This document shows positions 1 to 64,000 of a stretch of DNA of 64,000 nucleotides, one piece after another (within the stretch, counting starts at the first letter, position 1; each line of letters begins with the position of its first letter). The stretch spans positions 3,192-67,191 of the forward strand of contig CAYHDB010000002.1 in NCBI GenBank assembly GCA_964355335.1. The letters run 5' to 3'. A program made the translations under genes and the position numbers. This DNA is from an uncultured Candidatus Saccharibacteria bacterium. GTDB lineage: Bacteria > Patescibacteriota > Minisyncoccia > Phycocordibacterales > SIBU01. Under the pieces are notes generated by a model that saw nothing but the letters and a program-made list of their open reading frames with translations, ran no database searches and was not told the origin of the DNA.

Positions 1-8
1 ACGGGAGG

Positions 9-230
9 ATGGTCGTGGCAGTAGAAATCTCGGGCAAATACCCGACGGCAAAAGTGGAGTACTTTATAAATGGAAGTTTTGCGGGTTCCACGAACTCTTA
101 CCCCTGGAACTTCAGCTTCCTTCCATCTTCGATTCAAGACATCGCTCCGACAAACCAGCTTGATGTTGTAGCCTACGACACGGCAGGAAACAGAGGTGAA
201 GCTCACAGCGCTTTCAACATCACCTTCTAG
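9..230 (+). CDS. C-terminal fragment of a larger secreted/Ig-like protein. The 5' end lies outside the window.
   Basis: ORF is open to the window start. Ser/Thr/Asn-rich beta-rich composition. No start context visible. Confidence 0.3.
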   Translation: MVVAVEISGKYPTAKVEYFINGSFAGSTNSYPWNFSFLPSSIQDIAPTNQLDVVAYDTAGNRGEAHSAFNITF

Positions 231-393
231 TGATTTAAAACCTATGCACCTTCCTAAAATTCTCCTTTTTTAAAGGGAGGGAACCGCTTGCGGTGAGGGA
301 TTTGTTACAAAGCAAAAATCCTCCGGCTTCGTAGACTCAGCCACCTCCTTTAGTAAAGGAGGAATAAAAAATCGATAATCGGAAGCACTTTGG

Positions 394-651
394 TTATCTT
401 ATTTTCCTCTCACCTTGAGAGCTTAAAAGCTTGGAAAGCTCGGTAAGTATTTTTTCTTTCTTTAAAAACAACTCACTTTTAAGTGTGGGGTGGGCACGGA
501 CAAAAAACGTTCCGTCCTTAAATGAAACTGATTCGGCCGGCAATTTGGTTTTTATCACGCTACCGACAACGTTTATAAATATCGAAACCGAAAGGTTCTT
601 GTCTAAGCCGAGTTTTTTAAATCGTTCGAGAAAGAAGGAGATTTGCTGCAT
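394..651 (-). CDS. DUF721/DciA-like small protein (possible helicase loader), next to dnaN
   Basis: 85 aa with pattern ..VVGSVIKTKLPAESVSFKDGTFFVRAHPTLKSELFLKKEKILTEL.., matching the DUF721 layout (vG..i..t.p..l.dG.L.V....w..eL). Position downstream of dnaN is typical. Confidence 0.4.
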   Translation of the reverse strand: MQQISFFLERFKKLGLDKNLSVSIFINVVGSVIKTKLPAESVSFKDGTFFVRAHPTLKSELFLKKEKILTELSKLLSSQGERKIR

Positions 652-671
652 GAATAATAAGAATTATTTTT

Positions 672-783
672 TATACGAACTTACGAAAGGGTGCAGATAT
701 ACGAACAGATACGAAAACTTTTGTGGTACCACTATGATTTTCGTATTATTTCGTATATTTTCCTAATTCGTATTTTCGTATGT
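672..783. repeat. TACGAA-heptad palindromic element, copy 1 (left arm tacgaac/ttacgaaa/atacgaac/gatacgaaaa, core, right arm ttttcgtat x4)
   Basis: Read directly: tandem (A)TACGAA units, then a ~25 nt core, then tandem TTCGTAT units. Located between the DUF721 start and the dnaN stop. Confidence 0.8.
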
Positions 784-787
784 TTAC

Positions 788-1885
788 CTAGCGGTTCATC
801 GGCATTACCAAATACGTAAAGTTCCTATCCCCTACCCCTCTTATCACCACAGGTCTTCCTTGTCCGGCAAAAGACAGGGATACACTGTCTGTGGTGATAG
901 ATTGCAGACAGTCAGCGATATAGCGGTAATTGAAATTAGCTTCCACACTTTCGCCGGTAAGAGCGGCATCTAGCAATGAGCTGTTTTCTCCAAGGTTGTT
1001 GTTTTTAGTAGTCAGCTCAAACTTTTTTTCTTTAGGGTTGATTGCAATACCAACCTGGTTAAACGTATCAGAAAAAATATTGGCTACTTTGAGCGAACGC
1101 ACCAAATCTTCCTTCAAAACAACCGCTTCGGTCTTGAACTCCTTAGGAATAATTTGTCTGTAGTCTGGGAAAGTGCCGTCCACCACTCTGGAGGTGAGGT
1201 ATGTACCGCCGGAGACAAACGCTATCTGATTTTTGTTAAGTCTCACTTCTACCAAACCCGAAACCCCCTCGAGTATTCGAATAATCTCCGGAACATTTTT
1301 GAACGGAATAAGAACTTTATCAAAATCCAAGGTTTTCATTTTGACTTTCTGCTCGGCTAGACGAAAAGAATCTGTCGCCGCAAACACCGCATAACCATCC
1401 TCTGGATACACATAAACGCTCGCTAGCTCCGCTTTTATACTTGAAACGGAGGAACTGTACCAGACCGCTTTTAAACCTCTCACAAAGTCTTCTGCGTTAA
1501 TCTCAAAGTGCTTTTCCTTGGATATCTCCGGGATAGTTGGAAAATCTTCTACAGGCAAACACTTAATTGAAGTTTTACTCCTTGTGGTGGTTACTGAAAG
1601 CAAATTCTCACTTCCACTCAACTTCACACTCTTCTCTCCTGTAAGGCTTGAAATAAAAGATGAAAGGGTGCCTGCGGGGACAGCAAGAACACCCTCCTCC
1701 TCGACTTTCGCCGGCATAAAACTTTCAAATCCCAAGTCGAGGTTTGTGGCTCGGATAGTGACGCCATTTTTCTTAACATCTAAAAGCACACAAGACAGTA
1801 CAGGTAAGTTTAGATTCCTCCCAGCAATTTTCTCAGCCTGTGAAAGAATCTTTTGTAATTTGTCTTGTACACATTCTGTTTTCAT
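788..1885 (-). CDS. dnaN: DNA polymerase III beta sliding clamp
   Basis: 365 aa, typical DnaN length and N-terminal MK..LxxxLxxV.. pattern. Directly downstream of dnaA. Confidence 0.9.
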   Translation of the reverse strand: MKTECVQDKLQKILSQAEKIAGRNLNLPVLSCVLLDVKKNGVTIRATNLDLGFESFMPAKVEEEGVLAVPAGTLSSFISSLTGEKSVKLSGSENLLSVTTTRSKTSIKCLPVEDFPTIPEISKEKHFEINAEDFVRGLKAVWYSSSVSSIKAELASVYVYPEDGYAVFAATDSFRLAEQKVKMKTLDFDKVLIPFKNVPEIIRILEGVSGLVEVRLNKNQIAFVSGGTYLTSRVVDGTFPDYRQIIPKEFKTEAVVLKEDLVRSLKVANIFSDTFNQVGIAINPKEKKFELTTKNNNLGENSSLLDAALTGESVEANFNYRYIADCLQSITTDSVSLSFAGQGRPVVIRGVGDRNFTYLVMPMNR

Positions 1886-2090
1886 ATACTTTATATAAAT
1901 ATATTACTACTATTAACTATGGGGATAACCTGTTTAGCTTATTTATTTATAAATACCAACGTATTTTAAAGAGAAGAATTGCTCGAAGGTCGGACAGTTT
2001 GTGGGGTAATTGTGTGGATAAGAATTTGGTCTGTATTTATCCCCAGTACGAACAGAGGTTTTCCACACAAAATGCACAGGTTGTTAAAAA
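1886..2090. promoter_or_regulatory. oriC: Probable oriC: AT-rich dnaA-dnaN intergenic region with four DnaA-box-like 9-mers
   Basis: tatggggataacc (~1921-1933, TTATCCCCA rc), tgtggataa (~2015-2023, perfect TTATCCACA rc), ttatcccca (~2036-2044), ttttccaca (~2062-2070). AT-rich spacers. Classic position between dnaA and dnaN. Confidence 0.6.
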
Positions 2091-3434
2091 TCAGAGAGTA
2101 GCTCGTATCTGATCCAGTTCTTGCTCGAGGCTAGGATTTGTCTTCAGCTCCTCTTTTATCTTCTCACAAGAGTGAATCACGGTAGTGTGGTCTCTCCCCC
2201 CAAGTTTCTGCCCTATCAAAGGATAAGAAACACCAAAGTCTTGTCTGAGTAGATACATTACGAGTTGTCTGGGTCGCACCACTTCCTTTCTCCTTGTCTT
2301 CTCGTAAATGTCAGCCTCCTCTATGTTGAAGAAATTGGAGACGGCCTTTGTGATTTCTTTTACAGAGACCGCCTTTTTAGGTTTGGCACTGTTTCTGATA
2401 AGATTTTTCACTTCAGTAATACCAAGCTCCTTCCCTTTTAGTTGAGACTGGCAGATTAAAACATTGAGCATCCCTTCTAGTTCACGAATGTTCCCCTCTA
2501 TTGTAGAAGCCAAGTGCTCCAAAACATCGGGAGCGAACGAAATAAGGCTTTGTTTGGCCTTTGTTTTAAGGATAGCAAGCCTCGATTCCCTATCAGGTGT
2601 AGGAATATCGATAATCATCCCAGCAGAAAAGCGGGATTTCAAACGGTCCTCCAATCCAGGGATAAAATTCGGGTGTTTGTCCGATGAAAAAACAATTTGT
2701 TTGTTTTCCTCGTGGAGACAATTGAAGAGATGGAACAATTCTTCCTGAGTCTTCTCTTTGTTTGAAAGGAATTGAATATCGTCCATTATCAAAATATCGT
2801 ATTTGCGATATTTATCTTTAAAGGCGTTCACTTTGTTTGCCTGAACCGAGTTCACATAATCTATCGCAAACTTTTCGGAGGTAACGTAATAAACTTTTTT
2901 ACCAACACCTTGATTTTTTATATGATTGCCGACGGCCTGTATCAGGTGAGTCTTTCCGTGGCCGGTGTTTCCGTATATAAAAAGAGGATTGTAGGCTTGG
3001 CCGGGTTTTTTCACCACCGCTTGGGCTGCCGCGTGCGCCAATTCGTTGAAAGGACCTACGACGAATGACTCAAAGGTGTATTTGGGGTTTAAATTGTTCT
3101 CCTTGTCTATGTAGAAGTCAGCAAGAGGCAACTCCGCCGTCGGCCCTGTATGGCTTTTTTGTACGTCTCCCTCTTTTCTTTTCCCATCATCTTTTGAGAT
3201 TTGGTACTCTACTGACCTTATGTTTTCTGACAGGTTTCTCAGTGATTTGAGAATAGACTTGTGGTATTTATTGAAAAGCCAATCCTTCGCAAAAGCATTT
3301 GGAACCGATACGAAGACAACCCCATCCTCTTGTTTTAGGATGCGAGTATCTTTAAACCAGGTGTTGAAGTTGGCTCTCGATACTGCGAGTTCTATTTCCA
3401 CCAGCACGTTGCTCCAGAGTTGTTCGTTTTCCAT
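2091..3434 (-). CDS. dnaA: Chromosomal replication initiator DnaA
   Basis: 447 aa. AAA+ Walker A GNTGHGKTHL, C-terminal DnaA-box-binding helix-turn-helix (..LIGQKLGGRDHTTVIHSCEKI..). Confidence 0.95.
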   Translation of the reverse strand: MENEQLWSNVLVEIELAVSRANFNTWFKDTRILKQEDGVVFVSVPNAFAKDWLFNKYHKSILKSLRNLSENIRSVEYQISKDDGKRKEGDVQKSHTGPTAELPLADFYIDKENNLNPKYTFESFVVGPFNELAHAAAQAVVKKPGQAYNPLFIYGNTGHGKTHLIQAVGNHIKNQGVGKKVYYVTSEKFAIDYVNSVQANKVNAFKDKYRKYDILIMDDIQFLSNKEKTQEELFHLFNCLHEENKQIVFSSDKHPNFIPGLEDRLKSRFSAGMIIDIPTPDRESRLAILKTKAKQSLISFAPDVLEHLASTIEGNIRELEGMLNVLICQSQLKGKELGITEVKNLIRNSAKPKKAVSVKEITKAVSNFFNIEEADIYEKTRRKEVVRPRQLVMYLLRQDFGVSYPLIGQKLGGRDHTTVIHSCEKIKEELKTNPSLEQELDQIRATL

Positions 3435-3514
3435 AAATATTTTAAGTGTATCCCATTATATACTCCTTTGATTACCTGTGAGCTTGCGGAGAACGGTTAA
3501 ATATGTTTATAATG

Positions 3515-3523
3515 TGTGGATAG
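3515..3523. promoter_or_regulatory. DnaA-box-like 9-mer (tgtggatag) upstream of dnaA
   Basis: 8/9 match to TTATCCACA (rc), ~80 nt upstream of the dnaA start. Likely autoregulatory or a second origin lobe. Confidence 0.35.
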
Positions 3524-3530
3524 AGTGTGA

Positions 3531-3620
3531 ACAACTGAATTACACATTACCTGTAACTGAATAACTGAATGACAAGGCCAGGTTTTGTCCCAAAAGTTAT
3601 TCTGTCATTCAGTTGTTTGT
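3531..3620. repeat. ACTGAAT-heptad palindromic element (same architecture as the TACGAA elements, different heptad)
   Basis: Left arm aactgaat/aactgaat/aactgaatga, core ggccaggttttgtcccaaaag, right arm tcattcagttg. A second copy is at 30890-31033. Confidence 0.7.
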
Positions 3621-3641
3621 TATAAGTCATAAGTTTCTTAC

Positions 3642-3776
3642 ATGTCATTCACATACAAACCTAAAAAGAAGAAAAGAGCTAGAACCCACGGTTTTTTGGC
3701 TAGACAAAGAAAACATGGAGGACGAAAGGTCCTTGTTGCCAGGCGCCGTAAAGGACGCAAGAAGTTGGCCGTCTAA
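3642..3776 (+). CDS. rpmH: 50S ribosomal protein L34 (44 aa). Not in the supplied ORF track; found by manual translation.
   Basis: atg tca ttc aca tac aaa cct .. translates to [44 protein letters not shown]. Canonical L34 core (RTHGF..R..GR.VL.RRR.KGR..L) and canonical position before rnpA. Confidence 0.85.
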
Positions 3777-3782
3777 TCTCGC

Positions 3783-3887
3783 TATACGAACATACGAAAG
3801 GGTACAGATATACGAACATATACGAAAAACTTCTTGATCCCTGTTCGTATAATTTCGTATATTTCAGTGACCTTAATTTTCGTATTA
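3783..3887. repeat. TACGAA-heptad palindromic element, copy 2, between rpmH and rnpA. The right arm ends 2 nt before the rnpA ATG.
   Basis: atacgaacatacgaaagggtacagatatacgaacatatacgaaaaa | core cttcttgatccctg | ttcgtataatttcgtatatttc..ttttcgtatt. Confidence 0.85.
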
Positions 3888-3889
3888 CT

Positions 3890-4231
3890 ATGATTCCCTC
3901 CTCTCGAAAGGTAGACAAAACTCTCTTTAAAACCCTGGTCTCTAAGGGTAAATGGGTAAACTCCGACCATTTTAATGGTCGTGTTTTGCTGTTAGGTGGT
4001 AATTATAAATCCAAAATATCAGTAGTCGTGCCAAAGAAGCTCGAAAAGAGCGCTGTAAAACGTAATGTATTAAAACGCCGTTTGTATTCAGTGGTCAGAA
4101 ATTGTCTTGGTCAGATGGTGACAGGCTCGGTTTGTGCGCTATTTGTAAAGAAGGGTTTCAGCACCAAGGAGCTTACCCTCTTAAAAAAGGAGGTCTCGGA
4201 TTTTATGGTAAAAGCGAAGCTGGTTTCCTAG
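3890..4231 (+). CDS. rnpA: Ribonuclease P protein component
   Basis: 113 aa, basic. Motif ..KSAVKRNVLKRRLYSVVRN.. follows the RnpA RNR-like motif. Classic rpmH-rnpA-yidC order. Confidence 0.8.
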   Translation: MIPSSRKVDKTLFKTLVSKGKWVNSDHFNGRVLLLGGNYKSKISVVVPKKLEKSAVKRNVLKRRLYSVVRNCLGQMVTGSVCALFVKKGFSTKELTLLKKEVSDFMVKAKLVS

Positions 4232-4288
4232 GCAATTACCGCACATTTTCTTGTTGAACGACACGCAAAAGTAAGCTATAGTGTCGTC

Positions 4289-5002
4289 ATGATTAGTTCA
4301 GCATTTAACGCTGTCATTTATAACCCTCTCTATAACGGGCTTATTTTTTTGATGGATATCGTGCCGTGGGCGGACGCAGGTGTGTCTGTGATAATCTTCA
4401 CTTTTTTGGTTAAATTGCTCTTGTTCCCTCTTTCCCAGAAGGCTGTACGAACACAATTACGAATGAAGGCGCACGAGGCTGATATGGCGGAGATAAAGGA
4501 ACGTCACAAGAACGATAAGGAGGCCCACGCCAGAGCAATGATGGCATTTTATAAGGAGAAAAATATCAATCCTTTTTCAAGTATTTTTTTGGCGTTCATT
4601 CAGATTCCTATTATTTTAGCCCTATATTATATTTTCTATAGCGGTGGTTTGCCTGTCATAGAAACTAAAATTCTGTATTCTTTTGTCGGTACACCGGAAG
4701 TCTCAATGTTGTTTCTTGGGTTGATCGATATAACGAAAGGAAGCTTGATTTTTGCCATACTCGTAGCCGTCAGTCAGTATTTTCAAGTGAAACTCTCCAT
4801 GCCGGAGATGAAGCCTGCTGTCGCAGGGGGCACATTCAAGGACGATTTTGCCAGAACCCTAAATCTCCAGATGAGATATTTTCTTCCTGTACTTGTTGGT
4901 GTTATTGCGTACAATATTGCCGGAGCAGTTTCCCTTTACTGGATTACGAGTAACCTCTTTGCCATCGGCCAGGAGATTTATGTCCGCAAGACATTTATGT
5001 AA
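4289..5002 (+). CDS. yidC: Membrane protein insertase YidC (short Oxa1-type)
   Basis: 237 aa, five predicted TM segments, conserved YidC core. Follows rnpA. Confidence 0.85.
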   Translation: MISSAFNAVIYNPLYNGLIFLMDIVPWADAGVSVIIFTFLVKLLLFPLSQKAVRTQLRMKAHEADMAEIKERHKNDKEAHARAMMAFYKEKNINPFSSIFLAFIQIPIILALYYIFYSGGLPVIETKILYSFVGTPEVSMLFLGLIDITKGSLIFAILVAVSQYFQVKLSMPEMKPAVAGGTFKDDFARTLNLQMRYFLPVLVGVIAYNIAGAVSLYWITSNLFAIGQEIYVRKTFM

Positions 5003-5011
5003 TTAATATTT

Positions 5012-5482
5012 ATGACCCTAGACCACAATAAAACAAAAGATGTGATCCAAGAGATGCTCAAAAGTATGGGTATTGGTTTTGATACTGTAGAGATAATAAG
5101 TAACCCAGATTCACAGCACACCCGTTTTGCGATAAGAACACCTGAGCCTTCCCTGCTTATTGGGACCAAAGGAGAAAATCTTGGCGCTCTTAATTATCTT
5201 ATTAAAAAAATTGTTACTAAGGCCCTCGCACCCGATACGGAAGTTAAGTTCTTCATCGATGTGAACGACTACCATGAGAGAGCCTTGGAGTCCGTTAAGG
5301 CGAAAGCAAAGGTTATGAGCGAAAGGGCCCGTTCCTTTAAGGTGGATATCGAGATGGAACCTATGACATCTTACGAGAGAATGCTTGTGCATTCGTGCCT
5401 CGAAGGGGTCTCTGACGTCAAAACAGAATCTGTCGGCGAGGGGCCTCTTAGACGTGTTGTTATTAAGTACCTTGCCTCATAA
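5012..5482 (+). CDS. jag: Jag/KhpB-type RNA-binding protein (KH + R3H)
   Basis: 156 aa. C-terminal R3H-like ..YERMLVHSCLEG.. Position after yidC. Confidence 0.75.
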   Translation: MTLDHNKTKDVIQEMLKSMGIGFDTVEIISNPDSQHTRFAIRTPEPSLLIGTKGENLGALNYLIKKIVTKALAPDTEVKFFIDVNDYHERALESVKAKAKVMSERARSFKVDIEMEPMTSYERMLVHSCLEGVSDVKTESVGEGPLRRVVIKYLAS

Positions 5483-5587
5483 ATACGAAAATACGAAAGG
5501 TACAGATATACGAACATATACGAAAAAGCTTCTTGATTCCTGTTCGTATTATTTCGTATATTTCAGCGACCCCTTTTTCGTATTAAG
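5483..5587. repeat. TACGAA-heptad palindromic element, copy 3. It overlaps the stop codons of the two convergent genes jag and the 5583..6830 ORF.
   Basis: aaatacgaaaatacgaaaggtacagatatacgaacatatacgaaaaa | gcttcttgattcctg | ttcgtattatttcgtatatttc..ttttcgtatta. Core nearly identical to copy 2. Confidence 0.85.
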
Positions 5588-6830
5588 GCTGTAGCCGTAG
5601 GCTCCAAATGTGCGAGTCGTTTTTGTCTGTGAAGAATAGATAGCCTTCATCGGGACTGAGCATAAGGTTCGTGCCGTCAATACTTTTGCCCGACATCTCT
5701 TTAAGTTGTCCGATTATTTTCCCGGTACCGTCGCCTGCGTATATTTTCCAGATATCGTCGGAGAATGACACAACTCCTTGGTACCAGGCGTCAGGGTAAA
5801 TCTCTGTTTGCAAATATGTGGGGACACTACAATAAATCACCTGAGAGTCTTTTGTGCTCCAGACACATTTTTCGGGAAGAGTACCAAGCGAAGTGTCTAG
5901 GGCCTCACCTGTTTTTAGAGAATATATTTTAAGAGACATTCCACCTTGTAAACTTTCTGAATAAAGAACCGACGTGCCGTTTGGTCCTACAAGTGTAGTC
6001 AGGCCCTTAATACCTGATATTGCTCGAGAGAGAGCACCGTTTTTTGTGTTCAGGATAAACATAAATCCAGGCTCGTTTGCTGAGGCTCTAGTGGTCAGGG
6101 ATATCGTCTGGGATGTTGGCCATTGCGGAATCCATTCTCGCAGAGGAGAGTCGAATACACCAGTCTTTTTGCTACCGTCATAATCTGAAATGACACCGGA
6201 GCTTCCGTCAGAGTAATTCAAAAGATAGAATATTTTACTTCTATCCGGGTCGGTCGTCATAGATTTTATGTTCCCCGATAGGAATGAACCTTTGAGCTCC
6301 CCTCCTCCCAACCCATCGGTCGCAGGTGTGAGTTCCGCATAGTATGTTTCGATTCCCGTTGTGCTGTCAGATTTTTCATAACGTGCTACAAGTTTTGTAC
6401 CAGTCTTATTCCAGTAGGCTTCTTGTACCTTCGGAAGTGTAGTGTTCGACAGTCGATTTTCTCCGGAAATGTCAGGACTCACTTCATAAACATTCCCAGT
6501 CCCCTTCTCAAGGAAACGGACAAGCACACTTTGATTTGAAGATGTGGCAAAGGCGACAGAGCCAGCCGAAGGTCTGGTGGACAACTCCTTTAAGAGATAG
6601 GCGTTTTGCGCCGTAGGTTTGTTCTCATTATTTTGTGGAGGTGTCGTGGTTTCGGGAGGTACTGTCGTCGGTGTCGTCCCTGTGTCGCTGTCCGGGAAAA
6701 TGTTTGTACCGCCTGTTGGGGTTGTTCCTCCCGTCTGACCACCGTTGTAGTAGAAATAAAATGCTAAAACACCCGCGATGGCGAGGATTATTACTATGGA
6801 TATTATGATTGTTGCGGTTTTTTTGGACAT
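5583..6830 (-). CDS. Membrane-anchored protein with Thr/Pro-rich linker and beta-propeller-like (TolB/WD40-like) domain
   Basis: N-terminal TM (IIISIVIILAIAGVLAFYFYY), then a TTPTGG low-complexity linker, then a repetitive beta-rich C-terminal region. Confidence 0.5.
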   Translation of the reverse strand: MSKKTATIIISIVIILAIAGVLAFYFYYNGGQTGGTTPTGGTNIFPDSDTGTTPTTVPPETTTPPQNNENKPTAQNAYLLKELSTRPSAGSVAFATSSNQSVLVRFLEKGTGNVYEVSPDISGENRLSNTTLPKVQEAYWNKTGTKLVARYEKSDSTTGIETYYAELTPATDGLGGGELKGSFLSGNIKSMTTDPDRSKIFYLLNYSDGSSGVISDYDGSKKTGVFDSPLREWIPQWPTSQTISLTTRASANEPGFMFILNTKNGALSRAISGIKGLTTLVGPNGTSVLYSESLQGGMSLKIYSLKTGEALDTSLGTLPEKCVWSTKDSQVIYCSVPTYLQTEIYPDAWYQGVVSFSDDIWKIYAGDGTGKIIGQLKEMSGKSIDGTNLMLSPDEGYLFFTDKNDSHIWSLRLQP

Positions 6831-7991
6831 TTATTTGTTTGCTGGATTTGTCGCGGGGTCGTAATTTCTGCAGGTTAAAAGTGTAGGGGCTTCAGCACAC
6901 TGCTTTTGTATTGAGGTGATTATTTCAGTTGCCTTTCTTATCGCGGTCGATGTTTTTGTAGCATCACCTTGAGCCGCTCTAATGGCAGCCTGTTGCTCCT
7001 TGTAGGCCATATCCATAATACCTCTTGCAACATTTGTATTTTTTTTGTCTATATCCGCTTGAACAATGTCGGCTCTCGCTTTCGCCAGTTCAGCTTTTAT
7101 TTTCTCCGCCTGGTCAGGCAGTCCCAAAGCGTTCATTTCCGCAATGTCTTTATTTGAAGTCATATTCAAATGCTCCACTACCGCCAAAACATCCCTCGTG
7201 GAGCCAAGATTTTTTATTGCGTTGGTTTTATCTAGATTTATTCTCGCTTTTGCAGCCACGACGTCCGCCTCAGCAGCTTTTACAAGAAGAGTTTGTTTGG
7301 CTGTGTTTATCGCATCCCTCTCCGCAGTCAGGGTTATTGCTTCTGGACTTGCAGGATCCAGAGTTTTCAATTGATCATTAATCTCCCTAACTTGCACCGC
7401 AGCATCTAACGCCTTACCCTTTGCAATTTTCGCATCAATTACCTCCGGTCTAGCATTTTCAGCATTTAGATCGGCAAGCAGGTCGTCCAACTGCTTTGAG
7501 TAAGTCACATCGTCCGGCTTTTCCAAACGATTCATTTTGGCCTGGTCAGCCGGTTTTCCAAAATATATATCTAGCTCTACAAGTTTTGGATTTATCGTGT
7601 TTAGGATAATGTAAGACACAAGTGCCAGGATTAATCCCCCCAACGCTCTTTCCACGTAGTGTTTTCCCTCTTCCTTGCCGGTGATTGAGTCGGTAGAAAG
7701 GTAGGTGAAACCGCCCCAGACTATGGTGATGAAAGCTAGTACTCCGGCAGCAGCCACACCAAACTTAAATATCCCAGTCATGTAGGTGGAAAGAGTGGCT
7801 TTGCCGGTGGCGGGGTCCACCGTTCCTGGGATTGTGGCAAGGGGTACATATGTAGTGGGAGCCTGTTCAACCAAACCACTTAATGGGGTGGCCGATTGAA
7901 CATTTATTGGCGGAGAGAAAACCAAGAGGAACAACGCAATAATGCTCAGAATAAACGGCAAAGCAAAAATTTTTTTGTATATTGATTTCAT
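6831..7991 (-). CDS. Pilin-like membrane protein (signal peptide, two hydrophobic helices, long coiled-coil tail). Possibly TrbC/VirB2-like.
   Basis: Signal/TM at the N-terminus. Helix-loop-helix IFKFGVAAAGVLAFITIVWGGF / GGLILALVSYIILNTINP as in TrbC/VirB2 pilins. Ala/Lys-rich coiled-coil C-terminus. Cluster context. Confidence 0.35.
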   Translation of the reverse strand: MKSIYKKIFALPFILSIIALFLLVFSPPINVQSATPLSGLVEQAPTTYVPLATIPGTVDPATGKATLSTYMTGIFKFGVAAAGVLAFITIVWGGFTYLSTDSITGKEEGKHYVERALGGLILALVSYIILNTINPKLVELDIYFGKPADQAKMNRLEKPDDVTYSKQLDDLLADLNAENARPEVIDAKIAKGKALDAAVQVREINDQLKTLDPASPEAITLTAERDAINTAKQTLLVKAAEADVVAAKARINLDKTNAIKNLGSTRDVLAVVEHLNMTSNKDIAEMNALGLPDQAEKIKAELAKARADIVQADIDKKNTNVARGIMDMAYKEQQAAIRAAQGDATKTSTAIRKATEIITSIQKQCAEAPTLLTCRNYDPATNPANK

Positions 7992-7993
7992 AT

Positions 7994-9016
7994 TTAAAAC
8001 CCGGTTGCGGTGTTATTACCGAAAGAAAGATTCATATTCGCTTCGGCATACTGGAATATTTTTGCAGGATTGGAGATTTGTATCGAAACATTTGCAGATC
8101 CAGTAGCACCTTTTTCCTGGCGGAATGACAGAGAGTTCTTTCCCTCACCCGCAGGTACCGCTTTTCCGTCTAGCCTCCAGGTGTATTTTACACCGGTGGC
8201 CTCCTGACCTACTGTACCTATGAAGTAAGGTACCGCGACAAGCTTAATCTCCTCGTCTTGGAGAGTTATGCTCCTCGATAGCGCCCTGCTGTAGAGAGTC
8301 CCCATAAGTGGTGTGTCCTCATAAAGGACTATTCCTGGTTGGGTGGGTGTCAAAGTAATTCTCCCCTCAGCCGAATATATCTGGTCCATTGATGTGACCT
8401 CCACGGATACAACCGCGGGTTTCAGCGGAATACCCCCATTAAACAAAATATAACTTTTACCATAGCCCGAGGCGTTTGTAGCCGGGTTGTTATCCACTCT
8501 CCAGTTGTATATCAAAGTTTTTGGATTTATTGTCCCTCCGTTTTCTGTCACGAAATTCGGCAGAGCGACCACTTTGACAGTTCCCTGGTAAGAATATAGC
8601 GCCTTTCCTTTATAAAAAGGAGGAGTATAGGATTGCGCCTCGGCAACGAGGTCCACAGTAGCCGGCCTGATATTTAAAGTTTTCTGGACGGGTGGTTTGC
8701 CTTCTATTTGTATGAGTACAAGAATGTTCGATAGAGAGCCTGGTGAACCGGTTTTAAATGTGAAAGTTTTTTTTCCGACAGCTTCTTGCGCCAGCTTGCC
8801 GTTTGAATACCAAGATATTGTCGCCCTGTCCAAGTCCATAGCAAAACTTTCGATTGTAGCCGTCACAAACTGGTTCGGTCCCGGCACAGAAGGTTTTGTG
8901 GTGACGTTTACCTCAGCAGAATCATCCCCGAGCATTTGTAGTGACTGGGCAGAGGAAAAAAAGGGCAAAGAAAGTGTTGCAAAAAACAGAAGAGTGGTTA
9001 GTGAAAACCTTTTCAT
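7994..9016 (-). CDS. Secreted protein with repeated Ig-like/beta-sandwich domains
   Basis: Signal peptide MKRFSLTTLLFFATLSLPFFSSAQS, then repetitive beta-rich sequence. Confidence 0.5.
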   Translation of the reverse strand: MKRFSLTTLLFFATLSLPFFSSAQSLQMLGDDSAEVNVTTKPSVPGPNQFVTATIESFAMDLDRATISWYSNGKLAQEAVGKKTFTFKTGSPGSLSNILVLIQIEGKPPVQKTLNIRPATVDLVAEAQSYTPPFYKGKALYSYQGTVKVVALPNFVTENGGTINPKTLIYNWRVDNNPATNASGYGKSYILFNGGIPLKPAVVSVEVTSMDQIYSAEGRITLTPTQPGIVLYEDTPLMGTLYSRALSRSITLQDEEIKLVAVPYFIGTVGQEATGVKYTWRLDGKAVPAGEGKNSLSFRQEKGATGSANVSIQISNPAKIFQYAEANMNLSFGNNTATGF

Positions 9017-9019
9017 GTT

Positions 9020-9137
9020 AGATATATTTTAACACAAATAGTATCGATACCAATATACTAATTGTACTAATGATACGAATGGGACCCCGGCTTTGATTAG
9101 TATAATTAGTATTCATTTGTATATTAGCATCGATACC
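9020..9137. repeat. TACTAAT/ATTAGTA-heptad palindromic element (third heptad family, same architecture)
   Basis: agtatcgatacc..atactaattgtactaatgatacgaat | gggaccccggctttg | attagtataattagtattcatttgtatattagcatcgatacc. Outer ends tatcgatacc / catcgatacc are also inverted. Confidence 0.7.
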
Positions 9138-10103
9138 TTATTCTGCGTGACTTGATTCTTCGTTTCCCTTCTTTTTCCGGGCCTCGTATGAGTTGCTAAG
9201 GTCAAGAAGGTTGCTATGCCAACTTAGCCGCTCATCTTCCTCGGCTTCTTCTGGGGATTGATTACGATTGCCCCCTCTGGACTCTGGTGAATTGCCTCCT
9301 CCCCTTTTGCGACCGCCACCTCCGAACAAACTTCCACCACCCTGCCCTCCGCGATTTCCTGGTTTTTTCTCCCCGCCCTTTTTTTTGTCCTTATCATCTC
9401 CTCCCTCCTTCCCTTCACCTTCTTCTTTGGTTTCTTCCGAGTTGTCGTTTTCTGATCCCCCTTCTTTATTCTCTTCCTCTTCATCCTCCTCAGAATCGTC
9501 TCCCCCTTCTTCTTGCTCGCCCTCACCTTGCTTGTTGCTTTCCTCTTCCTGACCACTCTCATTTGATGTTCCTTCCTCCCCTCCTGTTGCCTCAGCTCCT
9601 GCCTCGGCTCCCTCGGCCGCACCTGCACCAGCCTCTGCCGCTTCGGCTCCCGCGATTGCACCCTCGGCCGCTTCGCCTGCCGCAAGTGAGGCGCCACCTG
9701 TTTCAGGCGCCGCAGCCACAGCGGCCGCCGCGATTGCCGCCTCCTCGGCCTTTTTTAGAAGTTTTTCTGCCTTAATAAGTAGAAATACGACAATACCGTC
9801 GAGGAACCATAAAGGTAGAGCATTTAATATTGGGATTGTTTCAAAAATGAAAGTAGCGATGATGCTTCCCCCCATTTTCATACTCTTCATGTTCACCCCG
9901 CGAAGATATAGGTAGGTAGGCCAGGCCATTCCGACAAGAATATCTATAAAGGTGTTGGCGATTATCCCAATCCCTATAAAATCCAGCCCTATTTGTGCAA
10001 GGTCCACCATGAACAATGCACTGATGGCCATCCCCCATTCAGTGTTGGATATTTTTTCTCCTTCGTGGCCCTTCTTTTTTTTCTTTTTTTCTTCGTCCTC
10101 GGC
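9138..10103 (-). CDS. Membrane protein with Ala-rich helix and highly acidic Gly/Glu/Lys-rich low-complexity tail
   Basis: Start assigned to MAEDEEKKKKKKGHEGEK so the gene does not overlap the DUF559 gene. 3-4 TM segments. Long E/G/K-rich tail. An A8-G-A8 homopolymer tract lies in the coding sequence near 10070-10090. Confidence 0.5.
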   Translation of the reverse strand, partial: AEDEEKKKKKKGHEGEKISNTEWGMAISALFMVDLAQIGLDFIGIGIIANTFIDILVGMAWPTYLYLRGVNMKSMKMGGSIIATFIFETIPILNALPLWFLDGIVVFLLIKAEKLLKKAEEAAIAAAAVAAAPETGGASLAAGEAAEGAIAGAEAAEAGAGAAEGAEAGAEATGGEEGTSNESGQEEESNKQGEGEQEEGGDDSEEDEEEENKEGGSENDNSEETKEEGEGKEGGDDKDKKKGGEKKPGNRGGQGGGSLFGGGGRKRGGGNSPESRGGNRNQSPEEAEEDERLSWHSNLLDLSNSYEARKKKGNEESSHAE

Positions 10104-10113
10104 CATAAATTGT

Positions 10114-10461
10114 TTATACCTTAATGAAATCGCGTATTTCTCGCAGTACGCTATCAAGATTATACCTCACATCACTATCGACAAACCTTAGAAACTTAAT
10201 CCCCAGTGATTCTAATGTTCGCTGTCGGTCAGTATCATCATCTATCTTGCTGTCATGACTTATCCCATCTACTTCAATAGCCAAGTTTAATGTCGAGCAA
10301 TAAAAATCAACGACATAATTCCCTATCGGACGTTGACGAAGGAATTGATAGCCAAGTTTCTTTGCTCGCAACTCTTTCCACAGCAAAACTTCTGCCAGAT
10401 TTTCTGCTTTGCGTAGGTTTCGAGCAATCCGCGCCAGTTTTTGATTGTAATGCAACTTCAT
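10114..10461 (-). CDS. DUF559 domain protein (Vsr/very-short-patch-repair-like endonuclease fold), selfish-element-like
   Basis: C-terminal 115 aa of the listed ORF: MKLHYNQKLARIARNLRKAENLAEVLLWKELR..VDFYC..LAIEVDGISH.. (DUF559 signature). AAAGGAGGAAC Shine-Dalgarno 6 nt upstream inside a CCTCCTTTATTAAAGG hairpin. Confidence 0.7.
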   Translation of the reverse strand: MKLHYNQKLARIARNLRKAENLAEVLLWKELRAKKLGYQFLRQRPIGNYVVDFYCSTLNLAIEVDGISHDSKIDDDTDRQRTLESLGIKFLRFVDSDVRYNLDSVLREIRDFIKV

Positions 10462-10589
10462 AAGTTCCTCCTTTATTAAAGGTCGGAGTCCTCGGAGATA
10501 CGTCGGCGAAGGTGGCACATTCCGATGTGACGGAGGATTTAAATCCCTCCCCCTCGCAGACTCAGGTACTCCCTTTAGGAAAGGGAGAA

Positions 10590-12437
10590 TTAAGACGGGG
10601 TTTGTGCAGTAGGTTGAGTCTCTTTTTCTCCCTGTTCTTCCAATTCCTGTTTGGCTTGTTTTATCGCCAGAAGTTGTGATGGGTCTGATGTGATAATCTG
10701 GTCTTCGGTATATGAAGCGATGACTTTTATGGCAACGTGCTTCATTCCAACGAAGAATATTCCTTCTCCCACATCGCACTCAAGAAGTAGATATTTTTCT
10801 TCGTCGGTGAGATTGAAAGTTTTTTGGACACGTTCAATAGACGATGGGGATTGTTTCAGAAGCATCTGTATCGAGGAATTTGTAATAATCGGTAAACCGT
10901 ATGGAGATTTAAGAAAGTCGTCCACGTCCTGAGTGATTGTCGCGAGGCCGAGATAGTATTTGCGACCTCTCTTTGCTAGCCCAAGCAGGAAAGAAGCCGT
11001 ATCCTCGGATTTCATCATCCACCATGCTTCATCGATGACCAGTAGGCGCTTGCGAAGATTCTTCCTGATAGCGTTCCAGATATAGTGAGTGACGATGTAC
11101 ATTGCCACAGGTTTCAACTCGTCCTCCATATCTCGGAGTGAGAACACGATAAACTTTGCTTCAATATCGATGTTTGAAGGTTTATTTATAAATCCCGCCC
11201 ACGTACCTCTGGTGTATTTGGAAAGCCTTTGAACAAGTGAGTCCCCTCCCTCCATCCCCGCAAGCACCAATTCAAAGTCTGAAAGTAGTGGTGGTTCGAC
11301 ATTTCTAAAGTCCGAATCCGGAGTAATGTCTTTAAGTGCGTATGTTTCGCTGATGGCGCGGTCAATAATCGCATCCTCTTCTGGCGTTAAGCCACCAAGC
11401 ATAATTCTGAACAAACCCACAAGATTTATGATGTTTGAGCGCAGAACATCCGAAGAAGCCTCGTCTTCTCTGGGTATAGGAAGGTCGAAAGGATTTATGT
11501 GGTGAGTCGAGTTTAGCGAGATTGTGAAATATTTTCCGCCGGTCGCTTCTGCCATATATTCATATTCCCTTTCCGGGTCGATGACGATAACTTCGGTGTC
11601 AAACATCAGCGTTCGTAGGATTTCAAGTTTTGTATTGTAGGATTTTCCTGAGCCGGATTTCGCAAAAGTTATTGAGTTGTAGTTTTCCAAAGAAAATCTG
11701 TCGAAGAGGACCAAGGAAGAATTGTGGCGGTTTATACCGTAGAGTATTCCCTTGTCTGATGTAAGGTCGAATGAAGTAAACGGGAACAAAGAAGAAAGGG
11801 GTGAAGAATTGAGCTTTGAATGAACCATAAGCTCATCTTGAGCAATAGGCATTACACTTCTGAAGCCTTGTTCTTGCTGGAAAAGGGCGGGTTTTAGATA
11901 AATCAGCTTTGATTCTAGAATGGATTTGATTTCCGATTCTATCTTGTCCAGCTCCTCGTCACTCTTGCCGTATATTGAGATATATAGACCGACATCAAAC
12001 AGTTTCTCCTGCGCCTGCATCAGATTGTCTCGCAGTCTTTCAAGGTCTTGATAAGCTGTATCAAGCATAGGGTCTCGGACCATTCCCTTTTTCGCACGCT
12101 CGTTTATTTGGCTTTGGACCTCTGCCACTTTTTTCTGAAATTGACGTAAAACAATAGCCGTATCGATAGGATGAATGAATATTGAAATATCAAATACCTT
12201 GTCTAGGTTGATAATTGGTGAAAACCACCCTTCCGCAAGGAAGCGAGGGTAAGAGATGACAAAGAATGTTCTTACGATGGAGTCACCAAGGTTAAGAGCC
12301 CGAGGAGTCACCTTGAGTGCTGAAGGGGCGATGATATCTTTCAACTCCAAAACCCCGGATTCGTAAATCTCTTGGGGTAGGATGCTCGCAATGTCAGGAG
12401 CTTTGTCTTTTCTTTTTAAAAAATCAAATATTCCCAT
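10590..12437 (-). CDS. VirB4/TrbE/PrgJ-family conjugative-transfer ATPase, C-terminal two-thirds (ATPase domain)
   Basis: Walker A FAKSGSGKSY. Walker B LLVIDEAWWMM (DEAW is typical of VirB4). True start taken as MGIFDFLKRK; the residues upstream in the listed ORF are translated from the repeat element. Confidence 0.7.
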   Translation of the reverse strand: MGIFDFLKRKDKAPDIASILPQEIYESGVLELKDIIAPSALKVTPRALNLGDSIVRTFFVISYPRFLAEGWFSPIINLDKVFDISIFIHPIDTAIVLRQFQKKVAEVQSQINERAKKGMVRDPMLDTAYQDLERLRDNLMQAQEKLFDVGLYISIYGKSDEELDKIESEIKSILESKLIYLKPALFQQEQGFRSVMPIAQDELMVHSKLNSSPLSSLFPFTSFDLTSDKGILYGINRHNSSLVLFDRFSLENYNSITFAKSGSGKSYNTKLEILRTLMFDTEVIVIDPEREYEYMAEATGGKYFTISLNSTHHINPFDLPIPREDEASSDVLRSNIINLVGLFRIMLGGLTPEEDAIIDRAISETYALKDITPDSDFRNVEPPLLSDFELVLAGMEGGDSLVQRLSKYTRGTWAGFINKPSNIDIEAKFIVFSLRDMEDELKPVAMYIVTHYIWNAIRKNLRKRLLVIDEAWWMMKSEDTASFLLGLAKRGRKYYLGLATITQDVDDFLKSPYGLPIITNSSIQMLLKQSPSSIERVQKTFNLTDEEKYLLLECDVGEGIFFVGMKHVAIKVIASYTEDQIITSDPSQLLAIKQAKQELEEQGEKETQPTAQTPS

Positions 12438-12440
12438 AGT

Positions 12441-12554
12441 TATTAAAATATACGAACATACGAATTGGTGCGGATATACGAAATAATACGAAAACCGCAG
12501 TGTATTTCGCAAATTTTTCGTATATGTTCGTGTTTTTGTACCATTATTTTCGTA
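12441..12554. repeat. TACGAA-heptad palindromic element, copy 4, lying between the two VirB4 ORFs
   Basis: atatacgaacatacgaattggtgcggatatacgaaataatacgaaaa | ccgcagtgtatttcgcaaa | tttttcgtatatgttcgtgtttttgtaccattattttcgtattag. Confidence 0.85.
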
Positions 12555-13202
12555 TTAGTTGATTTGGACAGGTTTATCCATCTCCCCTGGATTGAATATC
12601 TTATAAAGTAACTCAACCACTTCTTCCGTACCAAGCTGGGCAGCGCGGATGCCACACCGTACCAATCCCTGCTCTACCACAGACAGACGTTGCAGAAGTT
12701 GGCTTCGGTTTTCCTCGAAAACATCCTGCTTCGTTTCCCTTTTCTGTTCCGCCTCTTCTCTGGTCAAAAACCTTCCTGCCCTATCCACCAGCCCCCCTTT
12801 GCCTTGAAGTGGCGCGGGCGCGTATGGGACGACAACAAAAAATGTTTTTGTCATTATGTTTGCGCTCTCGGTAAAACTTTTTATGAAGCCGATGTACTCC
12901 CTTGTCTGGACTTTCATCAAATCGGTCGATTGTTCTTTGTAACGTTCTTCCAGTAGAGCTATATATGGTCGGATATCGAGTTTTCTCGATTCTATAAAAA
13001 GTTGAACTGAAAAATCCAGTGAGTTTAGAAAGTTTTGGAATTGAGAAATGATCGCGTTTTGGTTTTCCTGAGATTTCAAAGCAAAGTTCAGCGATGATGT
13101 CATAAGAAGCGCACGGAAAGAGCCGTCCTTGAGGACGATGATACCATCGCGTACCTCTTTGATGGGTACAAACTCTTGGGTGGCCCTGGGTGTTGTTGCC
13201 AT
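12555..13202 (-). CDS. VirB4-family N-terminal domain, encoded as a separate ORF
   Basis: ..IKEVRDGIIVLKDGSFRALLMTSSLNFALKSQENQNAIISQFQNFLNSLDFSVQLFIESRKLD.. matches the TrbE/VirB4 N-terminus (..KDGSF....f.g.d..s....E.......lNn.l..L..gw.i.ve.qR). The combined 215+~613 aa is roughly VirB4 length (~800 aa). Confidence 0.6.
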   Translation of the reverse strand: MATTPRATQEFVPIKEVRDGIIVLKDGSFRALLMTSSLNFALKSQENQNAIISQFQNFLNSLDFSVQLFIESRKLDIRPYIALLEERYKEQSTDLMKVQTREYIGFIKSFTESANIMTKTFFVVVPYAPAPLQGKGGLVDRAGRFLTREEAEQKRETKQDVFEENRSQLLQRLSVVEQGLVRCGIRAAQLGTEEVVELLYKIFNPGEMDKPVQIN

Positions 13203-13300
13203 ACTAATTATACGAACATACGAATTAACGAAAATACGAAATTATACGAAAACCATAGTGGTGCCACAAAAGTTTTCGTATTTGTTCGTGTTTTGCTTCA
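13203..13300. repeat. TACGAA-heptad palindromic element, copy 5
   Basis: attatacgaacatacgaattaacgaaaatacgaaattatacgaaaa | ccatagtggtgccacaaaag | ttttcgtatttgttcgtgtttt. Confidence 0.85.
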
Positions 13301-13660
13301 TTATATCTTTTTTACATTATCAATGCGAACAATACGAATTGGTTTGATAATTTTTTCTCTAAAATTAACCAGATACCCTAAACGCATCTGGGTTTCCTGT
13401 AAGTAATGTTGGACTTGGCGGTAGTCTTCAGGAGTCAGTGCACGTTTCGCTTTCAATTCAAGGATAATTTTCTCTTCAATCAAAAAATCAAGTATATTTC
13501 CACTATTAGATATTGCCAATTCTCTTTTGTATGCAATTTTTCTATTTTTTAGCTTTTCTTCAATTATGTCCGCGTATTGCTTCTCTCTTCCGTACAATCC
13601 CAGTTCTTTATGAGCCTCAAGGAAAATTCCCACTAAATCGTAAGACAAGTTAGGGTATAT
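13301..13660 (-). CDS. GxxExxY-family protein (PD-(D/E)XK-like), small cassette-like gene inside the T4SS-like operon
   Basis: ..LVGIFLEAHKELGLYGREKQYADIIEEKL..GNILDFLIEEKIILELKAKRALTPEDYRQVQHYLQETQMRLGYLVNF.. follows the GxxExxY family pattern (lG.G..E..Y...L...L.....D....iilElK.......h..Q...YL.....gLLiNF). Start uncertain: an ATG inside the repeat, or an internal TTG/GTG. Confidence 0.6.
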   Translation of the reverse strand: MYPNLSYDLVGIFLEAHKELGLYGREKQYADIIEEKLKNRKIAYKRELAISNSGNILDFLIEEKIILELKAKRALTPEDYRQVQHYLQETQMRLGYLVNFREKIIKPIRIVRIDNVKKI

Positions 13661-13669
13661 TACTTTCGA

Positions 13670-13722
13670 GGACACACTTTTCGTATTTGTTCGTATATCC
13701 GCATCCATTCGTATTTTCGTAT
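13670..13722. repeat. TACGAA-heptad element, short copy 6 (ttttcgtatttgttcgtatatccgcatccattcgtattttcgtatc)
   Basis: TTCGTAT units flanking a short core. Lies between the GxxExxY gene and the prgI-like gene. Confidence 0.6.
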
Positions 13723-14166
13723 CTACCTCTTCCCTCCCATCGTCTCGCTCGCTCCAGGACTAATGTTTTCATTGATATCAAGTGACCACGTCAGATCTTT
13801 CAGCTTGCTATCGGAAAGCCTCGGCACGTAGAGAAGTGGGGCGACAATATCTTCGGCTTTTTTCGGAACGATTTTTTTGTCCTGTTTTTTCCAGATGTAG
13901 AGTTTGCTTGAAATCATAAACTTAAAGGCTGATTCAAGCACTCCTATGAATGGCCTGTTGTTCACCTTGTAGAATGCCAACGAAAGACCGAAGGCAACCA
14001 CGGGAAGGATGAGTAGTATGGCCAGGATAAAGGAGATCGGCCCCACATAGGTATAGATGATGAAGGATAGACCTCCAGCACCGGCGACATAGACAAATTG
14101 CTTGATCGTGAGTGATCCGAAAATCTTGTCTTCTACCTCGATAAATTGTGGGACTTGAAATTGCAT
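13723..14166 (-). CDS. PrgI-family protein (VirB3-like small membrane component of Gram-positive-type T4SS)
   Basis: MQFQVPQFIEVEDKIFGSLTIKQFVYVAGAGGLSFIIY.. matches the PrgI N-terminal consensus (..vP.di..edkifg.Lt.rQl.yl..g) followed by a TM hairpin. Lies in the same operon as the VirB4 ATPase, on its upstream side. Confidence 0.65.
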   Translation of the reverse strand: MQFQVPQFIEVEDKIFGSLTIKQFVYVAGAGGLSFIIYTYVGPISFILAILLILPVVAFGLSLAFYKVNNRPFIGVLESAFKFMISSKLYIWKKQDKKIVPKKAEDIVAPLLYVPRLSDSKLKDLTWSLDINENISPGASETMGGKR

Positions 14167-14290
14167 AAATATACGAAAATACGAATTTTACGAAACTACG
14201 AAATAATACGAACACCGCGCTGGTGACACAAAAGTTTTCGTATATGTTCGTATGTCTGTTTCATTTCGTATGTTCGTATGGTTAGTGTAG
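14167..14290. repeat. TACGAA-heptad palindromic element, copy 7
   Basis: aaatatacgaaaatacgaattttacgaaactacgaaataatacgaaca | ccgcgctggtgacacaaaag | ttttcgtatatgttcgtatgtctgtttcatttcgtatgttcgtatgg. Confidence 0.85.
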
Positions 14291-14297
14291 TGCGTGG

Positions 14298-16060
14298 CTA
14301 CATAGGCTCTCGGTATGGATCACTATTCTGTCCTACCCCAGGCTTGTTCGAAGTCACAACACTGGAAAGTTTCTGGTCTAGAATGTTTTTAGCTGATACT
14401 CCTTGCACAGGTATGGCGGTGCTGATTGGTTTTTGAATAGCTGGTTGAGCGACAGGAGGCGTTGTGATTTTGGGAGACATAATTGGAGCGGAAGGCAAAG
14501 GCTTTTCCGACATCACAGGAGGTGGTACTGAGCGGAGAGAATCAAGTTTTTGTCCAAGAGCTCCTCTTTGGATGACAGGTTCAGGTGGTTTAGGCAATGT
14601 TCCAGGTTGCCACGGAGTGTCCTGTGCTTGTACTCCTGGCTTTACGGCATCTGAGGAGGAAGGTTCTGAGGATGAAGAGGTTGTCGTCTGAAATTCTCCC
14701 TTGTTAAAGGTCGAAGTCCTCGAAGAAACGTCATCGAGAGTACCGCTTTCGGAAGCGGGGAGGGATTTAAATCCTCCGTCCTCGCCGACTTGGACACCTC
14801 CTTTAGTAAAGGTCGGAGTCCTCGGAGATACGTCGGCGAAGGAATCTGAAACAGGGATTCCCGTTTTTGGTTTCATTGGAACAGGAAGAGACGGACCTTG
14901 TGCCGGAGTGGTCTGGGCACTAGCTGGGGTAGCCTTGTTGTCTCGAAACCAGAGTGGTTTTGGATTTTCTATGTCACGGAGAATTGTAGCTCGGTCCGGC
15001 ACTTCCCCGCTGTCAGTACCGCCAAGGTTTGGGGCTGGTTTTGTAGAAGCCACTTGCGCAACCGGTTTTATAGGTATCGGCGATGAAGGTGTGGGAGGCA
15101 CGGTCTCTTCATGAATTTGCTTCAAGGCCTCTCTGATTTTTAGAAAAACTTCTGTGTTTATCTCTTGTGCAACCAACTTTACTTTCTCTTCAGAAAGACC
15201 GAGACGTCTGGAAAGATGAGGCAGGAATTGTCCCGGATGTGTAAAGCCAAGTATCACCATTCCTGTCTCCGCACCAAGCTCCCCTATCTTGTCCACATGA
15301 AGAGCGTATTTCCTGCCGATGTCCACCACCTTTTTGGCGGAGTCCACAGAACGTAGGGCCTCTTTTAGTTTTAGTGGCAGTTTTTCATACTGTTGGACCA
15401 TTTCTTTTTCAGAAACTCTACCATCAAGCATACGCAGAAGAGACTCAATCGGTTTCTCTGACATTTGTGTGTGGCTGGTCTCCATTATCGGTGGTTTCAT
15501 TCCCCCAAATCTTGAGTCAGTCTCTCCTGTCGGCAGGTTGCTTGGAGGTGGAGCGTATGTAGATGAAAATGTTGCACCTCGTACTACGGGTGGAGGAACA
15601 GTCGTTTGACCCCACGACGAAGATGGTGGCGGAGGAGCCATTCTTTTCGGAGGCAGTCTTGATGGCAAAGGCTGTGACAAGACAGAATCAACAACTTCAA
15701 GCCCTTCCACTTTCGGTGGAGCGGTCTGTACGGAAAGTTCTATCGGGATTTTGATTCCAAGTGCCGGAAGAAGTTTGGAAAAAATCTTCTCACTGATTAA
15801 GGAAACAATCTGAGGTATTTTTTCTCTGTTGTCTTCGTCAATCTTTTCGGTTAACCCCGCTTCAAAATCCTTCGGTTGACGTTCCTTCGTAATTATCTGC
15901 CGTACCAACTCGCACACCTCACCGATCTCCCGCATGGTCAATCCGACAACGTCCGCAATTCCCTCTATGGTGAATACCAGATTGTCATTCTCAACAACGG
16001 ATATTGCAGATGGAGGCAGTTTGCTGGTAGCAACAGTTAACTTATCGAATTGTTCGGTGT
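14298..16060 (-). CDS. Pro-rich hypothetical protein with internal peptide repeats (SPRTPTFTKG / SRTSTFNKG)
   Basis: Likely start MSYTEQFDKLTV. Structured N-terminal domain followed by a Pro/Ser/Thr-rich region. DNA 14700-14850 shares a repeat with the DUF559 flank (10470-10590). Confidence 0.5.
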
Positions 16061-16105
16061 ACGACATAATAATTATTACAAAGTAGTGTTTGCACAATGA
16101 ATAAC

Positions 16106-19100
16106 TTAAACAATATCACTTCTGTATTTAATATTCTTTGCATTTGCAGGATCGTAGTCTCCTGCTGCCTCAAGTTCTCTGTATATTGCCTGGAGTTTAG
16201 CAGGTAATCTTTCAATCGGTCTAACCAAGGCTTTACTGTTTTTGTCTGTGAATAAGTATCTAATAAGGTCTCTGTTTTGTTTGCTGACAATACCATTTCC
16301 ATCCTTTTCGGCCTGGTAATCACCCAAAACATCCTCTAGGAGTAATCTAACATCTTCACTGTCCTTGTCCTTAAAGTTTTGAGCAATACCAGCGTCAATT
16401 AGTCTGTGTACAGCTTTGCTGTTTCTGTTTCTGCTTCTTGCCCCGGCAATTTCATTTGGAGCCCTTCCGTCTGCCCAATCGACTGCTACACCGGTTCTTA
16501 TGGAGTCGCGGGCCGTATTTTCCGCGTAAGTTTTCCTAAAGATTTCGTTAAGTTGTTTTACATCGTTGTTACCTGCAGCGCGGGCCGAGTCGACTGCGAG
16601 TTTTGCAGCTTGGAATGCTGCAGATCTTTCTGCTAAGGTATTCTCCTGTATATAATTAGGATTACTCTTGCTTGCAACAATATCTAAAGCGCTATCCTTC
16701 AAAAAAGTCATTCCATCCCTTGTTTCTGAGGCAAAGTTCTCATCGGTGCGGAAGTCCTTATTGGTAAGGCCCCACCTCATTGTGTGAACAAGTTCGGGTA
16801 TTTCGAACATTTTAGGCATAATAGATGCGGCCAGTTGGTACTCTTCTTTAGTCATTTTGTTCCTTGCCCAACCCTTAAGATCTGGCTCTTTGGGGAGGGA
16901 GGGTTTTTCTTTAGGAGCTTCCCACATTTGACCTGAAGAACTTCTCGCGTAGCGTTTTCCATCAGCACCGATAGTTATTTGGTGTGCAGCAACATTTCCA
17001 TCTGGTCCGACTGCTAATTTTCCATCAACTATCGCTTTTCGAAGCTCAGCCATTTTTTTATCATATTCATCAACTTCTTTTTGGTACTCTTTAAAAGCCT
17101 CAACCTCCTCTTTCCAGCGTTCCCCTAGCATTTCTTGTTTCTCTGGAACCGTCCAATCCTTTGACGCCATTACAGCTTTAAGTTGTTTTAGGTTTGCAAA
17201 CTTTGCCATTTTGGCAATCAGATGTTCGTCCATGTCAGCAAAATCCTCAGGAGTAATAAGGTTAAGATTACGAGACATCTCCCCTTGAGCTTTTTTCCTT
17301 GCACTTTCTTGCGCAGCCTTTTCCTTTTCTCGTGCATCCGTCATACCCCGGGCAACCGTTAGGTCAGAACCCGTTAGTCTGTTTGAGACCCCAGTGTGGT
17401 CAGTGAAGGTCTCACCGGGTTTTTCAAAGTAAGCATTTGAATAGCTAGCTATTGCGTTTAGAAATGCCTGTTCTCCTGGCTGTCCGGCCGCGTAATCACT
17501 TCTTTTTGGAGTATCTGTAACTAAACTGTTATGAAAATTTTGGGCATCTATAAAGTCGGCATCAGTAGCATAATTTTCTCTTTTTGGTGCAAACTTCCTC
17601 ATGAATTTTTCCATAGCAGCCAAAAAACCAGCTATGTCTATGTTGCCGTTCTTATCCGTGAATTTCTTTATATCCGGTTTGGAGCCGTCCTCTAGTGCTG
17701 CGTCAGCCACTTCCATTGCATGCAGTCCTTTTTCCGCATCTTCCTTGCGTTCTATGGCGTATCTCCTGCTTCTTAGTTTTTCACTCTCTTCATAAGATTC
17801 ATGCAAAGATTTTTCGCCTCCAAACTTGGCATGCACAGCCCTCCCAGTTGTTTGTTCGCGGATGAAACTTCCAAGTTCTGTTGCCCCAAAACCACTCTTG
17901 CCCAATTTTTTATCAAGTTCGGCGACATCAGCATATTTTTGCCATCTTTCTGATTTTTCTTCAATTCCTTTTCCAAATTGTTTAATACCACTAGTTAACT
18001 TTTCAGGAGCCTTGCTTATAAGTTTGTCGCCCATGACAGCAGTTTTTTCCCCAAATTGTTTAATACCACTAAGTTTGTTTAAACCAGGAATTTTGTTTAG
18101 TAGCTGGCCCGTTCCTTTTATTGCACCTCCAACACCCTGAGTGGGTATTCTCAATACGTTAGAGGCACCCCTTAGGCCATAATTTGCAATGGTCCCTGCT
18201 GTGCTGATGAACCTTCCACTTGCCACCCATCTGGCCCCGGCCGAGCCGACATTTTGAGCGAACTCTAGTCCGTGAACCTCGAGTTTTTTGGCGATTAGAA
18301 TACATCCAAGCATCAATCCGATTACAAGTAGGAAGTTAACAACCATTGCTATTCCTCCACCGGAGCCAGTGGTGAAGGCAGAAGCCAAGCTTGGATTTCC
18401 TACACTAACGGATACGACACCCTTAAATGCATCAGACTGAATGGTTTTGACCACTACAAATGAAAGTGCCATGAAAGCGGGAGCGAAGATAACTTGTTTA
18501 ATTAGCGCTTCTTTCCAAGATTCGGCGTATTTTTCCCCACCCGGAAGTGCGTAGGCCAGGAACGCTAATGGTGAAAGCATCATTACGAACATAAGCGCTA
18601 TGGCCCGGAAGAGCATGAGTACGGCTCCCACAAGAAATACGTACGCAGCAATAAGCATCAATGCGCTTCCGAATATTCCAATTAAAATTATTTTCCCCCA
18701 GTTGATTGCATTTCCACCAAAAAGTGCCGCTCCTCCTGCGACAACTCCAGCTACAGGTCCGGCAGTCGCTGCCCCAACCACTGTTGCGGATCCTACGTCC
18801 CAGGCGCGTTTAAGCGCCGACATTACTATTCCACGTTTTTCTCCTCCCGCCTCCCCTATCGCCGAACCATCATAAATGGTTTGGATTTTCAAGCCTTGCA
18901 TAAATGCCCCAGAGAAACTCGCTGTCGAGCCTTCACTTGGGACAACTATGAGATTGTAAAAATGCATGGCAATGATGTTTGAACCATCAATTACCGTTTT
19001 AGTGATGAAAAGTGAAAAGTTTATGAGAAGCGCGACAATCACGAGATGTGTGACAAGCTCCTTCGTTTCTCCGGAGTTAAGCCCGAGAATTGTGCTGATG

Positions 19101-19693
19101 GAAATCCAAAGTAGAATAAAGATGAAGAAAATGTTTGAAAGGTCTCGGAAGATTTTCCAGCCGATATCCACCACTGGCACACGAGTCATCAGGTCCGAAA
19201 TGTTTAAGGTGAATTGCATACTGAGGTCGAAAATATAGCCTGAGAGATAAAGGAAAAATGAAACAACCCACATTAACAGGTTAACAGCCCAGGCTACACA
19301 GCCATCAAGGTTGAAAAGACCGCACCCTTTGATTTCCGGTTGCTTTGGTGGGGTTTTGTCGGCTGCAGTTGCTCCTTGGCTACCAGAGTTTTGCTCAACG
19401 GTCTCTCCTGTGCTGGTATCAACCGTTCCTCCTCCTGGAAGATTGTTTCCCTCAATCAAGCCGGTTTCCGGGTTTGGGGCAAAGAACAGATTTCTTGGCT
19501 GGGTTTGAGCTTGAGGTTGAGCAGGGTTTGAGCCATTTAGAAAATCATTTCCAGCAGGCTGTCGATTGTCCAGAGGGAGTAGTGCTTGGGAGTAAGTTTG
19601 GTGGGTAGGTATAAGTAACGCAAAACTTCCGATAATCGCAAATATCGCGATTGCTAGGTAAGGCAGTGTTAATTTTTTACAGAAAGATATCAT
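16106..19693 (-). CDS. Large polytopic membrane protein, VirB6/TrbL-like N-terminal TM region with ~650-aa coiled-coil/charged C-terminal extension
   Basis: 1195 aa. At least 8 TM helices in residues ~130-520. C-terminal half hydrophilic, Lys/Glu/Ala-rich. Overlaps the next gene by 4 nt (operon). Confidence 0.4.
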   Translation of the reverse strand: MISFCKKLTLPYLAIAIFAIIGSFALLIPTHQTYSQALLPLDNRQPAGNDFLNGSNPAQPQAQTQPRNLFFAPNPETGLIEGNNLPGGGTVDTSTGETVEQNSGSQGATAADKTPPKQPEIKGCGLFNLDGCVAWAVNLLMWVVSFFLYLSGYIFDLSMQFTLNISDLMTRVPVVDIGWKIFRDLSNIFFIFILLWISISTILGLNSGETKELVTHLVIVALLINFSLFITKTVIDGSNIIAMHFYNLIVVPSEGSTASFSGAFMQGLKIQTIYDGSAIGEAGGEKRGIVMSALKRAWDVGSATVVGAATAGPVAGVVAGGAALFGGNAINWGKIILIGIFGSALMLIAAYVFLVGAVLMLFRAIALMFVMMLSPLAFLAYALPGGEKYAESWKEALIKQVIFAPAFMALSFVVVKTIQSDAFKGVVSVSVGNPSLASAFTTGSGGGIAMVVNFLLVIGLMLGCILIAKKLEVHGLEFAQNVGSAGARWVASGRFISTAGTIANYGLRGASNVLRIPTQGVGGAIKGTGQLLNKIPGLNKLSGIKQFGEKTAVMGDKLISKAPEKLTSGIKQFGKGIEEKSERWQKYADVAELDKKLGKSGFGATELGSFIREQTTGRAVHAKFGGEKSLHESYEESEKLRSRRYAIERKEDAEKGLHAMEVADAALEDGSKPDIKKFTDKNGNIDIAGFLAAMEKFMRKFAPKRENYATDADFIDAQNFHNSLVTDTPKRSDYAAGQPGEQAFLNAIASYSNAYFEKPGETFTDHTGVSNRLTGSDLTVARGMTDAREKEKAAQESARKKAQGEMSRNLNLITPEDFADMDEHLIAKMAKFANLKQLKAVMASKDWTVPEKQEMLGERWKEEVEAFKEYQKEVDEYDKKMAELRKAIVDGKLAVGPDGNVAAHQITIGADGKRYARSSSGQMWEAPKEKPSLPKEPDLKGWARNKMTKEEYQLAASIMPKMFEIPELVHTMRWGLTNKDFRTDENFASETRDGMTFLKDSALDIVASKSNPNYIQENTLAERSAAFQAAKLAVDSARAAGNNDVKQLNEIFRKTYAENTARDSIRTGVAVDWADGRAPNEIAGARSRNRNSKAVHRLIDAGIAQNFKDKDSEDVRLLLEDVLGDYQAEKDGNGIVSKQNRDLIRYLFTDKNSKALVRPIERLPAKLQAIYRELEAAGDYDPANAKNIKYRSDIV

Positions 19694-22206
19694 TGAAGTT
19701 TGAATTTGATTGTTTGTGTCGCGATGACTTTTCCTGATGAATCGACAATCTCAATTATAAGCTGATGGTCACTCGGCGTGGTTATTGCCATTGAAAAAAT
19801 AGTACCGTCTATGTCTATTGTTGCGGGATGATTTGCCGTAAAGCTCATACCATCAATAACAGTAACTGTTTTGGCTGTGTTGGTAAGTTCGGGATTGATA
19901 TTTGTACCCACTACTGTTTCTACGTCATAAATAACACTCTGTCTTTCCTGTTTAGACACGACTATGTTGAGACGACTGAAAACGCTCTCAATTGATATGG
20001 GCATCGTACTGTCTCCCCTCAATAATTTTACACGCACTTTGAGTTTTTCGTTGCTCGTCGTTCCGTTAAGTGTGCCTGAGATTTTGTTTCCATTGGACTG
20101 GTTGGGGAAATTTGCTCCTTGGTTGTAGTATCGATTGGTGCCATCTGCATTTTTGGTTTCGTCTATTGTCTCCGGTGTGATTGTCAGAGTCTTTGTCGCC
20201 GAGGTACCGCTACCAGGATTACTTTCCTCTTTGCCCGCTGCGGACAAGTCTTCGGTTCCCATGACTTCAACTTCAGCCAACTCTATTCTTTGTGCGGTGG
20301 ATTCATTTCTTTGTATGCGAATAATTTTGCCGATTGCGTTTATCGATGCAATTTCCAAAGGAACAGTGCTACCAGAAGTCGTGGTTACCTGCTTCTCGTA
20401 CACCTTACCCCGGTCCTCTCTAAGCACAAAAAGCGTGAAGTCACCAAGGGCCTCCTGGTAACCACGATCACTTGTTTTGTATATTCGCACACTGCTGATG
20501 TAGCTGGTTTTAGCAAGACTGACTTCCCAGAATGGCTTTACCACATTTTCAGTAACTGAGGCACATTGACTGGCGTTGCAACCGCCAATTACAGTCTCCT
20601 TTACTCTGTTGACTGCTTTGTTTGCTCCAAACCGGTCATCAAAATATGTCCCCGATTGGCTGGCGGGCTGATCCGGTGCAAGATTCTTAAATATATAGGT
20701 TTTGTTTTGAATTGTAGGTGGAGGATTAAGTCTCTTGTTCTCCTCATCCACCGTTCCCGTAAAGGCATCCGTAGCGGATTTTACGGTGGAGGTAAGCGTG
20801 TAATTTTTACAATATTTCACCACAGAATTGTAGTCTTCGAGCGTCCAGGGCGGGAAGGTCACTGTACCGTTAACAACTATGCTTTTCACGGATAGTGCTT
20901 TGTTCCCGTAAGTAATTTTTCCATCTACACCTCTTGTCCCCACTTGTCCCCAAACTGTATTATCAGCTTTGTTAACAAAATAGAGATTATTTTGAAAAGC
21001 GGTGCAAAATCTGTCAGTAGTCATAAAGCTTTTTGTGGTTTCATCGTAAGGCAGGACACCTTCAGGTAGGTTTTGTGCTTCGGCATTTTCCGCCACGGTG
21101 GCTCCTGGGTTTTGGGCCAATATTCTTTGTACAGGAGTTTGACCCGGTCTCATCCCCGCACCTCCAGAGGATCCAGATGATCTTGTTGCTCCCAGAAGTC
21201 CGCCCGGTCCCATAACCTGGTTTATGAGTTGATTCACAAGGGCACCAAGAATTGCGTCGAGGTCCTTCGCGAGACCTACTCGACTAACATCAACCCCGAG
21301 TGTTTCTGTAAGGTTGCTTTCGATGAGCGATCCTGGAGTAGTAATTTCTCCCGTTTCACCATTAAATGCCGATAGGAACCCTTTACCCCAATCCAGTTCT
21401 TTTAAGCTGATGGTTTGTCGTCCGACAATCGCCACGTCAAGAGCATTGACACCTTTTATGTAGGCTCCGTAAGGGTTATTTTGTGGGTAGGCTGTAAGGT
21501 CTAGCCAGTTGTCCCAGCCGTTTTGGCCAAAATTGCCACCAGTGAAGGCTCGTTGAACGTTTTGTTGTATATCTGTGAGTCGACAGCCTATTTCCTGCCG
21601 ATAGCCATCATTCCCGAATTGAAGATTTAGAGATAGACGAAGTTGGAAATCAAACGGACTGCACAATATCTCTCCTATTGGCCCCAGTCCTTCGATGAAT
21701 TGTCCGACTGTTTGGTCTGCAATATCGGTAAGAAAGCCTTGAGGATTGGTCACGAAAAGAGGACTGCCCTTGAAACCTCCGTTTATCCACGCGATTGTCT
21801 GTGCGGTGAAGGTGTTTAGAAGAGAGCGGGCAAGTCCGATTACCATCGGTTCGACGATACAGCGTTGGACGGTGAAGCCTTGTGTTTGTCCCGAGGTGTT
21901 TGAAGCAGTTTTTTGATTGGCTTTTTCGTATGCCTTGACCGCGGCGTCATAGGTCGGTACAGACATCATTTCACCGGATATACCCTCACCCTCTGCTTGA
22001 GCTTGGTCTGCTTTCCCTTTGAAAAGTCCGGCAAGTACACCGGCCAGACAGCTTCCAGTATCAGCATTTGCTTTTGTGGCAAAGCCGAAAAACGTCGGTC
22101 CCGTCACAAAAGAAACGACGAGCGCTAAAACAATAAAACTTCTTGAACCTTTTTTCATCAGGTTTGCGTATATTATATCTTGAATCTTGTTATTCTGCGA
22201 TAGCAA
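19690..22206 (-). CDS. Large secreted protein with a discoidin/F5-8-type-C-like carbohydrate-binding module. Possible surface/pilus-tip adhesin.
   Basis: Signal-anchor SFIVLALVVSFVTGPTFFGFA. Segment ..SYISSVRIYKTSDRGYQEALGDFTLFVLREDRGK..RIELAEVEVMG resembles discoidin-domain strands. 838 aa. Confidence 0.4.
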   Translation of the reverse strand: MLSQNNKIQDIIYANLMKKGSRSFIVLALVVSFVTGPTFFGFATKANADTGSCLAGVLAGLFKGKADQAQAEGEGISGEMMSVPTYDAAVKAYEKANQKTASNTSGQTQGFTVQRCIVEPMVIGLARSLLNTFTAQTIAWINGGFKGSPLFVTNPQGFLTDIADQTVGQFIEGLGPIGEILCSPFDFQLRLSLNLQFGNDGYRQEIGCRLTDIQQNVQRAFTGGNFGQNGWDNWLDLTAYPQNNPYGAYIKGVNALDVAIVGRQTISLKELDWGKGFLSAFNGETGEITTPGSLIESNLTETLGVDVSRVGLAKDLDAILGALVNQLINQVMGPGGLLGATRSSGSSGGAGMRPGQTPVQRILAQNPGATVAENAEAQNLPEGVLPYDETTKSFMTTDRFCTAFQNNLYFVNKADNTVWGQVGTRGVDGKITYGNKALSVKSIVVNGTVTFPPWTLEDYNSVVKYCKNYTLTSTVKSATDAFTGTVDEENKRLNPPPTIQNKTYIFKNLAPDQPASQSGTYFDDRFGANKAVNRVKETVIGGCNASQCASVTENVVKPFWEVSLAKTSYISSVRIYKTSDRGYQEALGDFTLFVLREDRGKVYEKQVTTTSGSTVPLEIASINAIGKIIRIQRNESTAQRIELAEVEVMGTEDLSAAGKEESNPGSGTSATKTLTITPETIDETKNADGTNRYYNQGANFPNQSNGNKISGTLNGTTSNEKLKVRVKLLRGDSTMPISIESVFSRLNIVVSKQERQSVIYDVETVVGTNINPELTNTAKTVTVIDGMSFTANHPATIDIDGTIFSMAITTPSDHQLIIEIVDSSGKVIATQTIKFKLQ

Positions 22207-22273
22207 ATTTGTGAATTATGAAGTAGTTCAAAAGATTTTTCCTTTTTTGCCCCTTCCCCACTTTTTCTGTAGC

Positions 22274-23260
22274 CTAGATTTTATCGAAAAAGCCGTAACC
22301 GCGATCCTCCGGAGTAAACTCTATGTTTTCTGATTTGAAATAAACATTGAAACGTCTGACTGACGTCAAGAACTCCTGCACATTGTCTGCGTAGGCGGAA
22401 ATACCCGGTAAGGCCTTGATTTGATCAGTGAGAAAATATTTAAAACCGTCAATACTCCATGCCAGTCTTGTTACCGCGTTTACAAGCGCCAGGTGGGTCG
22501 CTGATGCACTTTTTGGCACTGTCATAGCTAGGAGTTCGCTCTCGATTCTCTTGTATTCGTCATATAACGGGTCAAGTTTTTCCAATTCAGCCGGGTCATT
22601 TTTGGTTTGCGCTCTATCCACGATTACCAGCTCGTGCTCCAAAGGTTTTTTTGGTTTTTTTGTGAGAGTTTCAGCAAGCATATTGCCATAAGCCCTTATT
22701 TTTTCAGGGTTTTCGGCAGAGGTGATTGTGATATCCCCTTCTGTGAATTCCTTCAGTGTCTGTGCTTCTATCTCTTGCTTGATGCTCGTATTTAGATAAT
22801 CAGTCAGATCTGCCTCAGTCGGAGGAGTGTTGGCCTTTTTCGCAGCGATTATTTTCAGAAATAAATCTCTGGAAAATTTGTCAGTCGAGGTGAGGTCGCC
22901 TTCTGTTTCCGTATTTACTTTTGTCGAGACGGTTTCCAGGTCTAGCTTGTCATTTGGTCCGGCCAACAAAGGATCCCTTCCTTGTTTTATCTCTTGTCCG
23001 TCCGTTGTTCCGTCACCGTCTGTGTCGGGAATATTCATATCGGTCTTCCAGAGTTGCTCCTCCCAATCTTTCAGGCCGTCGTTGTCGGCATCTTTGACCA
23101 GTATCGGAGATTCTTGAGATTTTTCTGCTGAAAGAGGTGCGGAATAGGTTCGCACATCAGACTTGTAAACAAAAAAATATACGAGCCCGGCCACAATAAA
23201 AATAAGCAATACGTAGGAAGTTAGTTTTTTACTAGGTAGTTTCATAGGCAAGAAAAACAA
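22274..23260 (-). CDS. Membrane-anchored protein with thrombospondin-type-3-like Ca-binding Asp repeats (DADNDGLKD, DTDGDGTTDGQE)
   Basis: N-terminal TM LTSYVLLIFIVAGLVYFFVY, then DxDxDG motifs. First gene of the minus-strand cluster. Confidence 0.45.
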   Translation of the reverse strand: MFFLPMKLPSKKLTSYVLLIFIVAGLVYFFVYKSDVRTYSAPLSAEKSQESPILVKDADNDGLKDWEEQLWKTDMNIPDTDGDGTTDGQEIKQGRDPLLAGPNDKLDLETVSTKVNTETEGDLTSTDKFSRDLFLKIIAAKKANTPPTEADLTDYLNTSIKQEIEAQTLKEFTEGDITITSAENPEKIRAYGNMLAETLTKKPKKPLEHELVIVDRAQTKNDPAELEKLDPLYDEYKRIESELLAMTVPKSASATHLALVNAVTRLAWSIDGFKYFLTDQIKALPGISAYADNVQEFLTSVRRFNVYFKSENIEFTPEDRGYGFFDKI

Positions 23261-23347
23261 ACAGATATTTGCGCGTTTGTTGATGAATATTATAGCAGAT
23301 GAAACGTCAAAATGTGTCTGTAAAATCGATGTGGTATACTGATTTGT

Positions 23348-24409
23348 ATGAAGTCGGACTCCTTAATATTTTTTTTGGGATTAATTGCAGGTTTTGTGCT
23401 GACTGTCTCGGTTTTTTCCTCAGCAGTTTTCGCCGATTCACCTGTATTTCACAGACAGCTTGGTCTTGGTTCGCGTGGAGTAGATGTTTTGAATTTGCAA
23501 AAGATGCTAAATAGCGACCCTGACACGCAAATTGCCTTTTCTGGTCCAGGGTCGCCCGGTCATGAAACAAGTACCTATGGTTCTCTTACTCGTCAGGCCG
23601 TTATAAAGTTTCAAAAGAAATACTCATCCGATATTCTGGCACTCGGACAAGCCCCCACAGGTTCGGTCGGTCCGAAGACATTAAACAAGATTAATTCCTT
23701 TTCAAGAAATAACGCCAATTTTTCTGTAGCGCCATCAGCACCAGTTGCCCCAAGCGCTCCGACGAAGAGTACAGAAGATGTTTACACAGGAAGATCTCAA
23801 GCTTCTCCGACCTCGAGCTCTGAAACCACACCGGATACCACAAAAATTAATCCAAACCTTGTTAATCTGGATAGATTTATAAATGATGTACAGACTGTTG
23901 GGAAAAAGAAGGGTTTTTCTAGTGATCAGTTGGCAGAGGTTGTCGGCGGTATTAAAACAACTGTTGCTACGACTACGGATTTTCGTAAGGAGTTTGCTAA
24001 AGTTAGGGCACAGGCCAAACGTGTAACGAAGCTTTCTGATAGCTCTGTGTACTCCTTGTCGCCGAGCAATCTTTTCAAGGATATTCTGGTTTCCTTGGGT
24101 GTATTTCCAAAAATTGCTGAGGCGCAAATAGGAGGAGATCCGTTTGGCGGTGCGATTTATTTTATATTCTACTGCGTCTGCACAGGCAATTGGCTTGTGG
24201 GGTTGCAACCTTTGCCTCCGTATTATCCGGTGCTACTTACATATTATATGGGGACTCAGGAATATGCCAATTACAATACTCCCTTTACTTTTGAGCTATT
24301 GGGTTTTTACAGAAGTGGATCCGGGCAGTGTGAGGAATATGCCGGTACATCCTGCGTCAGTGTGCCAAATGAAGGAGAAATTACAGGCACGCTAGGCTCT
24401 TCTATCTAA
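23348..24409 (+). CDS. Secreted protein with peptidoglycan-binding (PG_binding_1-like) domain and Cys-rich C-terminus
   Basis: Signal peptide. ..LGLGSRGVDVLNLQKMLN..YGSLTRQAVIKFQKKY.. matches the PG-binding-1 pattern. Confidence 0.5.
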   Translation: MKSDSLIFFLGLIAGFVLTVSVFSSAVFADSPVFHRQLGLGSRGVDVLNLQKMLNSDPDTQIAFSGPGSPGHETSTYGSLTRQAVIKFQKKYSSDILALGQAPTGSVGPKTLNKINSFSRNNANFSVAPSAPVAPSAPTKSTEDVYTGRSQASPTSSSETTPDTTKINPNLVNLDRFINDVQTVGKKKGFSSDQLAEVVGGIKTTVATTTDFRKEFAKVRAQAKRVTKLSDSSVYSLSPSNLFKDILVSLGVFPKIAEAQIGGDPFGGAIYFIFYCVCTGNWLVGLQPLPPYYPVLLTYYMGTQEYANYNTPFTFELLGFYRSGSGQCEEYAGTSCVSVPNEGEITGTLGSSI

Positions 24410-25172
24410 GAGTTGCGAGAGTTTTCCACTCCTCGAGGGACAAGTTCTCTGCACGTGTATTTTTTTCAATACCGGATTTTCCCATTATTTTTTCGATTTC
24501 CGGAAGTATTTCCTTCAGGTTTGCGGAAAGTTTTTTTCGTTTGTGAGCGAAACCTGTTTTAACAATTGTGAAAAAAACTTCCTCGGTAAACCCATCAAAG
24601 AAGGACTTCGAAATATTTTCGATAGCAAGAATTGCCGAGTCGACTTTTGGAGGTGGCGCAAAACTGCCGGCTTTCACTATGCCGATTATTTTCGGAGAGC
24701 CGTATGCTTTTACAGAAATGGAGAGAATACTTTCTTTCTTGTCGCGGGCAATTATTCTTTCAGCTACCTCCTTCTGAACAAGGATTACCATTCTTGATGG
24801 CTGTTGCTCCGCTTCTAAAAACTTTCTGATAAAAGCACCCGTAATATAATACGGTATGTTCGCTATTACTTTATACTTTGAAAATTGAAAATTGGAAATT
24901 GAAAATTCCAAAATATCATTTTCAATTAAAGCTAATTGTCCGGAGGCAATCTCTCTTGAAAATCTGTTATGCAGATGCGGTATAAGTCGCCGGTCCTTTT
25001 CAATCGCAATTACTTTTGCACCAGCTTTTAATAGAGCCTCCGTAAGCACTCCTTCTCCAGGCCCTGCCTCAAGTACCGTTTCTCCAGGATGGATATCTCC
25101 CGCTTTTACTATGTCAGATATGGCTTTTCCGGAACGGAGAAAGTTTTGCCCGAGTGATCTTTTTTGTATCAT
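24402..25172 (-). CDS. rsmA: 16S rRNA (adenine1518/1519-N6)-dimethyltransferase
   Basis: SLGQNFL motif. SAM-binding VLEAGPGEGVLT. 256 aa. Confidence 0.9.
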   Translation of the reverse strand: MIQKRSLGQNFLRSGKAISDIVKAGDIHPGETVLEAGPGEGVLTEALLKAGAKVIAIEKDRRLIPHLHNRFSREIASGQLALIENDILEFSISNFQFSKYKVIANIPYYITGAFIRKFLEAEQQPSRMVILVQKEVAERIIARDKKESILSISVKAYGSPKIIGIVKAGSFAPPPKVDSAILAIENISKSFFDGFTEEVFFTIVKTGFAHKRKKLSANLKEILPEIEKIMGKSGIEKNTRAENLSLEEWKTLATLR

Positions 25173-25174
25173 AC

Positions 25175-25290
25175 GAAAATTTTATACGAATATACGAAAG
25201 TATACGAAATTAAGAAAATAGTCAGATGGCAGTTTTCGTATTTGTTCGTATATTCGCACAAATTCGTATTTTCGTATACTAATCAAGGTA
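25175..25290. repeat. TACGAA-heptad palindromic element, copy 8, between pcrA and rsmA. Abuts the rsmA start codon.
   Basis: catacgaaaattttatacgaatatacgaaagtatacgaaatt | aagaaaatagtcagatggcag | ttttcgtatttgttcgtatattcgcacaaattcgtattttcgtatac. Confidence 0.85.
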
Positions 25291-27261
25291 GATTATCTTC
25301 CCCCCTCCCGCAAATGGCTCCTCTTTTTCCACCAACTCTTCATCGACGTCGAAGATGAATTCAGAAGGAACGTTCACTTGCTTCGAGCCGTAGATTGTCC
25401 GGACAGAGGCGTAGGAAAGATAAAGTTTCTTTTTAGCGCGTGTCATAGCTACGTAGAAAAGTCTGCGCTCCTCCTCATCGTCACGATTATTATTTTTCGA
25501 CGTTTCGTGTTTTTGGTGAGGGAATAAATCTGCTTCAAGACCGGTGATGAAGACATAACCAAACTCGAGACCCTTCGCTGAGTGAACTGTCATCAGTTTT
25601 ACCGCTTCCTTATTTTTCATCAATTCGTCTTGGTCGCTAGCCAGAGCCGCATCTTCAAGGAACTTCTCGATACCCTCTTCAGGTTTTGCGAACATGTCAT
25701 ATTTGGTGGCATAGGTTACAAGCTCGCGAATATTTTCAAGGCGTTCTTCCTCTTCTGCCCCACCGTTTTTAAAAGATTCTTCCATCCCCGAGCTACGTAA
25801 AATATATTTTACGGTTTGCGACGGTTTTTCTTTGAGAGCCACTTCTTTGATGTTGACCAGAAGTTTTCGGAACTCCAACACTTTTTGTTTTGTCGCTGGA
25901 GGTAGTGTCGACTCTTGGCCAGCGAAGATTTTTAAAATCGTGACTTTTCCCAAACCTCGAGGAGGAACATTTACGATACGCTTCATGTCGGAAAAACTTT
26001 CGGTGTTTAGTGATGCTTTTAGGTATGACATTACATCTTTAATCTCTTTTCTCTCAAAAAACCGAGTACCCAATACTTGGTAAGGGATATTCTCCCGAAG
26101 CATTGCTTCTTCTAATGCTCTTCCTTGGAAATTGGCTCGATATAGGACCGCAATTTCGGAAGGAGAAATCCTCTTGCTTTCTATAAGTTCTTTTGATTTT
26201 AGGGCCACAAAACGGGCTTCGTCGTTTTCATCGTAGGCTTCCATCAGACCGATTTGCTCACCTTCCCCGTTCTTAGTAAAGAGGTTTTTTTCCTTCCGGA
26301 ACTTATTTTTGGTAATTACACGATTAGCCGCGGTCAAAATGGTCTGGGTCGAGCGATAATTTTCCTCCAGAAGTATTATTTTAGCGTCGGGGTAGTCTTT
26401 TTCGAACCCCATGATATTTTTCATGCTCGCTCCTCTCCAGCTATAGATGAGTTGATCGGGATCCCCCACGACACAAATGTTCTTTTCTTTCTCCGCCAGA
26501 TATTTTGCTATCAGGTACTGAACCTTGTTTGTATCTTGATATTCGTCAATGTGAATGTGTGACCAGATGTTTTGATAATGAGTTCGTACTTCCGTGTTGT
26601 CTCGAAGCAGTAATGCTGTTTTCAGAAGAAGGTCATCAAAGTCCAGTGATTTTTCTTTCACAAGCGCATTTTCGTAGTGTTTCCAAACCGAAGCAACCAT
26701 TTTTGGGATATATTCCATATCTGCCTTTGCTTCAAACTCTTCACAGGTCACCGCGTTTCCCTTTTCACGGCTAATCAAGTTTTGTATAAGTCCTGGGTCG
26801 AAGTTCTTTCTGTCGATGCCCTCCATATCCATTGCTTCTTTGATGAATTTCATTGAATCACTCTTGTCCAGGATGGAAAAATGCCTCGGTATGCCGAGTA
26901 ATTGAGAGTTTTCCTTCAGTATATGCACCCCAAGAGCGTGAAAGGTGGAGATGAATGGTGAACCTGTAACAAATGACCGATAACCCATAACTGAATTACT
27001 GAAGGCGGAGACGGGGAAATTAAGAGTTTTATCCTCAGACAATAGCTTCTCCACCCTGTCCCTCATTTCCTTTGCCGCCTTGTTCGTAAAGGTAATGGCT
27101 AGGATTTTTTGTGGAGGAATACCCTCTTTTATCAAATGCAGAATGCGGTGCGTAACGGTCTTAGTCTTTCCCGCTCCGGCACCCGCAATTATCAAAACGG
27201 GCCCCTCTTTTTGGAGCACAGCTTTCTTTTGTTCCTCATTTAAACCGTTTAAGTGGTCCAT
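25279..27261 (-). CDS. pcrA: ATP-dependent DNA helicase PcrA/UvrD family
   Basis: Walker A AGAGAGKT. UvrD motifs (..ILAITFTNKAAKEM.., ..IDEYQDTN..). 660 aa. Confidence 0.9.
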   Translation of the reverse strand: MDHLNGLNEEQKKAVLQKEGPVLIIAGAGAGKTKTVTHRILHLIKEGIPPQKILAITFTNKAAKEMRDRVEKLLSEDKTLNFPVSAFSNSVMGYRSFVTGSPFISTFHALGVHILKENSQLLGIPRHFSILDKSDSMKFIKEAMDMEGIDRKNFDPGLIQNLISREKGNAVTCEEFEAKADMEYIPKMVASVWKHYENALVKEKSLDFDDLLLKTALLLRDNTEVRTHYQNIWSHIHIDEYQDTNKVQYLIAKYLAEKEKNICVVGDPDQLIYSWRGASMKNIMGFEKDYPDAKIILLEENYRSTQTILTAANRVITKNKFRKEKNLFTKNGEGEQIGLMEAYDENDEARFVALKSKELIESKRISPSEIAVLYRANFQGRALEEAMLRENIPYQVLGTRFFERKEIKDVMSYLKASLNTESFSDMKRIVNVPPRGLGKVTILKIFAGQESTLPPATKQKVLEFRKLLVNIKEVALKEKPSQTVKYILRSSGMEESFKNGGAEEEERLENIRELVTYATKYDMFAKPEEGIEKFLEDAALASDQDELMKNKEAVKLMTVHSAKGLEFGYVFITGLEADLFPHQKHETSKNNNRDDEEERRLFYVAMTRAKKKLYLSYASVRTIYGSKQVNVPSEFIFDVDEELVEKEEPFAGGGKIIYLD

Positions 27262-27402
27262 CGCGCAACAACTATATCACGCATATGGAAATTAATAGTT
27301 GTGAATTGAAAATTGATCTTAAAAGCGTAGTTTTTTCTAATCCAATAGGAAAATAATTTTTAACTTTTGTCCAAAATCGTTGTCCACAGCAGGGTGTTGC
27401 GT

Positions 27403-27435
27403 CGATTGACTTTCGACCCCAAAAAGCCTATAGTA
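27403..27435 (+). promoter_or_regulatory. Sigma-70-like promoter (TTGACT-17 nt-TATAGT) for the LysM-M23 gene
   Basis: ttgactttcgaccccaaaaagcctatagtatt. Implies a ~150 nt leader and a real start at 27593. Confidence 0.4.
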
Positions 27436-27592
27436 TTTGGTATATACCGATGACGGTAGTTATTCTGTTTTGGCTCAACAGAGCCATATATTGGCAGACA
27501 GGCGGAATTCGTTAATCAAAATAAGGCTTATTTCGAAAGACTCCATCATACCTTGCGAGCTTAGTTCTAAGAAACGGCTCAACAAGGCCATA

Positions 27593-28606
27593 ATGTCGGT
27601 AATTAAGACCCTTTTGTATACACGGGTCGTTATTGCCTTGATAGTTGTCGGAATGCCGTCTTATGCTAGCGCCGGCATTTTTTCTTTTGTGGCGGATATG
27701 TTTTCAAGTAAATCCGAGACTCAGATGGCTTCTGTCGTTACATCTCAAAATATTACTCTACTCCAGGCTGCGCTTAGCCCCGATCCAAACCCCGCGAAAG
27801 GAGGAGGTGATATCACCGTAGTCGGGGGCGTCGCTCTTTTGCCTGAAAGTGGACCATCTGGCACCATGGTGGATATCGAGGAAGGACATTCGGATATGAT
27901 TAGTATTTATGTCGTACGCCCGGGCGATACCCTGTCCCAAATCGCCAAGATGTTCGGTGTTTCTGTAAATACTATTATGTGGGCGAACAACGTCACTCCT
28001 AAGACTCTTCAACCAGGGAGCCAATTGGTCATCTTGCCGATTTCAGGTATTCAGCATGTTGTAAAATCAGGAGATACTTTGAAGAGCATTGCCACGAAGT
28101 ATAAAGCGGATGCAAAGGAAATTGCTCAGTTTAACAATATTCTTGCAAGCGAGTCTCTCACTGTTGGAACGAACATTATTATCCCGGATGGAGAAGGAGT
28201 GGCAATTGCTCCTACTTCTTCCGCTACTTCCCGATTGCGTGGCTCCGGTGGTCCTGATTTGGATTATTATTATGCCAGTCCGATTGCGCATTACAAAAGG
28301 ACTCAAGGATTGCACGGCTACAACGGAGTTGATCTTGCTGCCTCTGTCGGCACTCCTGTTATGGCCGCTGCTTCCGGTACTGTCATTGTGAGTAAGAATT
28401 ATGGATGGAATGGAGGTTATGGTGAATACATTGTAATTGCTCATAGCAATGGTACTCAAACTTTGTATAGTCACTTAAACGACAACATTACCTACACAGG
28501 TATGCAGGTCTTCCAAGGACAAGTCATTGGTTATGTCGGTTCTACCGGCAAGTCTACCGGTCCGCATCTTCACTTTGAAGTTCGAGGAGCGAAGAATCCT
28601 TTTTAG
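27593..28606 (+). CDS. Secreted M23-family metallopeptidase with two LysM domains
   Basis: Start MSVIKTLLYTRVVIALIVVG (signal). LysM: ..YVVRPGDTLSQIAKMFGVSVNTIMWAN.. and ..HVVKSGDTLKSIATKYKADAKEIAQFN... M23: HxGxD-like ..HGYNGVDLAA.. and ..HLHFEV.. Confidence 0.85.
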   Translation: MSVIKTLLYTRVVIALIVVGMPSYASAGIFSFVADMFSSKSETQMASVVTSQNITLLQAALSPDPNPAKGGGDITVVGGVALLPESGPSGTMVDIEEGHSDMISIYVVRPGDTLSQIAKMFGVSVNTIMWANNVTPKTLQPGSQLVILPISGIQHVVKSGDTLKSIATKYKADAKEIAQFNNILASESLTVGTNIIIPDGEGVAIAPTSSATSRLRGSGGPDLDYYYASPIAHYKRTQGLHGYNGVDLAASVGTPVMAAASGTVIVSKNYGWNGGYGEYIVIAHSNGTQTLYSHLNDNITYTGMQVFQGQVIGYVGSTGKSTGPHLHFEVRGAKNPF

Positions 28607-28674
28607 GAGCATTTGACACCCGCCCGTACCGAACTGTCAGCACGTTCGGGCGGGATTAACCTTTGACCGTTGAC

Positions 28675-28707
28675 ACAAAAAACCGAGCGAAGAGCTCGGT
28701 TTTTTGT
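28675..28707 (+). terminator. Rho-independent terminator after the M23 gene, preceded by a GC-rich hairpin at 28617-28655
   Basis: aaaaaaccgagcgaagagctcggtttttt. The upstream hairpin is cccgcccg(taccgaactgtcagcacgt)tcgggcggg. Confidence 0.7.
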
Positions 28708-28795
28708 TTAACCTTGACTCATTACTAGATTTCACTATAGTTCAAACAGAAATTGGTTTTTAAACAGTCTGTGCTTGAAAGGGGTTGAAAATATT

Positions 28796-29275
28796 GTGAA
28801 TACTAAACGTGTGTGTGGTGAATGCACAATGTGTTGTAAGACGCACGGTGTAATTGAGCTTCAGAAGCCAGCAGGTCAATGGTGTGGTAATTGTAAAATC
28901 GGTAAAGGCTGTAACATCTATGAAGAGCGTCCAGGGTCTTGTCATGATTTTGTATGCGCATGGTTGATGGGATTTGGACTTTCTGAACATTCCCCAAACA
29001 TAACCAAAATTGTCGTAGACTTGAGGGAAATGACCGGTCTAGGTCTAATGTTCTGGTTCTGGGAGGCGAGCGAGGGTACACTGGGCACTCCATTTGTGAG
29101 ACAACAAACACGCCTCAATCTTCAATGCGGCAAAGCTGTCATGCACATCCCAGCTCTTGGCCGTCCCAGACTCTATCTGCCAACAGGAAAGAGCAGTGAA
29201 GATTTTGCTTTCAAGTTTGGCGAGATCGACGAGAAAGATGTAGAGGTAATATCGTTTTCGGAAGAGATGTTTTAA
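28796..29275 (+). CDS. YkgJ-family (CxxCxxCC) putative zinc/iron-chelating protein
   Basis: ..CGECTMCCKTHG..WCGNCKIGKGCNIY.. Cys pattern of UPF0153/YkgJ. GTG start preceded by aaagggg. A TTG start at 28775 is the alternative. Confidence 0.55.
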   Translation: MNTKRVCGECTMCCKTHGVIELQKPAGQWCGNCKIGKGCNIYEERPGSCHDFVCAWLMGFGLSEHSPNITKIVVDLREMTGLGLMFWFWEASEGTLGTPFVRQQTRLNLQCGKAVMHIPALGRPRLYLPTGKSSEDFAFKFGEIDEKDVEVISFSEEMF

Positions 29276-29338
29276 ATCCGCTTAGTAGCTAAATGCGAAC
29301 AGCGGTTTTTTTGTTGGAAAGAAAATGGCCGTGAGTAT

Positions 29339-30892
29339 TTATTGTTCCTGTAAAGTTTTCGGTCTGTACTGAATCGCTTCCGCGATATGGTGTTCGTTTA
29401 TATCTTCCATCCCGTATAAGTCAGCAATGGTCCGCGCGAGTTTGATGACCCTGTGATATGCCCGACCTGATAACCCCAGATGCTCGGCCGAAGCGTTCAA
29501 GACTTTGGTGACCTTGTCATCAAGTTTTACAAGTTTTTCAATGTCGCGGGCATTCATATGACTGTTGCAATCAATATTTCTTTTGGCCTTTTTGAAACGG
29601 TTTATTTGCACATCTCTTGCCCTGATCACCCTCTCTCTAATTTTGTCCGTAGTCTCTGCGCTTCCGGCATCGGAAAGTTTCTTATGCGATATTCTGGGTA
29701 CCTCAATCCAAATATCAATACGGTCGATAATCGGACCGGATATTTTATCTCGATAACGTTTCAATGCTATCGGTGCGCAGATGCATTCCTTTTCTTTCGA
29801 GCCTAGGTTTCCGCACGGACAAGGATTCATTGCAGCTATAAGTGTAAATCCAGCAGGAAACTCTGCTGTACCTTTTGCTCGTGATACAGAGACAGTCCTT
29901 TCTTCCAGGGGTTGCCTAAGTGCGTCAATGGCTCGACGGTCAAACTCTGCAAATTCATCCAGGAAAAGTACACCGTGATGGGCCAATGTTACTTCTCCGG
30001 GTTTTGGTGTGGCACCTCCCCCGACAAGTGAAACATATGATGCTGTGTGGTGAGGAGATCGTATTGGCGGTTCCGATACCATCGCTCCTTTTAGAATACC
30101 CGCCACAGAATGGATGGCAGTAATATCAAGTATTTTTTCAAAAGTTAATGGAGGGAGTATGTGGCAGAATGCTCGGGCTAGCATTGTCTTCCCTGTGCCC
30201 GGCGGTCCAAACATCGCGATGTTGTGACCTCCTGCGGCGGCAATTTCTAGGCCACGCTTAGCTGTTTCTTGTCCCTTGATGTCGGAAAAATCAACATCAT
30301 ATTCCCCCATTAATTTTTCAATGGGTGTTTTTTCTGTAATCGATAACCTAGATTCGATAAGTTCCGAGTTATTTAATGATTCAAGGTGGTCAATTGTTTG
30401 TTTCAAACTTTTCACCCCGTATACCTCTATGCCGTCGATAAGTGACGCCTCCGGCGCGTTTTCTTCCGGCACATAGATTTGGGTGAAGCCTTTATCCTTT
30501 GCGATTCTTGCAAGTGGTAATACCCCGTTTATCTTGCGAAGTTTGCCATCAAGCGAAAGTTCACCAAGAAAAATTTTGTGCTCTGCATCAAAGTCTGTTT
30601 CTTCCGAGGCTTTCAGATACGCAAGAGCGATGGCCAAATCGAAAATCGGACCTTCTTTTTTTACATCAGCCGGAGCAAGTGAAATGGTTATCTTTTGGTT
30701 TTTCTGTTTTGGCGATTTGAAACCGGAGTTTTTTATTGCCGCCGCTACCCTGTCGCGGGATTCCTCTACCCCCTTGTCTGGTAGACCTACTATCGAAAAA
30801 GCATGAAGACCTTTTGAGAGGTCCACTTCAACTGTGATAGGTTGTGCCGAAAGAAGAGTTGTTTGAGCGCTATAGACTTTGGCGAAGCTCAT
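29339..30892 (-). CDS. comM: YifB/ComM-family Mg-chelatase-like AAA+ ATPase
   Basis: Lon-like N-domain. Walker A GPPGTGKT. Sensor motifs. 517 aa, typical of ComM. Confidence 0.85.
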   Translation of the reverse strand: MSFAKVYSAQTTLLSAQPITVEVDLSKGLHAFSIVGLPDKGVEESRDRVAAAIKNSGFKSPKQKNQKITISLAPADVKKEGPIFDLAIALAYLKASEETDFDAEHKIFLGELSLDGKLRKINGVLPLARIAKDKGFTQIYVPEENAPEASLIDGIEVYGVKSLKQTIDHLESLNNSELIESRLSITEKTPIEKLMGEYDVDFSDIKGQETAKRGLEIAAAGGHNIAMFGPPGTGKTMLARAFCHILPPLTFEKILDITAIHSVAGILKGAMVSEPPIRSPHHTASYVSLVGGGATPKPGEVTLAHHGVLFLDEFAEFDRRAIDALRQPLEERTVSVSRAKGTAEFPAGFTLIAAMNPCPCGNLGSKEKECICAPIALKRYRDKISGPIIDRIDIWIEVPRISHKKLSDAGSAETTDKIRERVIRARDVQINRFKKAKRNIDCNSHMNARDIEKLVKLDDKVTKVLNASAEHLGLSGRAYHRVIKLARTIADLYGMEDINEHHIAEAIQYRPKTLQEQ

Positions 30893-31033
30893 GACTAAAT
30901 AACTAATAACTTATAACTGAATGACTGAATAACAAAGAAAATAACAGAAAGACTGACGCAATAACCGTGATTGACTAAATTTGTCGTTTCCTGTGTCATT
31001 CAGTAATGAGTAATTCAGTTATTAGTTATTCTG
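30890..31033. repeat. ACTGAAT-heptad palindromic element, copy 2
   Basis: aactaataacttataactgaatgactgaataacaaag | core aaataacagaaagactgacgcaataaccgtgattgactaaatttgtcgtttcctgt | gtcattcagtaatgagtaattcagttattagttattctgttag. Confidence 0.75.
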
Positions 31034-31396
31034 TTAGTCCATGTGCTTAATACACGTAGTCGCCGCAGGGTTCGCTTCGAGTCGTTCATCTTCGATGCGC
31101 TCGCCTCCGGTCTCGCAGATGCCGTATGTCCCCTTCTCGACTCTCTCCAGAGCTTTTTTTATTTCATTAAATCTGATTTCCAGTTGCTTAAGGATGCCTG
31201 TATTTTCTTCGTAGGATTCAATACTGTCCGCCACTTCGTTTGAATCCGAGGCCATTGTATCCATTTTATCGGGCTTCGCCTCCCAGTCTGCCGGGTTTGA
31301 AGGGTTTCTCTGGCCGATGCCTTTCAATTCTTTTTCCACCGTTATTAGTTCCGCTCGGAGTTTTTCTTCAAATTTCTTTGTGTTTATTGTGGTCAT
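31034..31396 (-). CDS. DksA/TraR-family C4 zinc-finger protein
   Basis: Coiled-coil N-terminus and C-terminal CxxG..(17)..CxxH finger (..YGICETGGERIEDERLEANPAATTCIKH..). Confidence 0.65.
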   Translation of the reverse strand: MTTINTKKFEEKLRAELITVEKELKGIGQRNPSNPADWEAKPDKMDTMASDSNEVADSIESYEENTGILKQLEIRFNEIKKALERVEKGTYGICETGGERIEDERLEANPAATTCIKHMD

Positions 31397-31404
31397 GGAT
31401 TTAT

Positions 31405-31530
31405 TCTATCAATAAATATACGAAAATACGAATGGGTACGGATATACGAACATATACGAAAACCCTACTGCCCCATTTCTTTTTTCGTATTATTTCGTAT
31501 ATTCGTGGAGCAATTTTCGTATTATTGAAC
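31405..31530. repeat. TACGAA-heptad palindromic element, copy 9
   Basis: aaatatacgaaaatacgaatgggtacggatatacgaacatatacgaaaa | ccctactgccccatttc | ttttttcgtattatttcgtatattcgtggagcaattttcgtattattg. Confidence 0.85.
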
Positions 31531-32436
31531 TAGTCTTTCTGCGAAAAGCCTGTCGGTAATTTTTTGTAAAGTGTCCGCATTTGTTGTGATGACAATCGTA
31601 TTTTTGTCCGGGAAGGAATATAGAAACACAATTTGCCCCTCAGAGTTTTTCAGTGCTCGCGTGTCTCGATTCTTGACCAGTATGTCTACAAAGGAGTTAT
31701 TTCTGTCCAATATCTGGTCGGTGGTTGAGGCGTATTCCGTTGGCGATGGAGGTATAAAGATTGCTCCCAAATCATCCTCCAAAGTGCTCTCCCACGCAAG
31801 CATTCCAGCAAAAGCATTTTGATAATAACCGGTTTTTAATATGAGAAATGGTTCATTTACATTTTGCGCATGAATGCCGAAAAGGAAACTGTCCGACAGC
31901 GAGCGTACAAGTTCGTTTGGAGCACTCGCGTTTATCCTATCAAGAAATACTTTTGTAGTTATTGGTTTTGCTGTTTCCCCTGCTCCGTCTACCAATCTTA
32001 GCGAAAGTATGGATGACAGTGTTACATTTTCTTCACTTACAGATTTTTTAAGGATTGAAACCATTTGATCTCTCCCAAAGCCGGCAACATTTAAATTCTT
32101 TTCCTTATCAGTGGCGATAATTTGCGGTTCAGGCTCTATCAACGGTACTGGTTTTTGTTCTGCGGTACGGAAGAAATATAAGAAACCGAGTGCAATCAGG
32201 CCAACAGTGATTAGCCCAACACTTAATTCGACAATAAAACGTGTTCGTTCCGGCTTTTCCGGCTCATCGAGCGTGAAACCGTTCTTAATACGTCTATCGT
32301 TTTCAGCGATAGCAATTTTGGAGAGTGATCCCCCACCTTCTTTTATCGCATCTTCCACGTCGCTTTGAAATGTGCGAATGTTGTGAACGGACGAGGGACT
32401 TTGAGAAGGTGTTTGAGGATTTTCTTCGGGAGGCAT
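31522..32436 (-). CDS. Hypothetical single-pass membrane protein
   Basis: 304 aa. One TM helix (FIVELSVGLITVGLIALGFLYFF). No recognisable motif. Confidence 0.45.
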   Translation of the reverse strand: MPPEENPQTPSQSPSSVHNIRTFQSDVEDAIKEGGGSLSKIAIAENDRRIKNGFTLDEPEKPERTRFIVELSVGLITVGLIALGFLYFFRTAEQKPVPLIEPEPQIIATDKEKNLNVAGFGRDQMVSILKKSVSEENVTLSSILSLRLVDGAGETAKPITTKVFLDRINASAPNELVRSLSDSFLFGIHAQNVNEPFLILKTGYYQNAFAGMLAWESTLEDDLGAIFIPPSPTEYASTTDQILDRNNSFVDILVKNRDTRALKNSEGQIVFLYSFPDKNTIVITTNADTLQKITDRLFAERLVQ

Positions 32437-32439
32437 CTG

Positions 32440-32706
32440 AATATTGTCGCAGAATTAATGCATAACGGCAAATGAAAACCGTCCCGATATTCATCGGGAC
32501 GGTTTCAAGATCTATTATCCGTGCAAAATACCCCGAAGCTCGATTCGGGGATGAATGCGGGATAATTGGGAAGGGGGTCGGGGAAACGGGAGTTCCCCCG
32601 TAGAGGAGAGCAACGAGTCTGCGAGAGTTGAGAACCGAGAGGTTCTCAAAAAACTCTGCTCGCCTAATACCCCATCAGCTTTGCTGCGGGGGTAGGACGA
32701 GCGAGT
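32440..32706 (-). ncRNA. Candidate structured RNA or leader (GC-rich, multi-hairpin) between pnp and the downstream gene, ending in a terminator-like hairpin
   Basis: About 55-60% GC in a 40% GC genome. Nested hairpins (ccccgaagctcgattcgggg; gagttgagaaccgagaggttctcaaaaaactc). Minus-strand terminator gaaaccgtcccgatgaatatcgggacggttttcattt 25 nt before the next ATG. No family identified. Confidence 0.3.
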
Positions 32707-34845
32707 TTATTTCTGTGGAGCCTGTGGCGGGGCCGGTCGCTTAATGAAGTTCGGATCCGCATCTTTGATTGAGAGTTTGATACGTCCTCTTTCCGCATCA
32801 ATTTCTTTTACAATTACGGGAACTTTGTCACCAATTTTGAGCACGGTTTCAATACGGTCAATTCTAAATGGTGCCACTTCCGAGATGTGTACGAGTCCGT
32901 CGGTGCTTCCACCGATTGAAACGAAGGCACCAAACTCAGCAAGTTTGACCACGGTACCGGTGAAACGCTCTCCCGGCTTGTATTCATGAGTCATGCTTTC
33001 AATGATTTTCTTGGCCGCTTCCGCTGTGCCATTTTTCCCTGTGATGAACACTGTACCATCATCCTCAATGTCGATACCGTCCACACCTGTATTGTCTCGG
33101 ATTTCATTGATTGTCTTTCCTCCCGTTCCGATTATCAATCCTATCTGGTCCGGTTTGATCTTGATGACCAAAATCTTCGGGGCCTTCGGTGAAATGTCAG
33201 CGCGCGGAGCACCTATCTCAGTTTCAATCACTTCAAGGATTTGCAGACGAGCTTGTTTAGCTTTTTCAAATGCTTCTTCCAAAACATGGAGAGGAATGCC
33301 GTCAACTTTCACGTCCATTTGTACTGCAGTGACTCCTTTCTTTGTACCAGCGACTTTGAAGTCCATATCACCATGGTGGTCCTCAGGTCCCTGAATGTCT
33401 GTCAGTACTTTATATTCCTTTGCAGTTTTCATCATCAATCCTGATGCAATACCCGCAACCGGAGAAGTGATGGGAACTCCCGCATCCATAAGAGCCAGTG
33501 ATGAACCGCACACACTGCCCATCGAAGTCGAGCCGTTGGAAGCGAGTGCTTCGGAAACAATTCGGATGGTATAAGGAAAACTTTCTTTCGGAGGCAAGAT
33601 TGGCAACAAGGCTTTTTCAGCCAACGCTCCGTGGCCGATCATTCTGCGATTTGTGGAACCAATACGTCCTGTTTCTCCTGAAGAAAATGGAGGAAAGTTG
33701 TAGTGGTGCATAAAACGCTTTTTTGTTTGCAATTCCATACCATCAATCACCTGCGAATCTCCCGGACCTCCGAGAGTAAGTGCAGAGAGGATGTGTGTCC
33801 CACCGCGGTAGAAGATTCCTGAACCGTGAAGAATTGGTGATATTCCGCCAGCCTTGGCGAAAAGAGGACGAAGCTCGTCCATTTTTCGATTGTCAGCACG
33901 CTTTCCTTTTTCTATCGCCTCAGAATGGAGGATTTCATTCACTTTGTCTTCGAAGACCGAGTCGGCAAGAGACGGCTTCACTTCAGGAAGTTTTTCTTTG
34001 AAAAGAAGCATCCACTCTTCCTTGAGCTTATAGATTGCCTCATGTCCGGGTTTTCCTGACATTACGTGTTCGTGCATTTTCTTCTCAATGTTTCCGGCAA
34101 ACAATTCAGACAACTCTTTCGGGATTTCTGGAGCTGGAATAGCTTTTTTCTCCTTTCCAATTTCCTTTATTATCTTTTCCTGCCAGGTTTGCAGTTTCTC
34201 GATTTCCTCACTTCCCTTTTTGAGAGCATTCATCAAGATTTCTTCAGGGATTTCCTTTCCACCGATTTCTATCATATTTATATTGCCGTCTTTTCCGCAC
34301 GCTAGAACATCCGCGTCGCAGTTTTCCGCGTCTCGAAGTTTATAGATTGGGTTTACAATCATCTCATCCTTGCCTTTCTCGATTCCTACTCGAACCGCGG
34401 AGACGGGTCCCTTCCAAGGGATATTTGATGTTGCGAGTGCGAGTGAAGCTCCGATTACACCCAAGACATCCGGGTCATCCTCTTCAATAGAGAGAACCGT
34501 GATTACTACTTGTACTTCGTGACGGATGTATTGTTCGAAAAGCGGTCGGATCGTACGGTCGACAATTCTTCCCGAAAGGATAGCTTCGTCTGTCGGACGT
34601 CCTTCTCTGCGGACAAAACGGCTACCAAGGATTTTGCCTCCCGCATAAAAGCGCTCTTCGTAGTCGACAGTCAATGGAAACCAATCCCCTCCTTCCTTCG
34701 CGCCTTTTGACATTACTGCCGTCGCGAGGATGACGGTATTGCCATAACGAATCATTACCGAGCCGTTGGCCTGTTCGGCTAGGTCGTTAAACTCGGCTGT
34801 CAACGTCTTCCCGCCCAATTCTATTGAATATTCTTTTTTCTTCAT
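32707..34845 (-). CDS. pnp: Polyribonucleotide nucleotidyltransferase (PNPase)
   Basis: 712 aa. Two RNase PH domains, KH and S1 C-terminal domains (..GERFTGTVVKLAEFGAFVSIGGSTDGLVHISE..). Confidence 0.95.
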   Translation of the reverse strand: MKKKEYSIELGGKTLTAEFNDLAEQANGSVMIRYGNTVILATAVMSKGAKEGGDWFPLTVDYEERFYAGGKILGSRFVRREGRPTDEAILSGRIVDRTIRPLFEQYIRHEVQVVITVLSIEEDDPDVLGVIGASLALATSNIPWKGPVSAVRVGIEKGKDEMIVNPIYKLRDAENCDADVLACGKDGNINMIEIGGKEIPEEILMNALKKGSEEIEKLQTWQEKIIKEIGKEKKAIPAPEIPKELSELFAGNIEKKMHEHVMSGKPGHEAIYKLKEEWMLLFKEKLPEVKPSLADSVFEDKVNEILHSEAIEKGKRADNRKMDELRPLFAKAGGISPILHGSGIFYRGGTHILSALTLGGPGDSQVIDGMELQTKKRFMHHYNFPPFSSGETGRIGSTNRRMIGHGALAEKALLPILPPKESFPYTIRIVSEALASNGSTSMGSVCGSSLALMDAGVPITSPVAGIASGLMMKTAKEYKVLTDIQGPEDHHGDMDFKVAGTKKGVTAVQMDVKVDGIPLHVLEEAFEKAKQARLQILEVIETEIGAPRADISPKAPKILVIKIKPDQIGLIIGTGGKTINEIRDNTGVDGIDIEDDGTVFITGKNGTAEAAKKIIESMTHEYKPGERFTGTVVKLAEFGAFVSIGGSTDGLVHISEVAPFRIDRIETVLKIGDKVPVIVKEIDAERGRIKLSIKDADPNFIKRPAPPQAPQK

Positions 34846-34954
34846 TGTCTAATAGGCCTTCAGATTTTAGGTTTCGAATGTAATTCGAAAACTACCTATC
34901 CAAAGGCCAGTTATAATAATAAGGACACTTTAGCAGAATTATGTTCCTTTGACT

Positions 34955-35012
34955 ATATACAAAACAACCCCGCCCCGACTAAGGTCGGGGCGGGGTTGTT
35001 TTGATTTAACCT
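34955..35012. terminator. Bidirectional rho-independent terminator
   Basis: aaaacaaccccgccccgactaaggtcggggcggggttgttttg. Confidence 0.75.
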
Positions 35013-35588
35013 CTATTCATTCGCCACAGTTCTTTGAACGGGACGTTCTCTCCTCGGTCCCACAGATCCCATAAGGTATTTGCGAGGATTTTGGTCTAGG
35101 TCGATAAACTCATCTGCGGCTTCCTTGAGTTTCCCGGATGCTGATTTCCCGAAGGTGACCACTTCTACCTGACATCCTTCGTGTACCTGAAGATATTCTA
35201 CGAGCGGTACGAAGTCCCCGTCTCCCGATACTAGGATGACAGCGTCCAATTTTGGTGCGAGTTTGATTGCATCTACCGCAAGTCCTACATCCCAATCTGC
35301 TTTCTTGGCTCCACCGGCAAAAATCTGCAAATCTTTGGTCTTCGCCTCAATACCCACTTTTTGGAGTGCCTCAAAAAAGTTTTTTTCGTCCCCTGATTCG
35401 GTAGTGATGACGTAGGCAACCGCGCGAATAAGCGCACGTCCCGCTAAGGCATCCTTTACTACTTGTCCGAAGTTCACTCGCGCGTTATATAGATTACGCG
35501 CTGTGTGATAGAGGTTTTGTGTGTCGATAAAAATCCCGACACGCTGTTCTTTATGTTTTATAACACCCATAAAAATAGTTTCCACCAC
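35013..35588 (-). CDS. NYN/LabA-like domain protein (PIN-like)
   Basis: ..VGIFIDTQNLYH.. and ..VILVSGDGDFVPLVEYL.., the LabA/NYN pattern. Confidence 0.6.
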   Translation of the reverse strand: MVETIFMGVIKHKEQRVGIFIDTQNLYHTARNLYNARVNFGQVVKDALAGRALIRAVAYVITTESGDEKNFFEALQKVGIEAKTKDLQIFAGGAKKADWDVGLAVDAIKLAPKLDAVILVSGDGDFVPLVEYLQVHEGCQVEVVTFGKSASGKLKEAADEFIDLDQNPRKYLMGSVGPRRERPVQRTVANE

Positions 35589-35659
35589 CTTTTAAGTGGT
35601 TTCAAAATTAACTTATTAAAATCTAAATAAAGTATATCACGCGAGTGCGTGGTATACGG

Positions 35660-35929
35660 TTATGCTTTCTTGATTTCGAGCTTTCTCAAAACAGAGTTGT
35701 AACGCTTGGTGTCCTTCTTTTCTAGGTATTTCATATGGGTTTGTCGGTCGGCAACCATAGAAAGAAGACCTCGGCGTGAGTGCTTGTCTTTGTCGTTTTT
35801 CTTCAAATGAGAAGCTAAAGCCTCGATTTTTTTGGTAAGTAGGGCAATTTGCACTTCTGAAGAACCGGTATCCTTGTCGTGAACGGCAACTTCTTTGATA
35901 ACACGTAATTTTTTGGTCTTTGTTAACAT
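35660..35929 (-). CDS. rpsO: 30S ribosomal protein S15
   Basis: MLTKTKKLRVIKEVAVHDKDTGSSEVQIALLTKKIEALASHLKKNDKDKHSRRGLLSMV..; S15 signature DTGS.EVQ.A.LT..I..L..H.....D.HSRRGLL. Canonical rpsO-pnp neighbourhood. Confidence 0.85.
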   Translation of the reverse strand: MLTKTKKLRVIKEVAVHDKDTGSSEVQIALLTKKIEALASHLKKNDKDKHSRRGLLSMVADRQTHMKYLEKKDTKRYNSVLRKLEIKKA

Positions 35930-36031
35930 GGCGGAAATGATAGCACGAAAGCTTATGAAATGCAAGCACTAAAATAATGCAAAATTACAGCCATATTTAG
36001 GCCAAAATGGTGATATAATATTGTGCGACAT

Positions 36032-36976
36032 ATGACCTCTGAATTAGAAAAGCTAAAAAGGCAGTTTCTCGAATATATCGAGATAGAAAAGGGCCGTTCA
36101 GTGAAAACTGTTGAAAATTATGACCATTATCTATCTCGGTTTTTCGGTTTTTTGAAAAGCGGTGATCTGAAAGACATCACCGAAGACTCTGTTCGGGAAT
36201 TCCGGTTGTTTTTGAACCGGCAGATGACTGGCCACGGCAAAAAAAGGCCGGAAGACATTTTGCCACTCAAGAAAAAAACTCAAAATTATTATCTAATTGC
36301 CCTTCGGGTGTTTTTGAAATTCTTGACAAGGCGTGGCATTTCCGCGATTTCGGCCGAATGCATTGAGTTGGCTAAGGTCGGAGAGAGGCCTCTTGATTTG
36401 ATCTCCGATGAGGAACTCAGACGACTTTTGGACGCACCGGACGTGGCGACTCTTCAGGGGCTTCGCGATCGCTCCATTCTCGAAACACTTTTTTCCACCG
36501 GTCTGCGCGTGTCCGAATTGTGTTCTCTGCCGCGCGAAATAGACCTTTCCAAAGACGAATTTTCGGTGCGCGGCAAAGGCGAGAAAGTCCGGGTGGTCTT
36601 TTTTTCTCCCGAGGCCAAAAGTGCCATTCGCGCCTATCTTGCCAAGCGAAAGGATTTCGATGACGCTCTTTTTGTTCAAGTACCCGGCGATTTCCGCAAG
36701 AAGGGGGGCGTAGAGCCGGACTCATTGCGCCTTACTGTCCGTTCGGTGGAACGGGCGGTGCGTCGCGCCGCCATCATGGCTGGAATTTCAAAAAAAGTCA
36801 CTCCCCATGTCATTCGCCATTGTTTCGCCACCGACTTGCTTAGTAATGGTGCCGATTTACGTAGCGTTCAGGCTCTTTTGGGTCACGCAAACATTGGTAC
36901 GACCCAGATATATACGCACGTGACTGACAAGCACCTGCGTGAGATACACAAAAATTTTCACAACAAGCATAAATAA
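36032..36976 (+). CDS. xerC: Tyrosine recombinase XerC/XerD
   Basis: N-terminal SAM-like domain. C-terminal R..HxxR..Y catalytic residues (..VTPHVIRHCFATDLL.., ..LLGHANIGTTQIYTHV..). Bidirectional terminator aaaagtcccgcatatgcgggactttttatt follows. Confidence 0.85.
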   Translation: MTSELEKLKRQFLEYIEIEKGRSVKTVENYDHYLSRFFGFLKSGDLKDITEDSVREFRLFLNRQMTGHGKKRPEDILPLKKKTQNYYLIALRVFLKFLTRRGISAISAECIELAKVGERPLDLISDEELRRLLDAPDVATLQGLRDRSILETLFSTGLRVSELCSLPREIDLSKDEFSVRGKGEKVRVVFFSPEAKSAIRAYLAKRKDFDDALFVQVPGDFRKKGGVEPDSLRLTVRSVERAVRRAAIMAGISKKVTPHVIRHCFATDLLSNGADLRSVQALLGHANIGTTQIYTHVTDKHLREIHKNFHNKHK

Positions 36977-37004
36977 AAAGTCCCGCATATGCGGGACTTT
37001 TTAT

Positions 37005-37373
37005 TTACTTAGCGAGAGTTAGAGAATAGTCTTCCCCACCACTCTTAAGTTCGTATTGGAATACACTAGGGTCAAGCGGTCGGCTCCTGATATAACCTTC
37101 AGACTCTAGAGTATCGATAAGAGCTTCACCTCCGGAAACATCCGGATAACTGTCATGGTCCATATAATAGATTTCCATAACGGTGGCGAGCTGATGCACG
37201 TTGGCTCCATTCACCGAGGCCTTGGCCTGATCGATAATATCATCAGTTTTAAGCATTACGCCATTCACGAGAAGCACTGAACCGAGAACAGAGGCAATAA
37301 TGGTTGAAAGTAATTGTGTCATATAGTTTTGAGTTGGATTTAGTCGTCTAACTCGACCAGTATATATTAGCAC
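37005..37373 (-). CDS. Small secreted/membrane-anchored hypothetical protein (possibly pseudopilin-like)
   Basis: Hydrophobic N-terminal helix LLSTIIASVLGSVLLVNGV, ~100 aa soluble domain. Confidence 0.35.
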   Translation of the reverse strand: MLIYTGRVRRLNPTQNYMTQLLSTIIASVLGSVLLVNGVMLKTDDIIDQAKASVNGANVHQLATVMEIYYMDHDSYPDVSGGEALIDTLESEGYIRSRPLDPSVFQYELKSGGEDYSLTLAK

Positions 37374-37430
37374 ATTTGTACCTGTCTGTCAATGATTAGA
37401 AAACCTTTAGTTTCTGGTAATATTTTAGGT

Positions 37431-38255
37431 ATGAAAATCATCTCTTGGAACGTTAATGGTATTAGGGCGGTGGCAAAAAAGAGCTTATTTATGCCGTTTA
37501 TTGAGAAATACCAGCCGGATATTTTGTGCTTACAGGAGACAAAGGCTCAAGAGCTCGAATCTCCCATTGATTTACCGGATTATGAGGAGTATTGGAACTC
37601 GGCTGTTAAGAAAGGTTATTCCGGTACGGCGATTTTTACTAAAACGAAACCTCTATCGGTGGTGAACGGTTTACCTGAAAAAATTATCAAAAAATTCGGC
37701 CCGCTTGCTGACAAGTACGGTGACCCCGCGACTGAAGGACGTGTAATTACTGCGGAGTACAAGGATTTTTATATTGTCACTGTTTACACTCCGAACGCTA
37801 AAGATGATTTGAGCCGTATTTCCCTTCGTCACAAGCATTGGGACCCAGCGTTTCTCGCGTATTGCAAAGAGCTTGAAAGAAATGGTTCGACCGGCTCACC
37901 ACAAGGCAAGCCGGTGATTTTCTGCGGAGATTTAAACGTTGCTCACACACCAGATGATCTTGCTCGTCCGAAAGAAAATGTCGGTTTGAAAGGATTCACC
38001 ACGGAAGAACGCGCGGGTTTCCAAGCTTTCATCGACGCGGGTTTCATCGACACTTTCCGTCTTTTTCACAAAGGCAACGGTCACTATAGCTGGTGGTCCC
38101 ATTTTGCGAACGCTCGCGAGAGAAATGTGGGGTGGCGTATAGACTATATTCTTGTTTCTGAGTCCCTAAAAAACAAAGTAAAAAAGGCCGATATTCTGCC
38201 TGAAGTTTTCGGCTCTGACCATTGTCCGGTTTCATTAAACTTCGACTTAAAGTAG
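37431..38255 (+). CDS. xth: Exodeoxyribonuclease III (AP endonuclease)
   Basis: MKIISWNVNGIRA..; ..LCLQETK..; ..GDLNVAH..; ..SDHCPV... Canonical EEP/Xth motifs. Confidence 0.9.
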   Translation: MKIISWNVNGIRAVAKKSLFMPFIEKYQPDILCLQETKAQELESPIDLPDYEEYWNSAVKKGYSGTAIFTKTKPLSVVNGLPEKIIKKFGPLADKYGDPATEGRVITAEYKDFYIVTVYTPNAKDDLSRISLRHKHWDPAFLAYCKELERNGSTGSPQGKPVIFCGDLNVAHTPDDLARPKENVGLKGFTTEERAGFQAFIDAGFIDTFRLFHKGNGHYSWWSHFANARERNVGWRIDYILVSESLKNKVKKADILPEVFGSDHCPVSLNFDLK

Positions 38256-38335
38256 GAGGATTGGTTTGAACACTTCGACCTTTTGCGTGAAAGGCGAACA
38301 CTCTATCTGACTATGATACCCTTTATGCTCTCTCA

Positions 38336-40576
38336 CTATCCGTGCGAGAGAGTTGTCATTGCGACACCATCGGATAAGTTTCTTTTTGCTTCTGGTCCAA
38401 ACGGTATATTTATAAAACTGAAACGACCATCCGGTTTTTCTTCCCGAAACAGTTTTGTATACAACTCACCTGCGTTGTTTACTGCGCTATTGCACATCGT
38501 TGGCGTAAGCATGACAAGTATTTTATTTTTGGCTGTACATAACGGATTTTTCACTCTGGTATTGAGATATGCGAACGGGTATTTGGCGTTACAACCAAAA
38601 AGTTCTGCGGCGATTTGCGTGACCTCCACGATACAGAATTTTCCTCCAGTTTTTGATTTGAAGGTGTTGAAAGTACACGTTTTTGTCTCTTGATTTTCGA
38701 GAACGTGGATTGCGAGATCAATCTTTCCTTCGGTGGCCGTGTATTCTATAAGACCCTTGAAGTAATCTTTGTTTTTATCTATGAAGTTTTTGAAGTTTGC
38801 TCGTGTGGTTGTTTCTCGGAAGTAGTATTCGTTTTTTTTGTATGCGAGTACGTCGTTGTGTGACAAACCCTTTTGTTTCAGTAAAACACTATATTGGCAG
38901 GGTAAATTTTCTGCTCCTTTGAATAGTGAAAGCAATTCTTGGCGGTATGTGTCCGCAGTTTTCACTTCTGTGTTTGATGGTGAGTTGCGCAACTCATTAA
39001 TACCTGTTGTGTCGTTTGCGACAATCATGAGTTTCGCCTTAATCCCCTCTTGTTTAAGATTTTTTACGATGTCGGTTGCCACATCAAGTGTGAACAAGGG
39101 AAAGTCGGTCATGCCGAACTCTTCAAGGAGCGGAGCGAGACGTTCTGGTAGAACTCCCCGGATGCTTGGGTAAAATTTATTTTCTAGTGCGTCGGGAATA
39201 CCGAGAAAGTGTCCGCCCATTACAACCACTTCCGTTTCGGTTTTATCTGCAATTTCTTTTCTGATACGTGAAAGAATTTTTTCCGTGTTGTTTACGAAGT
39301 TTGTTTCAGTCGTGTACATGCGTTTTTTATAGTACTCCATATGTTGGTGCTGTGTTGTGTCACTTTGTATGGCGATAAATGCCAGTATCTCTTTGAGGAG
39401 TAGATCAACGTCTTCCTCGGTGTTATATACACCAAGACTTACTCGGATAGTTTCGGTACCCAATGCTTCTGCAAGAGGAAAAGCGCAATGCGAACCGTAT
39501 CGCACGCATATTTTTCTTTTTGTCAGGTGTTTTGTGAGATTTTTGTTTTTTCCGTTAAGGAGAGCGAACGACACTACACCTATTTTTTTATTTGTTTCTG
39601 TGGAACCATAGATTGTGACGCCGCCACACTTTTTGAGTCCGTCCAGAAGTCGTTTCGTTAAGGTTGTTTCATGCTCCCGTATCGCATGCATGCCTCCGAT
39701 TGAATAAATAAACCCAATGGCCTTTGATAGGCCGACTGCGTTCGCTGTGTTCGGCGTTCCTCCTTCAAGTGTAGACAGAGTTGTTTTGTAATCCGGTGAA
39801 AGACCTTTGTTTTGAGTGCTCGAAGTAAGTGTAATGTTTTCTACACTTCCCCCACCTGCTCTCACCGGAGCAAGTAGGCGATGCATGTTCTTATTAACAT
39901 AGAGTACTCCTATACCATCAGGCCCATACATTTTGTGTCCGGAAAATGCATAAAAGTCAGCTTGAATTTTTTTAACATCAACTGGGATGTGTGCGACCGC
40001 TTGAGCTCCGTCTACGATAAAAATGATGTTAGCGTTGAACTTTTTGAGCATTTCGCTGATCTCTTCAATATCGTTGATTGATCCCAGTACGTTTGAACAA
40101 TGATTAAGTGCAACGATTTTTGTTTTTGGTGTGAGGTGTGTTTTTACATGAAAAGCTGTTACCATGCCATTTTTCTGAAGCGAAATTAGCTTTATTTTTG
40201 CGCCCCGTGCCAATCCTTTTGTAAGAGGTAAAAGATTCGAGTGGTGCTCAGTAACAGATGTAAGAATTTCATCTCCCTCCCGAATGCTTCCAAGTATTGA
40301 ATCCATGGCGATGTGGAGGGAGTCTGTAGTGTTTCTGGTGAAAACAATTTCTTCCGATTCGGCATTGATAAAGCGTGCAACTGAACCTTTGGCGTTTTGA
40401 AGAAGTTTTTCTGATCGTGTGGCAAGTGCGTGACCGCTTCGGCCAGGATTTCCACGATATTCAAGGCTTTGATTTACACCTTGAATAACTGTGGCCGGCA
40501 CCTGTGTCGTTGCTGCGGAATCAAAATAGATGTAGTTGTTGTTCCTGAAGAAGGGAAATTTTTCTCTGGTTTGCAT
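38336..40576 (-). CDS. Cysteine desulfurase (class V aminotransferase, NifS/SufS-like) fused to a ~340-aa C-terminal domain of unknown function
   Basis: The N-terminal ~400 aa has the class-V fold pattern (..FDSAATTQVP.., ..SGHKMYGPDGIGVLY..). The C-terminal half (..VVVMGGHFLGIPDALE..) shows no recognised motif. Confidence 0.6.
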   Translation of the reverse strand: MQTREKFPFFRNNNYIYFDSAATTQVPATVIQGVNQSLEYRGNPGRSGHALATRSEKLLQNAKGSVARFINAESEEIVFTRNTTDSLHIAMDSILGSIREGDEILTSVTEHHSNLLPLTKGLARGAKIKLISLQKNGMVTAFHVKTHLTPKTKIVALNHCSNVLGSINDIEEISEMLKKFNANIIFIVDGAQAVAHIPVDVKKIQADFYAFSGHKMYGPDGIGVLYVNKNMHRLLAPVRAGGGSVENITLTSSTQNKGLSPDYKTTLSTLEGGTPNTANAVGLSKAIGFIYSIGGMHAIREHETTLTKRLLDGLKKCGGVTIYGSTETNKKIGVVSFALLNGKNKNLTKHLTKRKICVRYGSHCAFPLAEALGTETIRVSLGVYNTEEDVDLLLKEILAFIAIQSDTTQHQHMEYYKKRMYTTETNFVNNTEKILSRIRKEIADKTETEVVVMGGHFLGIPDALENKFYPSIRGVLPERLAPLLEEFGMTDFPLFTLDVATDIVKNLKQEGIKAKLMIVANDTTGINELRNSPSNTEVKTADTYRQELLSLFKGAENLPCQYSVLLKQKGLSHNDVLAYKKNEYYFRETTTRANFKNFIDKNKDYFKGLIEYTATEGKIDLAIHVLENQETKTCTFNTFKSKTGGKFCIVEVTQIAAELFGCNAKYPFAYLNTRVKNPLCTAKNKILVMLTPTMCNSAVNNAGELYTKLFREEKPDGRFSFINIPFGPEAKRNLSDGVAMTTLSHG

Positions 40577-40746
40577 AGTCGATAGACAAAGCTATCAGGC
40601 AACAATATACATCACATGTCAATTATTGTGTGAAGAATATATCAGTATCATAATAATATATGGCTAAAAATAAGCATAAATATGAATAGTGATATATTTT
40701 GTTCGTTCAGTTTGACAAAAATAACTGGTATTGCTATTCTTCGTGG

Positions 40747-41550
40747 ATGCAATTTAAGAATCCAGACCTGCTCCAAAAGCTCGAAAAATCCGGCTTTACT
40801 ATCAAAGAGTCGAAAGTGTACCTCGCCGTGCTGGAACTTGGCGGCGCTTTCCCCTCTCGGATCGCCGAATATGCTGGAATTAACCGGAGTACTACTTACG
40901 CAACACTTCTGAATCTTTCTGTGCGTGGATTGGTGAATGAAATCCAGAAACGTAACAAAATTTTCTATCAAGTAGAAAAACCGGCGAAGCTTATCGCTCA
41001 TGCGAAGGCCCAAGTGTCGCTTGCAGAGAACCGTCTTGAGAAGGCGCAGACGCTTGTCCCCGACATTGAAGGGTTGTATGCCGCTTTGACGAATCAACCG
41101 AGGGTCCGCTATTTCGAAGGAACGGATGGAATGATAGAAATTTACAAAGACATGCTGGAAGTGGAGAAAAAATATGAGATGATCGCGTTCTCGAACTCCG
41201 CACAACTTGAGAAGGTTTTTCCCGAGAAGTTTTTTGAACTTTTTAGGCGCACGAAAGAAAAAATTGGTATCACTACGCGTGGCATTATCCCCGATACGGA
41301 TGCTGATCGATCCTACAATAAAAAATTTTTCTCCGGATACAAACCGGAAATCGTCCCGAAGTTTCGCTATATACCGGCGAACGAGTTTCCGTTTAAAGGA
41401 GAAATTACTATCTATGCCGAAAACAAAGTCGCGATTGTGAATTTAAACAAAGAAAATCTCACCGGTATTATTATCGAAGACGAAACCATTCACAGAATGA
41501 TGCGCCTTATTTTCGAGCTTTCTTGGGATTCAAACCACGTTAAGGTTTAA
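40747..41550 (+). CDS. TrmB-family transcriptional regulator (paralog 1 of 4)
   Basis: wHTH ..TIKESKVYLAVLELGGAFPSRIAEYAGINRSTTYATLLNLSVRGLV.. plus TrmB C-terminal domain. Confidence 0.7.
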   Translation: MQFKNPDLLQKLEKSGFTIKESKVYLAVLELGGAFPSRIAEYAGINRSTTYATLLNLSVRGLVNEIQKRNKIFYQVEKPAKLIAHAKAQVSLAENRLEKAQTLVPDIEGLYAALTNQPRVRYFEGTDGMIEIYKDMLEVEKKYEMIAFSNSAQLEKVFPEKFFELFRRTKEKIGITTRGIIPDTDADRSYNKKFFSGYKPEIVPKFRYIPANEFPFKGEITIYAENKVAIVNLNKENLTGIIIEDETIHRMMRLIFELSWDSNHVKV

Positions 41551-41827
41551 CCTTATTGACGCTCTGGATTATAGAAAAACCATGAAGTAGTGCTAGACCC
41601 TCACCGGCTCCGGCAGGGTGTGCCAAATTAGGTTAAACATGGCACCTTGGATATCGGCAACTTCATTGCTTTTGACTGTCAGTGCGATTTGGAGCGATGT
41701 TGATGAAGCGGTTTTTGATAACAAAAAACTCGGAAAAGCCGTTCTATTGTCTAGAACAGTTCGGCGTGTGCATAGTGGTGTATGACGCTTTTGACAATCA
41801 ACCGCAGAACTCAGAAATACTAAAGGT

Positions 41828-42592
41828 ATGAATAACGAGAAAATGTTAAACGAACTCCGAACATTACTTGGCCGAAGTGTTCCGTTTGAAATCTGGAATC
41901 AAAGTACGAACGAAGTCATTGTTCCGGTCAACTATCCAATTACGGAAGAAATGCTCCCCAAGATGGCCGAGCAAGTTGAATTACTGGCATACAGCGGTAT
42001 CGATGGTGTCGTGACGCCAATGATTGCGAGATATGCGCTTCCAAGCACGAAAATTCTTCTTGGAAACCTAAAGCGTGATCCGAATATGATGAGAAATTGG
42101 ATCATCAACCGATATCGATCGGCCGGCGATATACCAACAGATCTTGGTAATGAGGAGTGGGAAATCAAATGGTGGCATGAAGAAGCGTCTAAGTTGTGCC
42201 TGATCGATCCGTTGGAAGTAATACTTGTTTCTCGAGAGGAAATGAAATACTGTCACAACATGCCTTTGGACGCTCTAGCGCTTTGTTTCTTTCTCAAGAA
42301 CCCTCACCTCATACCGAAGTATTGGGAAGATACACGCATAGTTTTATTTGACGGTACGATATTCTCTGCAGGTTGTAGCAGGAAGCGTAAGTTAAGAGAG
42401 CTCATGGAAGCCCTTGCGCCTAAGGACATGCACGAAAGTATTGCACACGTTGCCGGCATCGAGGATACCGAAAAACCAACCCTTTTCACGCTGGCACTGA
42501 TGTTTAAGGCGAAACAGTGGTACTGGTGTTGCTTTGATCCGTATCACTACGAGTTGAAACAGTTTAAAGTGGCAACGTTGAAAATCACCTGA
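41828..42592 (+). CDS. Hypothetical protein (254 aa, Trp/Cys-rich)
   Basis: No recognisable motifs. GTGCCA-N14-TGGCAC palindrome at 41625-41655 upstream. Confidence 0.4.
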   Translation: MNNEKMLNELRTLLGRSVPFEIWNQSTNEVIVPVNYPITEEMLPKMAEQVELLAYSGIDGVVTPMIARYALPSTKILLGNLKRDPNMMRNWIINRYRSAGDIPTDLGNEEWEIKWWHEEASKLCLIDPLEVILVSREEMKYCHNMPLDALALCFFLKNPHLIPKYWEDTRIVLFDGTIFSAGCSRKRKLRELMEALAPKDMHESIAHVAGIEDTEKPTLFTLALMFKAKQWYWCCFDPYHYELKQFKVATLKIT

Positions 42593-42690
42593 TTCGAGAG
42601 GGCTATGGGGAATCCCGTATACAAAAGGGGTCTAGCATACTCCCCTTTTTGAAGTTCTAGAGCTAAATCATTGATAGAAAATACTTCAAT

Positions 42691-42987
42691 ATGAACACTA
42701 GGATGTTTCAGGGAACATACGTGAAGGTTCGTGGCGGACAATTTGTTGTCGCTCGACCATCGGAGAAGCCAGGTTTTTGGGTTTTGGAAATGAAAAGAAA
42801 ACGCAGAGGCCAAGCAGAACGCGTTGTGTCTGTTGTGGAACTTTCGGAGCAAGAAATTCTCACTTTGCGTGCAGAAGAATGCGCTGACGAAGCGATTCGC
42901 GAGTTTGCAACAAGAGAGTCGCCCCAGAAAGATCGAGCACGGCTAAAGTATCTCTTAGTTCGAACAGAATCAAAAGAAGAGGATTAA
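42691..42987 (+). CDS. Small basic hypothetical protein
   Basis: 98 aa. Followed by terminator taaataccggcaatcaaaacgattgccggttttctttttt (42986-43025). Confidence 0.4.
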   Translation: MNTRMFQGTYVKVRGGQFVVARPSEKPGFWVLEMKRKRRGQAERVVSVVELSEQEILTLRAEECADEAIREFATRESPQKDRARLKYLLVRTESKEED

Positions 42988-43513
42988 ATACCGGCAATCA
43001 AAACGATTGCCGGTTTTCTTTTTTCAAGTTTCGTTTATCGACTACCCCAGCACCAATTTTGCTTTTTCAAGATAATTTCTTTACTGAGTGTGTTATTCGT
43101 TTTAAATAGTAGGTCAATGCGCTTCGCCGACTAGGTAAGTGCTATTCGCACACGCACATTAGGCCTTAAACTATAAGCAAAATTGATGCGGGGTCCGCGA
43201 AAATCACAGTCGTGTCCTTTAGGCACTCCTTGATTTTCGGGAGTTATCCACAGTTTGTCTTTTACTTGTCCTTTACAGGTGATATACTGTTTGCAGGTCA
43301 GTAGCGGATGTGCCGCTCTGACAAATAGGTCTTTGATAGTCAAAACTCTTGACTCTGAGATTCTAGAAAGTTTCTACTTTCGTTAAAAAATATTTTCTCA
43401 CACATCTTTAAAATTCGGAAAATATATTTTTTTAACCCGAGAAAGCGACAAGACAGAATCTCCTATTTAAACCGCCACAAGCAAAAGTATTGCATTAGAG
43501 CATGTCCCAGTGT

Positions 43514-43522
43514 TTATCCACC
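43514..43522. promoter_or_regulatory. Perfect DnaA-box-like TTATCCACC in the loop of a 10-bp hairpin (tagagcatgt..acatgctcta) in a 680-nt noncoding region
   Basis: Read directly at 43496-43545. Terminator ccgcctgtaggcggtttctctt follows at 43553-43578. Confidence 0.3.
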
Positions 43523-43718
43523 GATGAACCTTGAAACATGCTCTAAACATTACAACCGCCTGTAGGCGGTTTCTCTTATAATCGAAAATTTCGGCACATT
43601 TCTTTGTTGCTTCGCCCATTTGCTCCCGCGGAGTACTGTTCGTACACCTTGGTCGCAAGCCGAGCTCGCGCCTCGAACTGTGCACGTAATTTTCAATTAT
43701 AAGCCCCGTATTTGCTAG

Positions 43719-45329
43719 TTATTCCACGTGATACTTCCCTCTTATCTCTTTTATATTTTCCTCCTCAAGCTTGTCTTTTTTGTCTTTACCCTTATCTGCC
43801 AACGTTTTAAGCTCTTTTTCAGATAATTGTGAAAGTTCCGTTGCACGTTTCACCAGAAACATCTCCTCATTAAGCTCAGGTTTTTCAAGTACTTCTTCCA
43901 TCAAAGCATTTAAAATATGGCCAACCTTCGGTCCCGGTGTTACATGTGTAACCTCCATTATCTTATTTCCATCAATCTTGAGCATTCCGACAGACACCGG
44001 ATCTCTCATGACTTCCTCAAGCATTGCCTTATACTTTCTGAGTCTATAAGGGTTTTCCTTCGGTCTCCCGGTACCGATACGGTCACAAATACGAAGATTC
44101 ATCAGATCCCATACGTTGTCGTGGCCCACCTTAGCCAGTAAACGCCTGACGGCTGAAGGGGTAATTTGTTCGGTATCTGAGAAAAACATATGCCAACGTA
44201 CCATTTTCGATACTTTTTCTATTGTTTTCACGGGAAACCTCATCCTTTCTAGGATTTTCTTGGTTACCCGAGATCCTACAACCTCGTGGCCGTAAAATGT
44301 ATATTGTTTTGTTTCAGGTGAAACTCTCCGTGTTTCTGGCTTGGAAACATCATGAAAAAGAGCAGAAAGCCTTATTTCTAGAGACCATTTCTTGTCAGCG
44401 GCGTGTTGGAGCGACCTTAGGAGGTGTTCCCATACCTCAAAGGCATGAGCTTGATTTTGTTTTATACCTATTCCGGCCTCTAGCTCTGGCGCGATGTATT
44501 TCAAGATACCCAACTTTTGGCTAAGAATAATGCCAATCATAGGGTTGTCGGACATAAGAATCCTTATGAACTCGTCGCGAATTCTCTCCTGAGCAATACC
44601 CTTAAGTAAATCAGCGTATTTCTGTATTGCAACAGCAGTTTCGGATTCTATGGTGAAACTCAGCTCAGTGGAAATTCTAACGGCACGGAGCATTCTAAGG
44701 GCATCCTCGGCGAATCTATCATGAGGATCACCGACAGTGCGGAGTACTTTCTTGGAAATATCCTCTTGTCCTTTATAGAGGTCGGTCAGCTGTCCTTTAT
44801 AATATAACGCGCCGGTTTGGCGCATTTCTTTGTTGCTTCCTCCTCCCTCTCCCGCGCTGTAGGATACTACCGCTTGGTCGCGTTGCTCGGTCGCGCCTCG
44901 AACTGCATCCAAACCGACGTGTTCTATATCCAAAGCAATCGCATTCACAGTAAAATCCCGTCTTTGCAAGTCGTCCTCGAGTTTCTTGCTCCAAGATACA
45001 CTATCCGGCCTCCTTTTGTCGGAATAGTCCGATTCAAGCCGATAAGGAGTCACCTCCACAATCTTCAATGTCTCATCCGACGCTGTTTCGTTGACTACCC
45101 CCACTGTACCGTACTTGTTTTCGTAAAAAGTCTTTGGAAATAAGCCTATAATCTCCTCGGGAGTAGCATTCGTGGTGAAATCCCAGTCTTTCGGCTTTCT
45201 TTTTAGGAGTATGTCGCGGACACAGCCACCTATCAAATAAGCCTCAAATCCAGCCTTTTTTAAGGTTTCTGAGACTTTGGTGACTTCATCAGGTAAGTCA
45301 AAAGTAGTTTTGCCCTTTGTGATTGCCAT
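43719..45329 (-). CDS. cca: CCA-adding tRNA nucleotidyltransferase with C-terminal HD domain, carrying an in-frame ~30-aa GC-rich insertion
   Basis: Pol-beta NT motif ..LIGGCVRDILL... ..RRDFTVNAIA... HD ..ALFHDVSKP... Insert ..GATEQRDQAVVSYSAGEGGGSNKEMRQTGALYYKG.. interrupts the conserved ..D..G(G).DL....ir.vg.p.. block. Confidence 0.8.
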   Translation of the reverse strand: MAITKGKTTFDLPDEVTKVSETLKKAGFEAYLIGGCVRDILLKRKPKDWDFTTNATPEEIIGLFPKTFYENKYGTVGVVNETASDETLKIVEVTPYRLESDYSDKRRPDSVSWSKKLEDDLQRRDFTVNAIALDIEHVGLDAVRGATEQRDQAVVSYSAGEGGGSNKEMRQTGALYYKGQLTDLYKGQEDISKKVLRTVGDPHDRFAEDALRMLRAVRISTELSFTIESETAVAIQKYADLLKGIAQERIRDEFIRILMSDNPMIGIILSQKLGILKYIAPELEAGIGIKQNQAHAFEVWEHLLRSLQHAADKKWSLEIRLSALFHDVSKPETRRVSPETKQYTFYGHEVVGSRVTKKILERMRFPVKTIEKVSKMVRWHMFFSDTEQITPSAVRRLLAKVGHDNVWDLMNLRICDRIGTGRPKENPYRLRKYKAMLEEVMRDPVSVGMLKIDGNKIMEVTHVTPGPKVGHILNALMEEVLEKPELNEEMFLVKRATELSQLSEKELKTLADKGKDKKDKLEEENIKEIRGKYHVE

Positions 45330-45388
45330 TTCAAATATTTTATTACAACTTTCAGTTTTTCCCTAATTAGCGTATCATTGTGACAATT

Positions 45389-45460
45389 GCGCCCATGGTG
45401 AAACGGATATCATAAATGCCTTCGAAGCATTCGTTGTAGGTTCGAGTCCTACTGGGCGCA
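45389..45460 (+). tRNA. tRNA-Arg (anticodon TCG)
   Basis: Acceptor GCGCCCA/TGGGCGC. Anticodon arm AATGC-CTTCGAA-GCATT. T-arm GTAGG-TTCGAGT-CCTAC. Bidirectional terminator aaaaaacctccactgctggaggtttttt follows. Confidence 0.75.
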
Positions 45461-45565
45461 CACATAGCAAAAAACCTCCACTGCTGGAGGTTTTTTGCTA
45501 TGTGTGCGAGCCGGAGGTGTGGTCAATTTTTCCAAAACCGAACCCGTGTGATATACTTCTATGAC

Positions 45566-46249
45566 ATGCGAAAAGATAAGGAAAAAGCTCAAGTTTTGCG
45601 AAAGATCGGTAAAAGTTATAATGAAATAAAAGAGGAACTTGGTGTTCCGAAAGCTACTCTTTCCGATTGGTTCAGAGGACAAGCTTGGTCGAAAGAACTT
45701 TCAATAAAGCTCGTTGAGAAAGCAAGTGGCGCACACACAGTTCGAATTCAGGAACTGAATAGAATTCGCGGTGAAAACCTAAAAAAACTATACCTGGAGG
45801 CAGAAAATGAGGCGGTAGCAGAGTTTGAATTGCTTAAATATCACCCCCTGTTTATAGCCGGCTTAATGATTTACTGGGGCGAGGGCAACAAAGTATCGAA
45901 AAATCGTTGCTCGATTGCTAATACGGAACCTTTAATGATAAAGTTGTTCTTGTTATTTCTGAAAAATATTTGCAGGTTCAAGGGTTCCAAAATCAAGGCT
46001 TGGATTCTGATTTATCCGGATCTCGATGAAAAATTGTGTAAAAGTTTTTGGGTGGGAAAAACAGGTTTATCATATGAAAATTTTACAAAAAGTATGCTTA
46101 TTCAGGGTAAGCATAAAACAAACCGATTGTCATTCGGTGTTTGCAGTGTTGGGGTTTCTAGTGCATACTTAAAGCGAAAGATTTTGAAATGGATTGAATT
46201 ACTTGCTTTGGATTTGGTTAAAGAAAATTACATTGCGGGCATGGTTTAG
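45566..46249 (+). CDS. Hypothetical protein with N-terminal helix-turn-helix and a weak LAGLIDADG-like segment (..LFIAGLMIYWGEGNK..), between two tRNA genes
   Basis: Start MRKDKEKAQVLRKIGKSYNEIKEELGVPKATLSDWF (helix-turn-helix). The 3' end overlaps tRNA-Gly by ~15 nt. Confidence 0.4.
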   Translation: MRKDKEKAQVLRKIGKSYNEIKEELGVPKATLSDWFRGQAWSKELSIKLVEKASGAHTVRIQELNRIRGENLKKLYLEAENEAVAEFELLKYHPLFIAGLMIYWGEGNKVSKNRCSIANTEPLMIKLFLLFLKNICRFKGSKIKAWILIYPDLDEKLCKSFWVGKTGLSYENFTKSMLIQGKHKTNRLSFGVCSVGVSSAYLKRKILKWIELLALDLVKENYIAGMV

Positions 46250-46307
46250 CGGTATAACGTTACCTTGCCAAGGTAAAAATCCGGGTTCGACTCCCGGTGC
46301 CCGCACC
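46235..46307 (+). tRNA. tRNA-Gly (anticodon GCC)
   Basis: Acceptor GCGGGCA/TGCCCGC. D-arm GTT-TAGCGGTAT-AAC. Anticodon arm TTACC-TTGCCAA-GGTAA. T-arm CCGGG-TTCGACT-CCCGG. Confidence 0.8.
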
Positions 46308-46441
46308 GAAGTGAATACGAGGAAGGAGCAAGCCCCGATGGTTATCGGGGCGCCCGGGAGACGAAGCCCGATTGAGCCGAGCGTCTGAGCGAGCCAATCG
46401 GGGTACTGAAGCTGTAAGCTTCGATTCCCGGTGCCCGCACA
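46308..46441 (+). repeat. tRNA-linked structured repeat, copy 1: GC-rich hairpins, conserved module ccaatcggggtactgaagctgtaag, then a duplicate of the tRNA-Gly(GCC) T-loop/3' end (cttcgattcccggtgcccgcaca)
   Basis: Duplicate at 46419-46441 versus tRNA 3' gggttcgactcccggtgcccgcacc. Stem CCGATTG/CAATCGG. Confidence 0.7.
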
Positions 46442-46718
46442 GCGAGAAATATACAGGTCTAGCTTACCTAATTTGAAAAAAAGGAGATTCAGTTGACGAA
46501 GATATATCGAAAAGACATTTATCCTCTGTCAAATCAGGTCTCAGACAGACCCTTATTACTAGGCGTTTTGATCAAAACTGGGGATAACTATGTGGATGTG
46601 TGTATAAAAGACAGGACCAATTTGTCCGTTTATTTGTCTCTGTTTGTGTGAAAACGGCTCTAAATAAGCATTTTTTGTAAAAGACGGGCAAATATCGCTA
46701 ACACGAGATGGGTTTCAC

Positions 46719-47150
46719 GTGAAAGCACCATATATGTTTCCCAAGAAACAAAAGAGAACGAAAAAACAAGTTGTGGGATTATTAGGTGAGGATATTTCGG
46801 CTAGATTCCTTGAAGAAAAGGGATATTCCGTTGTTTGTAGGAACTATAGGAAGAAGTACGGAGAAATAGATATTATCGCGAGAAGAAAGGACAAAATATA
46901 TTTTATCGAGGTGAAGACAGTATCTAGAGATAACCTTGCGGACAAAGTGTCCGATTCTGCGGATTTGGCAAGACCTGAGGATAATGTCCACCCAGACAAG
47001 CTGAAACGTCTGTCTCGGACAATCCAGGCTTATTTGGCTGAGAATTCGATGGGGGAAGAGGATGAGTGGCAATTTGACGTTATCACTGTTCTGCTCGACG
47101 TGAAGAATAAAATTGCGAGAGTTAAAAGATTGGAGGATATAATTTTGTGA
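46719..47150 (+). CDS. yraN: YraN-family (UPF0102) endonuclease-like protein
   Basis: ..GEDISARFLEEKGYSVVCRNYRKKYGEIDIIARRKDKIYFIEVKT.. Signature GE(I/L)D(I/L)IA. Confidence 0.75.
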   Translation: MKAPYMFPKKQKRTKKQVVGLLGEDISARFLEEKGYSVVCRNYRKKYGEIDIIARRKDKIYFIEVKTVSRDNLADKVSDSADLARPEDNVHPDKLKRLSRTIQAYLAENSMGEEDEWQFDVITVLLDVKNKIARVKRLEDIIL

Positions 47151-47191
47151 TTTTTGGCTGTTTCAAATATCTGTGATAAGCTTTGTTTTCT

Positions 47192-47260
47192 GAAGTAAAT
47201 CGGGGCGTAGTATAGTGGTAGTATATACGCTTTGGGAGCGTACGGTCCGAGTTCGATTCT
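47192..47260 (+). tRNA. tRNA-Pro (anticodon TGG)
   Basis: Acceptor GGGGCGT/GCGCCCC. D-arm TATA-GTGGTAG-TATA. Anticodon arm TACGC-TTTGGGA-GCGTA. T-arm CCGAG-TTCGATT-CTCGG. Confidence 0.75.
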
Positions 47261-47545
47261 CGGCGCCCCGACAATAGCGAGCGAAGCGGCGATTGTCGGG
47301 GCGAGGAAGCGCTGGGGCGCTTCCGTCCGAGAATCGAAGCCTCGTTGAGCATACTTTTGAGCTTCTGAGCGACAAAAGTATCCAACGAGGGTACTGAAAC
47401 TGTAAGTTTCGATTCTCGGCGCAGTTTTTTGTGACGACATAAGTATATTCGCGGGCGATTCTTGGCCAGAAAAACCAATCGGGGTACCTGCCTACCGGCA
47501 GGCAGGCTGCTCCTGTAAGGAGAGATTCTCGTCGTCCCTACACGC
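47261..47545 (+). repeat. tRNA-linked structured repeat, copy 2 (two modules). The long hairpin ccgagaatcgaa-gcctcgttg-[ATACTTTTG..CAAAAGTAT]-caacgagg-gtactgaaactgtaag-tttcgattctcggcgc duplicates the tRNA-Pro T-loop/3' end. A second ccaatcggggtac..ctcctgtaaggagagattctc module follows.
   Basis: Duplicate at 47407-47422. Module at 47382-47406. The listed minus-strand ORFs 47030..47440 and 47122..47595 cover this region and are considered spurious. Confidence 0.7.
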
Positions 47546-47584
47546 AGGAAGCACTTGATATGTAAAAAGATAAAATCTTTTCGA

Positions 47585-48331
47585 TTAGACGGCAAGCGTG
47601 TTCCAAATAATATCGAATTCTTCTTTCTGCATCTGCACGATACTTTTGTTCTCGATCATGACCGTTATAATCGGCGCAATGATTTGCGTAATAATGACTC
47701 GGTACGGTGTAATGACAAGATTCGCCGTAAGTTTTGTTTGTTCAGGCAAGAATTTGATAGTCTGATTCGTGTTCAGTTCTATTTTCTTGTAATATCGTGC
47801 ACTGTCTGAATGCTGAAGAATGGTGCGGACGTTCAAGTTGTATTTTACGCGTCGTTCTATGAACTTAGCGAAGTATTCACGGTCTATATTCAAGAATTGC
47901 TCCATATCGGAGAGAATCATGTAGTCATCCCCGGGCTTCAGGTCGTCGAGAATTGTGTCGTAAACGGATTTCACACCGGCGACACCCTCGTAATATTTTA
48001 TAAAACTTCCACCAGGCTGCACGTTTTGCAAACTTTTGAGCTCGGGCAAGACATTATTAAATTTTTCACGTTTCAATTCCAAAATCTTCTCAAGCTTATC
48101 GGGACTTTCTGCAGAGTAGAATTGTTTGAGTCTTTTGATTTCTGTTACCATCAAACCTTTTGCTTTCAAACTCTCAAGTAGGGAATAAACAGTTGTTCGT
48201 TTTATCTGCGACTCTCGAGCGATTTTCAGCACGGTCGTTGAGCCCAAGGATAGGGTGGCAAGATACACTCGTGCTTCATTTTCGGTCAAGCCGATATCTT
48301 TCAGTATTTCAATAAAATCTAACTTTTGCAT
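47585..48331 (-). CDS. TrmB-family transcriptional regulator (paralog 2)
   Basis: ..LGLTENEARVYLATLSLGSTTVLKIARESQIKRTTVYSLLESLKAKGLM.. Confidence 0.75.
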   Translation of the reverse strand: MQKLDFIEILKDIGLTENEARVYLATLSLGSTTVLKIARESQIKRTTVYSLLESLKAKGLMVTEIKRLKQFYSAESPDKLEKILELKREKFNNVLPELKSLQNVQPGGSFIKYYEGVAGVKSVYDTILDDLKPGDDYMILSDMEQFLNIDREYFAKFIERRVKYNLNVRTILQHSDSARYYKKIELNTNQTIKFLPEQTKLTANLVITPYRVIITQIIAPIITVMIENKSIVQMQKEEFDIIWNTLAV

Positions 48332-48480
48332 AAAATGTCGATATATTTGACAACAAATTATCTATATAATTAAAGATACTTTACTGTATTCTACAATAGT
48401 TGTCGACATATTTGACATATTGTGAAATAAAATGCTAATATAGTCAATAGAAACGAGCGGAAGTTCCTTAACACAAATCT

Positions 48481-48508
48481 GGCTTTATTCAGGTGTGCCA
48501 TTGAACAC
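48481..48508 (+). promoter_or_regulatory. Conserved leader/operator motif GGCTTTAnnCAGGTGTGCCAnTGAACAC, copy 1 (16 nt before the ATG at 48525)
   Basis: Same motif at 51369-51397 (17 nt before the ATG at 51415) and, reverse-complemented, at 55773-55801 (13 nt before the minus-strand ATG at 55759). Contains GGTGT-N9-ACACC inverted repeat. Confidence 0.55.
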
Positions 48509-48524
48509 TAGAAGAAGGGTAAAT

Positions 48525-48884
48525 ATGAGACATAATAATTCCGGATTACAGTTGTCTGACGGTGAAGAGTGGTGTTCTCGAAGAGATGATGAGATCTTAA
48601 GTTGGACGGAGGCTACCGAAAAAGTTGCTCAAGATCCAACCTTACGTTTTCCTCATTATGACGATTTGATCAATGCGGAAGAGGAGGCTAAAAAAAATCC
48701 GGCACTACGGATAAAATTCAATGATCTGAGGTCCGGGGAGTATTGGAGTGTATCCTCTGAAAGGAATGACCCAAATTCGTCATTTGCATGTGTCGTTACC
48801 AAGGACCACCGACACTACGAGTCTCATCACGAAAAAAAACGTAAATATTGGGTAAGGTTTATTCGAAGAGTGGTTCAAACGTAA
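48525..48884 (+). CDS. Hypothetical protein (119 aa, His/Arg-rich)
   Basis: Start MRHNNSG set by the conserved upstream motif. No recognisable domain. Confidence 0.4.
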   Translation: MRHNNSGLQLSDGEEWCSRRDDEILSWTEATEKVAQDPTLRFPHYDDLINAEEEAKKNPALRIKFNDLRSGEYWSVSSERNDPNSSFACVVTKDHRHYESHHEKKRKYWVRFIRRVVQT

Positions 48885-48951
48885 AAATCATCAAACCGCA
48901 TCATTGTGATGCGGTTTTCCTTTTTTAAGTTGGTGTAGTACTCTACTAATA

Positions 48952-49254
48952 ATGTCCAAACAATTTATCAGAACAATTGAGGATTTCACGTGCGAACATT
49001 GTGGTGTCGATGTGAAAGGTAACGGCTACACCAATCACTGCCCGAAATGTTTGTGGAGTAAGCACGTGGATATAAATCCGGGGGATAGAGCAGAAAGGTG
49101 TGGGGGATTGATGGAACCCATCGGAGGAGCCAAGGTTAGTAAGGGATACATGCTTACGCACCGGTGCGTAAAATGTGGTTTTGAAAAAAGAAATTCGTTA
49201 AAACCCGAGGATGATTTCGATGTATTTCTAACTCTTGCCGGAAAGCTTTCGTAG
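48952..49254 (+). CDS. RNHCP-domain zinc-ribbon protein
   Basis: ..FTCEHCGVDVKGNGYTNHCPKCLWSKHVD.. and ..HRCVKCGFE.. Cys pairs and (R/T)NHCP motif. Confidence 0.5.
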   Translation: MSKQFIRTIEDFTCEHCGVDVKGNGYTNHCPKCLWSKHVDINPGDRAERCGGLMEPIGGAKVSKGYMLTHRCVKCGFEKRNSLKPEDDFDVFLTLAGKLS

Positions 49255-49327
49255 GCGCTCGGTTCCTCTCAACCTTTTCAAAGGGGGAGATTGAGAGGGG
49301 GTGAGTAGAACATTTTATAACCACCTC

Positions 49328-50146
49328 TCATTCCTCTTTTTGGAAAGTAGGGGAGGTAGAGACATCTGATTTTAGCGAAGCGTCGAGCCGTTTCGCCTCT
49401 GCCCACGCCAGCTCGTAGATTTTTTTCATAGCGTCCGCGATTTCCGCGCTTTCGATGATGACTCCTAGCTTCTCGCGCCACGAGGCAATCATGATTTTGT
49501 TGTCGTAGATGTTTATTTCTGGGGAAAAATAATATTTGTCCGGCGGGACAAACGCTATCTCGCGTTTTTCTTCCGCGTCGAGCGCCCTACGCTCTTCACC
49601 CATTGGCGTTTTTGGAGCGATGGCGCGAATAGCAATATTTTTCTCCGCTCGGCGTTTGTAATACGAGGGAAAATAATTTGGCAGGCCCTTGTGCATGTCG
49701 TCTACTGTTGCATATGCTCGAATCGACTCGGTCGAGGTGAGCGTATCTTCATACACATGCCGTAATCCTTCCGTGCCCTCGTAAAATTTTATTTTCGGTC
49801 GGTTCTGTTTGGCATGAAGCAAGTTTAATTCCGGAATCAAAGCTTCGGCTTTTTTGATATGCTCGGATGTCTGCTCCGCCACTTTTTTCAAGAATGCAAT
49901 GATCGCCTCCGGCGGTTCGGCGGCAAATTCCGATTTTGGTTCCTTGCCGGAAATGGTAACGAGTCCTTTGTTTGCTAGGGAACTCAAAATGTCGTAGCCG
50001 GTCGTTCTATTGATGCCAGCCTTTCGGCTGATTTGAGTGACCGTGCCTTTGCCGAGTTCCAGCAATGCAACGTAAACAGTCGTCTCCTTTTCGCCGAAAC
50101 CAAAACTCCGCAAAGTCATTTTCAATTGTTCGTTCGGGTCTTTCAT
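49328..50146 (-). CDS. TrmB-family transcriptional regulator (paralog 3)
   Basis: ..FGFGEKETTVYVALLELGKGTVTQISRKAGINRTTGYDILSSLANKGLV.. Confidence 0.75.
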   Translation of the reverse strand: MKDPNEQLKMTLRSFGFGEKETTVYVALLELGKGTVTQISRKAGINRTTGYDILSSLANKGLVTISGKEPKSEFAAEPPEAIIAFLKKVAEQTSEHIKKAEALIPELNLLHAKQNRPKIKFYEGTEGLRHVYEDTLTSTESIRAYATVDDMHKGLPNYFPSYYKRRAEKNIAIRAIAPKTPMGEERRALDAEEKREIAFVPPDKYYFSPEINIYDNKIMIASWREKLGVIIESAEIADAMKKIYELAWAEAKRLDASLKSDVSTSPTFQKEE

Positions 50147-50620
50147 GTTTTGTTTTTCCTCCCCTTCTTGCGAAGGAGGGGAAAGAGGGGTGGTTACGAC
50201 CCATCCTCAATCCTCCCCTTCGAAAGGGGAGGAGAATTAAGGTGAAGTATACTCCCAATCCATTTTGTGTCAATCTTTTTCGACAAAAATATGCTCATAT
50301 TCTTAAATATATTGATAAATATGGCGTTATTAAACATATTATTGACGATATTTATTGACAATAGGGTCTAGAAATGTTACGATTATGTCAGAAAGATACG
50401 AATCGTCTCGACAGGCTCGAGATAAACAAGTTCTTTGAAACCTGCTTGCTGAAGTCATAGGTTTAGTCATCTTCGACAGATGAATAGTGCGCGGGTTCGA
50501 AACCGCCCACTTATCATCTGTCGAGTGAGGCATGTGTCATCCTGAATCGGCTTGAAAACCCGAGCAGAATTGAAAAGTGTAAATCCGCATTTTTCTTCAC
50601 GAAACGGATGAACCAAATTT

Positions 50621-51232
50621 ATGACAACAACCAAAACCGCCGTCGCGTCCCAAACTCCGATCGACTTTCCGGTGTGGAAGACGATTAAGGTAGGTACATT
50701 TAAGAGTATGGACGACGCGGAGAATGCTCTCCGAGCAGCCAAAGTCCTCTTCGAGGAATTTGGTTCAGTACGCCCACTCCTCCGTCATCCGATGTTCAAA
50801 CTTGAGATGGTCGAGAGGGAAATCGATCTCATCAAGGTTACCGGAGAAGAGCTTGGGGTGGAGTCGGAGGTATTCTACTCTCGAGATCTACATACGAAGA
50901 TTGGTGGTGCACTGAGATTTTGTCCTGACGAAACAGCTTTTCAGCTTCGTCTGCAATATCTTGATCAACCCGAGAGTGAGAAGTTGGTTATTTACTCGCA
51001 ACCTTTTCCTCTCGATGACACTGATTCACTTCGAGGCGATTGGACTTGCGGCGGGTTATTTAGTGTCAACAATTATCGCCCACTACCAATATCAAGTGGC
51101 CGCCTTGTCCAAGATGAATCTGGACAAGTATTGAAACTCCCATACACCCTGAATTTAGGGCACGAGTCGACTGGTCAGTACAAAAATATGACACTAGTCC
51201 TTGTGAAGCCTCGTAGGGAGAAATGGCAGTAG
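50621..51232 (+). CDS. Hypothetical protein (203 aa), moderately GC-rich. N-terminus paralogous to the next gene.
   Basis: MTTTKTAVASQTP.. versus MNTTKTAATQPKV.. for the 51415 ORF. Confidence 0.4.
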   Translation: MTTTKTAVASQTPIDFPVWKTIKVGTFKSMDDAENALRAAKVLFEEFGSVRPLLRHPMFKLEMVEREIDLIKVTGEELGVESEVFYSRDLHTKIGGALRFCPDETAFQLRLQYLDQPESEKLVIYSQPFPLDDTDSLRGDWTCGGLFSVNNYRPLPISSGRLVQDESGQVLKLPYTLNLGHESTGQYKNMTLVLVKPRREKWQ

Positions 51233-51414
51233 GTCTGCCACGCGCATAAGAGAAGGCGCATCACAAGCTTCTCACTTCCCATCGCACATCAAAACTGCGA
51301 TGGGAAATCTATCAAGCTCGCAACAGTGAAGTTGTTGGCTTGAAGATTTAGTTCTTTACAACCAAATAGGCTTTAAGCAGGTGTGCCATTGAACACCAGT
51401 TCAGAAAGGTAACT

Positions 51415-52236
51415 ATGAATACGACCAAAACTGCCGCTACTCAACCCAAAGTTAAACTCTGGGGACCAATAATCGCAGACCTCGCTCTTCAGCGGTTTGA
51501 AGATATTTTGGAGGAGGGGAATTCTGAACATATCATGAATATTCTGGAAAACCCAGACCGGTATTCCTCTTCCGGCCCATATTTTGCGGCGAATTGTTTT
51601 CTTCGGTTGCCATCCAGACTACAACAGGGCAACAAACACATTACTGACGAAATGCTCGAGGCTTCCATTGTCGGGTTCATTGAGTCATTCAATGAAATCT
51701 ATTGGGAGGAATGGCTTGAATGGACATCGCTCGTTATCGGCAGTGGTGCGGGGTGGAGGCACAGTCTATATCCCGAGGACCAAACGCGAGACACGATTCT
51801 GAAAAAATATCTCAAAACACTTTATTGCAAAGTTTTTGAGACGGTACTCAAGCATCTGGATAGCCCTTGGTTGAAAAGCAAGAATCACCAAGGAATGTTG
51901 GGAGTCTACGTCGGTTCCTTCATGAAATATAGCCAATGGGATGAGTGCCCCGCTGATTATGGCATTACCAAAGAGGTGCTGCCACTCTGTAATTACATAT
52001 ACGCGACTTACCTTCCTCGATTGGAAATTGGAAGGTTCTCTTCTCGAGTTGCCTATCTCGAATGGAAACTCAAAGGGTACGAACTCCGATTCAAGGAGGA
52101 AGGAAAGGTCACTATATGGAATGGTGAGGACTTGAATGGGACGACTCTCGATGAAGTCGTCGAAAGGCTTCAGAAGGAGTGGGAGGCTTGCAAGTCTGAA
52201 TTGGAAGAAGCTCGCAAGCAGGAAAATCGGCAGTAG
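51415..52236 (+). CDS. Hypothetical protein (273 aa, Trp-rich) preceded by the conserved leader motif
   Basis: Motif ggctttaagcaggtgtgccattgaacacc 17 nt upstream. Confidence 0.4.
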   Translation: MNTTKTAATQPKVKLWGPIIADLALQRFEDILEEGNSEHIMNILENPDRYSSSGPYFAANCFLRLPSRLQQGNKHITDEMLEASIVGFIESFNEIYWEEWLEWTSLVIGSGAGWRHSLYPEDQTRDTILKKYLKTLYCKVFETVLKHLDSPWLKSKNHQGMLGVYVGSFMKYSQWDECPADYGITKEVLPLCNYIYATYLPRLEIGRFSSRVAYLEWKLKGYELRFKEEGKVTIWNGEDLNGTTLDEVVERLQKEWEACKSELEEARKQENRQ

Positions 52237-52413
52237 GCCAGAACACTTACCTTCGGAAAAGTAAGTAATGGGTAAATCTGCCGAGGGCTTCGGAGAAATG
52301 CCTATCACAAACTCCAATCCTACACAGAAATGTGTGGGATTTTATTTTGAAAAAAATACGGAAACAGCAAGGTTCGACCTTTTCCCGATTTAAGGTTGAG
52401 CCTTCGAAAACTT

Positions 52414-53625
52414 TTATTTATTTTTAGAATCCAGTTCGTCGGTTAAGAGTTTTGTGAGAGTTGGCAAGGTTTGCTCGTCGAAGTTTTTTGAGAATACCGA
52501 AAGATCGGTGGCAAAGAGGGAATTGAGTGTAAGGCCTGTTTCTTCGGACAGGATACGGTTGATATGAGGAATAGAAATGGCATCGAGTTCGCGGTCGGAT
52601 GTCATCTTTGCGTCGGTCGAGGTGACGATGATGCCGAGAAGTTTTCCATTACCGCTGATAGCTCCACCACCTGATGAGCCGTGCTGGGCGACGGGACTTC
52701 CTCCGAGACCAAATGCGTCCAATTCCTGGACACCTTCTTTAAATGTGTAGAGTTTGCCAATATTAACCACGCTAGATACGGCATAAAGCTCTCGCTGGAT
52801 TGCGATTCCGCCCAAAAACCCAGCTGGGTAACCGGCAAGAATCACCTGGTTTCCCGAATCTATGTCCATCTCTGTGCTGTCGGGTGATATAGATGGGTAA
52901 CTTATCGGTAAATTGATGTCGGAGTTTGTGCTCCCTGTGATTTGAAGAAGGGCAAAATCATTCTCTCCTGTCCCTGTCGGTTTTTGACTAGTAATTTGCT
53001 GATAATTTTTCTCCATCCACTTTTTCGAGATATAAAATACTTTCAATGTGTAAGAGGGGACTGCGGGGCTTCCCGTACGGGCAATGCAGTTTAGAAAGTT
53101 TTTTTGTCGATAATTTTGGATAAGAAGATATTGGGCGACGTGGGCGTTTGTAAGGATAATTCCTCGTGGGTCAATGATGACTCCCGAGCCGGACAAGGGT
53201 TCGAATAGGCCACCTGTCGTTGAGGTACAGAGAATGTTTACAATTGCCTTGCGGGCCATTGTGTTTATTTCAGAAAAATTTGGAGGTGGGGGTGCAATGA
53301 TCGGTGTAGGCGTTGAAACTAGGGGAGTACTCGTCGGGGTATTTCGAACTTCACTTTTAATGTCGGTATTTATTTCAACCTTAGGTTTCGGACTGATCGG
53401 TAAAGTTTTTTTCGGTTTTATTTCAGTCGAAGTAGTCGTCGCAGTCTTTTCCTCTGATTGTGTTTGTTTTTCCTTAGCGGTAGTGGTAGCTATCGTGTCA
53501 GTAATCACAGTTTTGATCGGTCCCGTGTTCTCAATGTTTGATACAGAAACGGAAGGGGATGTCGCTGAGATAGTTGCGATGCCAATCAACACTAAAATTA
53601 TTCCGATAAGCTTTGCAAGCATCAT
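52414..53625 (-). CDS. Secreted trypsin-like (S1/DegP-like) serine protease without PDZ domain
   Basis: Signal-anchor. Thr/Pro-rich linker. Catalytic His ..ILTNAHVAQY.., Ser ..AQHGSSGGGAI.. Confidence 0.65.
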   Translation of the reverse strand: MMLAKLIGIILVLIGIATISATSPSVSVSNIENTGPIKTVITDTIATTTAKEKQTQSEEKTATTTSTEIKPKKTLPISPKPKVEINTDIKSEVRNTPTSTPLVSTPTPIIAPPPPNFSEINTMARKAIVNILCTSTTGGLFEPLSGSGVIIDPRGIILTNAHVAQYLLIQNYRQKNFLNCIARTGSPAVPSYTLKVFYISKKWMEKNYQQITSQKPTGTGENDFALLQITGSTNSDINLPISYPSISPDSTEMDIDSGNQVILAGYPAGFLGGIAIQRELYAVSSVVNIGKLYTFKEGVQELDAFGLGGSPVAQHGSSGGGAISGNGKLLGIIVTSTDAKMTSDRELDAISIPHINRILSEETGLTLNSLFATDLSVFSKNFDEQTLPTLTKLLTDELDSKNK

Positions 53626-53772
53626 ATAATTCTATCACGATGAATTGTTGCTACACCTGTATTTTTCTGTTAGGATTTTGAAGTTATCGCCTTCGCGGCT
53701 AGCGGGCTTCGCCCGCCGTAGCTCGCTTCGGCGAGCGAAGGCCCCACTTCACATAAAGTTTCGCGGGGCAAA

Positions 53773-53846
53773 GCGGGATTAGTTTAATGGTAAAATAACA
53801 GTTTTCCAAACTGTGGTTGGGAGTTCGATTCTCCCATCCCGCACAT
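53773..53846 (+). tRNA. tRNA-Gly (anticodon TCC)
   Basis: Acceptor GCGGGAT/ATCCCGC. Anticodon arm ACAGT-TTTCCAA-ACTGT. T-arm GGGAG-TTCGATT-CTCCC. Terminator ccgctcctgctcggagcgtttttt at 53851-53885. Confidence 0.8.
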
Positions 53847-53886
53847 CGTAGAAAAAACCGCTCCTGCTCGGAGCGTTTTTTCTTGA

Positions 53887-54150
53887 TGTGCGGGATAGAA
53901 GACGCGGGGGCGTCTTCGTGGGAGAATCGAAGCCCGATTGAGTCGAGCTTCGGCGCGAGCCAATCGGGGTACTGCTCCTGTAAGGAGAGATTCTCATTCT
54001 GTGACGACAAGAGTTTAGTCGCGGGCGATTCTCATTTTTCTGGCGTGGGAGAATCGAAGCCTCGTTGAGCTTATTTTGCGAGCCTTTCGAGGCAAAATAA
54101 CCAACGAGGGTACTGAAACTGTAAGTTTCGATTCTCCCATCCCGCACAAC
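53887..54150 (+). repeat. tRNA-linked structured repeat, copy 3 (two modules). It starts with an inverted copy of the tRNA 3' end (tgtgcgggat) and ends with gggagaatcgaa-gcctcgttg-[TTATTTTGC..GCAAAATAA]-caacgagg-gtactgaaactgtaag-tttcgattctcccatcccgcaca.
   Basis: Duplicate of the tRNA-Gly(TCC) T-loop/3' end at 54126-54148. 22-mer gagaatcgaagcctcgttgagc identical to copy 2. The listed ORFs over this region are considered spurious. Confidence 0.7.
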
Positions 54151-54212
54151 TTCACAAATAAAAAACGCACACAACAATTACGTTGTGTGCGGTTCGCGGA
54201 CATGCCGCCTTT

Positions 54213-54953
54213 TCAGAAGATGAGCGAAAAGCCCGTTGATACCATTACGTCGCTTGTACGACGGACGAAGTAGTTGGCGGAAACGATATTCATCGTCAGC
54301 CGTTTCGAGATGTTCCAGTTCAGTCCCGCGTTTCCGCGGAAAAAGAAACCAGTGTCGCTCCCGAGTGTTCCGGTATCGTATACGCCGGCGAGGGAAGTGC
54401 TGACGCTCAGCCGGTCTTTCCAGAAGGTTATGCTCTTGCTGGCCGTGAGGCTGAAGAGATTGCCACCCTGGAATCCGCTCTCGGGCATAGTGACATAGTT
54501 CTCGTACCCGAGAGTGAGCGAAAGATGTTTGAAGTCTTTGCCTAGCCGAATGTGTGAGTAGATGATGTCTCCCACGCCGAGTGTGAACGCTTTCGGTTCG
54601 TCGAAGTAGGTGACGCCGACGTGAGCCGTGAGACCTTTTATCGTGCCGTTCCATCCTATTCCATAATCGACTTCATTCCCTAAGCTTCCGTCATCCCACT
54701 TTCCCTTGAAACTTCGTGAGTTCCAAAGGTCAAGGTAGATTCCACTTTTATGAGAGAGGAATAGATCAGTTTGTGCGACAGGAGCTTCGCTCAGTACACT
54801 TCCTATGCTATTCAGGTATTTGTTCGCGATGACAGTCGAAACTGTGACGCTGAAGGGTTGTTGTTGGCCTGCCTCGGCAGGTAAATTTTCCTCTGCCTCG
54901 GTCCGGTTAAGGGCGAGCAAAGCCGTTAGTAGGTTGACAATGAGCTTTTTCAT
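54213..54953 (-). CDS. Signal-peptide protein with beta-barrel-like alternating pattern and C-terminal Phe (outer-membrane-protein-like). GC-rich, probably horizontally acquired.
   Basis: MKKLIVNLLTALLALN.. signal. Ends ..STGFSLIF. Local GC about 52% versus ~40% background. Confidence 0.4.
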   Translation of the reverse strand: MKKLIVNLLTALLALNRTEAEENLPAEAGQQQPFSVTVSTVIANKYLNSIGSVLSEAPVAQTDLFLSHKSGIYLDLWNSRSFKGKWDDGSLGNEVDYGIGWNGTIKGLTAHVGVTYFDEPKAFTLGVGDIIYSHIRLGKDFKHLSLTLGYENYVTMPESGFQGGNLFSLTASKSITFWKDRLSVSTSLAGVYDTGTLGSDTGFFFRGNAGLNWNISKRLTMNIVSANYFVRRTSDVMVSTGFSLIF

Positions 54954-55093
54954 ACAGGTATCAGTCTTTTTCGGTTGTGCAGTTTGACTTCTATGGACCC
55001 ACGATACACGTCATGAGTCCAATAAAGTGGAGAATTTAAGGTTAATTCTCCGGAACCGAGAGTTTTACGATAACCCCCGAACCGAGCAAAGCA

Positions 55094-55759
55094 CTATTCC
55101 TGAACGAGGTATTTGAGAAGCGCAGCCCAGTTCTTGGCCCTGACCGTGTCAGATCGCTTGCTGTACTCTTCGTACGCTAGCGTCTTCGAGAGGTCCTTTG
55201 GATCGAATCGCCCGACCCAGTTCCTCGAATTGGAGAGGAGGACCTTGCTGCCCTCAACCGTGAACGGCGTGGGGATGCTCTCGTGCCTGTTGAAGACGTC
55301 GAAGCAGGCGGAGGCGGGGTGCGAGTGGTGGTCACTGTCGGTGAAGACGGCGACATACTTCGCGCACGTCTTGACTGCGGCCAGTAGTCCGATGAAGATA
55401 CCGACTGGCATCTCCTTGCCGACGAGCGACGCTCCACCTGGACCCTGTTCCTGCCGTGAGGTGGGCACAAGAAGGTCGGTCAGAACGACATCGAAGTTGG
55501 GGTAGGTCGTCGCTTGCTCGTTCGCCACCTTCTCAGCCGCGAAGTAGTCTGCCTTCTTCGCCTCGTCGTCTGAACGATAAGGGTTGAAGTTGCCGAACTG
55601 GCTCTTGAGAGCGGACGAAGCCCCCTCGTGGTCGAACTGTGGCGTGAGCAGCTCCTGCGCCTCGTCGTAGGTGCCGACAACTGTGAGGTCGTGGCCTTTT
55701 AACTGCGCAATGGCGGCGCTTCGATTAATATCGCTATCGTCGAATACAAGGATTTTCAT
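55094..55759 (-). CDS. Hypothetical protein with receiver-like N-terminus (MKILVFDDSD..). Strongly GC-rich (about 57%), probably horizontally acquired, yet preceded by the local conserved leader motif.
   Basis: Composition read directly. Many overlapping alternative-frame ORFs, typical of high GC. Confidence 0.4.
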   Translation of the reverse strand: MKILVFDDSDINRSAAIAQLKGHDLTVVGTYDEAQELLTPQFDHEGASSALKSQFGNFNPYRSDDEAKKADYFAAEKVANEQATTYPNFDVVLTDLLVPTSRQEQGPGGASLVGKEMPVGIFIGLLAAVKTCAKYVAVFTDSDHHSHPASACFDVFNRHESIPTPFTVEGSKVLLSNSRNWVGRFDPKDLSKTLAYEEYSKRSDTVRAKNWAALLKYLVQE

Positions 55760-55986
55760 AGTTTTCTGTACTGGTGTTCAGTGGCACACCTGCGTAAAGC
55801 CGTACGGTTTGGTTGACAGGGTACTGTCTTTTATCTGCAATAATTTTCCCACCCATTTGCAATTATGTCGAATAAATGTTGAAATAAGTATAACAATATT
55901 CAATAATACGGCTCTAATACGTTGTAATTGAGTTAAAAAATGTCAATTTTATTGACATTTGCGATAATTCTGGCTACACTAGGAAC

Positions 55987-56736
55987 ATGATAGATACCTT
56001 AAAGCTGTTTGGGATTAAGGAAAAGCCCGCGCAGGTATACAATGCATTATTAATTTTAGGTTCGTCTTCGGTCATGGATGTCGCTAAGAGAGCAGGTCTT
56101 AAACGTCCGATGGTGTATATCTATCTCGAAGAACTTTTGGGTGATGGATTTGTGCAGAAAATTACCATTGGTAAAAAAGAATACTATCAAGCGGTTTCGC
56201 CAAAATTTCTAGAGACAAAACTCGAACAAAATCTTTCACAATTAAAAAAGGAAATGCCGGAGTTGGAGTTGCTCCACGAGCAAGGTCAAGGTAGGCCTAA
56301 AGTTTCAGTTTTTGAGGGAGAGGAGGGGGTCAACCTAGTTTATGAAGAAATAAGAAAAACTAAAGAGTTGATGTTTTGGTCCGATCTTTTCGCGGTCGAA
56401 AAACTTTTTCCCGACACGTATCGTAAGATTAATCAGGCGACAATTGAAAACAGTATTTATACTCGAGAGATTATTGCCGATACGGCGGATGCACGGGCGA
56501 GCGCACGACGATGGGTGGTGACAGCGGGGGAACATTATGACTCGCGACTGGCCACGGGACCAATTTATAATGACAGCGTTATTTACGACAATGTCGTGGC
56601 ATTTTTCCGTCTTCAACAGCAAAACTTATTCGTTGTCCGCATTGAGGACCCGACTATTGCTATAACAATGAAAACTATTTACGAGATGGCTTGGCAGGTG
56701 GCAAAGCCATACAGAATTACGGGAACAAAGAAATAA
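55987..56736 (+). CDS. TrmB-family transcriptional regulator (paralog 4)
   Basis: ..GIKEKPAQVYNALLILGSSSVMDVAKRAGLKRPMVYIYLEELLGDGFV.. Terminator aaaacccaccgaatggtgggttttgtg follows. Confidence 0.7.
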   Translation: MIDTLKLFGIKEKPAQVYNALLILGSSSVMDVAKRAGLKRPMVYIYLEELLGDGFVQKITIGKKEYYQAVSPKFLETKLEQNLSQLKKEMPELELLHEQGQGRPKVSVFEGEEGVNLVYEEIRKTKELMFWSDLFAVEKLFPDTYRKINQATIENSIYTREIIADTADARASARRWVVTAGEHYDSRLATGPIYNDSVIYDNVVAFFRLQQQNLFVVRIEDPTIAITMKTIYEMAWQVAKPYRITGTKK

Positions 56737-56957
56737 ACACAAAACCCACCGAATGGTGGGTTTTGTGTTTATCTTGCCTGCGCAGACAAGTAAGAGGGTG
56801 TTTGGGAAGTAATTTGGATGCAGTTCGAGGCGCGAGTGAGGCCGTCTACAGGCGCCTATCACTAGTCGATAGGCCTTGCGACCAAGCTGTAGTATGAGCT
56901 ACTGCGCGGGAGCAAACGAGTGAAGCAACGAAGAAATGTGCCAAATTACAAACCAAA

Positions 56958-57230
56958 CTATCGAACTGCATCCTTGAGAGCCTTTGCTGCGCGGAACTTT
57001 GGCACTTTCATGGCAGGGACCTGAAGAGTCTCACCTGTGCGTGGGTTGCGAGCTTGTCTGGCGGCGCGAGCCTTGACCGAGAAGATTCCTAGTCCCGCAA
57101 TAGATACTTCGCCACCTGCTTTTAGTGTATTGACGATAGAATCAACAACCTTGTCTACTGCCTGTTCGGCTTGGACCTTAGTTCCTCCCAAAACGACTTG
57201 CACAGCTTCTGCAATTCCTTGTTTATTCAT
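56958..57230 (-). CDS. hup: HU-family nucleoid DNA-binding protein
   Basis: MNKQGIAEAV..GEVSIAGLGIFSVKARAARQARNPRTGETLQVPAMKVPKFRAAKALKDAV. Canonical HU arm R.GRNP.TGE. Confidence 0.9.
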   Translation of the reverse strand: MNKQGIAEAVQVVLGGTKVQAEQAVDKVVDSIVNTLKAGGEVSIAGLGIFSVKARAARQARNPRTGETLQVPAMKVPKFRAAKALKDAVR

Positions 57231-57521
57231 AAAATATAAATTAAGAATCGGTACGAATATACAAATGGATACCGTACGGATTGATTATGATAAAAATTAA
57301 TTATTTCGACCAAATAAAATTAATAACAACTTACAAACTGACTATAACCATTATATAATAAGCCGTTTTTTCCGCAACACGAGGTTTTTCACGATTTCTT
57401 TAGAATATTTTATAATGGTTTTGTCAAAAATCTATAAAACCAACCCCGTTTCGCGAAGCGAAACGGGGTTGGTAGATTTTGTTTTTATTCTTGAATCGTA
57501 ATTCCTGATTCTTAATTCTTC

Positions 57522-59051
57522 CTAACGGGCGTATTCGATAGTTCGCAATTCGCGAATGACTGTCACCTTGATTTCTCCAGGGTATTTCAATTCTTTTTCC
57601 ACTCTTTGAGCTATCTCTTGAGCCATTTTCTTGGCATCAAGGTCGGAGATTTCTGTCGGTGTGACAAATACTCGGATTTCACGGCCTGCCTGTAGGGCGT
57701 AGGACTTTTCGACTCCTGGGAATGACTTTGCTATCGCTTCCAGATCACCAAGTCGCTTGAGGTAGTTTTCTACACTGTCGCGTCTCGCTCCAGGGCGGCT
57801 TCCTGAGATGGCATCTGCCGTCTGGACGATGATTGATTCTACGGTTTCATATGGATACTCACCATGATGAGCCTGCATCGCCTTGATGATTGCCTCATCA
57901 GCACCGAATTTTTGCAATATACGTCGTCCGATTTCTACGTGCGTACCTTGGACCTCATGGTCGACAGCCTTTCCGATGTCATGAAGTAGGGCACCGGCTT
58001 TGGTAATTGCAACGTTGGCCTTGAGTTCCTCCGCAATCATTCCTGCGATATGTGTCATCTCTATTGAGTGCTGAAGAACATTTTGGCCGTAGCTTGTGCG
58101 GAAATGAAGTCGTCCAAGGATAGCTATAATTCTCGGGTCGAGGTTCATCACACCGGTTTCATAGGCGGCTTGCTGACCCTTCTCTTTGATTATCTTGTTG
58201 ATATCCTCCTGAGCCTTTTCAACCATTTGTTCAATTTTCGCTGGTTGAATTCTGCCGTCGAGAATAAGATTTTCAAGAGCTACACGTGCAACTTGTCTTC
58301 GTACCGGGTCAAATGAGGATATTGTGATGGCTCCAGGAGTATCATCAACAATAACTTCAACTCCGGTAGCACGCTCAAACGCCTTGATATTACGGCCTTC
58401 CTTGCCGATAATCTTACCTTTTATCTCGTCGTTTGGAATAACCACACTTGTTGTGAGGACATCTGCGGAAACAGAGTTACCCAATCGCTGGATTGAAGCG
58501 GCAAGAATACCCTGAGCTTTCCTCTCTAGCTGCTCCTCGCCGAAGTTTTCCAGCTTCTGCATTCTGACGAGCAAATCTTCCTCGTATCTTTTCTCTACAG
58601 ACTTCAAAAGCTCGCTTTTAGCTTCGGCTTCCGTAAGACGAGCAAGTTTTTCAAGCTCGGCTTGTTTGCCGGCTTCCAGTGCATCTACCTTCTCCTTCAC
58701 TTTTCTGACCTCCGCAATTTTCGCCTTGATATTCTCGACTTCCTTGTCGATATCATGTTGACGCGCATCAAGAGTGTCTTCCTTTTTGATGACACGCTCC
58801 TCGGCTTTCTTGATTTTCTCTTCTTTTTCCTTCATTTCCGATCGAGCCGCTGTGATGGCATCAATCGCTTTTACTTGTGCTTCCTCGGTTATTTTTTTCC
58901 CTTCTTCTTTTGCCTTGAGCATCATCTCTTTGATCTCGAGCTCCATGGAGCCTTTCTTGCCCAATGAAATGATCAGTCGGAGATAATAGCCGACAGCAAT
59001 TCCCAAGACGCCTGCGACGCTTGCAAGAAGAGCGACTATTTTTAATGACAT
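57522..59051 (-). CDS. rny: Ribonuclease Y
   Basis: N-terminal TM, coiled-coil, KH (..GKIIGKEGRNIKAFE..) and HD (..ALLHDIGKA..) domains. 509 aa. Confidence 0.9.
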   Translation of the reverse strand: MSLKIVALLASVAGVLGIAVGYYLRLIISLGKKGSMELEIKEMMLKAKEEGKKITEEAQVKAIDAITAARSEMKEKEEKIKKAEERVIKKEDTLDARQHDIDKEVENIKAKIAEVRKVKEKVDALEAGKQAELEKLARLTEAEAKSELLKSVEKRYEEDLLVRMQKLENFGEEQLERKAQGILAASIQRLGNSVSADVLTTSVVIPNDEIKGKIIGKEGRNIKAFERATGVEVIVDDTPGAITISSFDPVRRQVARVALENLILDGRIQPAKIEQMVEKAQEDINKIIKEKGQQAAYETGVMNLDPRIIAILGRLHFRTSYGQNVLQHSIEMTHIAGMIAEELKANVAITKAGALLHDIGKAVDHEVQGTHVEIGRRILQKFGADEAIIKAMQAHHGEYPYETVESIIVQTADAISGSRPGARRDSVENYLKRLGDLEAIAKSFPGVEKSYALQAGREIRVFVTPTEISDLDAKKMAQEIAQRVEKELKYPGEIKVTVIRELRTIEYAR

Positions 59052-59231
59052 GTTCTGGAAGACCCTGTCTTAGGCTTTTATCTTGTGAGGACTAACGATT
59101 TCTAGTTTTTGTCGCTGAATAATAAGAAGTTCATTTAGAATTTCTAGAAAGACAATACTCGCTGTAAAAGTGAAAAACAGAATCATAATTAACTATTGTT
59201 AATAAATGCATATTATAAGAAAGTGGGCTTT

Positions 59232-59400
59232 TTGTAAAGCCTTATACGAAAATACGAAAGGGGAGAATATACGAACAAATACGAAAACAGCCCATGGCCG
59301 GAACGGCCACGGGCTGTAGGACCGCAAGGTCCCATTTTCGTAAACTTTCGTATATCTTCTCGATTCGTATTTTCGTATTATTTCAGTATTTCGTCTATCA
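59232..59400. repeat. TACGAA-heptad palindromic element, copy 11, with a ~55-nt GC-rich double-hairpin insertion in its core. The right arm overlaps the clpP stop.
   Basis: ccttatacgaaaatacgaaaggggagaatatacgaacaaatacgaaaa | cagcccatggccggaacggccacgggctg taggaccgcaaggtccca | ttttcgtaaactttcgtatatcttctcgattcgtattttcgtattatttcagtatttcg. Confidence 0.8.
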
Positions 59401-59950
59401 CCCCGTATTTCTTGGCTTCTTCGGCATCCATATAGAAGTCTCTTTCTACGTCTTTTTCTATCTGAGAGAGGGGTTTTCCCGTGTTTTTGGCCAACATTTT
59501 GTTCAGGTTCTCTCTTGTTTTAAGGATTTGCTTGGCGGTAATGGCGATATCCGAGGCTTGACCCTCTACACCTCCAAGGGGTTGATGAATCATCACTTCG
59601 GCATTTGGAAGAGCGTAACGCTTGCCTTTTTTGCCTGAAGACAAGACGATGGCACCCCCAGACGCGGCGATGCCGATACAGACGGTCGAAACGTCGTTCT
59701 TGATGTGGTTCATGGTGTCGACAATGGCGAGTGTGGCTGTGACCGAGCCCCCGGGGGAGTTTACATAAAGCGAAATATCTTTTTTCGGGTCTTCGGATTG
59801 CAGAAATAGAAGTTGAGCTATGACAATGTTCGCGACATGGTCGTCGATGGCTCCGCCAAGAAAAATAATATTTTCACGGAGTAAACGCGAGTAAATATCA
59901 TAGGCACGCTCGCCAAACTGGGATTTTTCTATGACGGTTGGAATTAACAT
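59378..59950 (-). CDS. clpP: ATP-dependent Clp protease proteolytic subunit
   Basis: ..[18 protein letters not shown]..; ..[13 protein letters not shown]..; ..MIHQPLGG... 190 aa. Confidence 0.95.
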
Positions 59951-60003
59951 ATGTAATACGAATTACGAATAGGTACGAATATACGAATAATACGGAGAGT
60001 ATA
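59951..60003. repeat. Half-element: four tandem TACGAAT heptads ending at the clpP start codon, with no opposing arm
   Basis: atgtaatacgaattacgaataggtacgaatatacgaataatacgg. A perfect palindrome TAGACTTG-A-CAAGTCTA lies at 60015-60031. Confidence 0.7.
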
Positions 60004-60183
60004 ACAAGAGTAGATAGACTTGACAAGTCTAGGTTTTACTGTAATGTATTTTCATCGCCATTGTCTAAAGCTTGGCGGGTCGTTAGTAGGTTCTTCTCGA
60101 ACCTACCTCGTGATGCTTCCGAACTTTATCGGTTGTGACGGGCCAATATCTGGTAGCGGGAAATCTTCTGAAAGGAGATAAAA

Positions 60184-60609
60184 ATGAGAAATGAGTACAT
60201 TACAAACTTTGTGGAACAAATGGTCGGTCAAGGACTGATGAAGGGGATTTCTGCCCAAGCATACACCTTTCAATCGGCATGGGACCTGCGTAAACTTCTG
60301 GAGCCTGTCATCAGACCAAAACTGGAGCCAATGACTGCCGAAACTCTTGGCAGGATTATTGAGTACAGTGATGTTGTTCACCGGCAGAGTAGGTGGGAAG
60401 CGTATGGACTCATTGGCAAGGAGCATTTGATCAACAGAGAAAACCTTACCGCTCAAACGGAAGTGGGGGTTTACGCCACATACGGTGGCAAGCAACTTCT
60501 TGTGCATCTTGCCATGTTGACTGTTCTCGCGGTGGTGTTTGATGTCATTAACCAAAGAGACTATCAAGAAATTCAGGGGTTTGATAGGGAGGATCCGGCT
60601 TTTTGGTAA
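60184..60609 (+). CDS. Hypothetical protein (141 aa)
   Basis: No recognisable motif. Terminator gcccgtcacttcggtgtcgggctttt follows. Confidence 0.4.
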   Translation: MRNEYITNFVEQMVGQGLMKGISAQAYTFQSAWDLRKLLEPVIRPKLEPMTAETLGRIIEYSDVVHRQSRWEAYGLIGKEHLINRENLTAQTEVGVYATYGGKQLLVHLAMLTVLAVVFDVINQRDYQEIQGFDREDPAFW

Positions 60610-60721
60610 TTTACTTTGTCACAGCCCGTCACTTCGGTGTCGGGCTTTTCTTTTTGTGGTTTTCCACTACAATTGATAAATCATTCTTACCTCTCCTCCT
60701 TTCGAAGGAGGAGAAAGAGAG

Positions 60722-61105
60722 GTGGTAACTGTGTTTGTAAACAATATCCAAAAGCAGAAGCTCAAGCGAAAACTTTTGCGGAACAACGCGACACCACAGG
60801 AAGTCGTATTGTGGTCGCGACTGCGCGACAGTCAGCTAGGGTTTAAGTTCAGGAGACAAGCTAGTATCGGTAATTTCATTGCGGATTTTTATTGTCCGAC
60901 AAGGAAGCTTGTTGTGGAGGTTGATGGTTCACAACACATAGATAGTGAATCGGATAAAGAACGAACAAAATTTCTAAATACGGCGGGTGTATACGTTTTA
61001 CGATTTTGGAATAATGAGGTTGATGGGAATTTGGATGGAGTGATTACGAAAATTATTACCACCCTCAATCCCTCCTTTGAAAGGAGGGAAGGGGAAAAGA
61101 CATGA
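60722..61105 (+). CDS. DUF559 domain protein (Vsr-like endonuclease fold), hairpin-bounded mini-element
   Basis: ..LRNNATPQEVVLWSRLR..FKFRRQASIGNFIADFYCPTRKLVVEVDGSQH... GTG start after a GAAGGAGGAG Shine-Dalgarno in the hairpin cctctcctcctttcgaaggaggagaaagagagg. The 3' end encodes ..TLNPSFERREGEK across the hairpin ccctcctttgaaaggaggg. Confidence 0.7.
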   Translation: MVTVFVNNIQKQKLKRKLLRNNATPQEVVLWSRLRDSQLGFKFRRQASIGNFIADFYCPTRKLVVEVDGSQHIDSESDKERTKFLNTAGVYVLRFWNNEVDGNLDGVITKIITTLNPSFERREGEKT

Positions 61106-61797
61106 GACTGCATAACTTCTTCATAGAACAGAAAATCGGGGACCAAAGTCACATCGAGGTAGCTGATTCTGATTTGGTGCATCAGTGGCGACACGTGTTT
61201 CGACTCAATACCGGGTCCATCGTCGTCTTGCTGGATAATTCCGGTTTTGAATATACGGCACAATTTACGACACTTAATTATCTTAAAGCTGAGCTTGTAA
61301 TTTTGGAAAAGAGAAAAAATAAGTTTGTTCCCAAAAAAGAAATTTTCCTTTTTCAGGCGCTCATTAAGACTGACAAGTTCGAATGGATATTGGAGAAGGG
61401 GACTGAACTTGGCGTTTCGCATTTTCGGCCCGTCATTACTCATCGTACTGTGGCGAAGAAGCTCAATCTCGTTCGTGCTAGAAAAATCGTGAAGGAGTCT
61501 GCGGAGCAGTCAGGTAGGGGAATAATGCCATCACTATATGAGCCGATGAAGCTCGATGAACTTCTCTCCACGTACGATTTTCCCTACATCGCATTTGACC
61601 CGTCCGGAAAACCCTGGACACACAAAGACTTTGAAACGACAGAAGCGTTAGGCATTCTTATCGGTCCCGAAGGTGGTTGGAGTGAACAAGAACTTGCTCT
61701 CATTAAAGAAAAAAATATTCCAATCGTGTCCCTTGGTACTCAAATACTTCGCGCCGAAACCGCCGCGATTGCCGTCTCGTCCCTCCTTCTTTTGTAG
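61102..61797 (+). CDS. rsmE: 16S rRNA (uracil1498-N3)-methyltransferase
   Basis: PUA-like N-terminus and SPOUT C-terminus (..LGILIGPEGGWSEQEL..). 231 aa. Confidence 0.8.
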   Translation: MRLHNFFIEQKIGDQSHIEVADSDLVHQWRHVFRLNTGSIVVLLDNSGFEYTAQFTTLNYLKAELVILEKRKNKFVPKKEIFLFQALIKTDKFEWILEKGTELGVSHFRPVITHRTVAKKLNLVRARKIVKESAEQSGRGIMPSLYEPMKLDELLSTYDFPYIAFDPSGKPWTHKDFETTEALGILIGPEGGWSEQELALIKEKNIPIVSLGTQILRAETAAIAVSSLLLL

Positions 61798-61913
61798 AGC
61801 CTGTCTGGTGGATGTATTTAACTTGAACCGCTACTCTTTACCCAAGTAAAGAGTAGCGGTTTAGTGAATGTAAAAAAACCGACAGGAAGTTGCCGGTCGG
61901 TTCGAAGGGTGAT

Positions 61914-62201
61914 TCAGTCGCCTAGCAAAGCTTTGCCGGCGGGGGTCCAAGGGTCAACGTGACCCACTCCATAAACATGGACCATCCTGGAAGCGCTTTC
62001 GTGGTGCCGCTGAAACACGTCCATCATGGCCTTCACGTCCCCGCCGAAAGCATCTGCGCAAGGTGGGCACATTACTCCTGCCTGGATGAAGGGGTGACCG
62101 CAGGTTTTGCATGATCTCTTGCGCGCGGATAGGTCCAGCTTCTTATCGCCGAAGGGGCCGTTGATATAAAGAGCGTAATGTCTGACAGGTTCATCTGGCA
62201 T
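61914..62201 (-). CDS. Small Cys/His-rich hypothetical protein, GC-rich (about 57%), probably horizontally acquired
   Basis: Composition read directly. CKTCGHPF..CPPCADAF Cys pairs. Flanked by two hairpin terminators (61825-61905). Confidence 0.4.
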   Translation of the reverse strand: MPDEPVRHYALYINGPFGDKKLDLSARKRSCKTCGHPFIQAGVMCPPCADAFGGDVKAMMDVFQRHHESASRMVHVYGVGHVDPWTPAGKALLGD

Positions 62202-62287
62202 AATTTTTCTCCAGTTATAGGTTTGTTGTCTGCGACTGATATTATCTTTTTTAATTCAAAAAAGCCACTAAGTTTTAGTGGCTTTTA

Positions 62288-62352
62288 ATGATGAAGGTTG
62301 AAAAGATTTTAACCACCCTCAATCCCTCCTTCGAAAGGAGGGAAGGGGAAAA
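62288..62352 (+). pseudogene. Remnant of a DUF559 element 3' end (encodes ..ILTTLNPSFERREGEK over the hairpin ccctccttcgaaaggaggg)
   Basis: aaccaccctcaatccctccttcgaaaggagggaaggggaaaagatt matches 61055-61100 at 44/46 positions. No endonuclease body. Confidence 0.6.
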
Positions 62353-62354
62353 GA

Positions 62355-63383
62355 TTATTTTTGAGATTCCAGAAAGTCGAATACTTTTTCGTTGGTCATC
62401 ATCATTGCGACATAGGCGCGAGTACGAGCTGGGTCTGCTTCCTTGTAGTGTTCGAGCATGTGTTTCACTTCTTCTTCAATCGCCTCGGCGCTGGCGGAAA
62501 TTTTTTCTTGTTTTGCTATGGCGTTCCACACCAGCTGTAGTTTCCCTCGTTTCTCCGCGTCCGGTCTCCACTCCTTGCGCATATCTTCTTCCGTCTTTTT
62601 TATGTGTTTCAGATAGTCTTCGATTTTCATTCCCATTCTTGCGATGTCGTCATTGAAACGTGCGAACATCTTTGCCATTTCACTTTCAATTAAAGCCTTC
62701 GGCACAACGGTATCTGTTTTCTTTAGAATTGCTTCGGCAAGTGTCAGTCTTTTTTTATCTTTGGCTTTTTGTTCTTTTTCTTGGGTAAGATTTTCTTTTA
62801 CTTTATTTTTGAAATCAGTGACATCTTTGAAGTCACCAAGCTTTTTTACAAATGTGTCATCGAGTGTTGGCAATTCTTTCACTTCACCTCCTTTCTCCGC
62901 GCTTTGAGCAAAACCTTTTCTAACATTTTCTATGAAGTCAGCAACTTCTTTTTCTGAGACGACTACCTCCTCGGGTTTTTTTGAGTTTTCCGATATAGCG
63001 ATTTTTTTGTAGTCAGGAAGTTTCACTTCAGGCAGTACACTCACAGTGATAGTAAAAGTCAGAGGGTTTCCCGGAGCGAGCTTGGTGATTGTGACGTGAG
63101 GGTCTCCGACAAATGAAACTTTTTTCTCTTTGATAATTTCCGGTAGGATTTCCTCAACGGCTTCATAGCCCGCTTCCTCTAGGATCGCAAGCTCTCCGAC
63201 TTTTTGGATTAGAATATTTTCCGGTACATGGCCAGGTCTAAAGCCCGGAATGTTCGCATGTTCGGACATTTCCTTTATGGCTTTTGACCTATGTTTTGCA
63301 AGTGTTTCATAGGAAATCTCCGCCTCGATTTGAAGCTCGGACTCCGGTAAATTTTTCTCTCCCAATAGTGTGTATGGTTTCAT
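62355..63383 (-). CDS. tig: Trigger factor, short form (342 aa, apparently lacking the PPIase domain)
   Basis: N-terminal ribosome-binding signature ..IPGFRPGHVPENILIQKVG... The tig-clpP neighbourhood is conserved. Confidence 0.7.
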   Translation of the reverse strand: MKPYTLLGEKNLPESELQIEAEISYETLAKHRSKAIKEMSEHANIPGFRPGHVPENILIQKVGELAILEEAGYEAVEEILPEIIKEKKVSFVGDPHVTITKLAPGNPLTFTITVSVLPEVKLPDYKKIAISENSKKPEEVVVSEKEVADFIENVRKGFAQSAEKGGEVKELPTLDDTFVKKLGDFKDVTDFKNKVKENLTQEKEQKAKDKKRLTLAEAILKKTDTVVPKALIESEMAKMFARFNDDIARMGMKIEDYLKHIKKTEEDMRKEWRPDAEKRGKLQLVWNAIAKQEKISASAEAIEEEVKHMLEHYKEADPARTRAYVAMMMTNEKVFDFLESQK

Positions 63384-63384
63384 A

Positions 63385-63425
63385 ATGAATACAAATTACG
63401 AATCTGTACGAATATACGAATAAAA
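63385..63425. repeat. Half-element: three tandem TACGAAT heptads ending at the tig start codon
   Basis: atgaatacaaattacgaatctgtacgaatatacgaataaaaa. Confidence 0.65.
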
Positions 63426-63561
63426 ATAAAGAATTCGATTTTGGCAGTTTATCTGACTGTCGATAGTTTCGCAAGTTTTTTAAAAGTCGCCTCATCGGCG
63501 ACTTGCCGACGAGGCAAGAAAAAAGTTACCCGTGACAGGTAACTTTGTAAAATCGACAGAG

Positions 63562-64000
63562 CTATTTTTTGAAGGCAACAGTGACGCCGTCACCGACAGG
63601 AAGAATCATTGCGTCAACGCGAGAGTCTTCGGCGACAGTTCGGTTGAACCGATCCATCGCTTTGTCATCCTCGCGGTGCGGGTGGATGATCCGACCTTCG
63701 CGGAGAGTGTCATCGGCGACGATGATGCCACCATGACGAATTTTCGGCACCACGAGTTCCCAGTATGTCGGGTAGCTTTCCTTGTCGGCATCGATGAAGG
63801 CTAGATCGAAGCCTCCATCAAGGTGGTCGAGAATTTTCTTCGCATCACCTTCGATGGAAATAATATTCGCCAGCACTCCCGCTTGGGTCCACGCCGTCAT
63901 CGCCATTTCTTTTTGCTCGACGTCGATGGTAGTGATGGTGCCATCAATCGGTATTTCTTCCGCCATAGCGAGAGCGCTCGCACCTGTGAAGGTGCCGAGC
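63562..64000 (-). CDS. Class I SAM-dependent O-methyltransferase (family-3/caffeoyl-CoA-OMT-like), 5' part outside the window. GC-rich (about 55%).
   Basis: ..GTFTGASALAMAEE.. (SAM motif I region, at the window edge) and ..FDLAFIDADKESYPTYWE.. (motif post-II). Confidence 0.6.
   Translation of the reverse strand, partial: LGTFTGASALAMAEEIPIDGTITTIDVEQKEMAMTAWTQAGVLANIISIEGDAKKILDHLDGGFDLAFIDADKESYPTYWELVVPKIRHGGIIVADDTLREGRIIHPHREDDKAMDRFNRTVAEDSRVDAMILPVGDGVTVAFKK

Follow-up and report, generated by a model that had tools for sequence, protein, structure and literature searches.

Heptad arrays at gene junctions

The 64,000-nucleotide stretch of DNA analysed here (the window) contains 109 matches to TACGAA over both strands, against the 33.7 ± 6.9 expected from 100 dinucleotide-preserving shuffles, none of which reached this number. 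Every cluster of these hexamers lies at a gene junction, where they form nine full palindromes, one palindrome built of variant units and three single arms. The initial annotation of this sequence had described a family of TACGAA palindromes at gene junctions, and the hexamers do cluster at the places it listed. However, that list was incomplete, having overlooked the variant-unit palindrome at 9040-9132, and its degenerate copy at 57245-57290, with just one exact hexamer and no profile match, is a relic at best. The copies reported at 13203-13300 and 13670-13722 both contain arrays, but are the two ends of one gene-enclosing unit rather than separate elements. The features are as follows.

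672-782: gene-less palindrome (A-arm 674-715, core, T-arm 740-780), shortly 3' of the dnaN stop
3783-3886: gene-less palindrome, its right arm ending 5 nt ahead of the rnpA ATG
5483-5584: gene-less palindrome, fitting exactly between the convergent stops of jag (5482) and a 415-aa gene (5583)
9040-9132: variant-unit palindrome of a second sub-family (units TGCTAAT/TACAAAT/TACTAAT, mirror ATTCGTA/ATTAGTA/ATTGGTA)
12449-12556: gene-less palindrome with the TraC-like 215-aa gene (stop 12555) on one side and virB4 on the other, the virB4 ATG lying 13 nt beyond the arm
13210-13722, minus strand: gene-bearing unit of about 513 bp, its terminal inverted repeats enclosing the GxxExxY gene
13210-13225 and 13707-13722: terminal inverted repeats of this unit, ATACGAACATACGAAT and ATTCGTATTTTCGTAT respectively
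13211-13300: array palindrome forming one end of the unit, with a degenerate internal arm and core at 13251-13300
13301-13708, minus strand: GxxExxY / PDDEXK_3 nuclease gene, the longest ORF of which encodes 135 aa
13680-13721: single arm forming the other end of the unit
14170-14280: gene-less palindrome between a 599-aa gene and prgI
25170-25278: gene-less palindrome separating uvrD/pcrA (stop 25279) from rsmA, the last unit overlapping the rsmA ATG
31417-31523: gene-less palindrome between a 304-aa gene (stop 31522) and a dksA-like gene
59243-59379: gene-less palindrome immediately 3' of the clpP stop
59955-59989, minus strand: single arm with four TTCGTA units when read in the direction of clpP, 6 nt ahead of the clpP ATG
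59998-60026, minus strand: sigma-70-type promoter (TTGTCA-17-TATACT with TG, 10/12 matches), adjoining the clpP arm upstream
63393-63421, minus strand: single arm of three units, 13 nt ahead of the tig ATG

The hexamers of the full palindromes span 674-780, 3785-3884, 5484-5582, 12451-12554, 13211-13300, 14172-14278, 25172-25276, 31419-31521 and 59245-59377, and those of the single arms 13680-13721, 59957-59987 and 63397-63420. The palindromes have the repeat-core-mirror architecture originally proposed, following the plan TACGAA-N2-TACGAA-N10-12-TACGAA-N4-TACGAA, a core of 17-51 nt and then the mirror image. As the N12 spacer contains a degenerate fifth unit (TACgGA or TACaGA), an arm amounts to roughly five ATACGAA units in tandem, repeating every 8-10 nt; with a profile HMM built on the arm, 17 arms were detected in the window at E<0.01. 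The elements at 3783-3886 and 5483-5584, whose cores had been called nearly identical, match at 89% of core positions and 92% over their whole length.

Both arms were said to abut coding sequences, and do so. The last TTCGTA lies between -1 and 22 nt from the ATG: -1 at rsmA, 5 at both rnpA and prgI, 6 at clpP, 8 at the TraC-like gene, 13 at virB4 and tig, and 22 at the dksA-like gene. Stop codons adjoin or overlap the opposite arm, with jag ending in TAA-a-TACGAA and the genes with stops at 5583, 12555, 31522 and 59378 having TAA followed by TACGAA with no gap. Shine-Dalgarno (SD) sites are as scarce as first suspected, just 8% of genes in the genomes analysed being preceded by an SD-like motif. 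The core of the 59243-59379 palindrome contains a hairpin at 59287-59317 that makes a strong terminator (14 bp, ten of them GC pairs); its T-tract doubles as the beginning of the arm that follows. The opposite strand carries a second hairpin. Upstream of the tig arm are a weakly promoter-like site and a terminator, the latter at 63522-63546. Given the sigma-70-type and promoter-like sites upstream of them, the single arms are predicted 5' leaders, in agreement with the earlier view of the elements as co-transcribed junction sequences.

Association of the arms with a GxxExxY nuclease gene

The gene enclosed by the 13210-13722 unit encodes a GxxExxY protein (PF13366), which is a predicted small nuclease with a PD-(D/E)XK, Cas4/RecB-like fold. 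Its catalytic residues, D74...E84-x-K86, are invariant among homologs, and the catalytic domain of I-Bth0305I is among its weak fold matches. The true start is uncertain, since the 5' end of the ORF reads through an arm. The family has been annotated as having unknown function and being prone to horizontal transfer (PMC3424549).

The physical link between arrays and nuclease gene was established on a set of independent metagenome and genome loci retrieved by protein homology, not by the repeat. Profile-detected arms adjoin the gene in 22 of these 45 loci, with around four arms found elsewhere, and in all 22 the A-arm is upstream and the T-arm downstream. When the upstream flank was compared with the reverse complement of the downstream flank, a procedure that does not depend on the unit sequence, the median score was 41.5, as opposed to 16.7 for shuffled sequence and 16.0 for displaced windows (p=1.7e-7 in a Wilcoxon and 7.6e-7 in a Mann-Whitney test), and 30 of 36 loci scored at least 26. 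The inverted-arm layout is also present in all three additional long contigs. A repeat search found terminal inverted repeats bracketing the gene in the window (16 nt, 94% identity) and in L159 (15 nt, 100%), L103 (17 nt, 100%) and L160 (48 nt, 90%), the gene-bearing unit being 454-513 bp long.

The flanking unit varies by lineage, with TACGAA, TGCGAA, TACTAA, TACAAA and CAGATT all being represented, and its type co-varies with the relatedness of the protein (identity 0.48 within a class versus 0.43 between classes; permutation p=0.003); an unrelated heptad is found with the most divergent protein. However, this co-variation is weak, the nearest neighbour being of the same class in just 10 of 23 cases, which counts against a nuclease-linked reading.

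Distribution and turnover among relatives

The same arm is found in more than 35 Parcubacteria/Paceibacterota MAGs with GC contents of 32-56%, the commonest form in other lineages being the single arm. Among gaps of at least 30 nt, arrays are present at 23.6% of co-directional junctions, compared to 7.1% of divergent and 6.8% of convergent ones (chi-square p=8.5e-5), and both orientations relative to transcription are used (31 versus 33).

Turnover is evident at orthologous start junctions, of which five have arrays in both the window and the relative, seven in the window only, six in the relative only and 18 in neither. The TraC-like/virB4 junction, filled in the window, is empty (8 nt) in L159, and the prgI/TraC-like junction is empty in L101. 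The 599-aa/prgI junction carries a palindrome in the window and L101, a second GxxExxY gene in L103 and a bAvd-type gene in L159; the arrays around different cargo genes at this one junction vary with the cargo, as if they travel with it. Relatives thus lack the element at orthologous junctions where gene order is unchanged, which, by the yardstick that the initial annotation set for itself, speaks for a repeat element rather than for a signal dedicated to expression. Similarity is higher among paralogous than among orthologous copies, unlinked paralogs being 92-94% identical and orthologs at most 78%; the L055 and L101 copies, which lie between unrelated genes of one genome, are 94% identical including the core. 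As the identity of unlinked copies extends over the whole element, including the core outside the units, it is a sign of copying rather than of convergent selection. Neither a target-site duplication nor a clean insertion scar was found in the one filled/empty pair compared, which is too diverged to be decisive, and two samples of one organism, 99.7-100% identical and free of indels, showed no insertion or excision polymorphism.

Origin and possible roles of the arrays

Several features suggest selection on the array sequence itself, and have been counted against a repeat-element reading. The arm is conserved across MAGs ranging from 32 to 56% GC, and convergent junctions, at which neutral repeats usually pile up, are depleted of arrays as strongly as divergent ones. 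At the orthologous 599-aa/prgI site the units are kept while the spacers and core have diverged. In the S10/spc ribosomal protein cluster of L038, all seven junction arrays share one orientation and have a conserved A-rich flank extending to the ATG, and arrays are missing from tightly coupled gene pairs. These last two observations, together with the co-directional enrichment, the near absence of SD sites, the constrained distance to the ATG (peaks at -1 and 10-12 nt for the T-orientation and 17-20 nt for the A-orientation) and the promoter-like sites that closely precede T-arrays (of 52 predicted start sites, 14 fall within 20 nt), would fit host cis-acting expression modules, in the form of leaders and intercistronic spacers read by a conserved host factor, possibly replacing the SD site. 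The GxxExxY gene would then be a homing-endonuclease-like parasite in the core, and the gene-in-core layout is equally compatible with homing into a palindromic target. We nevertheless think this unlikely. The same double-stranded element lies in both orientations relative to transcription, so the RNA sequences of the arrays differ; close relatives express these genes with no such element; the likeness of unlinked copies, non-unit core included, favours copying; and arrays change with the cargo gene at a single junction. An active homing nuclease should also have filled most palindromes, yet about ten in the window are empty and one is filled.

It is more doubtful still that the palindromes are primarily RNA hairpins selected to terminate or attenuate transcription between cistrons, to be processed by RNase III or to stabilise mRNA, in the way proposed for REP/BIME elements in E. 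coli operons. Six palindromes have predicted folding energies of -24 to -36 kcal/mol (z-scores -2.2 to -8.4), their outer flanks are T-rich, one core places a GC hairpin and T-tract directly 3' of clpP, and one copy fits exactly between two convergent stops. However, arm complementarity is not higher within elements (0.73) than between them (0.77), hence the pairing has no compensatory maintenance, whilst the two single arms folded, representing the commonest form elsewhere, are unstructured (z about 0). Convergent junctions are depleted, ordinary hairpin-plus-T terminators are used elsewhere in the genome, and a pairing requirement leaves the tandem repetition within an arm unexplained. The suggestion that a long hairpin hides the SD region is correct in that the palindromes would fold, but so few genes carry an SD site that there is none to conceal. 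We give very little credence to the arrays being promoters, or operator arrays of a global transcription factor, although tandem short boxes recall MetJ operators or those of omega-type repressors. The last unit and flank often read TTCG/TAT(A/G)TT, 6 nt, ATG, a leaderless-promoter geometry (9/49 at d=10), and the TraC-like gene has a bare TATAAT-6-ATG in L101, the same hexamer to which the arm is fused in the window. Against this, divergent regions, which need two promoters, are depleted; the ATG distance varies from -1 to 22 nt, even between orthologs; recognisable promoters are found upstream of arrays; and half of the arrays, including all those in the ribosomal protein operon, face away from the downstream gene. 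Hairpin, promoter or terminator therefore does not appear to be the primary selected role.

The TACGAA palindromes are most likely an undescribed family of small repeat elements of CPR bacteria. With moderate confidence, we regard the palindromes as gene-less members and the GxxExxY unit as a gene-bearing member of a REPIN/RAYT- or MITE-like system with a new class of enzyme. Of the five roles originally listed, with expression favoured, the MITE-like one is thus the best supported, and a hairpin over the ribosome-binding region loses its place as the leading role.

In REPIN-RAYT systems, an enzyme gene is flanked by the repeat that the enzyme serves (Bertels & Rainey 2011, PMC3116915). Common to them and the present family are extragenic repeats, mostly inverted hairpin-capable doublets, in tens to hundreds of copies (PMC3116915; PMC3337134; PMC3686654), one small enzyme gene between inverted copies, enzyme lineages paired with differing repeats, singlets beside doublets and persistence across related lineages. 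However, the flanked gene here encodes a PD-(D/E)XK (GxxExxY) nuclease and not a Y1/HUH transposase, the arm is about five tandem 7-nt units instead of a single 20-25-nt palindrome, there is no GTAG/CGTC tag, and the copies, in CPR hosts, prefer co-directional junctions and adjoin start and stop codons. MITEs and their parent insertion sequences (e.g. Correia elements, and eukaryotic foldback elements with sub-repeated arms) likewise have terminal inverted repeats, a short non-coding core, a longer gene-carrying version with the same ends, a patchy distribution among relatives and cores common to sub-families. They differ from this family, in which no target-site duplication was detected in the one filled/empty pair examined, the parent unit is only about 0.5 kb and lacks a DDE, serine or tyrosine transposase, and the arms are built of internally repeated heptads. 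Free-standing PD-(D/E)XK homing endonuclease genes such as I-Ssp6803I also interrupt an otherwise symmetrical target with a small nuclease gene, and spread by cleavage and repair would require no transposase chemistry; homing, though, is into a single conserved gene, whereas the putative targets here are multi-copy intergenic repeats, mostly empty. E. coli REP/BIME elements are similarly co-transcribed intergenic palindromes, within and at the ends of operons, capable of stable RNA hairpins, but in the present family no compensatory change keeps the arms paired, single arms occur often, and the elements are positioned by start and stop codons, in genomes that lack SD sites.

The data show the family itself, its distribution and turnover, the closer likeness of paralogs than of orthologs and the physical link to the nuclease gene; we infer both the recognition of the arrays by the nuclease and the way in which copies move. 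Most likely, the tandem ATACGAA units provide the GxxExxY nuclease with several sites to recognise, and it probably binds them as an oligomer. Cleavage followed by recombination or repair would then promote the copying of arm pairs to new sites, and also their loss; since PD-(D/E)XK nucleases hydrolyse DNA and, to our knowledge, do not transpose unaided, movement must depend on host repair. Most surviving copies would lie in the transcribed spacers that separate co-directional genes; these genomes are compact and lack SD sites, and spacers of this kind offer an insertion no promoter, SD site or terminator to destroy. The copies would so end as 5' leaders, intercistronic RNA or, in the case of palindromes, long hairpins. 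Judging from the sequence, secondary effects on expression are plausible, as the elements are co-transcribed and the palindromes would form such hairpins, and tolerated copies may perhaps have been secondarily co-opted. If true, this would be the first role proposed for the widespread GxxExxY protein family.

Heptad arrays at gene junctions

In the window, 109 matches to the hexamer TACGAA or its complement were counted, where dinucleotide-preserving shuffles gave 33.7 +/- 6.9 and none of 100 reached the observed number. Hexamer clusters were recovered where the initial annotation had placed copies of the element, although its proposed copy at 57245-57290 can be regarded as no more than a relic, and its list lacked a variant-unit palindrome at 9040-9132. 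Clustering resolved nine full palindromes, each made up of two inverted arms around a core, and three single arms.

Heptad arrays in the window, as defined by hexamer clustering
674-780, full palindrome
3785-3884, full palindrome
5484-5582, full palindrome
12451-12554, full palindrome
13211-13300, full palindrome
13680-13721, single arm
14172-14278, full palindrome
25172-25276, full palindrome
31419-31521, full palindrome
59245-59377, full palindrome
59957-59987, single arm
63397-63420, single arm

Alignment gave the common plan TACGAA-N2-TACGAA-N10-12-TACGAA-N4-TACGAA, followed by the core and then the mirror image. As the N12 stretch contains a degenerate unit, each arm comprises around five ATACGAA units, repeated in tandem every 8-10 nt; arrays of ATACGAA are termed A-arms, and those of TTCGTAT T-arms. 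A profile HMM detected 17 arms in the window at E<0.01, and reclassifying arms under a more tolerant unit definition brought no improvement. There are 9-10 doublets and three singlets within the 64 kb, every one intergenic, and arrays make up around 1.7% of the sequence. None of the elements matches a family in Rfam 15, the only matches in the window at gathering scores being four tRNAs, and a search of 12300-14400 found none up to E=1.

The window is an origin-proximal region of a CPR/Patescibacteria genome, carrying dnaN, dnaA, rnpA-yidC-jag, a VirB4/TraC-like/PrgI secretion cluster, rsmA, uvrD, a dksA-like gene, the RNase Y gene, clpP and tig. DnaA-box-like sequences (TGTGGATAA / TTATCCCCA) lie either side of dnaA, at approximately 1990-2090 and 3490-3560, and these motifs appear consistent with a replication origin inside the window; the palindrome at 3785-3884 borders this putative origin region. 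The elements fit gene junctions closely: the upstream stop codon abuts or overlaps the first unit of one arm, whilst the distance from the final unit of the other arm to the following ATG is -1 to 22 nt. Shine-Dalgarno (SD)-like motifs precede only 8% of genes in the window and the fetched CPR loci, genes having been called by a simple longest-ORF rule that misses small ones. None of the fetched loci contains a 16S rRNA gene with which alternative anti-SD pairing might be compared.

The exact arm pattern was found in more than 100 stretches of a species-representative genome collection. The matches listed came from around 35 MAGs, nearly all labelled Parcubacteria/Paceibacterota (Taylor-, Zambryski-, Vogel- and Nomurabacteria, amongst others), with the array-bearing MAGs among them ranging from 32 to 56% GC. 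In most of these the element typically takes the form of a single arm of around 58 nt with conserved flanks, composed of TAAGATAAACA, five T[A/G]CGAAT units and TAA; the mostly palindromic sub-type was seen in the window and in MAG JBBTUO01, singlets predominating in other lineages. In the S10/spc ribosomal protein cluster of MAG CAZLRP01 (locus L038, 1-7540), the same module of around 75 nt is present, in one orientation, at every junction that is not tightly overlapping (S19/L22, S3/L16, L16/L29, L29/S17, S17/L14, L24/L5 and L6/L18). Some of these copies are decaying through TACGAA-to-TACAAA changes, with loss of the CpG. Elsewhere, a local amplification has placed five tandem arms upstream of a GxxExxY gene (L136, 2527-2950; 41 hexamers in the locus), and L044 has a run of eleven TTCGTA units at 4950-5114, the last nine being AA-spaced.

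A second, unrelated family of repeats consists of short GC-rich intergenic hairpins (CCCTCC-TTCG/AAA-GGAGGG), found in the window at around 300-400, 49255-49327, 50147-50338, 60568-60721 and 62202-62354, and at 483-609 of locus L008; in a Vogelbacteria MAG, a hairpin of this kind is nested in the core of a TACGAA palindrome. A small DUF559 gene (Vsr-like PD-(D/E)XK) at 10114-10461 on the minus strand is flanked by CCTCC/GGAGG hairpins and has a canonical GGAGG SD site, unusual for this genome. As the corresponding junction lacks it in the syntenic relatives L101, L103 and L159, it looks like a recent insertion. At the L159 equivalent of the window's 14172-14278 junction (9140-9560; GCA_040384205.1, JAWVGZ010000168.1) lies a 118-aa 23S_rRNA_IVP/bAvd-type gene flanked by inverted short-unit arrays, with TAGGG repeats upstream and CCCTAAACCC downstream; loci L007, L069 and L075 likewise have tandem arrays of the TAGG type in their intergenic DNA. 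It may be a general pattern in CPR genomes for small genes to be enclosed by inverted arrays of short units.

A nuclease gene between inverted arms

The ORF at 13301-13708 on the minus strand encodes a GxxExxY/PDDEXK_3 protein (PF13366 / TIGR04256), with a Cas4/RecB-like PD-(D/E)XK fold and conserved catalytic residues. Its neighbours are the palindrome at 13211-13300 on one side and the arm at 13680-13721 on the other, and the terminal 16 nt of the two sides show 94% complementarity, hence defining a 513-bp unit at 13210-13722. The association recurred in loci chosen by protein homology alone (54 metagenome loci, 45 of them analysed): profile-detected arms adjoin the gene in 22 of the 45, always with the A-arm upstream and the T-arm downstream, whilst only around four arms lie anywhere else in the same loci. 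When flanks were read, inverted tandem-unit arrays surrounded the gene in nearly all metagenome loci, the unit varying with lineage between TACGAAT, TGCGAAT, TACTAAT/TACCAAT and TACAAAT, with ACAGATT in L137. An inverted-flank score independent of unit sequence had a median of 41.5, against 16.7 for shuffled and 16.0 for displaced windows (p ~1e-7), and reached at least 26 in 30/36 metagenome loci.

Three further long contigs, fetched via homologs, all had the same layout; their units measure 454-512 bp, and complementarity between the termini reaches 100%. Altogether, inverted repeat copies flank the gene at 13210-13722 in the window and in L103, L159, L160 and L161. Gene-less copies have arms that are around 73-77% complementary, and in gene-bearing units the termini reach 90-100%. 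The parent-like unit encodes only a PD-(D/E)XK nuclease of 125-145 aa, for which a protein search against plasmids and a sequence search against the PDB found no match; PADLOC gave weak Cas4b similarity only, and PHROGs returned matches only to families of unknown function.

Several called ORFs read into the arrays. The prgI ORF of L103 extends around 13 codons into an arm (2982-3040), the same occurs at 13680-13708 in the window, and the heptads are themselves translated in GxxExxY N-termini such as MDADIRTNTK or DTNIRMNTN. Hence start and stop annotations beside these elements are unreliable, and the arrays are a likely source of start-codon mis-annotation in CPR MAGs, as well as of assembly breaks.

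Turnover and proximity to expression signals

The secretion cluster was compared junction by junction with three syntenic relatives, VirB4 being 89-91% identical in L101 and L103, and shows rapid turnover of the arrays.

Contents of orthologous secretion-cluster junctions
599aa/prgI: palindrome in the window and in L101; in L103 a second GxxExxY gene, accompanied by variant arrays; in L159 a bAvd-type gene, accompanied by TAGGG arrays
prgI/TraC-like: empty in L101; filled in the window, L103 and L159
TraC-like/virB4: three different palindromes in the window, L101 and L103; empty (8 nt) in L159

The initial annotation had asked whether the copies are orthologously conserved or presence/absence polymorphic in related genomes; their presence proved patchy. 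At orthologous start junctions five arrays are shared, seven are found only in the window and six only in the relative, with 18 junctions having neither; the odds ratio is only around 2, and strict orthologous conservation is rejected. Other relatives lack arrays at clpP, tig and dnaN. At the one site where the window and L101 both retain a palindrome, the units are conserved and the spacers and core have diverged. The single filled/empty pair, window against L159 at TraC-like/virB4, puts the inserted element immediately behind the TAA stop; no clear target duplication was found there, the flanks being too diverged for a firm reading. No polymorphism was detected between two samples of the same organism. 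Within JBBTUO01, copies at the junctions of a PBP gene with murF (L055) and of a T4SS gene with prgI (L101) are 94% identical over 109 nt, 35-nt core included, and the window copies beginning at 3785 and 5484 share 92% identity; between orthologous copies of the window and L101, identity does not exceed 78%.

Of the co-directional gaps with a length of at least 30 nt, 23.6% contain an array, compared with 7.1% of divergent and 6.8% of convergent ones (16.8%, 5.9% and 5.0% when all gaps are counted; chi-square p=8.5e-5), and a different arm definition gave the same picture. The palindromes are predicted to form hairpins (-24 to -36 kcal/mol, with z-scores between -2.2 and -8.4), but the two single arms that were folded are unstructured. 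A hairpin maintained by selection is rejected, as arms are 73% complementary within one element and 77% between different elements. Depletion at convergent junctions and the presence of ordinary terminators reject a generic terminator. The arms form AT-rich imperfect stems rather than the GC-rich stem and T-run of an intrinsic terminator, a combination seen only in the hairpin inserted into the core of the 59245-59377 copy, and no terminator was called within arms across 12300-14400. A generic or sigma-70 promoter is rejected too, as divergent junctions are depleted and the best promoter matches lie upstream of the arrays. The commonest geometry, in which the hexamer TAT(A/G)TT at the outer end is separated by 6 nt from the ATG, recalls a leaderless promoter; this model is rejected, since the distance to the ATG varies between -1 and 22 nt, orthologues included, and divergent junctions are depleted. 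Several array-less genes have a TAnnnT hexamer 6-7 nt ahead of the ATG (for example TGgTATACT-gatttgt-ATG at 23348 and TACACT-aggaac-ATG at 55987, as well as TATAAT-aaatca-ATG at the TraC-like gene of L101), a motif which suggests that leaderless mRNAs are common in this lineage.

The main rival explanation, and a live possibility given the signs of selection on the array sequence itself, is secondary co-option for expression. The sequence is conserved across lineages, as are the units at an orthologous site; in the ribosomal protein operon orientation is uniform and flanks are conserved; and convergent junctions are depleted. Overall, orientation relative to gene direction is roughly even (31 vs 33); for orientation following the DNA strand instead, as in ssDNA transposons, just two loci were informative. 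In one orientation, that of all seven S10/spc arrays of L038, the outer flank lies 3-11 nt past the stop codon and the ATG 17-20 nt beyond the inner end; in the other, the outer end is -1 to 13 nt ahead of the ATG, with 50-200 nt upstream, often with a terminator. Before the single arm at clpP, a strong sigma-70-type promoter (TTGTCA-17-TATACT plus TG, 10/12 matches) ends around 10 nt upstream, so the array would be the clpP 5' leader. Reading of the sequence reveals a similar layout before tig, and before topA in loci L031 and L057, and an excess of predicted start sites is found a short way upstream of such arrays (14/52 within 20 nt). The co-directional preference and tight fit to starts and stops can also be explained by survival: in compact genomes lacking SD sites, only insertions into transcribed spacers devoid of promoter, SD site and terminator would persist, and the surviving copies would become leaders and intercistronic RNA.

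Relation to known repeat systems

The defining layout of REPIN-RAYT systems is a single enzyme gene flanked by inverted copies of an otherwise dispersed repeat (PMC3116915), the REP unit being a palindrome of 20-40 nt that carries a GTAG or CGTC tag (PMC3733652). The GxxExxY gene is likewise flanked by inverted copies of a dispersed repeat, which is extragenic, multi-copy and, in the window, mostly present as inverted doublets. However, the enzyme between the arms is a GxxExxY nuclease rather than a RAYT (Y1/HUH transposase, PF01797), and the arms are tandem ATACGAA heptads, non-palindromic and without the GTAG/CGTC tag. A CPR genome bearing a GxxExxY unit also encodes a 231-aa Y1_Tnp protein (PF01797, IS200/RAYT-type; L160 733-1428, GCA_023229825.1), the gene for which is not adjacent to arrays. 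The elements resemble MITEs in having terminal inverted repeats, but the parent-like unit has no recognised transposase. TIGR arrays, known from CPR, comprise tandem guide units with box C/D motifs beside a tas (Nop-domain) gene. They are unrelated to the TACGAA elements, which are single modules, dispersed and with units every 8-10 nt, and whose flanking ORFs include no Nop-domain gene. Literature on the motif, on CPR promoters and leaderless genes, on CPR repeats and on GxxExxY/PF13366 yielded no description of a TACGAA element.

Both the layout and the variation of the unit with enzyme lineage match the REPIN-RAYT and MITE/parent relationships, and we therefore read the palindromes as non-autonomous members of a family that includes the gene-bearing GxxExxY unit. 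The heptads would then be multiple recognition sites for the nuclease. The data establish the family, where it occurs, how it turns over and that it is associated with the gene, and from these both recognition by the nuclease and the mode of spread are inferred. A homing endonuclease gene is compatible with the gene-in-core layout and the conserved catalytic residues, cleavage of the gene-less site being putative; the observation that different cargo genes at one junction bring different arrays tends to favour arrays travelling with the gene over a gene homing into pre-existing arrays. Extending the reading of the palindromes as non-autonomous members, we tentatively propose, at slightly less than an even chance, that GxxExxY proteins are the enzymes of an unrecognised class of bacterial mobile DNA, comprising units of around 0.5 kb ending in inverted heptad arrays and gene-less palindromic derivatives at CPR junctions, partly co-opted as leaders and intercistronic spacers in genomes lacking SD sites.

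CPR/Patescibacteria genomes are tiny and streamlined, and in some relatives nearly every non-overlapping ribosomal protein operon junction carries an array; explaining the arrays, which are also usable as a lineage marker, bears on how these bacteria organise transcription and translation without SD sites. The mobile-DNA proposal, if true, would assign a function to a widespread orphan family and represent the first REPIN-like system driven by a nuclease of the restriction endonuclease fold. Through its physical link to the arrays, GxxExxY, a large family whose annotation has been 'unknown' since 2012, acquires a testable function; if confirmed, the REPIN-RAYT idea, in which one host-resident enzyme gene maintains a population of short repeats, would extend to another fold and another branch of the bacteria.

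Follow-up and report, generated by a model that had tools for sequence, protein, structure and literature searches.

Heptad-array palindromes at gene junctions of a Paceibacteria genome: probable gene-less members of an array-bounded insertion-element superfamily

Three intergenic gaps in a 64,000-nt stretch of DNA from a Paceibacteria genome (the window) carry tandem heptads followed, after a short core, by inverted heptads, one of them upstream of dnaA, and the question arises what these palindromes are and why they stand where they do. All three have a common layout, that is, a tandem unit of 6-8 nt, a short loop and then inverted units. Site 1 (3531-3622), of the ATAACTGAA/ATGACTGAA arm family, lies between the divergent genes dnaA (start 3434, minus strand) and rpmH (start 3642, plus strand). 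Its left arm (3531-3575) has ACTGAAT at 3534, 3556 and 3564, its loop spans about 3576-3590, and its right arm (3591-3616) has a degenerate ATTCTGT at about 3600 and ATTCAGT at 3607, the only perfect unit of the inverted arm. Site 2 (9038-9137; sequence, scan and folds), a gene-less element with TACNAAT arms (TACCAAT, TACTAAT, TACTAAT, TACGAAT), is housed in a 121-nt gap (9017-9137) between two co-directional genes on the minus strand; TACTAAT stands at 9056 and 9065, TACGAAT at 9074 and ATTAGTA at 9096 and 9105. It is closed by an outer stem, GGTATCGAT (9041-9051 with 9127-9137), touches the upstream stop codon and ends 21 nt short of the next start. Site 3 (30893-31036; sequence, scan, folds and arm alignment) occupies exactly the space from the stop of one minus-strand gene, of the DksA/TraR zinc-finger type (31034-31396), to the start of another, Mg-chelatase/ComM-like (29339-30892). 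Here outer (A)ATAACT units, of ATAACT type from 30898, enclose inner ACTGAAT units at 30916 and 30924, and the opposite arm has ATTCAGT at 30998 and 31013 and AGTTAT up to 31030. Units are spaced by 7-10 nt (8 nt, as in TAACTGAA TAACTGAA, or 8-10 nt); the first-pass annotation had located the arrays correctly, but their period is not strictly seven.

That annotation had proposed a scan for tandem arrays followed by inverted ones, and such a scan found the architecture over-represented in the window. With strict settings (at least two tandem exact 6-mers, then at least two tandem reverse complements within 160 nt) there were 9 loci against 0 in 100 Markov-2 shuffles; a relaxed 7-mer scan, which included site 1, gave 13 against a mean of 0.53 and a maximum of 4 in 200 shuffles. 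The three sites also fold better than dinucleotide shuffles, with z between -3.2 and -4.2 as DNA and as low as -6.8 as RNA (site 1, -3.2 as DNA and -3.7 as RNA; site 3, -4.2 and -5.5; site 2, -6.8 as RNA). Short units can reappear by chance in A+T-rich intergenic DNA, but these locus counts, fold z of -3 to -7 and homologous arms in other genomes leave next to no probability for a coincidental resemblance between the sites, and coincidental low-complexity sequence was ruled out by the shuffle controls. The arrays are not assembly artefacts, since L004, L085 and L086, assembled independently from the same species (99.7-99.98% identical), contain them as well; no array differences were seen among these strain-level contigs.

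The dominant family of the window is ATACGAA, with the unit TACNAAT, present in at least nine copies of about 100 bp, typically 99-107 bp with termini TA/TACGAA...TTCGTA/T. Its members stand downstream of dnaN (E1, 674-780, 107 bp; empty or different in relatives), between rpmH and rnpA (E2, 3785-3884, 100 bp), between the convergent jag and a 415-aa gene, contacting both stop codons (E3, 5484-5582, 99 bp), between TraC-like and VirB4-like genes (E4, 12451-12554, 104 bp), upstream of PrgI (E6, 14172-14278, 107 bp), at the junction of a UvrD-like helicase gene and ksgA (rsmA), overlapping the ksgA start codon (E7, 25172-25276, 105 bp), one gene away from site 3 (E8, 31419-31521, 103 bp) and downstream of clpP, with G+C-rich hairpins in the loop (E9, 59245-59377, 133 bp). 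There are also half arrays on the minus strand: one of only four TACGAAT units (59957-59988), of TTCGTA type on the coding strand, just upstream of the clpP start codon, and one of three (63397-63421) upstream of the start codon of the trigger-factor gene. Over 90 nt, loop included, E2 matches E3 at 93% identity, and the loops of the family fall into shared subtypes that are seen in both orientations. The ATACGAA copies are a discrete family, near-identical at unrelated junctions. No target-site duplication was definable for them, with TA-rich termini and a unit that itself starts with TA. The three sites had been described as three sequence-unrelated families, but this is incorrect where TACTAAT is concerned: the unit differs from the dominant TACGAAT by a single base, both occur within one arm, and site 2 shares its general unit, TACNAAT, with the ATACGAA elements. 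Arm alignment places sites 1 and 3 together in a second arm family, ATAACTGAATGACTGAAT.

One cassette in the window (13203-13722, minus strand) carries a gene. Read on its sense strand it consists of four ATACGAA units (13680-13722), an ORF, and then two units with a short core and four TTCGTAT units (13203-13300). The ORF (13301-13708, minus strand) belongs to the GxxExxY/PDDEXK_3 small nucleases (Pfam PF13366, E 2.7e-20; TIGR04256); about 15 codons at its beginning consist of array sequence, and the real start may lie further in. D74, E84 and K86 are invariant across 40 homologues and the predicted structure (pLDDT 86.8) has a PD-(D/E)XK fold, which makes an active nuclease plausible. L002, L087 and L091 carry the same cassette at the same junction, PrgI-TraC, where L001 retains a decayed remnant. 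Given this vertical inheritance in several relatives and the decay in place, the pattern reflects at least partly old insertion plus decay and not ongoing mobility.

The arm of site 2 connects it to such cassettes. By alignment and BLAST it matches the arms adjoining GxxExxY genes; this TACNAAT arm, shared with the ATACGAA elements, is a conserved module that brackets these genes at a variety of junctions in dozens of Patescibacteria contigs. In their right arms, gene-less copies can also be aligned with the cassette. Homologues at RuvA-Fpg and epimerase-epimerase junctions have the same bracket. Full flanks were available for 65 metagenomic GxxExxY loci. In 47 of these (72%) one 6-mer recurs at least twice on the upstream side and its complement, likewise at least twice, on the downstream side; by the same measure, random positions reach 3.7% and other genes of these loci 9.8%. 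With TACNAA as the unit, 50 of 63 loci qualify and orientation is strict (upstream 3.4 forward versus 0.35 reverse, downstream 4.5 versus 0.38); the variable base of one arm co-varies with that of the other (rho 0.59, p 7e-6). The TACNAAT unit is conserved across GxxExxY proteins that are just 55-80% identical, the spacers between units are not complementary, and no sense/antisense asymmetry in fold energy was found (12 versus 11 elements, p 0.41). On these grounds the sequence pattern points to sequence-specific recognition and not just to a hairpin, and the earlier wording of a structural function "rather than one specific binding sequence" cannot be kept as written.

The suggestion of one architecture realised with different units, on the other hand, holds far beyond the window: across some 2.2 Mb of loci from related Patescibacteria, brackets built from more than 15 different units enclose either a loop or a small ORF, and two Bacteroidota plasmids have GxxExxY genes with CACAGAGG brackets. 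A second cargo is the 23S-rRNA-IVS protein (PF05635), a four-helix bundle and not a nuclease, of which 15 of 18 genes are bracketed by other units. Since two unrelated cargoes share a common bracket, the arms may serve something besides cargo-specific recognition. No cargo-bearing relative of the arm of sites 1 and 3 was found in the 2.2 Mb of related loci, and these two sites are counted among the elements by architecture, position and variability only.

Orthologous junctions were compared in relatives that are all metagenome-assembled. In L002, L005 and L006 only 7-8 nt separate virB4 and traC, and the majority of distant relatives have about 30 nt at most, versus 105 nt for the window and 116 nt for L007, which has at this junction, not orthologous to that of site 2, a TACTAAT-type element homologous to site 2. 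Between rpmH and rnpA there are 5 nt in L001, 31 nt in L006, 85 nt in L002, whose element has TACAAA/TTTGTA on both arms, and 113 nt in the window. The junction of site 2 is empty in L002 (44 nt), lacks arrays in L001 and has a different, TACGAA-type element in L087. From the rpmH start to the dnaA promoter block, the window has ACTGAAT arrays, L001 an ACTGAAT inverted repeat, L002 GAACATG arrays, L007 another palindrome and L006 nothing. Because the orthologous junctions of close relatives are 5-8 nt long, empty or occupied by a different element, the elements are insertions.

This bears on the copy upstream of dnaA, for which the first-pass annotation had considered a bipartite origin or a DNA-unwinding element, or "simply another junction element". 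Site 1 does lie in the dnaA-rpmH gap, 8 nt from the DnaA box CTATCCACA (3515-3523), but this box is part of a conserved dnaA promoter block (3455-3523, minus strand; -10 TATAAT at 3455-3460, -35 ending at 3482) that adjoins site 1 and is outside it. The block is kept in L001, L002, L004, L006 and L007, less clearly in L005 and L048, whereas site 1 gives way to unrelated sequence or is missing in relatives with 81-84% identical DnaA, its segment differing in every close relative. Of the five DnaA boxes near dnaA, the remaining four are grouped in the dnaN-dnaA gap (1920-2067), outside the elements; all close relatives keep this gap at a similar length (199-221 nt), and the cluster is likely the oriC core. 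Site 3, moreover, is the same element type and is far from any origin feature. It is thus highly improbable that site 1 is a second DnaA-box region or an unwinding element, and the junction-element reading was the correct one: being insertions, the elements do not belong to the replication origin.

On balance, the three sites are probably gene-less, MITE-like members of a superfamily of array-bounded selfish insertion elements in this genome of the candidate phyla radiation, and a selfish cassette bounded by arrays is apparently undescribed. These elements colonise gene junctions, and each comprises two arms of 2-5 tandem 6-8-nt units, mirrored around a short loop; in relation to the gene-carrying cassettes, the gene-less copies would be what MITEs are to autonomous transposons. 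Arrayed in tandem, the units would offer multiple recognition sites to the cassette's own protein, TACNAAT to the GxxExxY nuclease, and this protein might nick or cut DNA, leading to copying into new junctions or to recombination between copies. Mirror symmetry and A+T-rich ends would make an insertion tolerable either way round, because the host hardly uses Shine-Dalgarno sites; a motif of this kind was seen in only 5 of the 57 window genes, which are crude longest-ORF calls. The mode of movement and what the arms bind are what we infer; no act of movement was observed, and PD-(D/E)XK nucleases of about 120 aa are not known to act as transposases.

Alternatively, the elements could act at the RNA level, their arms, when transcribed within operons, pairing as a long interrupted stem in a processing, stability or coupling device for which the gene-less copies are kept; RNase III might cut the stem as in a 23S rRNA intervening sequence, or stop and start codons might be brought together. 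Every site folds far better than shuffles as RNA, the cassettes are always co-oriented with the flanking genes, the arms lie 0-8 nt from a stop codon and often 0-22 nt from a start codon, and units co-vary between arms, as in the rpmH-rnpA element of L002. Both cargo families are known from 23S rRNA intervening sequences, which in Coxiella and Leptospira have terminal inverted repeats that form a stem cut by RNase III, with an ORF in the loop (PMC4990558). A small ORF in the loop of an inverted-repeat stem, a sporadic, selfish-looking distribution and the S23p (PF05635) ORF family, found in 18 cassettes of the related loci, are common to both systems, but the elements described here lie between protein-coding genes and not in 23S rRNA helices, have tandem unit arrays as arms and include numerous gene-less copies. 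The RNA explanation appears unlikely to us because the sense strand is no more stable than the antisense strand, non-complementary spacers interrupt the stems every 7 bp, elements also occur between convergent (E3) and divergent (site 1) genes, gaps of 5-8 nt suffice in relatives, and near-identical copies at unrelated junctions would be left unexplained.

More doubtful still is that the arrays bind a host regulator as operator or translational-control units, with the adjoining genes as its regulon. Heptad operator arrays are known from the omega repressor of inc18 plasmids, a ribbon-helix-helix protein. Its 7-nt units, which run in direct as well as inverted orientation and are recognised by a small multimeric protein, resemble those described here, but omega heptads are contiguous, lie at the promoters of a few plasmid genes and are neither dispersed nor insertional. 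Start-proximal half arrays just upstream of clpP and the trigger-factor gene, and of yebC in L001, would suit a regulator, as would conserved units with unconserved spacers, the near absence of Shine-Dalgarno sites in the host, and TAACTGAA arrays of 4-7 copies in unrelated viral contigs. In addition, the TAACTGA unit of sites 1 and 3 is a published heptamer, known from Beggiatoaceae, Cyanobacteria and Bacteroidetes as contiguous 7-nt direct repeats that lie in forward orientation beside the start codon (a single inverted case among 170 sets), and proposed as operator or translational-control sites upstream of start codons in Beggiatoaceae (MacGregor 2015, PMC4679880). Shared are the intergenic position near start codons, a host with few Shine-Dalgarno sites and array stop codons in all three forward frames; at sites 1 and 3, however, two units are spaced by 8 nt and have a partner arm in inverted orientation, and the arm nearer the start codon is the reversed one. 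Furthermore, the neighbours have no common theme (rnpA, ksgA, uvrD-like, T4SS-like, clpP, dksA-like), elements are missing at orthologous junctions of close relatives, E3 lies between convergent stop codons, and the tight link to cargo genes is unexpected for a host operator.

Known mobile systems offer further comparisons. Bacterial MITEs such as Correia elements and Nezha are small, multi-copy, intergenic and bounded by inverted arms. The elements share this at about 100 bp, are present or absent between close relatives and have a gene-carrying relative with the same arms; they differ in that tandem arrays of 7-nt units take the place of a single inverted repeat at each end, the 120-aa product of the gene-carrying relative is of the PD-(D/E)XK type and not a DDE transposase, and a definable target-site duplication is missing. 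REP/BIME elements, with a GTAG/CTAC-headed REP hairpin and a RAYT transposase of the HUH Y1 type, also combine many short extragenic palindromes with one small nuclease-type gene flanked by the same repeats, inverted, and can likewise be read as domesticated or as selfish, but here the headed hairpin is missing, the gene is PD-(D/E)XK (GxxExxY) and the arms are tandem arrays. Free-standing homing endonuclease genes of the phage T4 seg/mob type lie between conserved genes; they lack inverted repeat-array brackets and leave no numerous gene-less palindromes, whereas a small nuclease ORF at variable sites between co-directional conserved genes is a common trait. Beside the cassette of the window there is a patch of clustered, mostly third-position SNPs between otherwise identical strains, which resembles a co-conversion tract.

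The three arrays reported by the first-pass annotation are present in the window and share one layout, albeit with corrections. Site 1 (3531-3622) has ACTGAAT at 3534, 3556 and 3564, a sole perfect ATTCAGT at 3607 and a degenerate ATTCTGT. Site 2 (9038-9137) has two TACTAAT units and one TACGAAT followed by two ATTAGTA units, and is closed by an outer stem, GGTATCGAT. In both arms of site 3 (30893-31036) ACTGAAT units are on the inside and ATAACT-type units on the outside. The tandem-then-inverted arrangement was described correctly but the spacing of 7 nt was not; the measured spacing is 8-10 nt. Inverted arms are found at all three sites and in nine further elements, E1-E9, as terminal inverted repeats bounding a short non-coding element. 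The layout is indeed over-represented and not coincidental: a strict scan found 9 loci in the window and 0 in 100 shuffles, and a relaxed 7-mer scan, which includes site 1, found 13 loci compared to a mean of 0.53 in shuffles; both scans rely on exact 6- or 7-mers and miss degenerate arms. All three sites also fold better than shuffled sequences (z −3.2 to −6.8).

Most array loci of the window belong to the ATACGAA family, whose unit is found 76 times. Altogether, 75 ACGAA-core units sit in arrays, and spacings of 8 and 10 nt have equal shares. ATACGAA units form the nine elements E1-E9, which are 99-133 bp long (seven of them 99-107 bp) and have constant termini and four units per arm. E2 (3785-3884) and E3 (5484-5582) are 93% identical over 90 nt. 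The termini read TA-TACGAA...TTCGTA-T(T/A), and a TA or TAA duplication would be indistinguishable from the unit itself. According to a strict scan of dnaA loci, TACGAA-type palindromes are confined to the close clade of the window.

The window has a G+C content of 44% and encodes dnaN (788-1885, −), dnaA (2091-3434, −) and, divergent from these, rpmH (3642-3776, +), followed by rnpA, a short yidC and jag; a PrgI/TraC-like/VirB4-like cluster is located beyond this group. The nearest source-named proteins to its DnaA are from Patescibacteria/Parcubacteria, with about 80% identity to Candidatus Taylorbacteria. Three contigs of the same species from two ENA assemblies (L004, L085, L086) are 99.7-99.98% identical to the window. 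For comparison of junctions we used metagenome-assembled relatives, namely the syntenic loci L001, L002, L005-L007 and L048 (DnaA 81-84% identical) and about 75 more distant Paceibacteria. Orthologous junctions are occupied in some relatives and empty in others. The virB4-traC gap spans 105 nt in the window and reaches 116 nt in L007; L002, L005 and L006 have just 7-8 nt here, and most distant relatives no more than about 30 nt. The rpmH-rnpA gap is 113 nt in the window, 85 nt in L002, 31 nt in L006 and 5 nt in L001. The virB4-traC element of L007 is a homologue of site 2 at a different junction, and at the site-2 junction itself nothing is inserted in L002, whereas L087 has a different ATACGAA-type element. 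The array elements are insertions, not conserved structures.

The rpmH-rnpA gap of L007 contains a 178-nt G+C-rich insert (9480-9657) that is unrelated to the array elements. In the window, a small gene for a DUF559/Vsr-like endonuclease (10114-10461, −) separates the VirB4-like gene from the one next to it; the corresponding junction in L002 has a GGAACATG/CATGTTCC array palindrome instead.

The ACTGAAT copy next to dnaA had been suggested to be part of a bipartite origin or a DNA-unwinding element. A promoter block upstream of dnaA with one DnaA box is kept in the closest relatives. The segment from this block to the start of rpmH is different in each of them: it contains ACTGAAT arrays, an ACTGAAT inverted repeat, GAACATG arrays, another palindrome or nothing, and the site-1 segment is variable or absent in L001, L002, L005, L006 and L007. 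Four DnaA boxes are clustered in the dnaN-dnaA gap (1920-2067), whose length is kept in close relatives. Since the segment varies and the DnaA boxes cluster elsewhere, an origin function of site 1 is ruled out, and the palindrome upstream of dnaA should not be taken for an origin structure.

The only GxxExxY/PDDEXK_3 gene of the window (13301-13708, −) sits within an ATACGAA element, a cassette at 13203-13722. Four ATACGAA units reach into the first codons of the gene, so that its first ~15 codons are array units, and four TTCGTAT units follow it. GxxExxY homologues in other genomes, at other junctions (RuvA-Fpg; between two epimerase genes), have an ATACGAA-type bracket as well. An alignment of 40 homologues was used to scan metagenomes and recovered 80 loci. 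Of the 65 with full flanks, 47 have two or more copies of one 6-mer upstream and two or more of its complement downstream, compared to 3.7% of random positions and 9.8% of other genes of these loci; this association of cargo and array is a correlation. The unit is nearly always TACGAA, ACGAAT, TACTAA or TACAAA, and if the unit is generalised to TACNAA, the bracket is present at 50 of 63 loci. The orientation of the arms is strict and the variable base co-varies between them.

The arm of site 2 aligns column by column with arms beside GxxExxY genes (consensus GATACCAATATACTAATTGTACTAATGATACGAAT), and the right arm of the cassette can be aligned with those of gene-less ATACGAA copies. Judged by these alignments, site 2 and the ATACGAA elements look like gene-less versions of the GxxExxY cassette. 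TACTAAT had been taken for a separate, sequence-unrelated family but is not one; its arm is shared with the GxxExxY cassettes as TACNAAT. The D...ExK motif of GxxExxY is invariant in the 40-homologue alignment and its predicted structure is a PD-(D/E)XK fold; a fold search returned generic PD-(D/E)XK neighbours only, and a PDB sequence search with the profile gave no match. No transposase domain was found in the 25 window proteins scanned. A scan of viral contigs for the TACNAAT arm module gave 13 matches in very A+T-rich contigs, mostly in giant-virus bins and none near a GxxExxY gene, which we judged irrelevant.

L085 and L086 each differ from the window at 28 positions, of which about 26 and 14, respectively, are clustered in 13750-13956, mostly 3 nt apart. 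This is the 3′ half of PrgI, which adjoins the GxxExxY cassette. Outside this patch both are about 99.9% identical to the window, and it looks like a recombination or co-conversion patch.

The arms of sites 1 and 3 can be aligned to one another, and the element upstream of dnaA in L001 fits the same alignment (consensus ATAACTGAATGACTGAATAAC). This ACTGAAT family is known from three copies, two in the window and one in L001, and BLAST found no other homologues of sites 1 and 3 in the loci compared. A gene-in-loop scan and BLAST of sites 1 and 3 against 180 loci gave no cargo for ACTGAAT/ATAACT arms (ATAACTGAA); the ORFs of the window, all searched by HMM for remnants of GxxExxY or PF05635, provided none either. 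The unrelated contig L168 has three gene-less heptad palindromes of the ATAACT type. Sites 1 and 3 also contain TAACTGA (TAACTGAATAACTGAA at 3554-3569 and TAACTGAATGACTGAA at 30914-30929), a heptamer published as a direct repeat that abounds between the genes of Beggiatoaceae, Cyanobacteria and Bacteroidetes (MacGregor 2015, PMC4679880). The published repeats are contiguous 7-nt, direct and forward-oriented, and end a few nt before a start codon (PMC4679880), whereas sites 1 and 3 have 8-nt spacing, two perfect units, an inverted partner arm and a reverse-oriented start-proximal arm. Unrelated IMG/VR viral contigs (L188, L193, L195, L198, L200, L204, L206, L209) have 4-7 TAACTGAA octamers in direct forward arrays, which in L193, L195, L198 and L200 grade into related AACCTGAA or AACTTGAA units. 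A scan of viral contigs for TAACTGAATRACTGAAT gave direct octamer arrays only, with no palindromes and no link to the window.

Array brackets are not restricted to GxxExxY genes. A local HMM search found 18 genes of PF05635, the 23S-rRNA-IVS (S23p) protein family, in Paceibacteria loci. Of these, 15 sit between mirror arrays whose unit is particular to each gene (TAAAGTT, TAGTTTT, ATGAATT, TAGGGTT, GCTTAAG, CAAAATG and others). PF05635 cassettes are located in the dnaA-dnaN gap of two genomes (L057, 3386-3782; L067, 11333-11757) and at least five others (L042, L051, L124, L014, L167) have one immediately upstream of PrgI; both junctions look like hot spots of insertion. Among plasmids, those of Bacteroides and Bernardetia carry GxxExxY genes with CACAGAGG/CCTCTGTG array brackets. 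A tblastn search of plasmids for GxxExxY gave no match at E 1e-5; at E 5 it gave five genes, two with array brackets, one with a single inverted repeat, one with direct repeats and one with nothing clear. With PF05635 brackets of individual units and bracketed GxxExxY genes on Bacteroidota plasmids, the idea of one layout realised with many units is correct and applies well beyond the window.

Insertion status, a discrete multi-copy family, arms in common with a gene-carrying cassette, strict arm orientation and co-variation of the arms are thus demonstrated. How the elements act can be approached from the arms: the units are conserved, but the spacers between them are not complementary. We favor action at the DNA level, in which the cassette protein would recognise the units as multiple sites, with mobilisation or recombination of gene-less copies in trans. 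Insertions beside start codons would be tolerable since the host rarely uses Shine-Dalgarno sites; a Shine-Dalgarno-like motif precedes only 5 of 57 window genes, and gene starts have A+T-rich upstream regions, many with TATAAT-like hexamers no more than 10 nt from the start codon. The main rival, by analogy to rRNA intervening sequences, whose terminal stem is cut by RNase III (PMC4990558), is a role at the RNA level. It is kept alive by the bracket common to two unrelated cargo families, but a comparison of sense and antisense fold energies as a test of RNA-level selection gave no signal, both strands folding equally well, and we consider such a role unlikely. The sites could, as a tentative proposal to which we give somewhat less than even weight, represent an unrecognised cross-phylum class of selfish cassettes. 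These would carry small ORFs of two families originally known from 23S rRNA intervening sequences (the GxxExxY PD-(D/E)XK nuclease and the four-helix-bundle S23p/Avd-like protein), bracketed by mirror arrays of short tandem units that co-evolve with the cargo. They would insert at operon junctions and, in some candidate-phyla bacteria, form gene-less MITE-like swarms mobilised by a nuclease other than the known transposases.

In behaviour the elements resemble MITEs or REPs, and in build intervening sequences, but they fail defining tests of each. Like MITEs, they are multi-copy and dispersed, have inverted arms and are present or absent at orthologous sites between relatives; unlike MITEs, their same-arm partner encodes a predicted GxxExxY PD-(D/E)XK protein and no recognised transposase. 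A target-site duplication of TA or TAA at their TA-rich termini would look the same as the unit. REPs are imperfect palindromes of 20-40 nt with a conserved GTAG/CTAC head, whereas the elements are arrays of ATACGAA, TACNAAT or TAACTGAA units; the gene flanked by REPs encodes an HUH Y1 (IS200/IS605-like) transposase, RAYT, whereas the gene flanked here is PF13366/TIGR04256. Intervening sequences of 23S rRNA are found in helix 25 or 45, whereas all elements described here are between protein-coding genes, and no rRNA was found in the window. The PF05635 cassettes of related loci resemble them in having complementary termini and an S23p-family ORF in the loop, but the cassette of the window itself carries a GxxExxY gene. 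Ordinary terminators were rejected, because the arrays have no T tract and real terminators are elsewhere in the window (for example 34960-35005 and 45465-45499); in 3380-3900, which covers site 1 and E2, no G+C-rich stem with a T run was found in the arrays. Promoter arrays were rejected as well: a sigma-70-type scan confined to 3380-3900 gave two weak matches in the right arm of E2, not clearly above shuffle expectation. An Rfam 15 scan of the window returned four tRNAs only and no array element at gathering score. TIGR-Tas guide arrays, known from the literature, do not apply, since the units here are identical rather than spacer-bearing.

If the link holds, it would give the first functional context for the widespread 'hypothetical' families GxxExxY/PDDEXK_3 and 23S-rRNA-IVS protein; the role of PDDEXK_3 is listed as 'Unknown' (PMC3424549). 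It would also link rRNA intervening sequences with a wider class of elements, found in protein-coding operons as well. In the literature that could be searched, from which most subscription journals are absent, neither TACNAAT arrays (TACGAAT/ATACGAA included) nor GxxExxY or PF05635 genes with array brackets were found described. Candidate-phyla bacteria have tiny genomes that are usually thought to be repeat-poor, and for them this would be a new type of mobile element. Tandem-unit arms are a signature that is easy to search for and, because each cassette lineage has its own unit, a protein-DNA (or protein-RNA) recognition code becomes testable. For annotation, start sites in array regions are unreliable: the gene calls of the window are longest-ORF calls, and a mechanical ORF of 111 aa (431-766, +) spans array sequence of E1 (674-780), as does the GxxExxY N-terminus that of its own bracket.

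Some further structures were seen in the window. In a 291-nt gap (57231-57521) that holds a canonical terminator hairpin, positions 57240-57258 pair with a heptad array of ATTCTTA type (57487-57520). The arm resembles those of the PF05635 cassette of L124, and the locus may be a cassette that has decayed. The ksgA/rsmA coding sequence, which has a full-length Pfam match, contains four tandem TTGAAAA heptads and then one TTTTCAA (24878-24935). Two long intergenic gaps, 32437-32706 and 56737-56957, have very stable folds (−117 and −83 kcal/mol, respectively); neither has an Rfam match above gathering score, and both may be structured RNAs not yet annotated. Finally, small G+C-rich palindromes of the CCTCCTTT...AAAGGAGG or CTCCCTTT...AAAGGGAG type are repeated across many intergenic gaps (270-360, 10468-10589, 49265-49305, 60690-60721, 62310-62354) and look like a dispersed hairpin family separate from the arrays.

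What the first reader, a model, noticed from the sequence alone, without database searches (positions are those of the whole stretch)
5583..23260. Origin-proximal 12-gene minus-strand envelope cluster with type IV secretion/conjugation-like core (PrgI/VirB3-like, VirB4, VirB6-like, pilin-like, large secreted adhesin-like proteins)
The gene order, reading along the minus strand, is: Ca-repeat anchor protein, discoidin-like 838-aa secreted protein, 1195-aa VirB6-like polytopic protein with coiled-coil extension, Pro-rich protein, PrgI-like, GxxExxY, split VirB4, DUF559 element, acidic-tail membrane protein, Ig-repeat secreted protein, 2-TM pilin-like protein, beta-propeller anchor protein. It has no relaxase, coupling protein (VirD4) or VirB11-like ATPase in the window, so it looks like a minimal Gram-positive-type T4SS-like apparatus. 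In a small-genome, possibly episymbiotic organism this could mediate DNA uptake or host attachment rather than plasmid conjugation. Several components have no assignable family.
Basis: partly seen in the sequence, partly recalled or inferred. Interest (0 to 1): 0.65.

Follow-up and report, generated by a model that had tools for sequence, protein, structure and literature searches.

The report
Patescibacterial chromosomal type IV secretion locus

Summary
Window 5583-23260 carries 13 consecutive minus-strand ORFs beside dnaA/dnaN. The T4SS reading also holds. VirB4 passes NCBIfam's curated cut-off (CD1110 family, 364.6 bits against 325) and matches the solved VirB4 C-domain 4AG5 (E 3.8e-41). 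PrgI/VirB3 passes Pfam (43.5 bits against 27). The 1195-aa protein is a diverged, extended TrbL/VirB6: its homologues pass Pfam's threshold and its AlphaFold model's top PDB matches are R388 VirB6. 43 of 45 orthologues of the 386-aa protein hit T4SS_pilin. Two corrections apply. The "split VirB4" is the native TrsD-like gene plus a ~600-aa VirB4, as in every relative examined. The GxxExxY (PDDEXK_3) and DUF559 genes are lineage-specific insertions, absent from all 43 related loci. The other eleven genes keep the same order between ksgA and yidC-dnaA-dnaN in 43 species. No relaxase, VirD4 or VirB11 lies in the window. This architecture (MPF_FATA-derived, TrsD, PrgI, VirB6, VirB2-like pilin, no relaxase, near dnaA) is published (Wang 2023; Quinonero-Coronel 2025). 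The function is unknown; a non-conjugative host-contact conduit is most likely. Six of the conserved accessory proteins still have no family assignment.

The parts
22274..23245 (-). g1: membrane-anchored protein with one N-terminal TM segment, a bacterial TSP3 (Ca-binding) repeat and a C-terminal domain of about 200 aa with no family match. First gene of the cluster.
   Evidence: TSP3_bac 25.6 bits against cut-off 25. TSP3_bac also hits 9 of about 20 orthologues. TM segment at residues 8-26. Found at this position in 31 of 43 loci.
19690..22158 (-). g2: secreted or anchored protein. Its conserved cysteine-containing N-domain of about 260 aa (WINxGFxGxPxFVTNP...PQNNPYGAY...TPGS motifs) has no known family. 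The C-terminal part is variable and lectin/Ig-like. The stop overlaps the g3 start by 4 bases.
   Evidence: Present in 41 of 43 loci. The N-domain family has 6278 clusters at 50% identity. C-terminal domains in orthologues are F5/8 type C, Ig-like, PKD or TIG. This copy has only a weak F5_F8_type_C_2 hit (E 0.019). The AlphaFold model is all-alpha but weak (pLDDT 65) and has no PDB match.
16106..19693 (-). g3: extended VirB6/TrbL-like polytopic membrane protein. The roughly 6-TM core lies at residues ~130-460. A hydrophilic, coiled-coil-rich C-terminal extension of about 700 aa follows. At 1195 aa it is the longest of its orthologues.
   Evidence: This protein has no Pfam hit of its own. Six of 45 orthologues hit TrbL. 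Homologues P0130 and P0176 pass the TrbL cut-off at 28.5 and 32.7 bits against 25.9. AF2 model: pLDDT 78.5, pTM 0.73. The top four Foldseek PDB hits are R388 TrwI/VirB6 (prob 0.91-1.0, E 0.02-0.4). hhalign against TrwI gives E 0.001 over 82 columns but only 21.5% probability.
14298..16067 (-). g4: soluble Pro-rich protein with no TM segment or signal peptide. It contains two copies of a motif (LPxxIxxAIxS...L.iDQ...LG) that is conserved at this position. No family assignment.
   Evidence: A gene with this motif lies between virB6 and prgI in 57 of 57 loci. tblastn finds it in 22 of 43 loci. No Pfam or NCBIfam hit.
13723..14166 (-). PrgI family (VirB3-like) small membrane protein.
   Evidence: PF12666 at 43.5 bits against cut-off 27, E 4.8e-11. 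Present in 43 of 43 loci at 54% median identity.
13301..13708 (-). PD-(D/E)XK nuclease superfamily (PDDEXK_3, 'GxxExxY') gene. It is a lineage-specific insertion, not a T4SS component.
   Evidence: PF13366 at 73.3 bits. Absent from all 43 related loci, where prgI and trsD are adjacent. Present in the 98%-identical relative. Flanked by hairpin repeats.
12555..13202 (-). TrsD-like protein, homologous to the N-terminal domain of VirB4 and encoded as a separate gene.
   Evidence: NCBIfam VirB4_plasma E 8e-12 (model positions 101-233), CD1110 VirB4 model positions 2-116, TrsD E 7.2e-6. Precomputed Pfam label is PF26593 TraC-like. 43 of 43 loci at 63% identity, always a separate ORF.
12438..12554 (.). 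Spacer of 117 bases between trsD and virB4, holding one copy of a lineage-specific palindromic TACGAA/TTCGTA repeat element. In the four related loci read in detail trsD ends 4-68 bases before virB4 (7 bases in two of them).
   Evidence: predicted hairpin -32.4 kcal/mol. Junction positions in other loci.
10590..12437 (-). VirB4 ATPase of 615 aa, with Walker A motif AKSGSGKS.
   Evidence: NF045971 conju_CD1110 at 364.6 bits against cut-off 325, model positions 181-733 of 752. P-loop_TraG at 89.3 bits. PDB 4AG5 VirB4 C-domain E 3.8e-41 and TrwK E 3.7e-6. Identity to Paceibacteria homologues of ~600 aa: the 120 best protein clusters are 82-100% identical and the 80 related loci 78-86%.
10114..10461 (-). 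DUF559 (Vsr-like endonuclease fold) gene. It is a lineage-specific insertion, not a T4SS component.
   Evidence: PF04480 at 100.6 bits. Absent from all 43 related loci and from the 98%-identical relative.
9138..10106 (-). g9: small polytopic membrane protein (2-3 TM segments). In this genome it is extended by a long acidic, Gly-rich, low-complexity tail.
   Evidence: TM segments. A fast-evolving 2-4 TM protein of 110-290 aa occupies this position in most related loci. tblastn recognises it in only 4 of 43 loci.
7994..9016 (-). g10: secreted protein with a signal peptide, apparently built of three Ig-like beta-sandwich repeats.
   Evidence: 43 of 43 loci at 33% identity over the full length. 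Weak Ig-type hits: BiPBP_C in 5 orthologues, plus Ig_3, PKD_3, Big_2 and Hoc.
6831..7991 (-). g11: VirB2-like T4SS pilin domain (signal peptide plus a two-TM hairpin, residues ~66-130) with a C-terminal helical extension of about 250 aa.
   Evidence: PF18895 at 18.5 bits in this protein. 43 of 45 orthologues hit PF18895, best E 4.7e-10. Only the N-terminal third is conserved.
5583..6830 (-). g12: N-terminally anchored protein with a Thr/Pro-rich linker and a probable TolB-like beta-propeller. Last gene of the cluster.
   Evidence: 43 of 43 loci at 33% identity over the full length. The profile gives weak but repeated TolB hits in the PDB, best E 0.012. TM segment at residues 8-26.
23348..24409 (+). 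Possible accessory gene, divergently transcribed: a peptidoglycan-binding (PG_binding_1) protein with a Cys-rich C-terminal domain.
   Evidence: PF01471 at 27.7 bits. Found at this position in 14 of 43 loci. Its link to the T4SS is inferred only.
27437..28606 (+). Possible functional analogue of VirB1: a LysM-LysM-M23 peptidase 4 kb upstream of the cluster.
   Evidence: Peptidase_M23 at 101 bits and LysM at 90.8 bits. PMC12102498 reports VirB1-type hits carrying M23/LysM domains associated with virB4 in Paceibacteria. The link is inferred only.

Best explanation
This is the chromosomally fixed, vertically inherited type IV secretion system of a Paceibacteria-class patescibacterium. It descends from the monoderm (MPF_FATA) conjugation machinery. 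Shown here: the membrane core consists of a VirB4 ATPase, a separately encoded TrsD-like VirB4 N-domain, PrgI/VirB3 and an extended VirB6. These genes sit in one conserved operon with a VirB2-like pilin (g11) and six accessory proteins without a T4SS family assignment. Five are envelope proteins: anchored TSP3 protein g1, secreted g2 with exchangeable lectin/Ig C-termini, small membrane protein g9, Ig-like g10 and TolB-like g12. The sixth is the soluble protein g4. Inferred: VirB4, docked to the membrane through PrgI and TrsD, powers assembly of a VirB6-based channel and a pilin-containing surface structure. The secreted and anchored partners carry this structure across the wall, and g2's variable head binds the host cell surface. 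No relaxase or coupling protein is linked, the locus is immobile, and VirB4 is under very strong purifying selection. The machine is therefore most likely not conjugative. It more probably serves as a contact-dependent conduit, exporting proteins or signals or taking up host molecules, that the host-dependent lifestyle requires, as shown genetically for the homologous locus of Southlakia epibionticum.
For: VirB4 identity. TrsD-like N-domain. PrgI. VirB6. Pilin. Conserved order ksgA-g1-g2-g3-g4-prgI-trsD-virB4-g9-g10-g11-g12-yidC-dnaA-dnaN in 43 of 43 species-level loci. Median identity is 81% for VirB4, against 62% for DnaA, 51% for DnaN and 53% for KsgA in the same loci. G+C in the cluster matches its surroundings. 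No second T4SS ATPase and no relaxase lie in the window. g2 C-termini vary (F5/8 type C, PKD, TIG, Ig-like) behind a conserved N-domain. Literature: the same architecture, the lack of a relaxase and the location near dnaA are described for Patescibacteria (PMC12102498). The T4SS genes are essential in Southlakia, and comEC deletion is viable (PMC10633639; PMC12857230). The Southlakia gene order VirB6-like, PrgI, hypothetical, VirB4, pilins matches this one.
Against: Function was not tested here, and no substrate is known for any patescibacterial T4SS. A coupling protein or relaxase could be encoded elsewhere in the genome; PMC12102498 finds VirD4 homologues in many Patescibacteria far from virB4. 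No VirB8-like or VirB1-like component was identified inside the cluster. The window's own VirB6 and pilin proteins score below Pfam thresholds, so those two assignments rest on orthologues and on a structural match with weak E-values (0.02-0.4) and low TM-scores (0.25-0.44). The related loci were chosen by VirB4 similarity, which may somewhat inflate VirB4's apparent conservation.
Confidence: 0.85

Rival explanations
1. DNA-uptake machine: the T4SS imports host or environmental DNA, like H. pylori ComB or the archaeal Ced system, to supply nucleotides or genes to a cell that cannot make them.
For: Like ComB, it has no relaxase or T4CP nearby. A ComM-like ATPase (29339-30892) and UvrD (25279-27261) lie close. 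VirB4 gives a faint CedB hit (35 bits). PMC12102498 notes comF, recG and radA next to the T4SS in class ABY1.
Against: The CedB hit is far below its cut-off of 700 bits, and no Ced or ComB-specific partner was found. In Southlakia, transformation depends on comEC and type IV pili. Deleting comEC abolishes competence without affecting viability, whereas the T4SS is essential. uvrD and ksgA are ordinary housekeeping neighbours.
Confidence: 0.15
2. Adhesion-only apparatus: the VirB4/VirB6 core only assembles a pilin-based fibre and surface adhesins (g2, g10, g12) that hold the cell on its host, and nothing is translocated.
For: A VirB2-like pilin and large secreted proteins with lectin/Ig domains are present, and no substrate-recruiting T4CP lies in the window.
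Against: Patescibacteria already use type IV pili for attachment (PMC12206443 and PMC10633639). The extended cytoplasmic domain of VirB6 and the conserved soluble protein g4 are hard to explain by fibre assembly alone. Neither point is decisive.
Confidence: 0.2
3. Decaying integrated conjugative element: the cluster is what remains of an ICE that lost its relaxase and coupling protein, and the 'split' VirB4 marks pseudogenisation.
For: VirB4 appears as two ORFs in one frame separated by a stop codon. Nuclease genes are inserted in the operon. A tyrosine recombinase lies at 36023-36976.
Against: The two-gene TrsD plus VirB4 arrangement is found in all 43 related species, and where the junction was read (4 loci) the two ORFs are adjacent. 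The locus occupies the same chromosomal site between ksgA and dnaA in all of them. VirB4 is 78-86% identical across species, more conserved than DnaA. No G+C anomaly is seen. All ORFs are intact.
Confidence: 0.02

Closest known systems
Patescibacteria-clade T4SS as surveyed by Quinonero-Coronel et al. 2025 (PMC12102498), class Paceibacteria type
   Same: Both have a VirB4 of MPF_FATA affinity, an adjacent TrsD homologue, PrgI/VirB3, VirB6, a VirB2-like pilin (PF18895) and no linked relaxase or T4CP. Both lie on the chromosome next to dnaA, dnaN, rnpA and ksgA. An M23/LysM hydrolase lies nearby.
   Different: Nothing essential differs. This copy has two inserted nuclease genes and four palindromic repeat insertions. 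Its VirB6 (1195 aa), g2 and g4 are unusually long, and g9 carries an acidic tail. The conserved accessory genes g1, g2, g4, g9, g10 and g12 are not named in the parts of that paper I read.
Southlakia epibionticum ML1 T4SS, SEML1_0006-0019 (Wang et al. 2023, PMC10633639)
   Same: It is origin-proximal on the minus strand with the order VirB6-like, PrgI, hypothetical (TrsD position), VirB4 (~612 aa), plus PF18895 pilins and no coupling protein or relaxase. It is experimentally essential for epibiotic growth.
   Different: Southlakia (class Saccharimonadia) has an array of six pilins, two VirB6-like proteins and an NTF2-like (VirB8-type) protein. This locus has a single long pilin-like gene, one VirB6 and no recognised NTF2-like protein. 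It has instead the g1, g2, g10 and g12 set.
Gram-positive conjugative MPF_FATA systems (pGO1/pSK41 Trs, pCF10 Prg/Pcf, C. difficile CTn2 CD1110 family)
   Same: The VirB4 scores above the curated cut-off of the CD1110 family. TrsD occurs as a separate protein as in pGO1. PrgI is present. There is no outer-membrane core complex.
   Different: This locus has no relaxase, no T4CP, no recognisable PrgK-type hydrolase or PrgL-type VirB8 in the cluster, and no PrgB adhesin. It does have a VirB2-like pilin, which Gram-positive systems lack. It is fixed in the chromosome and not carried on a mobile element.
R388 Trw (MPF_T) stalk and inner-membrane complex, PDB 7O3V, 8RT9 and 8RTD
   Same: TrwI/VirB6 is the best structural match of the g3 core and shares the SPL...W motif. 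TrwK/VirB4 matches the ATPase. g2 sits directly before virB6, close to where trwJ/virB5 sits in R388, though there the small eexN gene lies between trwJ and trwI.
   Different: There is no VirB7, VirB9, VirB10 or VirB11. g2 shows no detectable similarity to TrwJ/VirB5. g3 carries a C-terminal extension of about 700 aa.

Membership tests
Patescibacteria-clade chromosomal T4SS | VirB4 ATPase with MPF_FATA affinity | tested here: met
   NF045971 at 364.6 bits against cut-off 325. 4AG5 E 3.8e-41. The named nearest homologues among the 120 best are all Patescibacteria, mostly Paceibacteria; most hits carry no source name.
Patescibacteria-clade chromosomal T4SS | VirB4 falls inside the monophyletic Patescibacteria clade in a phylogeny | not tested
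   No tree was built. Membership is inferred from the ~600-aa Paceibacteria VirB4 proteins: 82-100% identity among the 120 best clusters and 78-86% in the 80 related loci.
Patescibacteria-clade chromosomal T4SS | Separate TrsD-like (VirB4 N-domain) gene next to virB4 | tested here: met
   (VirB4_plasma E 8e-12; TrsD E 7.2e-6). A separate ORF in 43 of 43 loci.
Patescibacteria-clade chromosomal T4SS | PrgI/VirB3 homologue near virB4 | tested here: met
   PF12666 at 43.5 bits against 27.
Patescibacteria-clade chromosomal T4SS | VirB6/TrbL-like polytopic protein near virB4 | tested here: met
   This protein is below threshold. Homologues pass the TrbL cut-off. The top four PDB fold matches are VirB6. 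hhalign E 0.001 but only 21.5% probability.
Patescibacteria-clade chromosomal T4SS | VirB2-like pilin (PF18895) in the cluster | tested here: met
   18.5 bits in this protein. 43 of 45 orthologues hit, best E 4.7e-10.
Patescibacteria-clade chromosomal T4SS | No relaxase or T4CP linked; chromosomal location near dnaA/dnaN/ksgA | tested here: met
   The rest of the genome could not be inspected.
Patescibacteria-clade chromosomal T4SS | Required for epibiotic growth | not testable with these tools
   Known only for Southlakia (PMC10633639).
Conjugative MPF_FATA T4SS (plasmid or ICE) | Relaxase and type IV coupling protein | tested here: not met
   Neither is present in the 64 kb. They could lie elsewhere in the genome.
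Conjugative MPF_FATA T4SS (plasmid or ICE) | Carried on a mobile element | tested here: not met
   Same chromosomal site in 43 species. No G+C anomaly.
Conjugative MPF_FATA T4SS (plasmid or ICE) | VirB8-like (NTF2 fold) and VirB1-like hydrolase within the cluster | tested here: inconclusive
   No sequence hit was found. Structures of g1, g9, g10 and g12 were not predicted. A LysM-M23 peptidase lies 4 kb away, and single g11 orthologues carry SLT, CHAP or M15 domains.
DNA-import T4SS-like systems (archaeal Ced; H. pylori ComB) | CedB-type ATPase with CedA partners, or a ComB2-4/6-10 set with outer-membrane core | tested here: not met
   CedB scores 35 bits against cut-off 700. No VirB7, VirB9 or VirB10-like protein was detected.
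VirB5/TrbJ family (considered for g2) | Sequence or profile similarity to VirB5/TrbJ/TraC | tested here: not met
   The PDB profile search found no VirB5. hhalign against TrwJ gave 0.7% probability. The DUF4141 hit covers only the signal-peptide region.
VirB5/TrbJ family (considered for g2) | Secreted helical protein encoded directly upstream of virB6 | tested here: met
   The g2 stop overlaps the g3 start. The model is all-alpha but low in confidence.

The most novel reading that the evidence does not exclude
g2 may be the missing VirB5-like stalk or tip protein of the patescibacterial T4SS. It is a secreted helical N-domain translationally coupled to VirB6, and it carries exchangeable lectin/Ig heads that set host specificity. 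Together with the Ig-like g10, the TolB-like g12 and the pilin g11 it would form a wall-spanning, host-glycan-targeting conduit. Through this conduit the cell would take up host molecules, which would make the T4SS a housekeeping organelle, consistent with a VirB4 more conserved than DnaA. The accessory set g1, g2, g4, g9, g10 and g12 would then be a new, Paceibacteria-specific T4SS module.
Probability: 0.15. Interest if true: 0.75.

Novelty: new member of a known kind. Interest (0 to 1): 0.35.

Why it matters
Patescibacteria make up a large share of bacterial diversity and depend on hosts. Their T4SS is the only one known to be essential for its owner's survival, and its substrate is unknown. 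This window adds no new kind of system. It does give a clean, fully syntenic Paceibacteria example, and it shows that six conserved operon partners (g1, g2, g4, g9, g10, g12) still lack any T4SS family assignment. The g2 N-domain family alone has more than 6000 clusters at 50% identity. These proteins, and the unusually strong conservation of VirB4, are concrete targets for working out what the machine transports.

Tried and rejected
1. 'Split or pseudogenised VirB4': rejected. The two pieces share a frame across one TAA, but a separate TrsD-like ORF plus a ~600-aa VirB4 is universal in relatives.
2. GxxExxY and DUF559 as system components: rejected. Both are absent from all 43 related loci. 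A 98%-identical relative lacks DUF559 and carries an extra 23S_rRNA_IVP gene.
3. Profile searches of g3, g2, g10, g11 and TrsD against PDB sequences gave only coiled-coil noise, weak Ig-like hits or nothing.
4. The g2 N-domain structure was poor (pLDDT 65, pTM 0.39) and Foldseek found nothing.
5. The DUF4141 (Bacteroides TraI) lead for g2 failed. The hit covers only residues 15-48, the signal-peptide region. The TrbJ hit at E 0.017 in one orthologue is not significant. hhalign against TrwJ was negative.
6. The exhaustive representative search with the g2 N-domain listed only close relatives in its top 150, so no distant link could be read.
8. The promoter and terminator scan found no more sites than shuffled sequence.
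9. GC skew does not place the origin clearly. The cumulative minimum is near 36 kb, while the DnaA boxes cluster at dnaA-dnaN.
10. ICE remnant: rejected; see rival explanations.

Full report
**What is in the window**

The window begins with dnaN (788-1885, minus strand) and dnaA (2091-3434, minus strand). Next come rnpA, yidC (4289-5002) and jag (5012-5482) on the plus strand. An unbroken series of 13 minus-strand ORFs then runs from 23260 down to 5583. Four DnaA-box-like sites cluster between dnaA and dnaN at 1920-2067, with another at 3515. 'Origin-proximal' is therefore reasonable, although GC skew does not give a clean origin signal. Beyond the cluster lie a PG_binding_1 protein (23348-24409, plus strand), ksgA (24402-25172), uvrD (25279-27261) and a LysM-LysM-M23 peptidase (27437-28606). 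The window is 99.9% identical to an ENA metagenome contig (ERZ4201063 NODE_375). Its VirB4 is closest to proteins labelled Taylorbacteria, Parcubacteria or Paceibacterota.

**Core T4SS assignments**

- **VirB4.** The 615-aa ORF 10590-12437 scores 364.6 bits on NCBIfam's 'VirB4-like conjugal transfer ATPase, CD1110 family'. The curated cut-off is 325, and the match covers model positions 181-733 of 752. It scores 89 bits on Pfam P-loop_TraG. It matches the solved VirB4 C-domain 4AG5 at E 3.8e-41 and R388 TrwK at 3.7e-6.
- **TrsD-like protein.** The upstream 215-aa ORF matches the N-terminal ~120-230 positions of several VirB4 models (E 8e-12, 2.7e-8) and the TrsD/TraD family (E 7.2e-6).
- **PrgI/VirB3.** ORF 13723-14166 passes the Pfam PrgI cut-off (43.5 bits against 27).
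- **VirB6.** The 1195-aa protein has no family hit of its own. Six of 45 syntenic orthologues hit TrbL/VirB6. Two database homologues of its membrane core (E 1.5e-55 and 8.9e-24 to the window protein) pass the TrbL gathering score over nearly the whole model (28.5 and 32.7 bits against 25.9). An AlphaFold2 model of residues 101-520 is reasonably confident (pLDDT 78.5, pTM 0.73). Its four best PDB matches are all TrwI/VirB6 chains of the R388 T4SS (prob 0.91-1.0). The E-values (0.02-0.4) and TM-scores (0.25-0.44) are weak. hhalign of the family profile against TrwI aligns 82 columns over the conserved R..L..SPL.F..LP...W segment (E 0.001, probability only 21.5%). I accept it as a diverged 'extended VirB6'.
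- **Pilin.** The 386-aa protein scores 18.5 bits on T4SS_pilin (cut-off 26.6). However, 43 of 45 orthologues hit that family (best E 4.7e-10).

**Synteny**

A scan of one genome per GTDB species returned 80 loci, 43 of them with the full 10-kb flanks. tblastn with every window protein shows essentially one gene order in all 43: ksgA, (PG-binding), g1, g2, g3/VirB6, g4, prgI, trsD, virB4, (g9), g10, g11/pilin, g12, yidC, dnaA, dnaN.

Genes that tblastn misses are still there by position:
- A soluble protein with a shared LPxxIxxAIxS...DQ motif lies between virB6 and prgI in 57 of 57 loci.
- A small 2-4 TM protein lies between virB4 and g10 in most loci.

TrsD and VirB4 are separate ORFs everywhere. 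In the four loci read in detail trsD ends 4-68 bases before virB4 (7 bases in two of them), and VirB4 is ~600 aa in thousands of database clusters. The 'split' is therefore the native state.

The PDDEXK_3 and DUF559 genes are absent from all 43 loci. A 98%-identical relative lacks DUF559 and has an additional 23S_rRNA_IVP gene before prgI. These small nuclease-type genes come and go in this lineage and are not components.

Median identity across the same loci is 81% for VirB4, against 62% for DnaA, 51% for DnaN, 53% for KsgA, 63% for TrsD, 54% for PrgI and about 30-33% for g2, g3, g10 and g12. The loci were chosen by VirB4 similarity, which biases this somewhat. Even so, the ATPase is clearly under exceptionally strong constraint.

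**Accessory proteins**

- **g1** has one TM segment and a TSP3 Ca-binding repeat.
- **g2** has a signal/anchor segment and a conserved Cys-containing N-domain. That domain defines a large family without annotation: 6278 clusters at 50% identity, 3612 of them at E<=1e-30. Its C-terminal modules vary between species: F5/8 type C, Ig-like, PKD or TIG. The window copy shows only a weak discoidin-type hit (E 0.019).
- **g10** is secreted and gives weak Ig-type hits.
- **g12** is anchored and gives weak but repeated TolB beta-propeller hits (best E 0.012).
- **g4** has no TM segment and no family.
- **g9** has 2-3 TM segments, plus an acidic low-complexity tail in this genome.

I tested the idea that g2 is a VirB5/TrbJ analogue. 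Its gene overlaps the virB6 start, and its model is all-alpha. However, the model is poor (pLDDT 65) and has no PDB match. hhalign against TrwJ is negative. The DUF4141 (Bacteroides TraI) hits cover only the signal-peptide region. The idea remains a positional analogy only.

**What is missing**

The only Walker-A proteins in the 64 kb are DnaA, VirB4, UvrD and a ComM-like ATPase. Pfam scans of the other large ORFs show housekeeping genes, four TrmB-type regulators and a Xer-type recombinase, but no relaxase. No VirB8-like or VirB1-like protein was recognised inside the cluster. The LysM-M23 peptidase 4 kb away is a candidate wall-remodelling partner, in line with PMC12102498.

**Comparison with the literature**

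- Wang et al. 2023 (PMC10633639) described an origin-proximal T4SS in Southlakia epibionticum that most resembles Gram-positive conjugative systems. It has pilins, lacks a coupling protein and relaxase, and is essential in Tn-seq. Their supplement shows the same order: VirB6-like, PrgI, hypothetical, VirB4, PF18895 pilins.
- Quinonero-Coronel et al. 2025 (PMC12102498) surveyed 3,035 genomes. They report a monophyletic Patescibacteria VirB4 clade nested in MPF_FATA, TrsD as the most abundant associated component, PrgI/VirB3, VirB6, VirB2-like pilins, almost no relaxases, and proximity to dnaA, dnaN, rnpA and ksgA in Paceibacteria.
[quoted passage not shown] It also notes that comEC deletion is viable, so DNA uptake through ComEC is not the essential role.

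The finding is therefore a correct recognition of a published system.

**Mechanism**

Shown: the component identities, the operon conservation, the fixed chromosomal position and the absence of conjugation-specific genes in the window.

Inferred: VirB4, with PrgI and TrsD, energises a VirB6 channel and the assembly of a pilin-containing surface structure. The secreted and anchored partners span the wall, and g2's variable head contacts the host. The machine acts as a non-conjugative contact-dependent conduit.

Rivals are DNA uptake (about 0.15), an adhesion-only fibre (about 0.2) and an ICE remnant (about 0.02, contradicted by synteny and conservation).

**Verdict**

In novelty terms it is a member of a known kind. 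Residual interest lies in the unannotated conserved accessory module and the unknown substrate.

Noticed in passing
window 674-780, 3785-3884, 5484-5582, 12451-12554, 13211-13280, 13680-13721, 14172-14278, 25172-25276, 31419-31521, 59245-59377, 59957-59987: An intergenic palindromic element of about 100 bp, built from TACGAA and TTCGTA half-sites, recurs through the window. The 19-mer TACGAACATATACGAAAAA matches 13 times with up to 3 mismatches, against 0.01 expected. Predicted hairpins are -25 to -32 kcal/mol. Two copies (3784-3887 and 5483-5585) are 90% identical. Four copies sit inside the T4SS operon, at the junctions g4|prgI, prgI|PDDEXK, PDDEXK|trsD and trsD|virB4. The element is nearly absent from the loci of other species (one match). 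It could be a MITE/REP-like element, an operator or a terminator.
   Followed up: partly
window 13301-13708 and 10114-10461; relative contig of P0002: Small nuclease-type genes (PDDEXK_3 'GxxExxY' and DUF559; 23S_rRNA_IVP in a 98%-identical relative) are inserted between genes of a presumably essential operon. Their presence varies among close strains. They behave like selfish cassettes, and the PDDEXK gene is flanked by the palindromic repeats.
   Followed up: partly
window 10590-12437 compared with loci L001-L080: VirB4 is more conserved across Paceibacteria species (median 81% identity) than DnaA (62%), DnaN (51%), KsgA (53%) or UvrD (56%) in the same loci. The other T4SS envelope proteins are only about 30% identical. 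The loci were selected by VirB4 similarity, so the contrast is somewhat inflated.
   Followed up: partly
orthologues of window 6831-7991 in loci L001-L060 (alignment A8): The C-terminal extension behind the T4SS_pilin domain is not conserved. In single orthologues it is an SLT, CHAP or Peptidase_M15_4 cell-wall hydrolase domain. These are pilin-hydrolase fusions that might supply the missing VirB1 function.
   Followed up: no
window 1920-2067, 3515; 5583-35000: DnaA boxes cluster between dnaA and dnaN. If replication starts there, the 18-kb T4SS operon and most genes up to about 35 kb are transcribed towards the origin, head-on to the fork. Cumulative GC skew has its minimum near 36 kb, so the origin position is not settled.
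   Followed up: partly
window 40699-41550, 47585-48331, 49328-50146, 55987-56736: Four paralogous proteins of about 250-280 aa carry an N-terminal TrmB-type winged-helix domain, all within 16 kb. They are interspersed with tRNA genes.
   Followed up: no
window 29339-30892 and 25279-27261: A ComM/YifB-like Mg-chelatase-family ATPase and a UvrD/PcrA helicase lie within 2-6 kb of the T4SS cluster. uvrD is syntenic in 32 of 43 loci. Both are probably housekeeping genes, but they bear on the DNA-uptake rival explanation.
   Followed up: no
window 38336-40576: A class-V aminotransferase (cysteine desulfurase-like) ORF is 746 aa long, about twice the usual size. The Pfam match covers only residues 16-393, and the C-terminal half has no assignment.
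   Followed up: no
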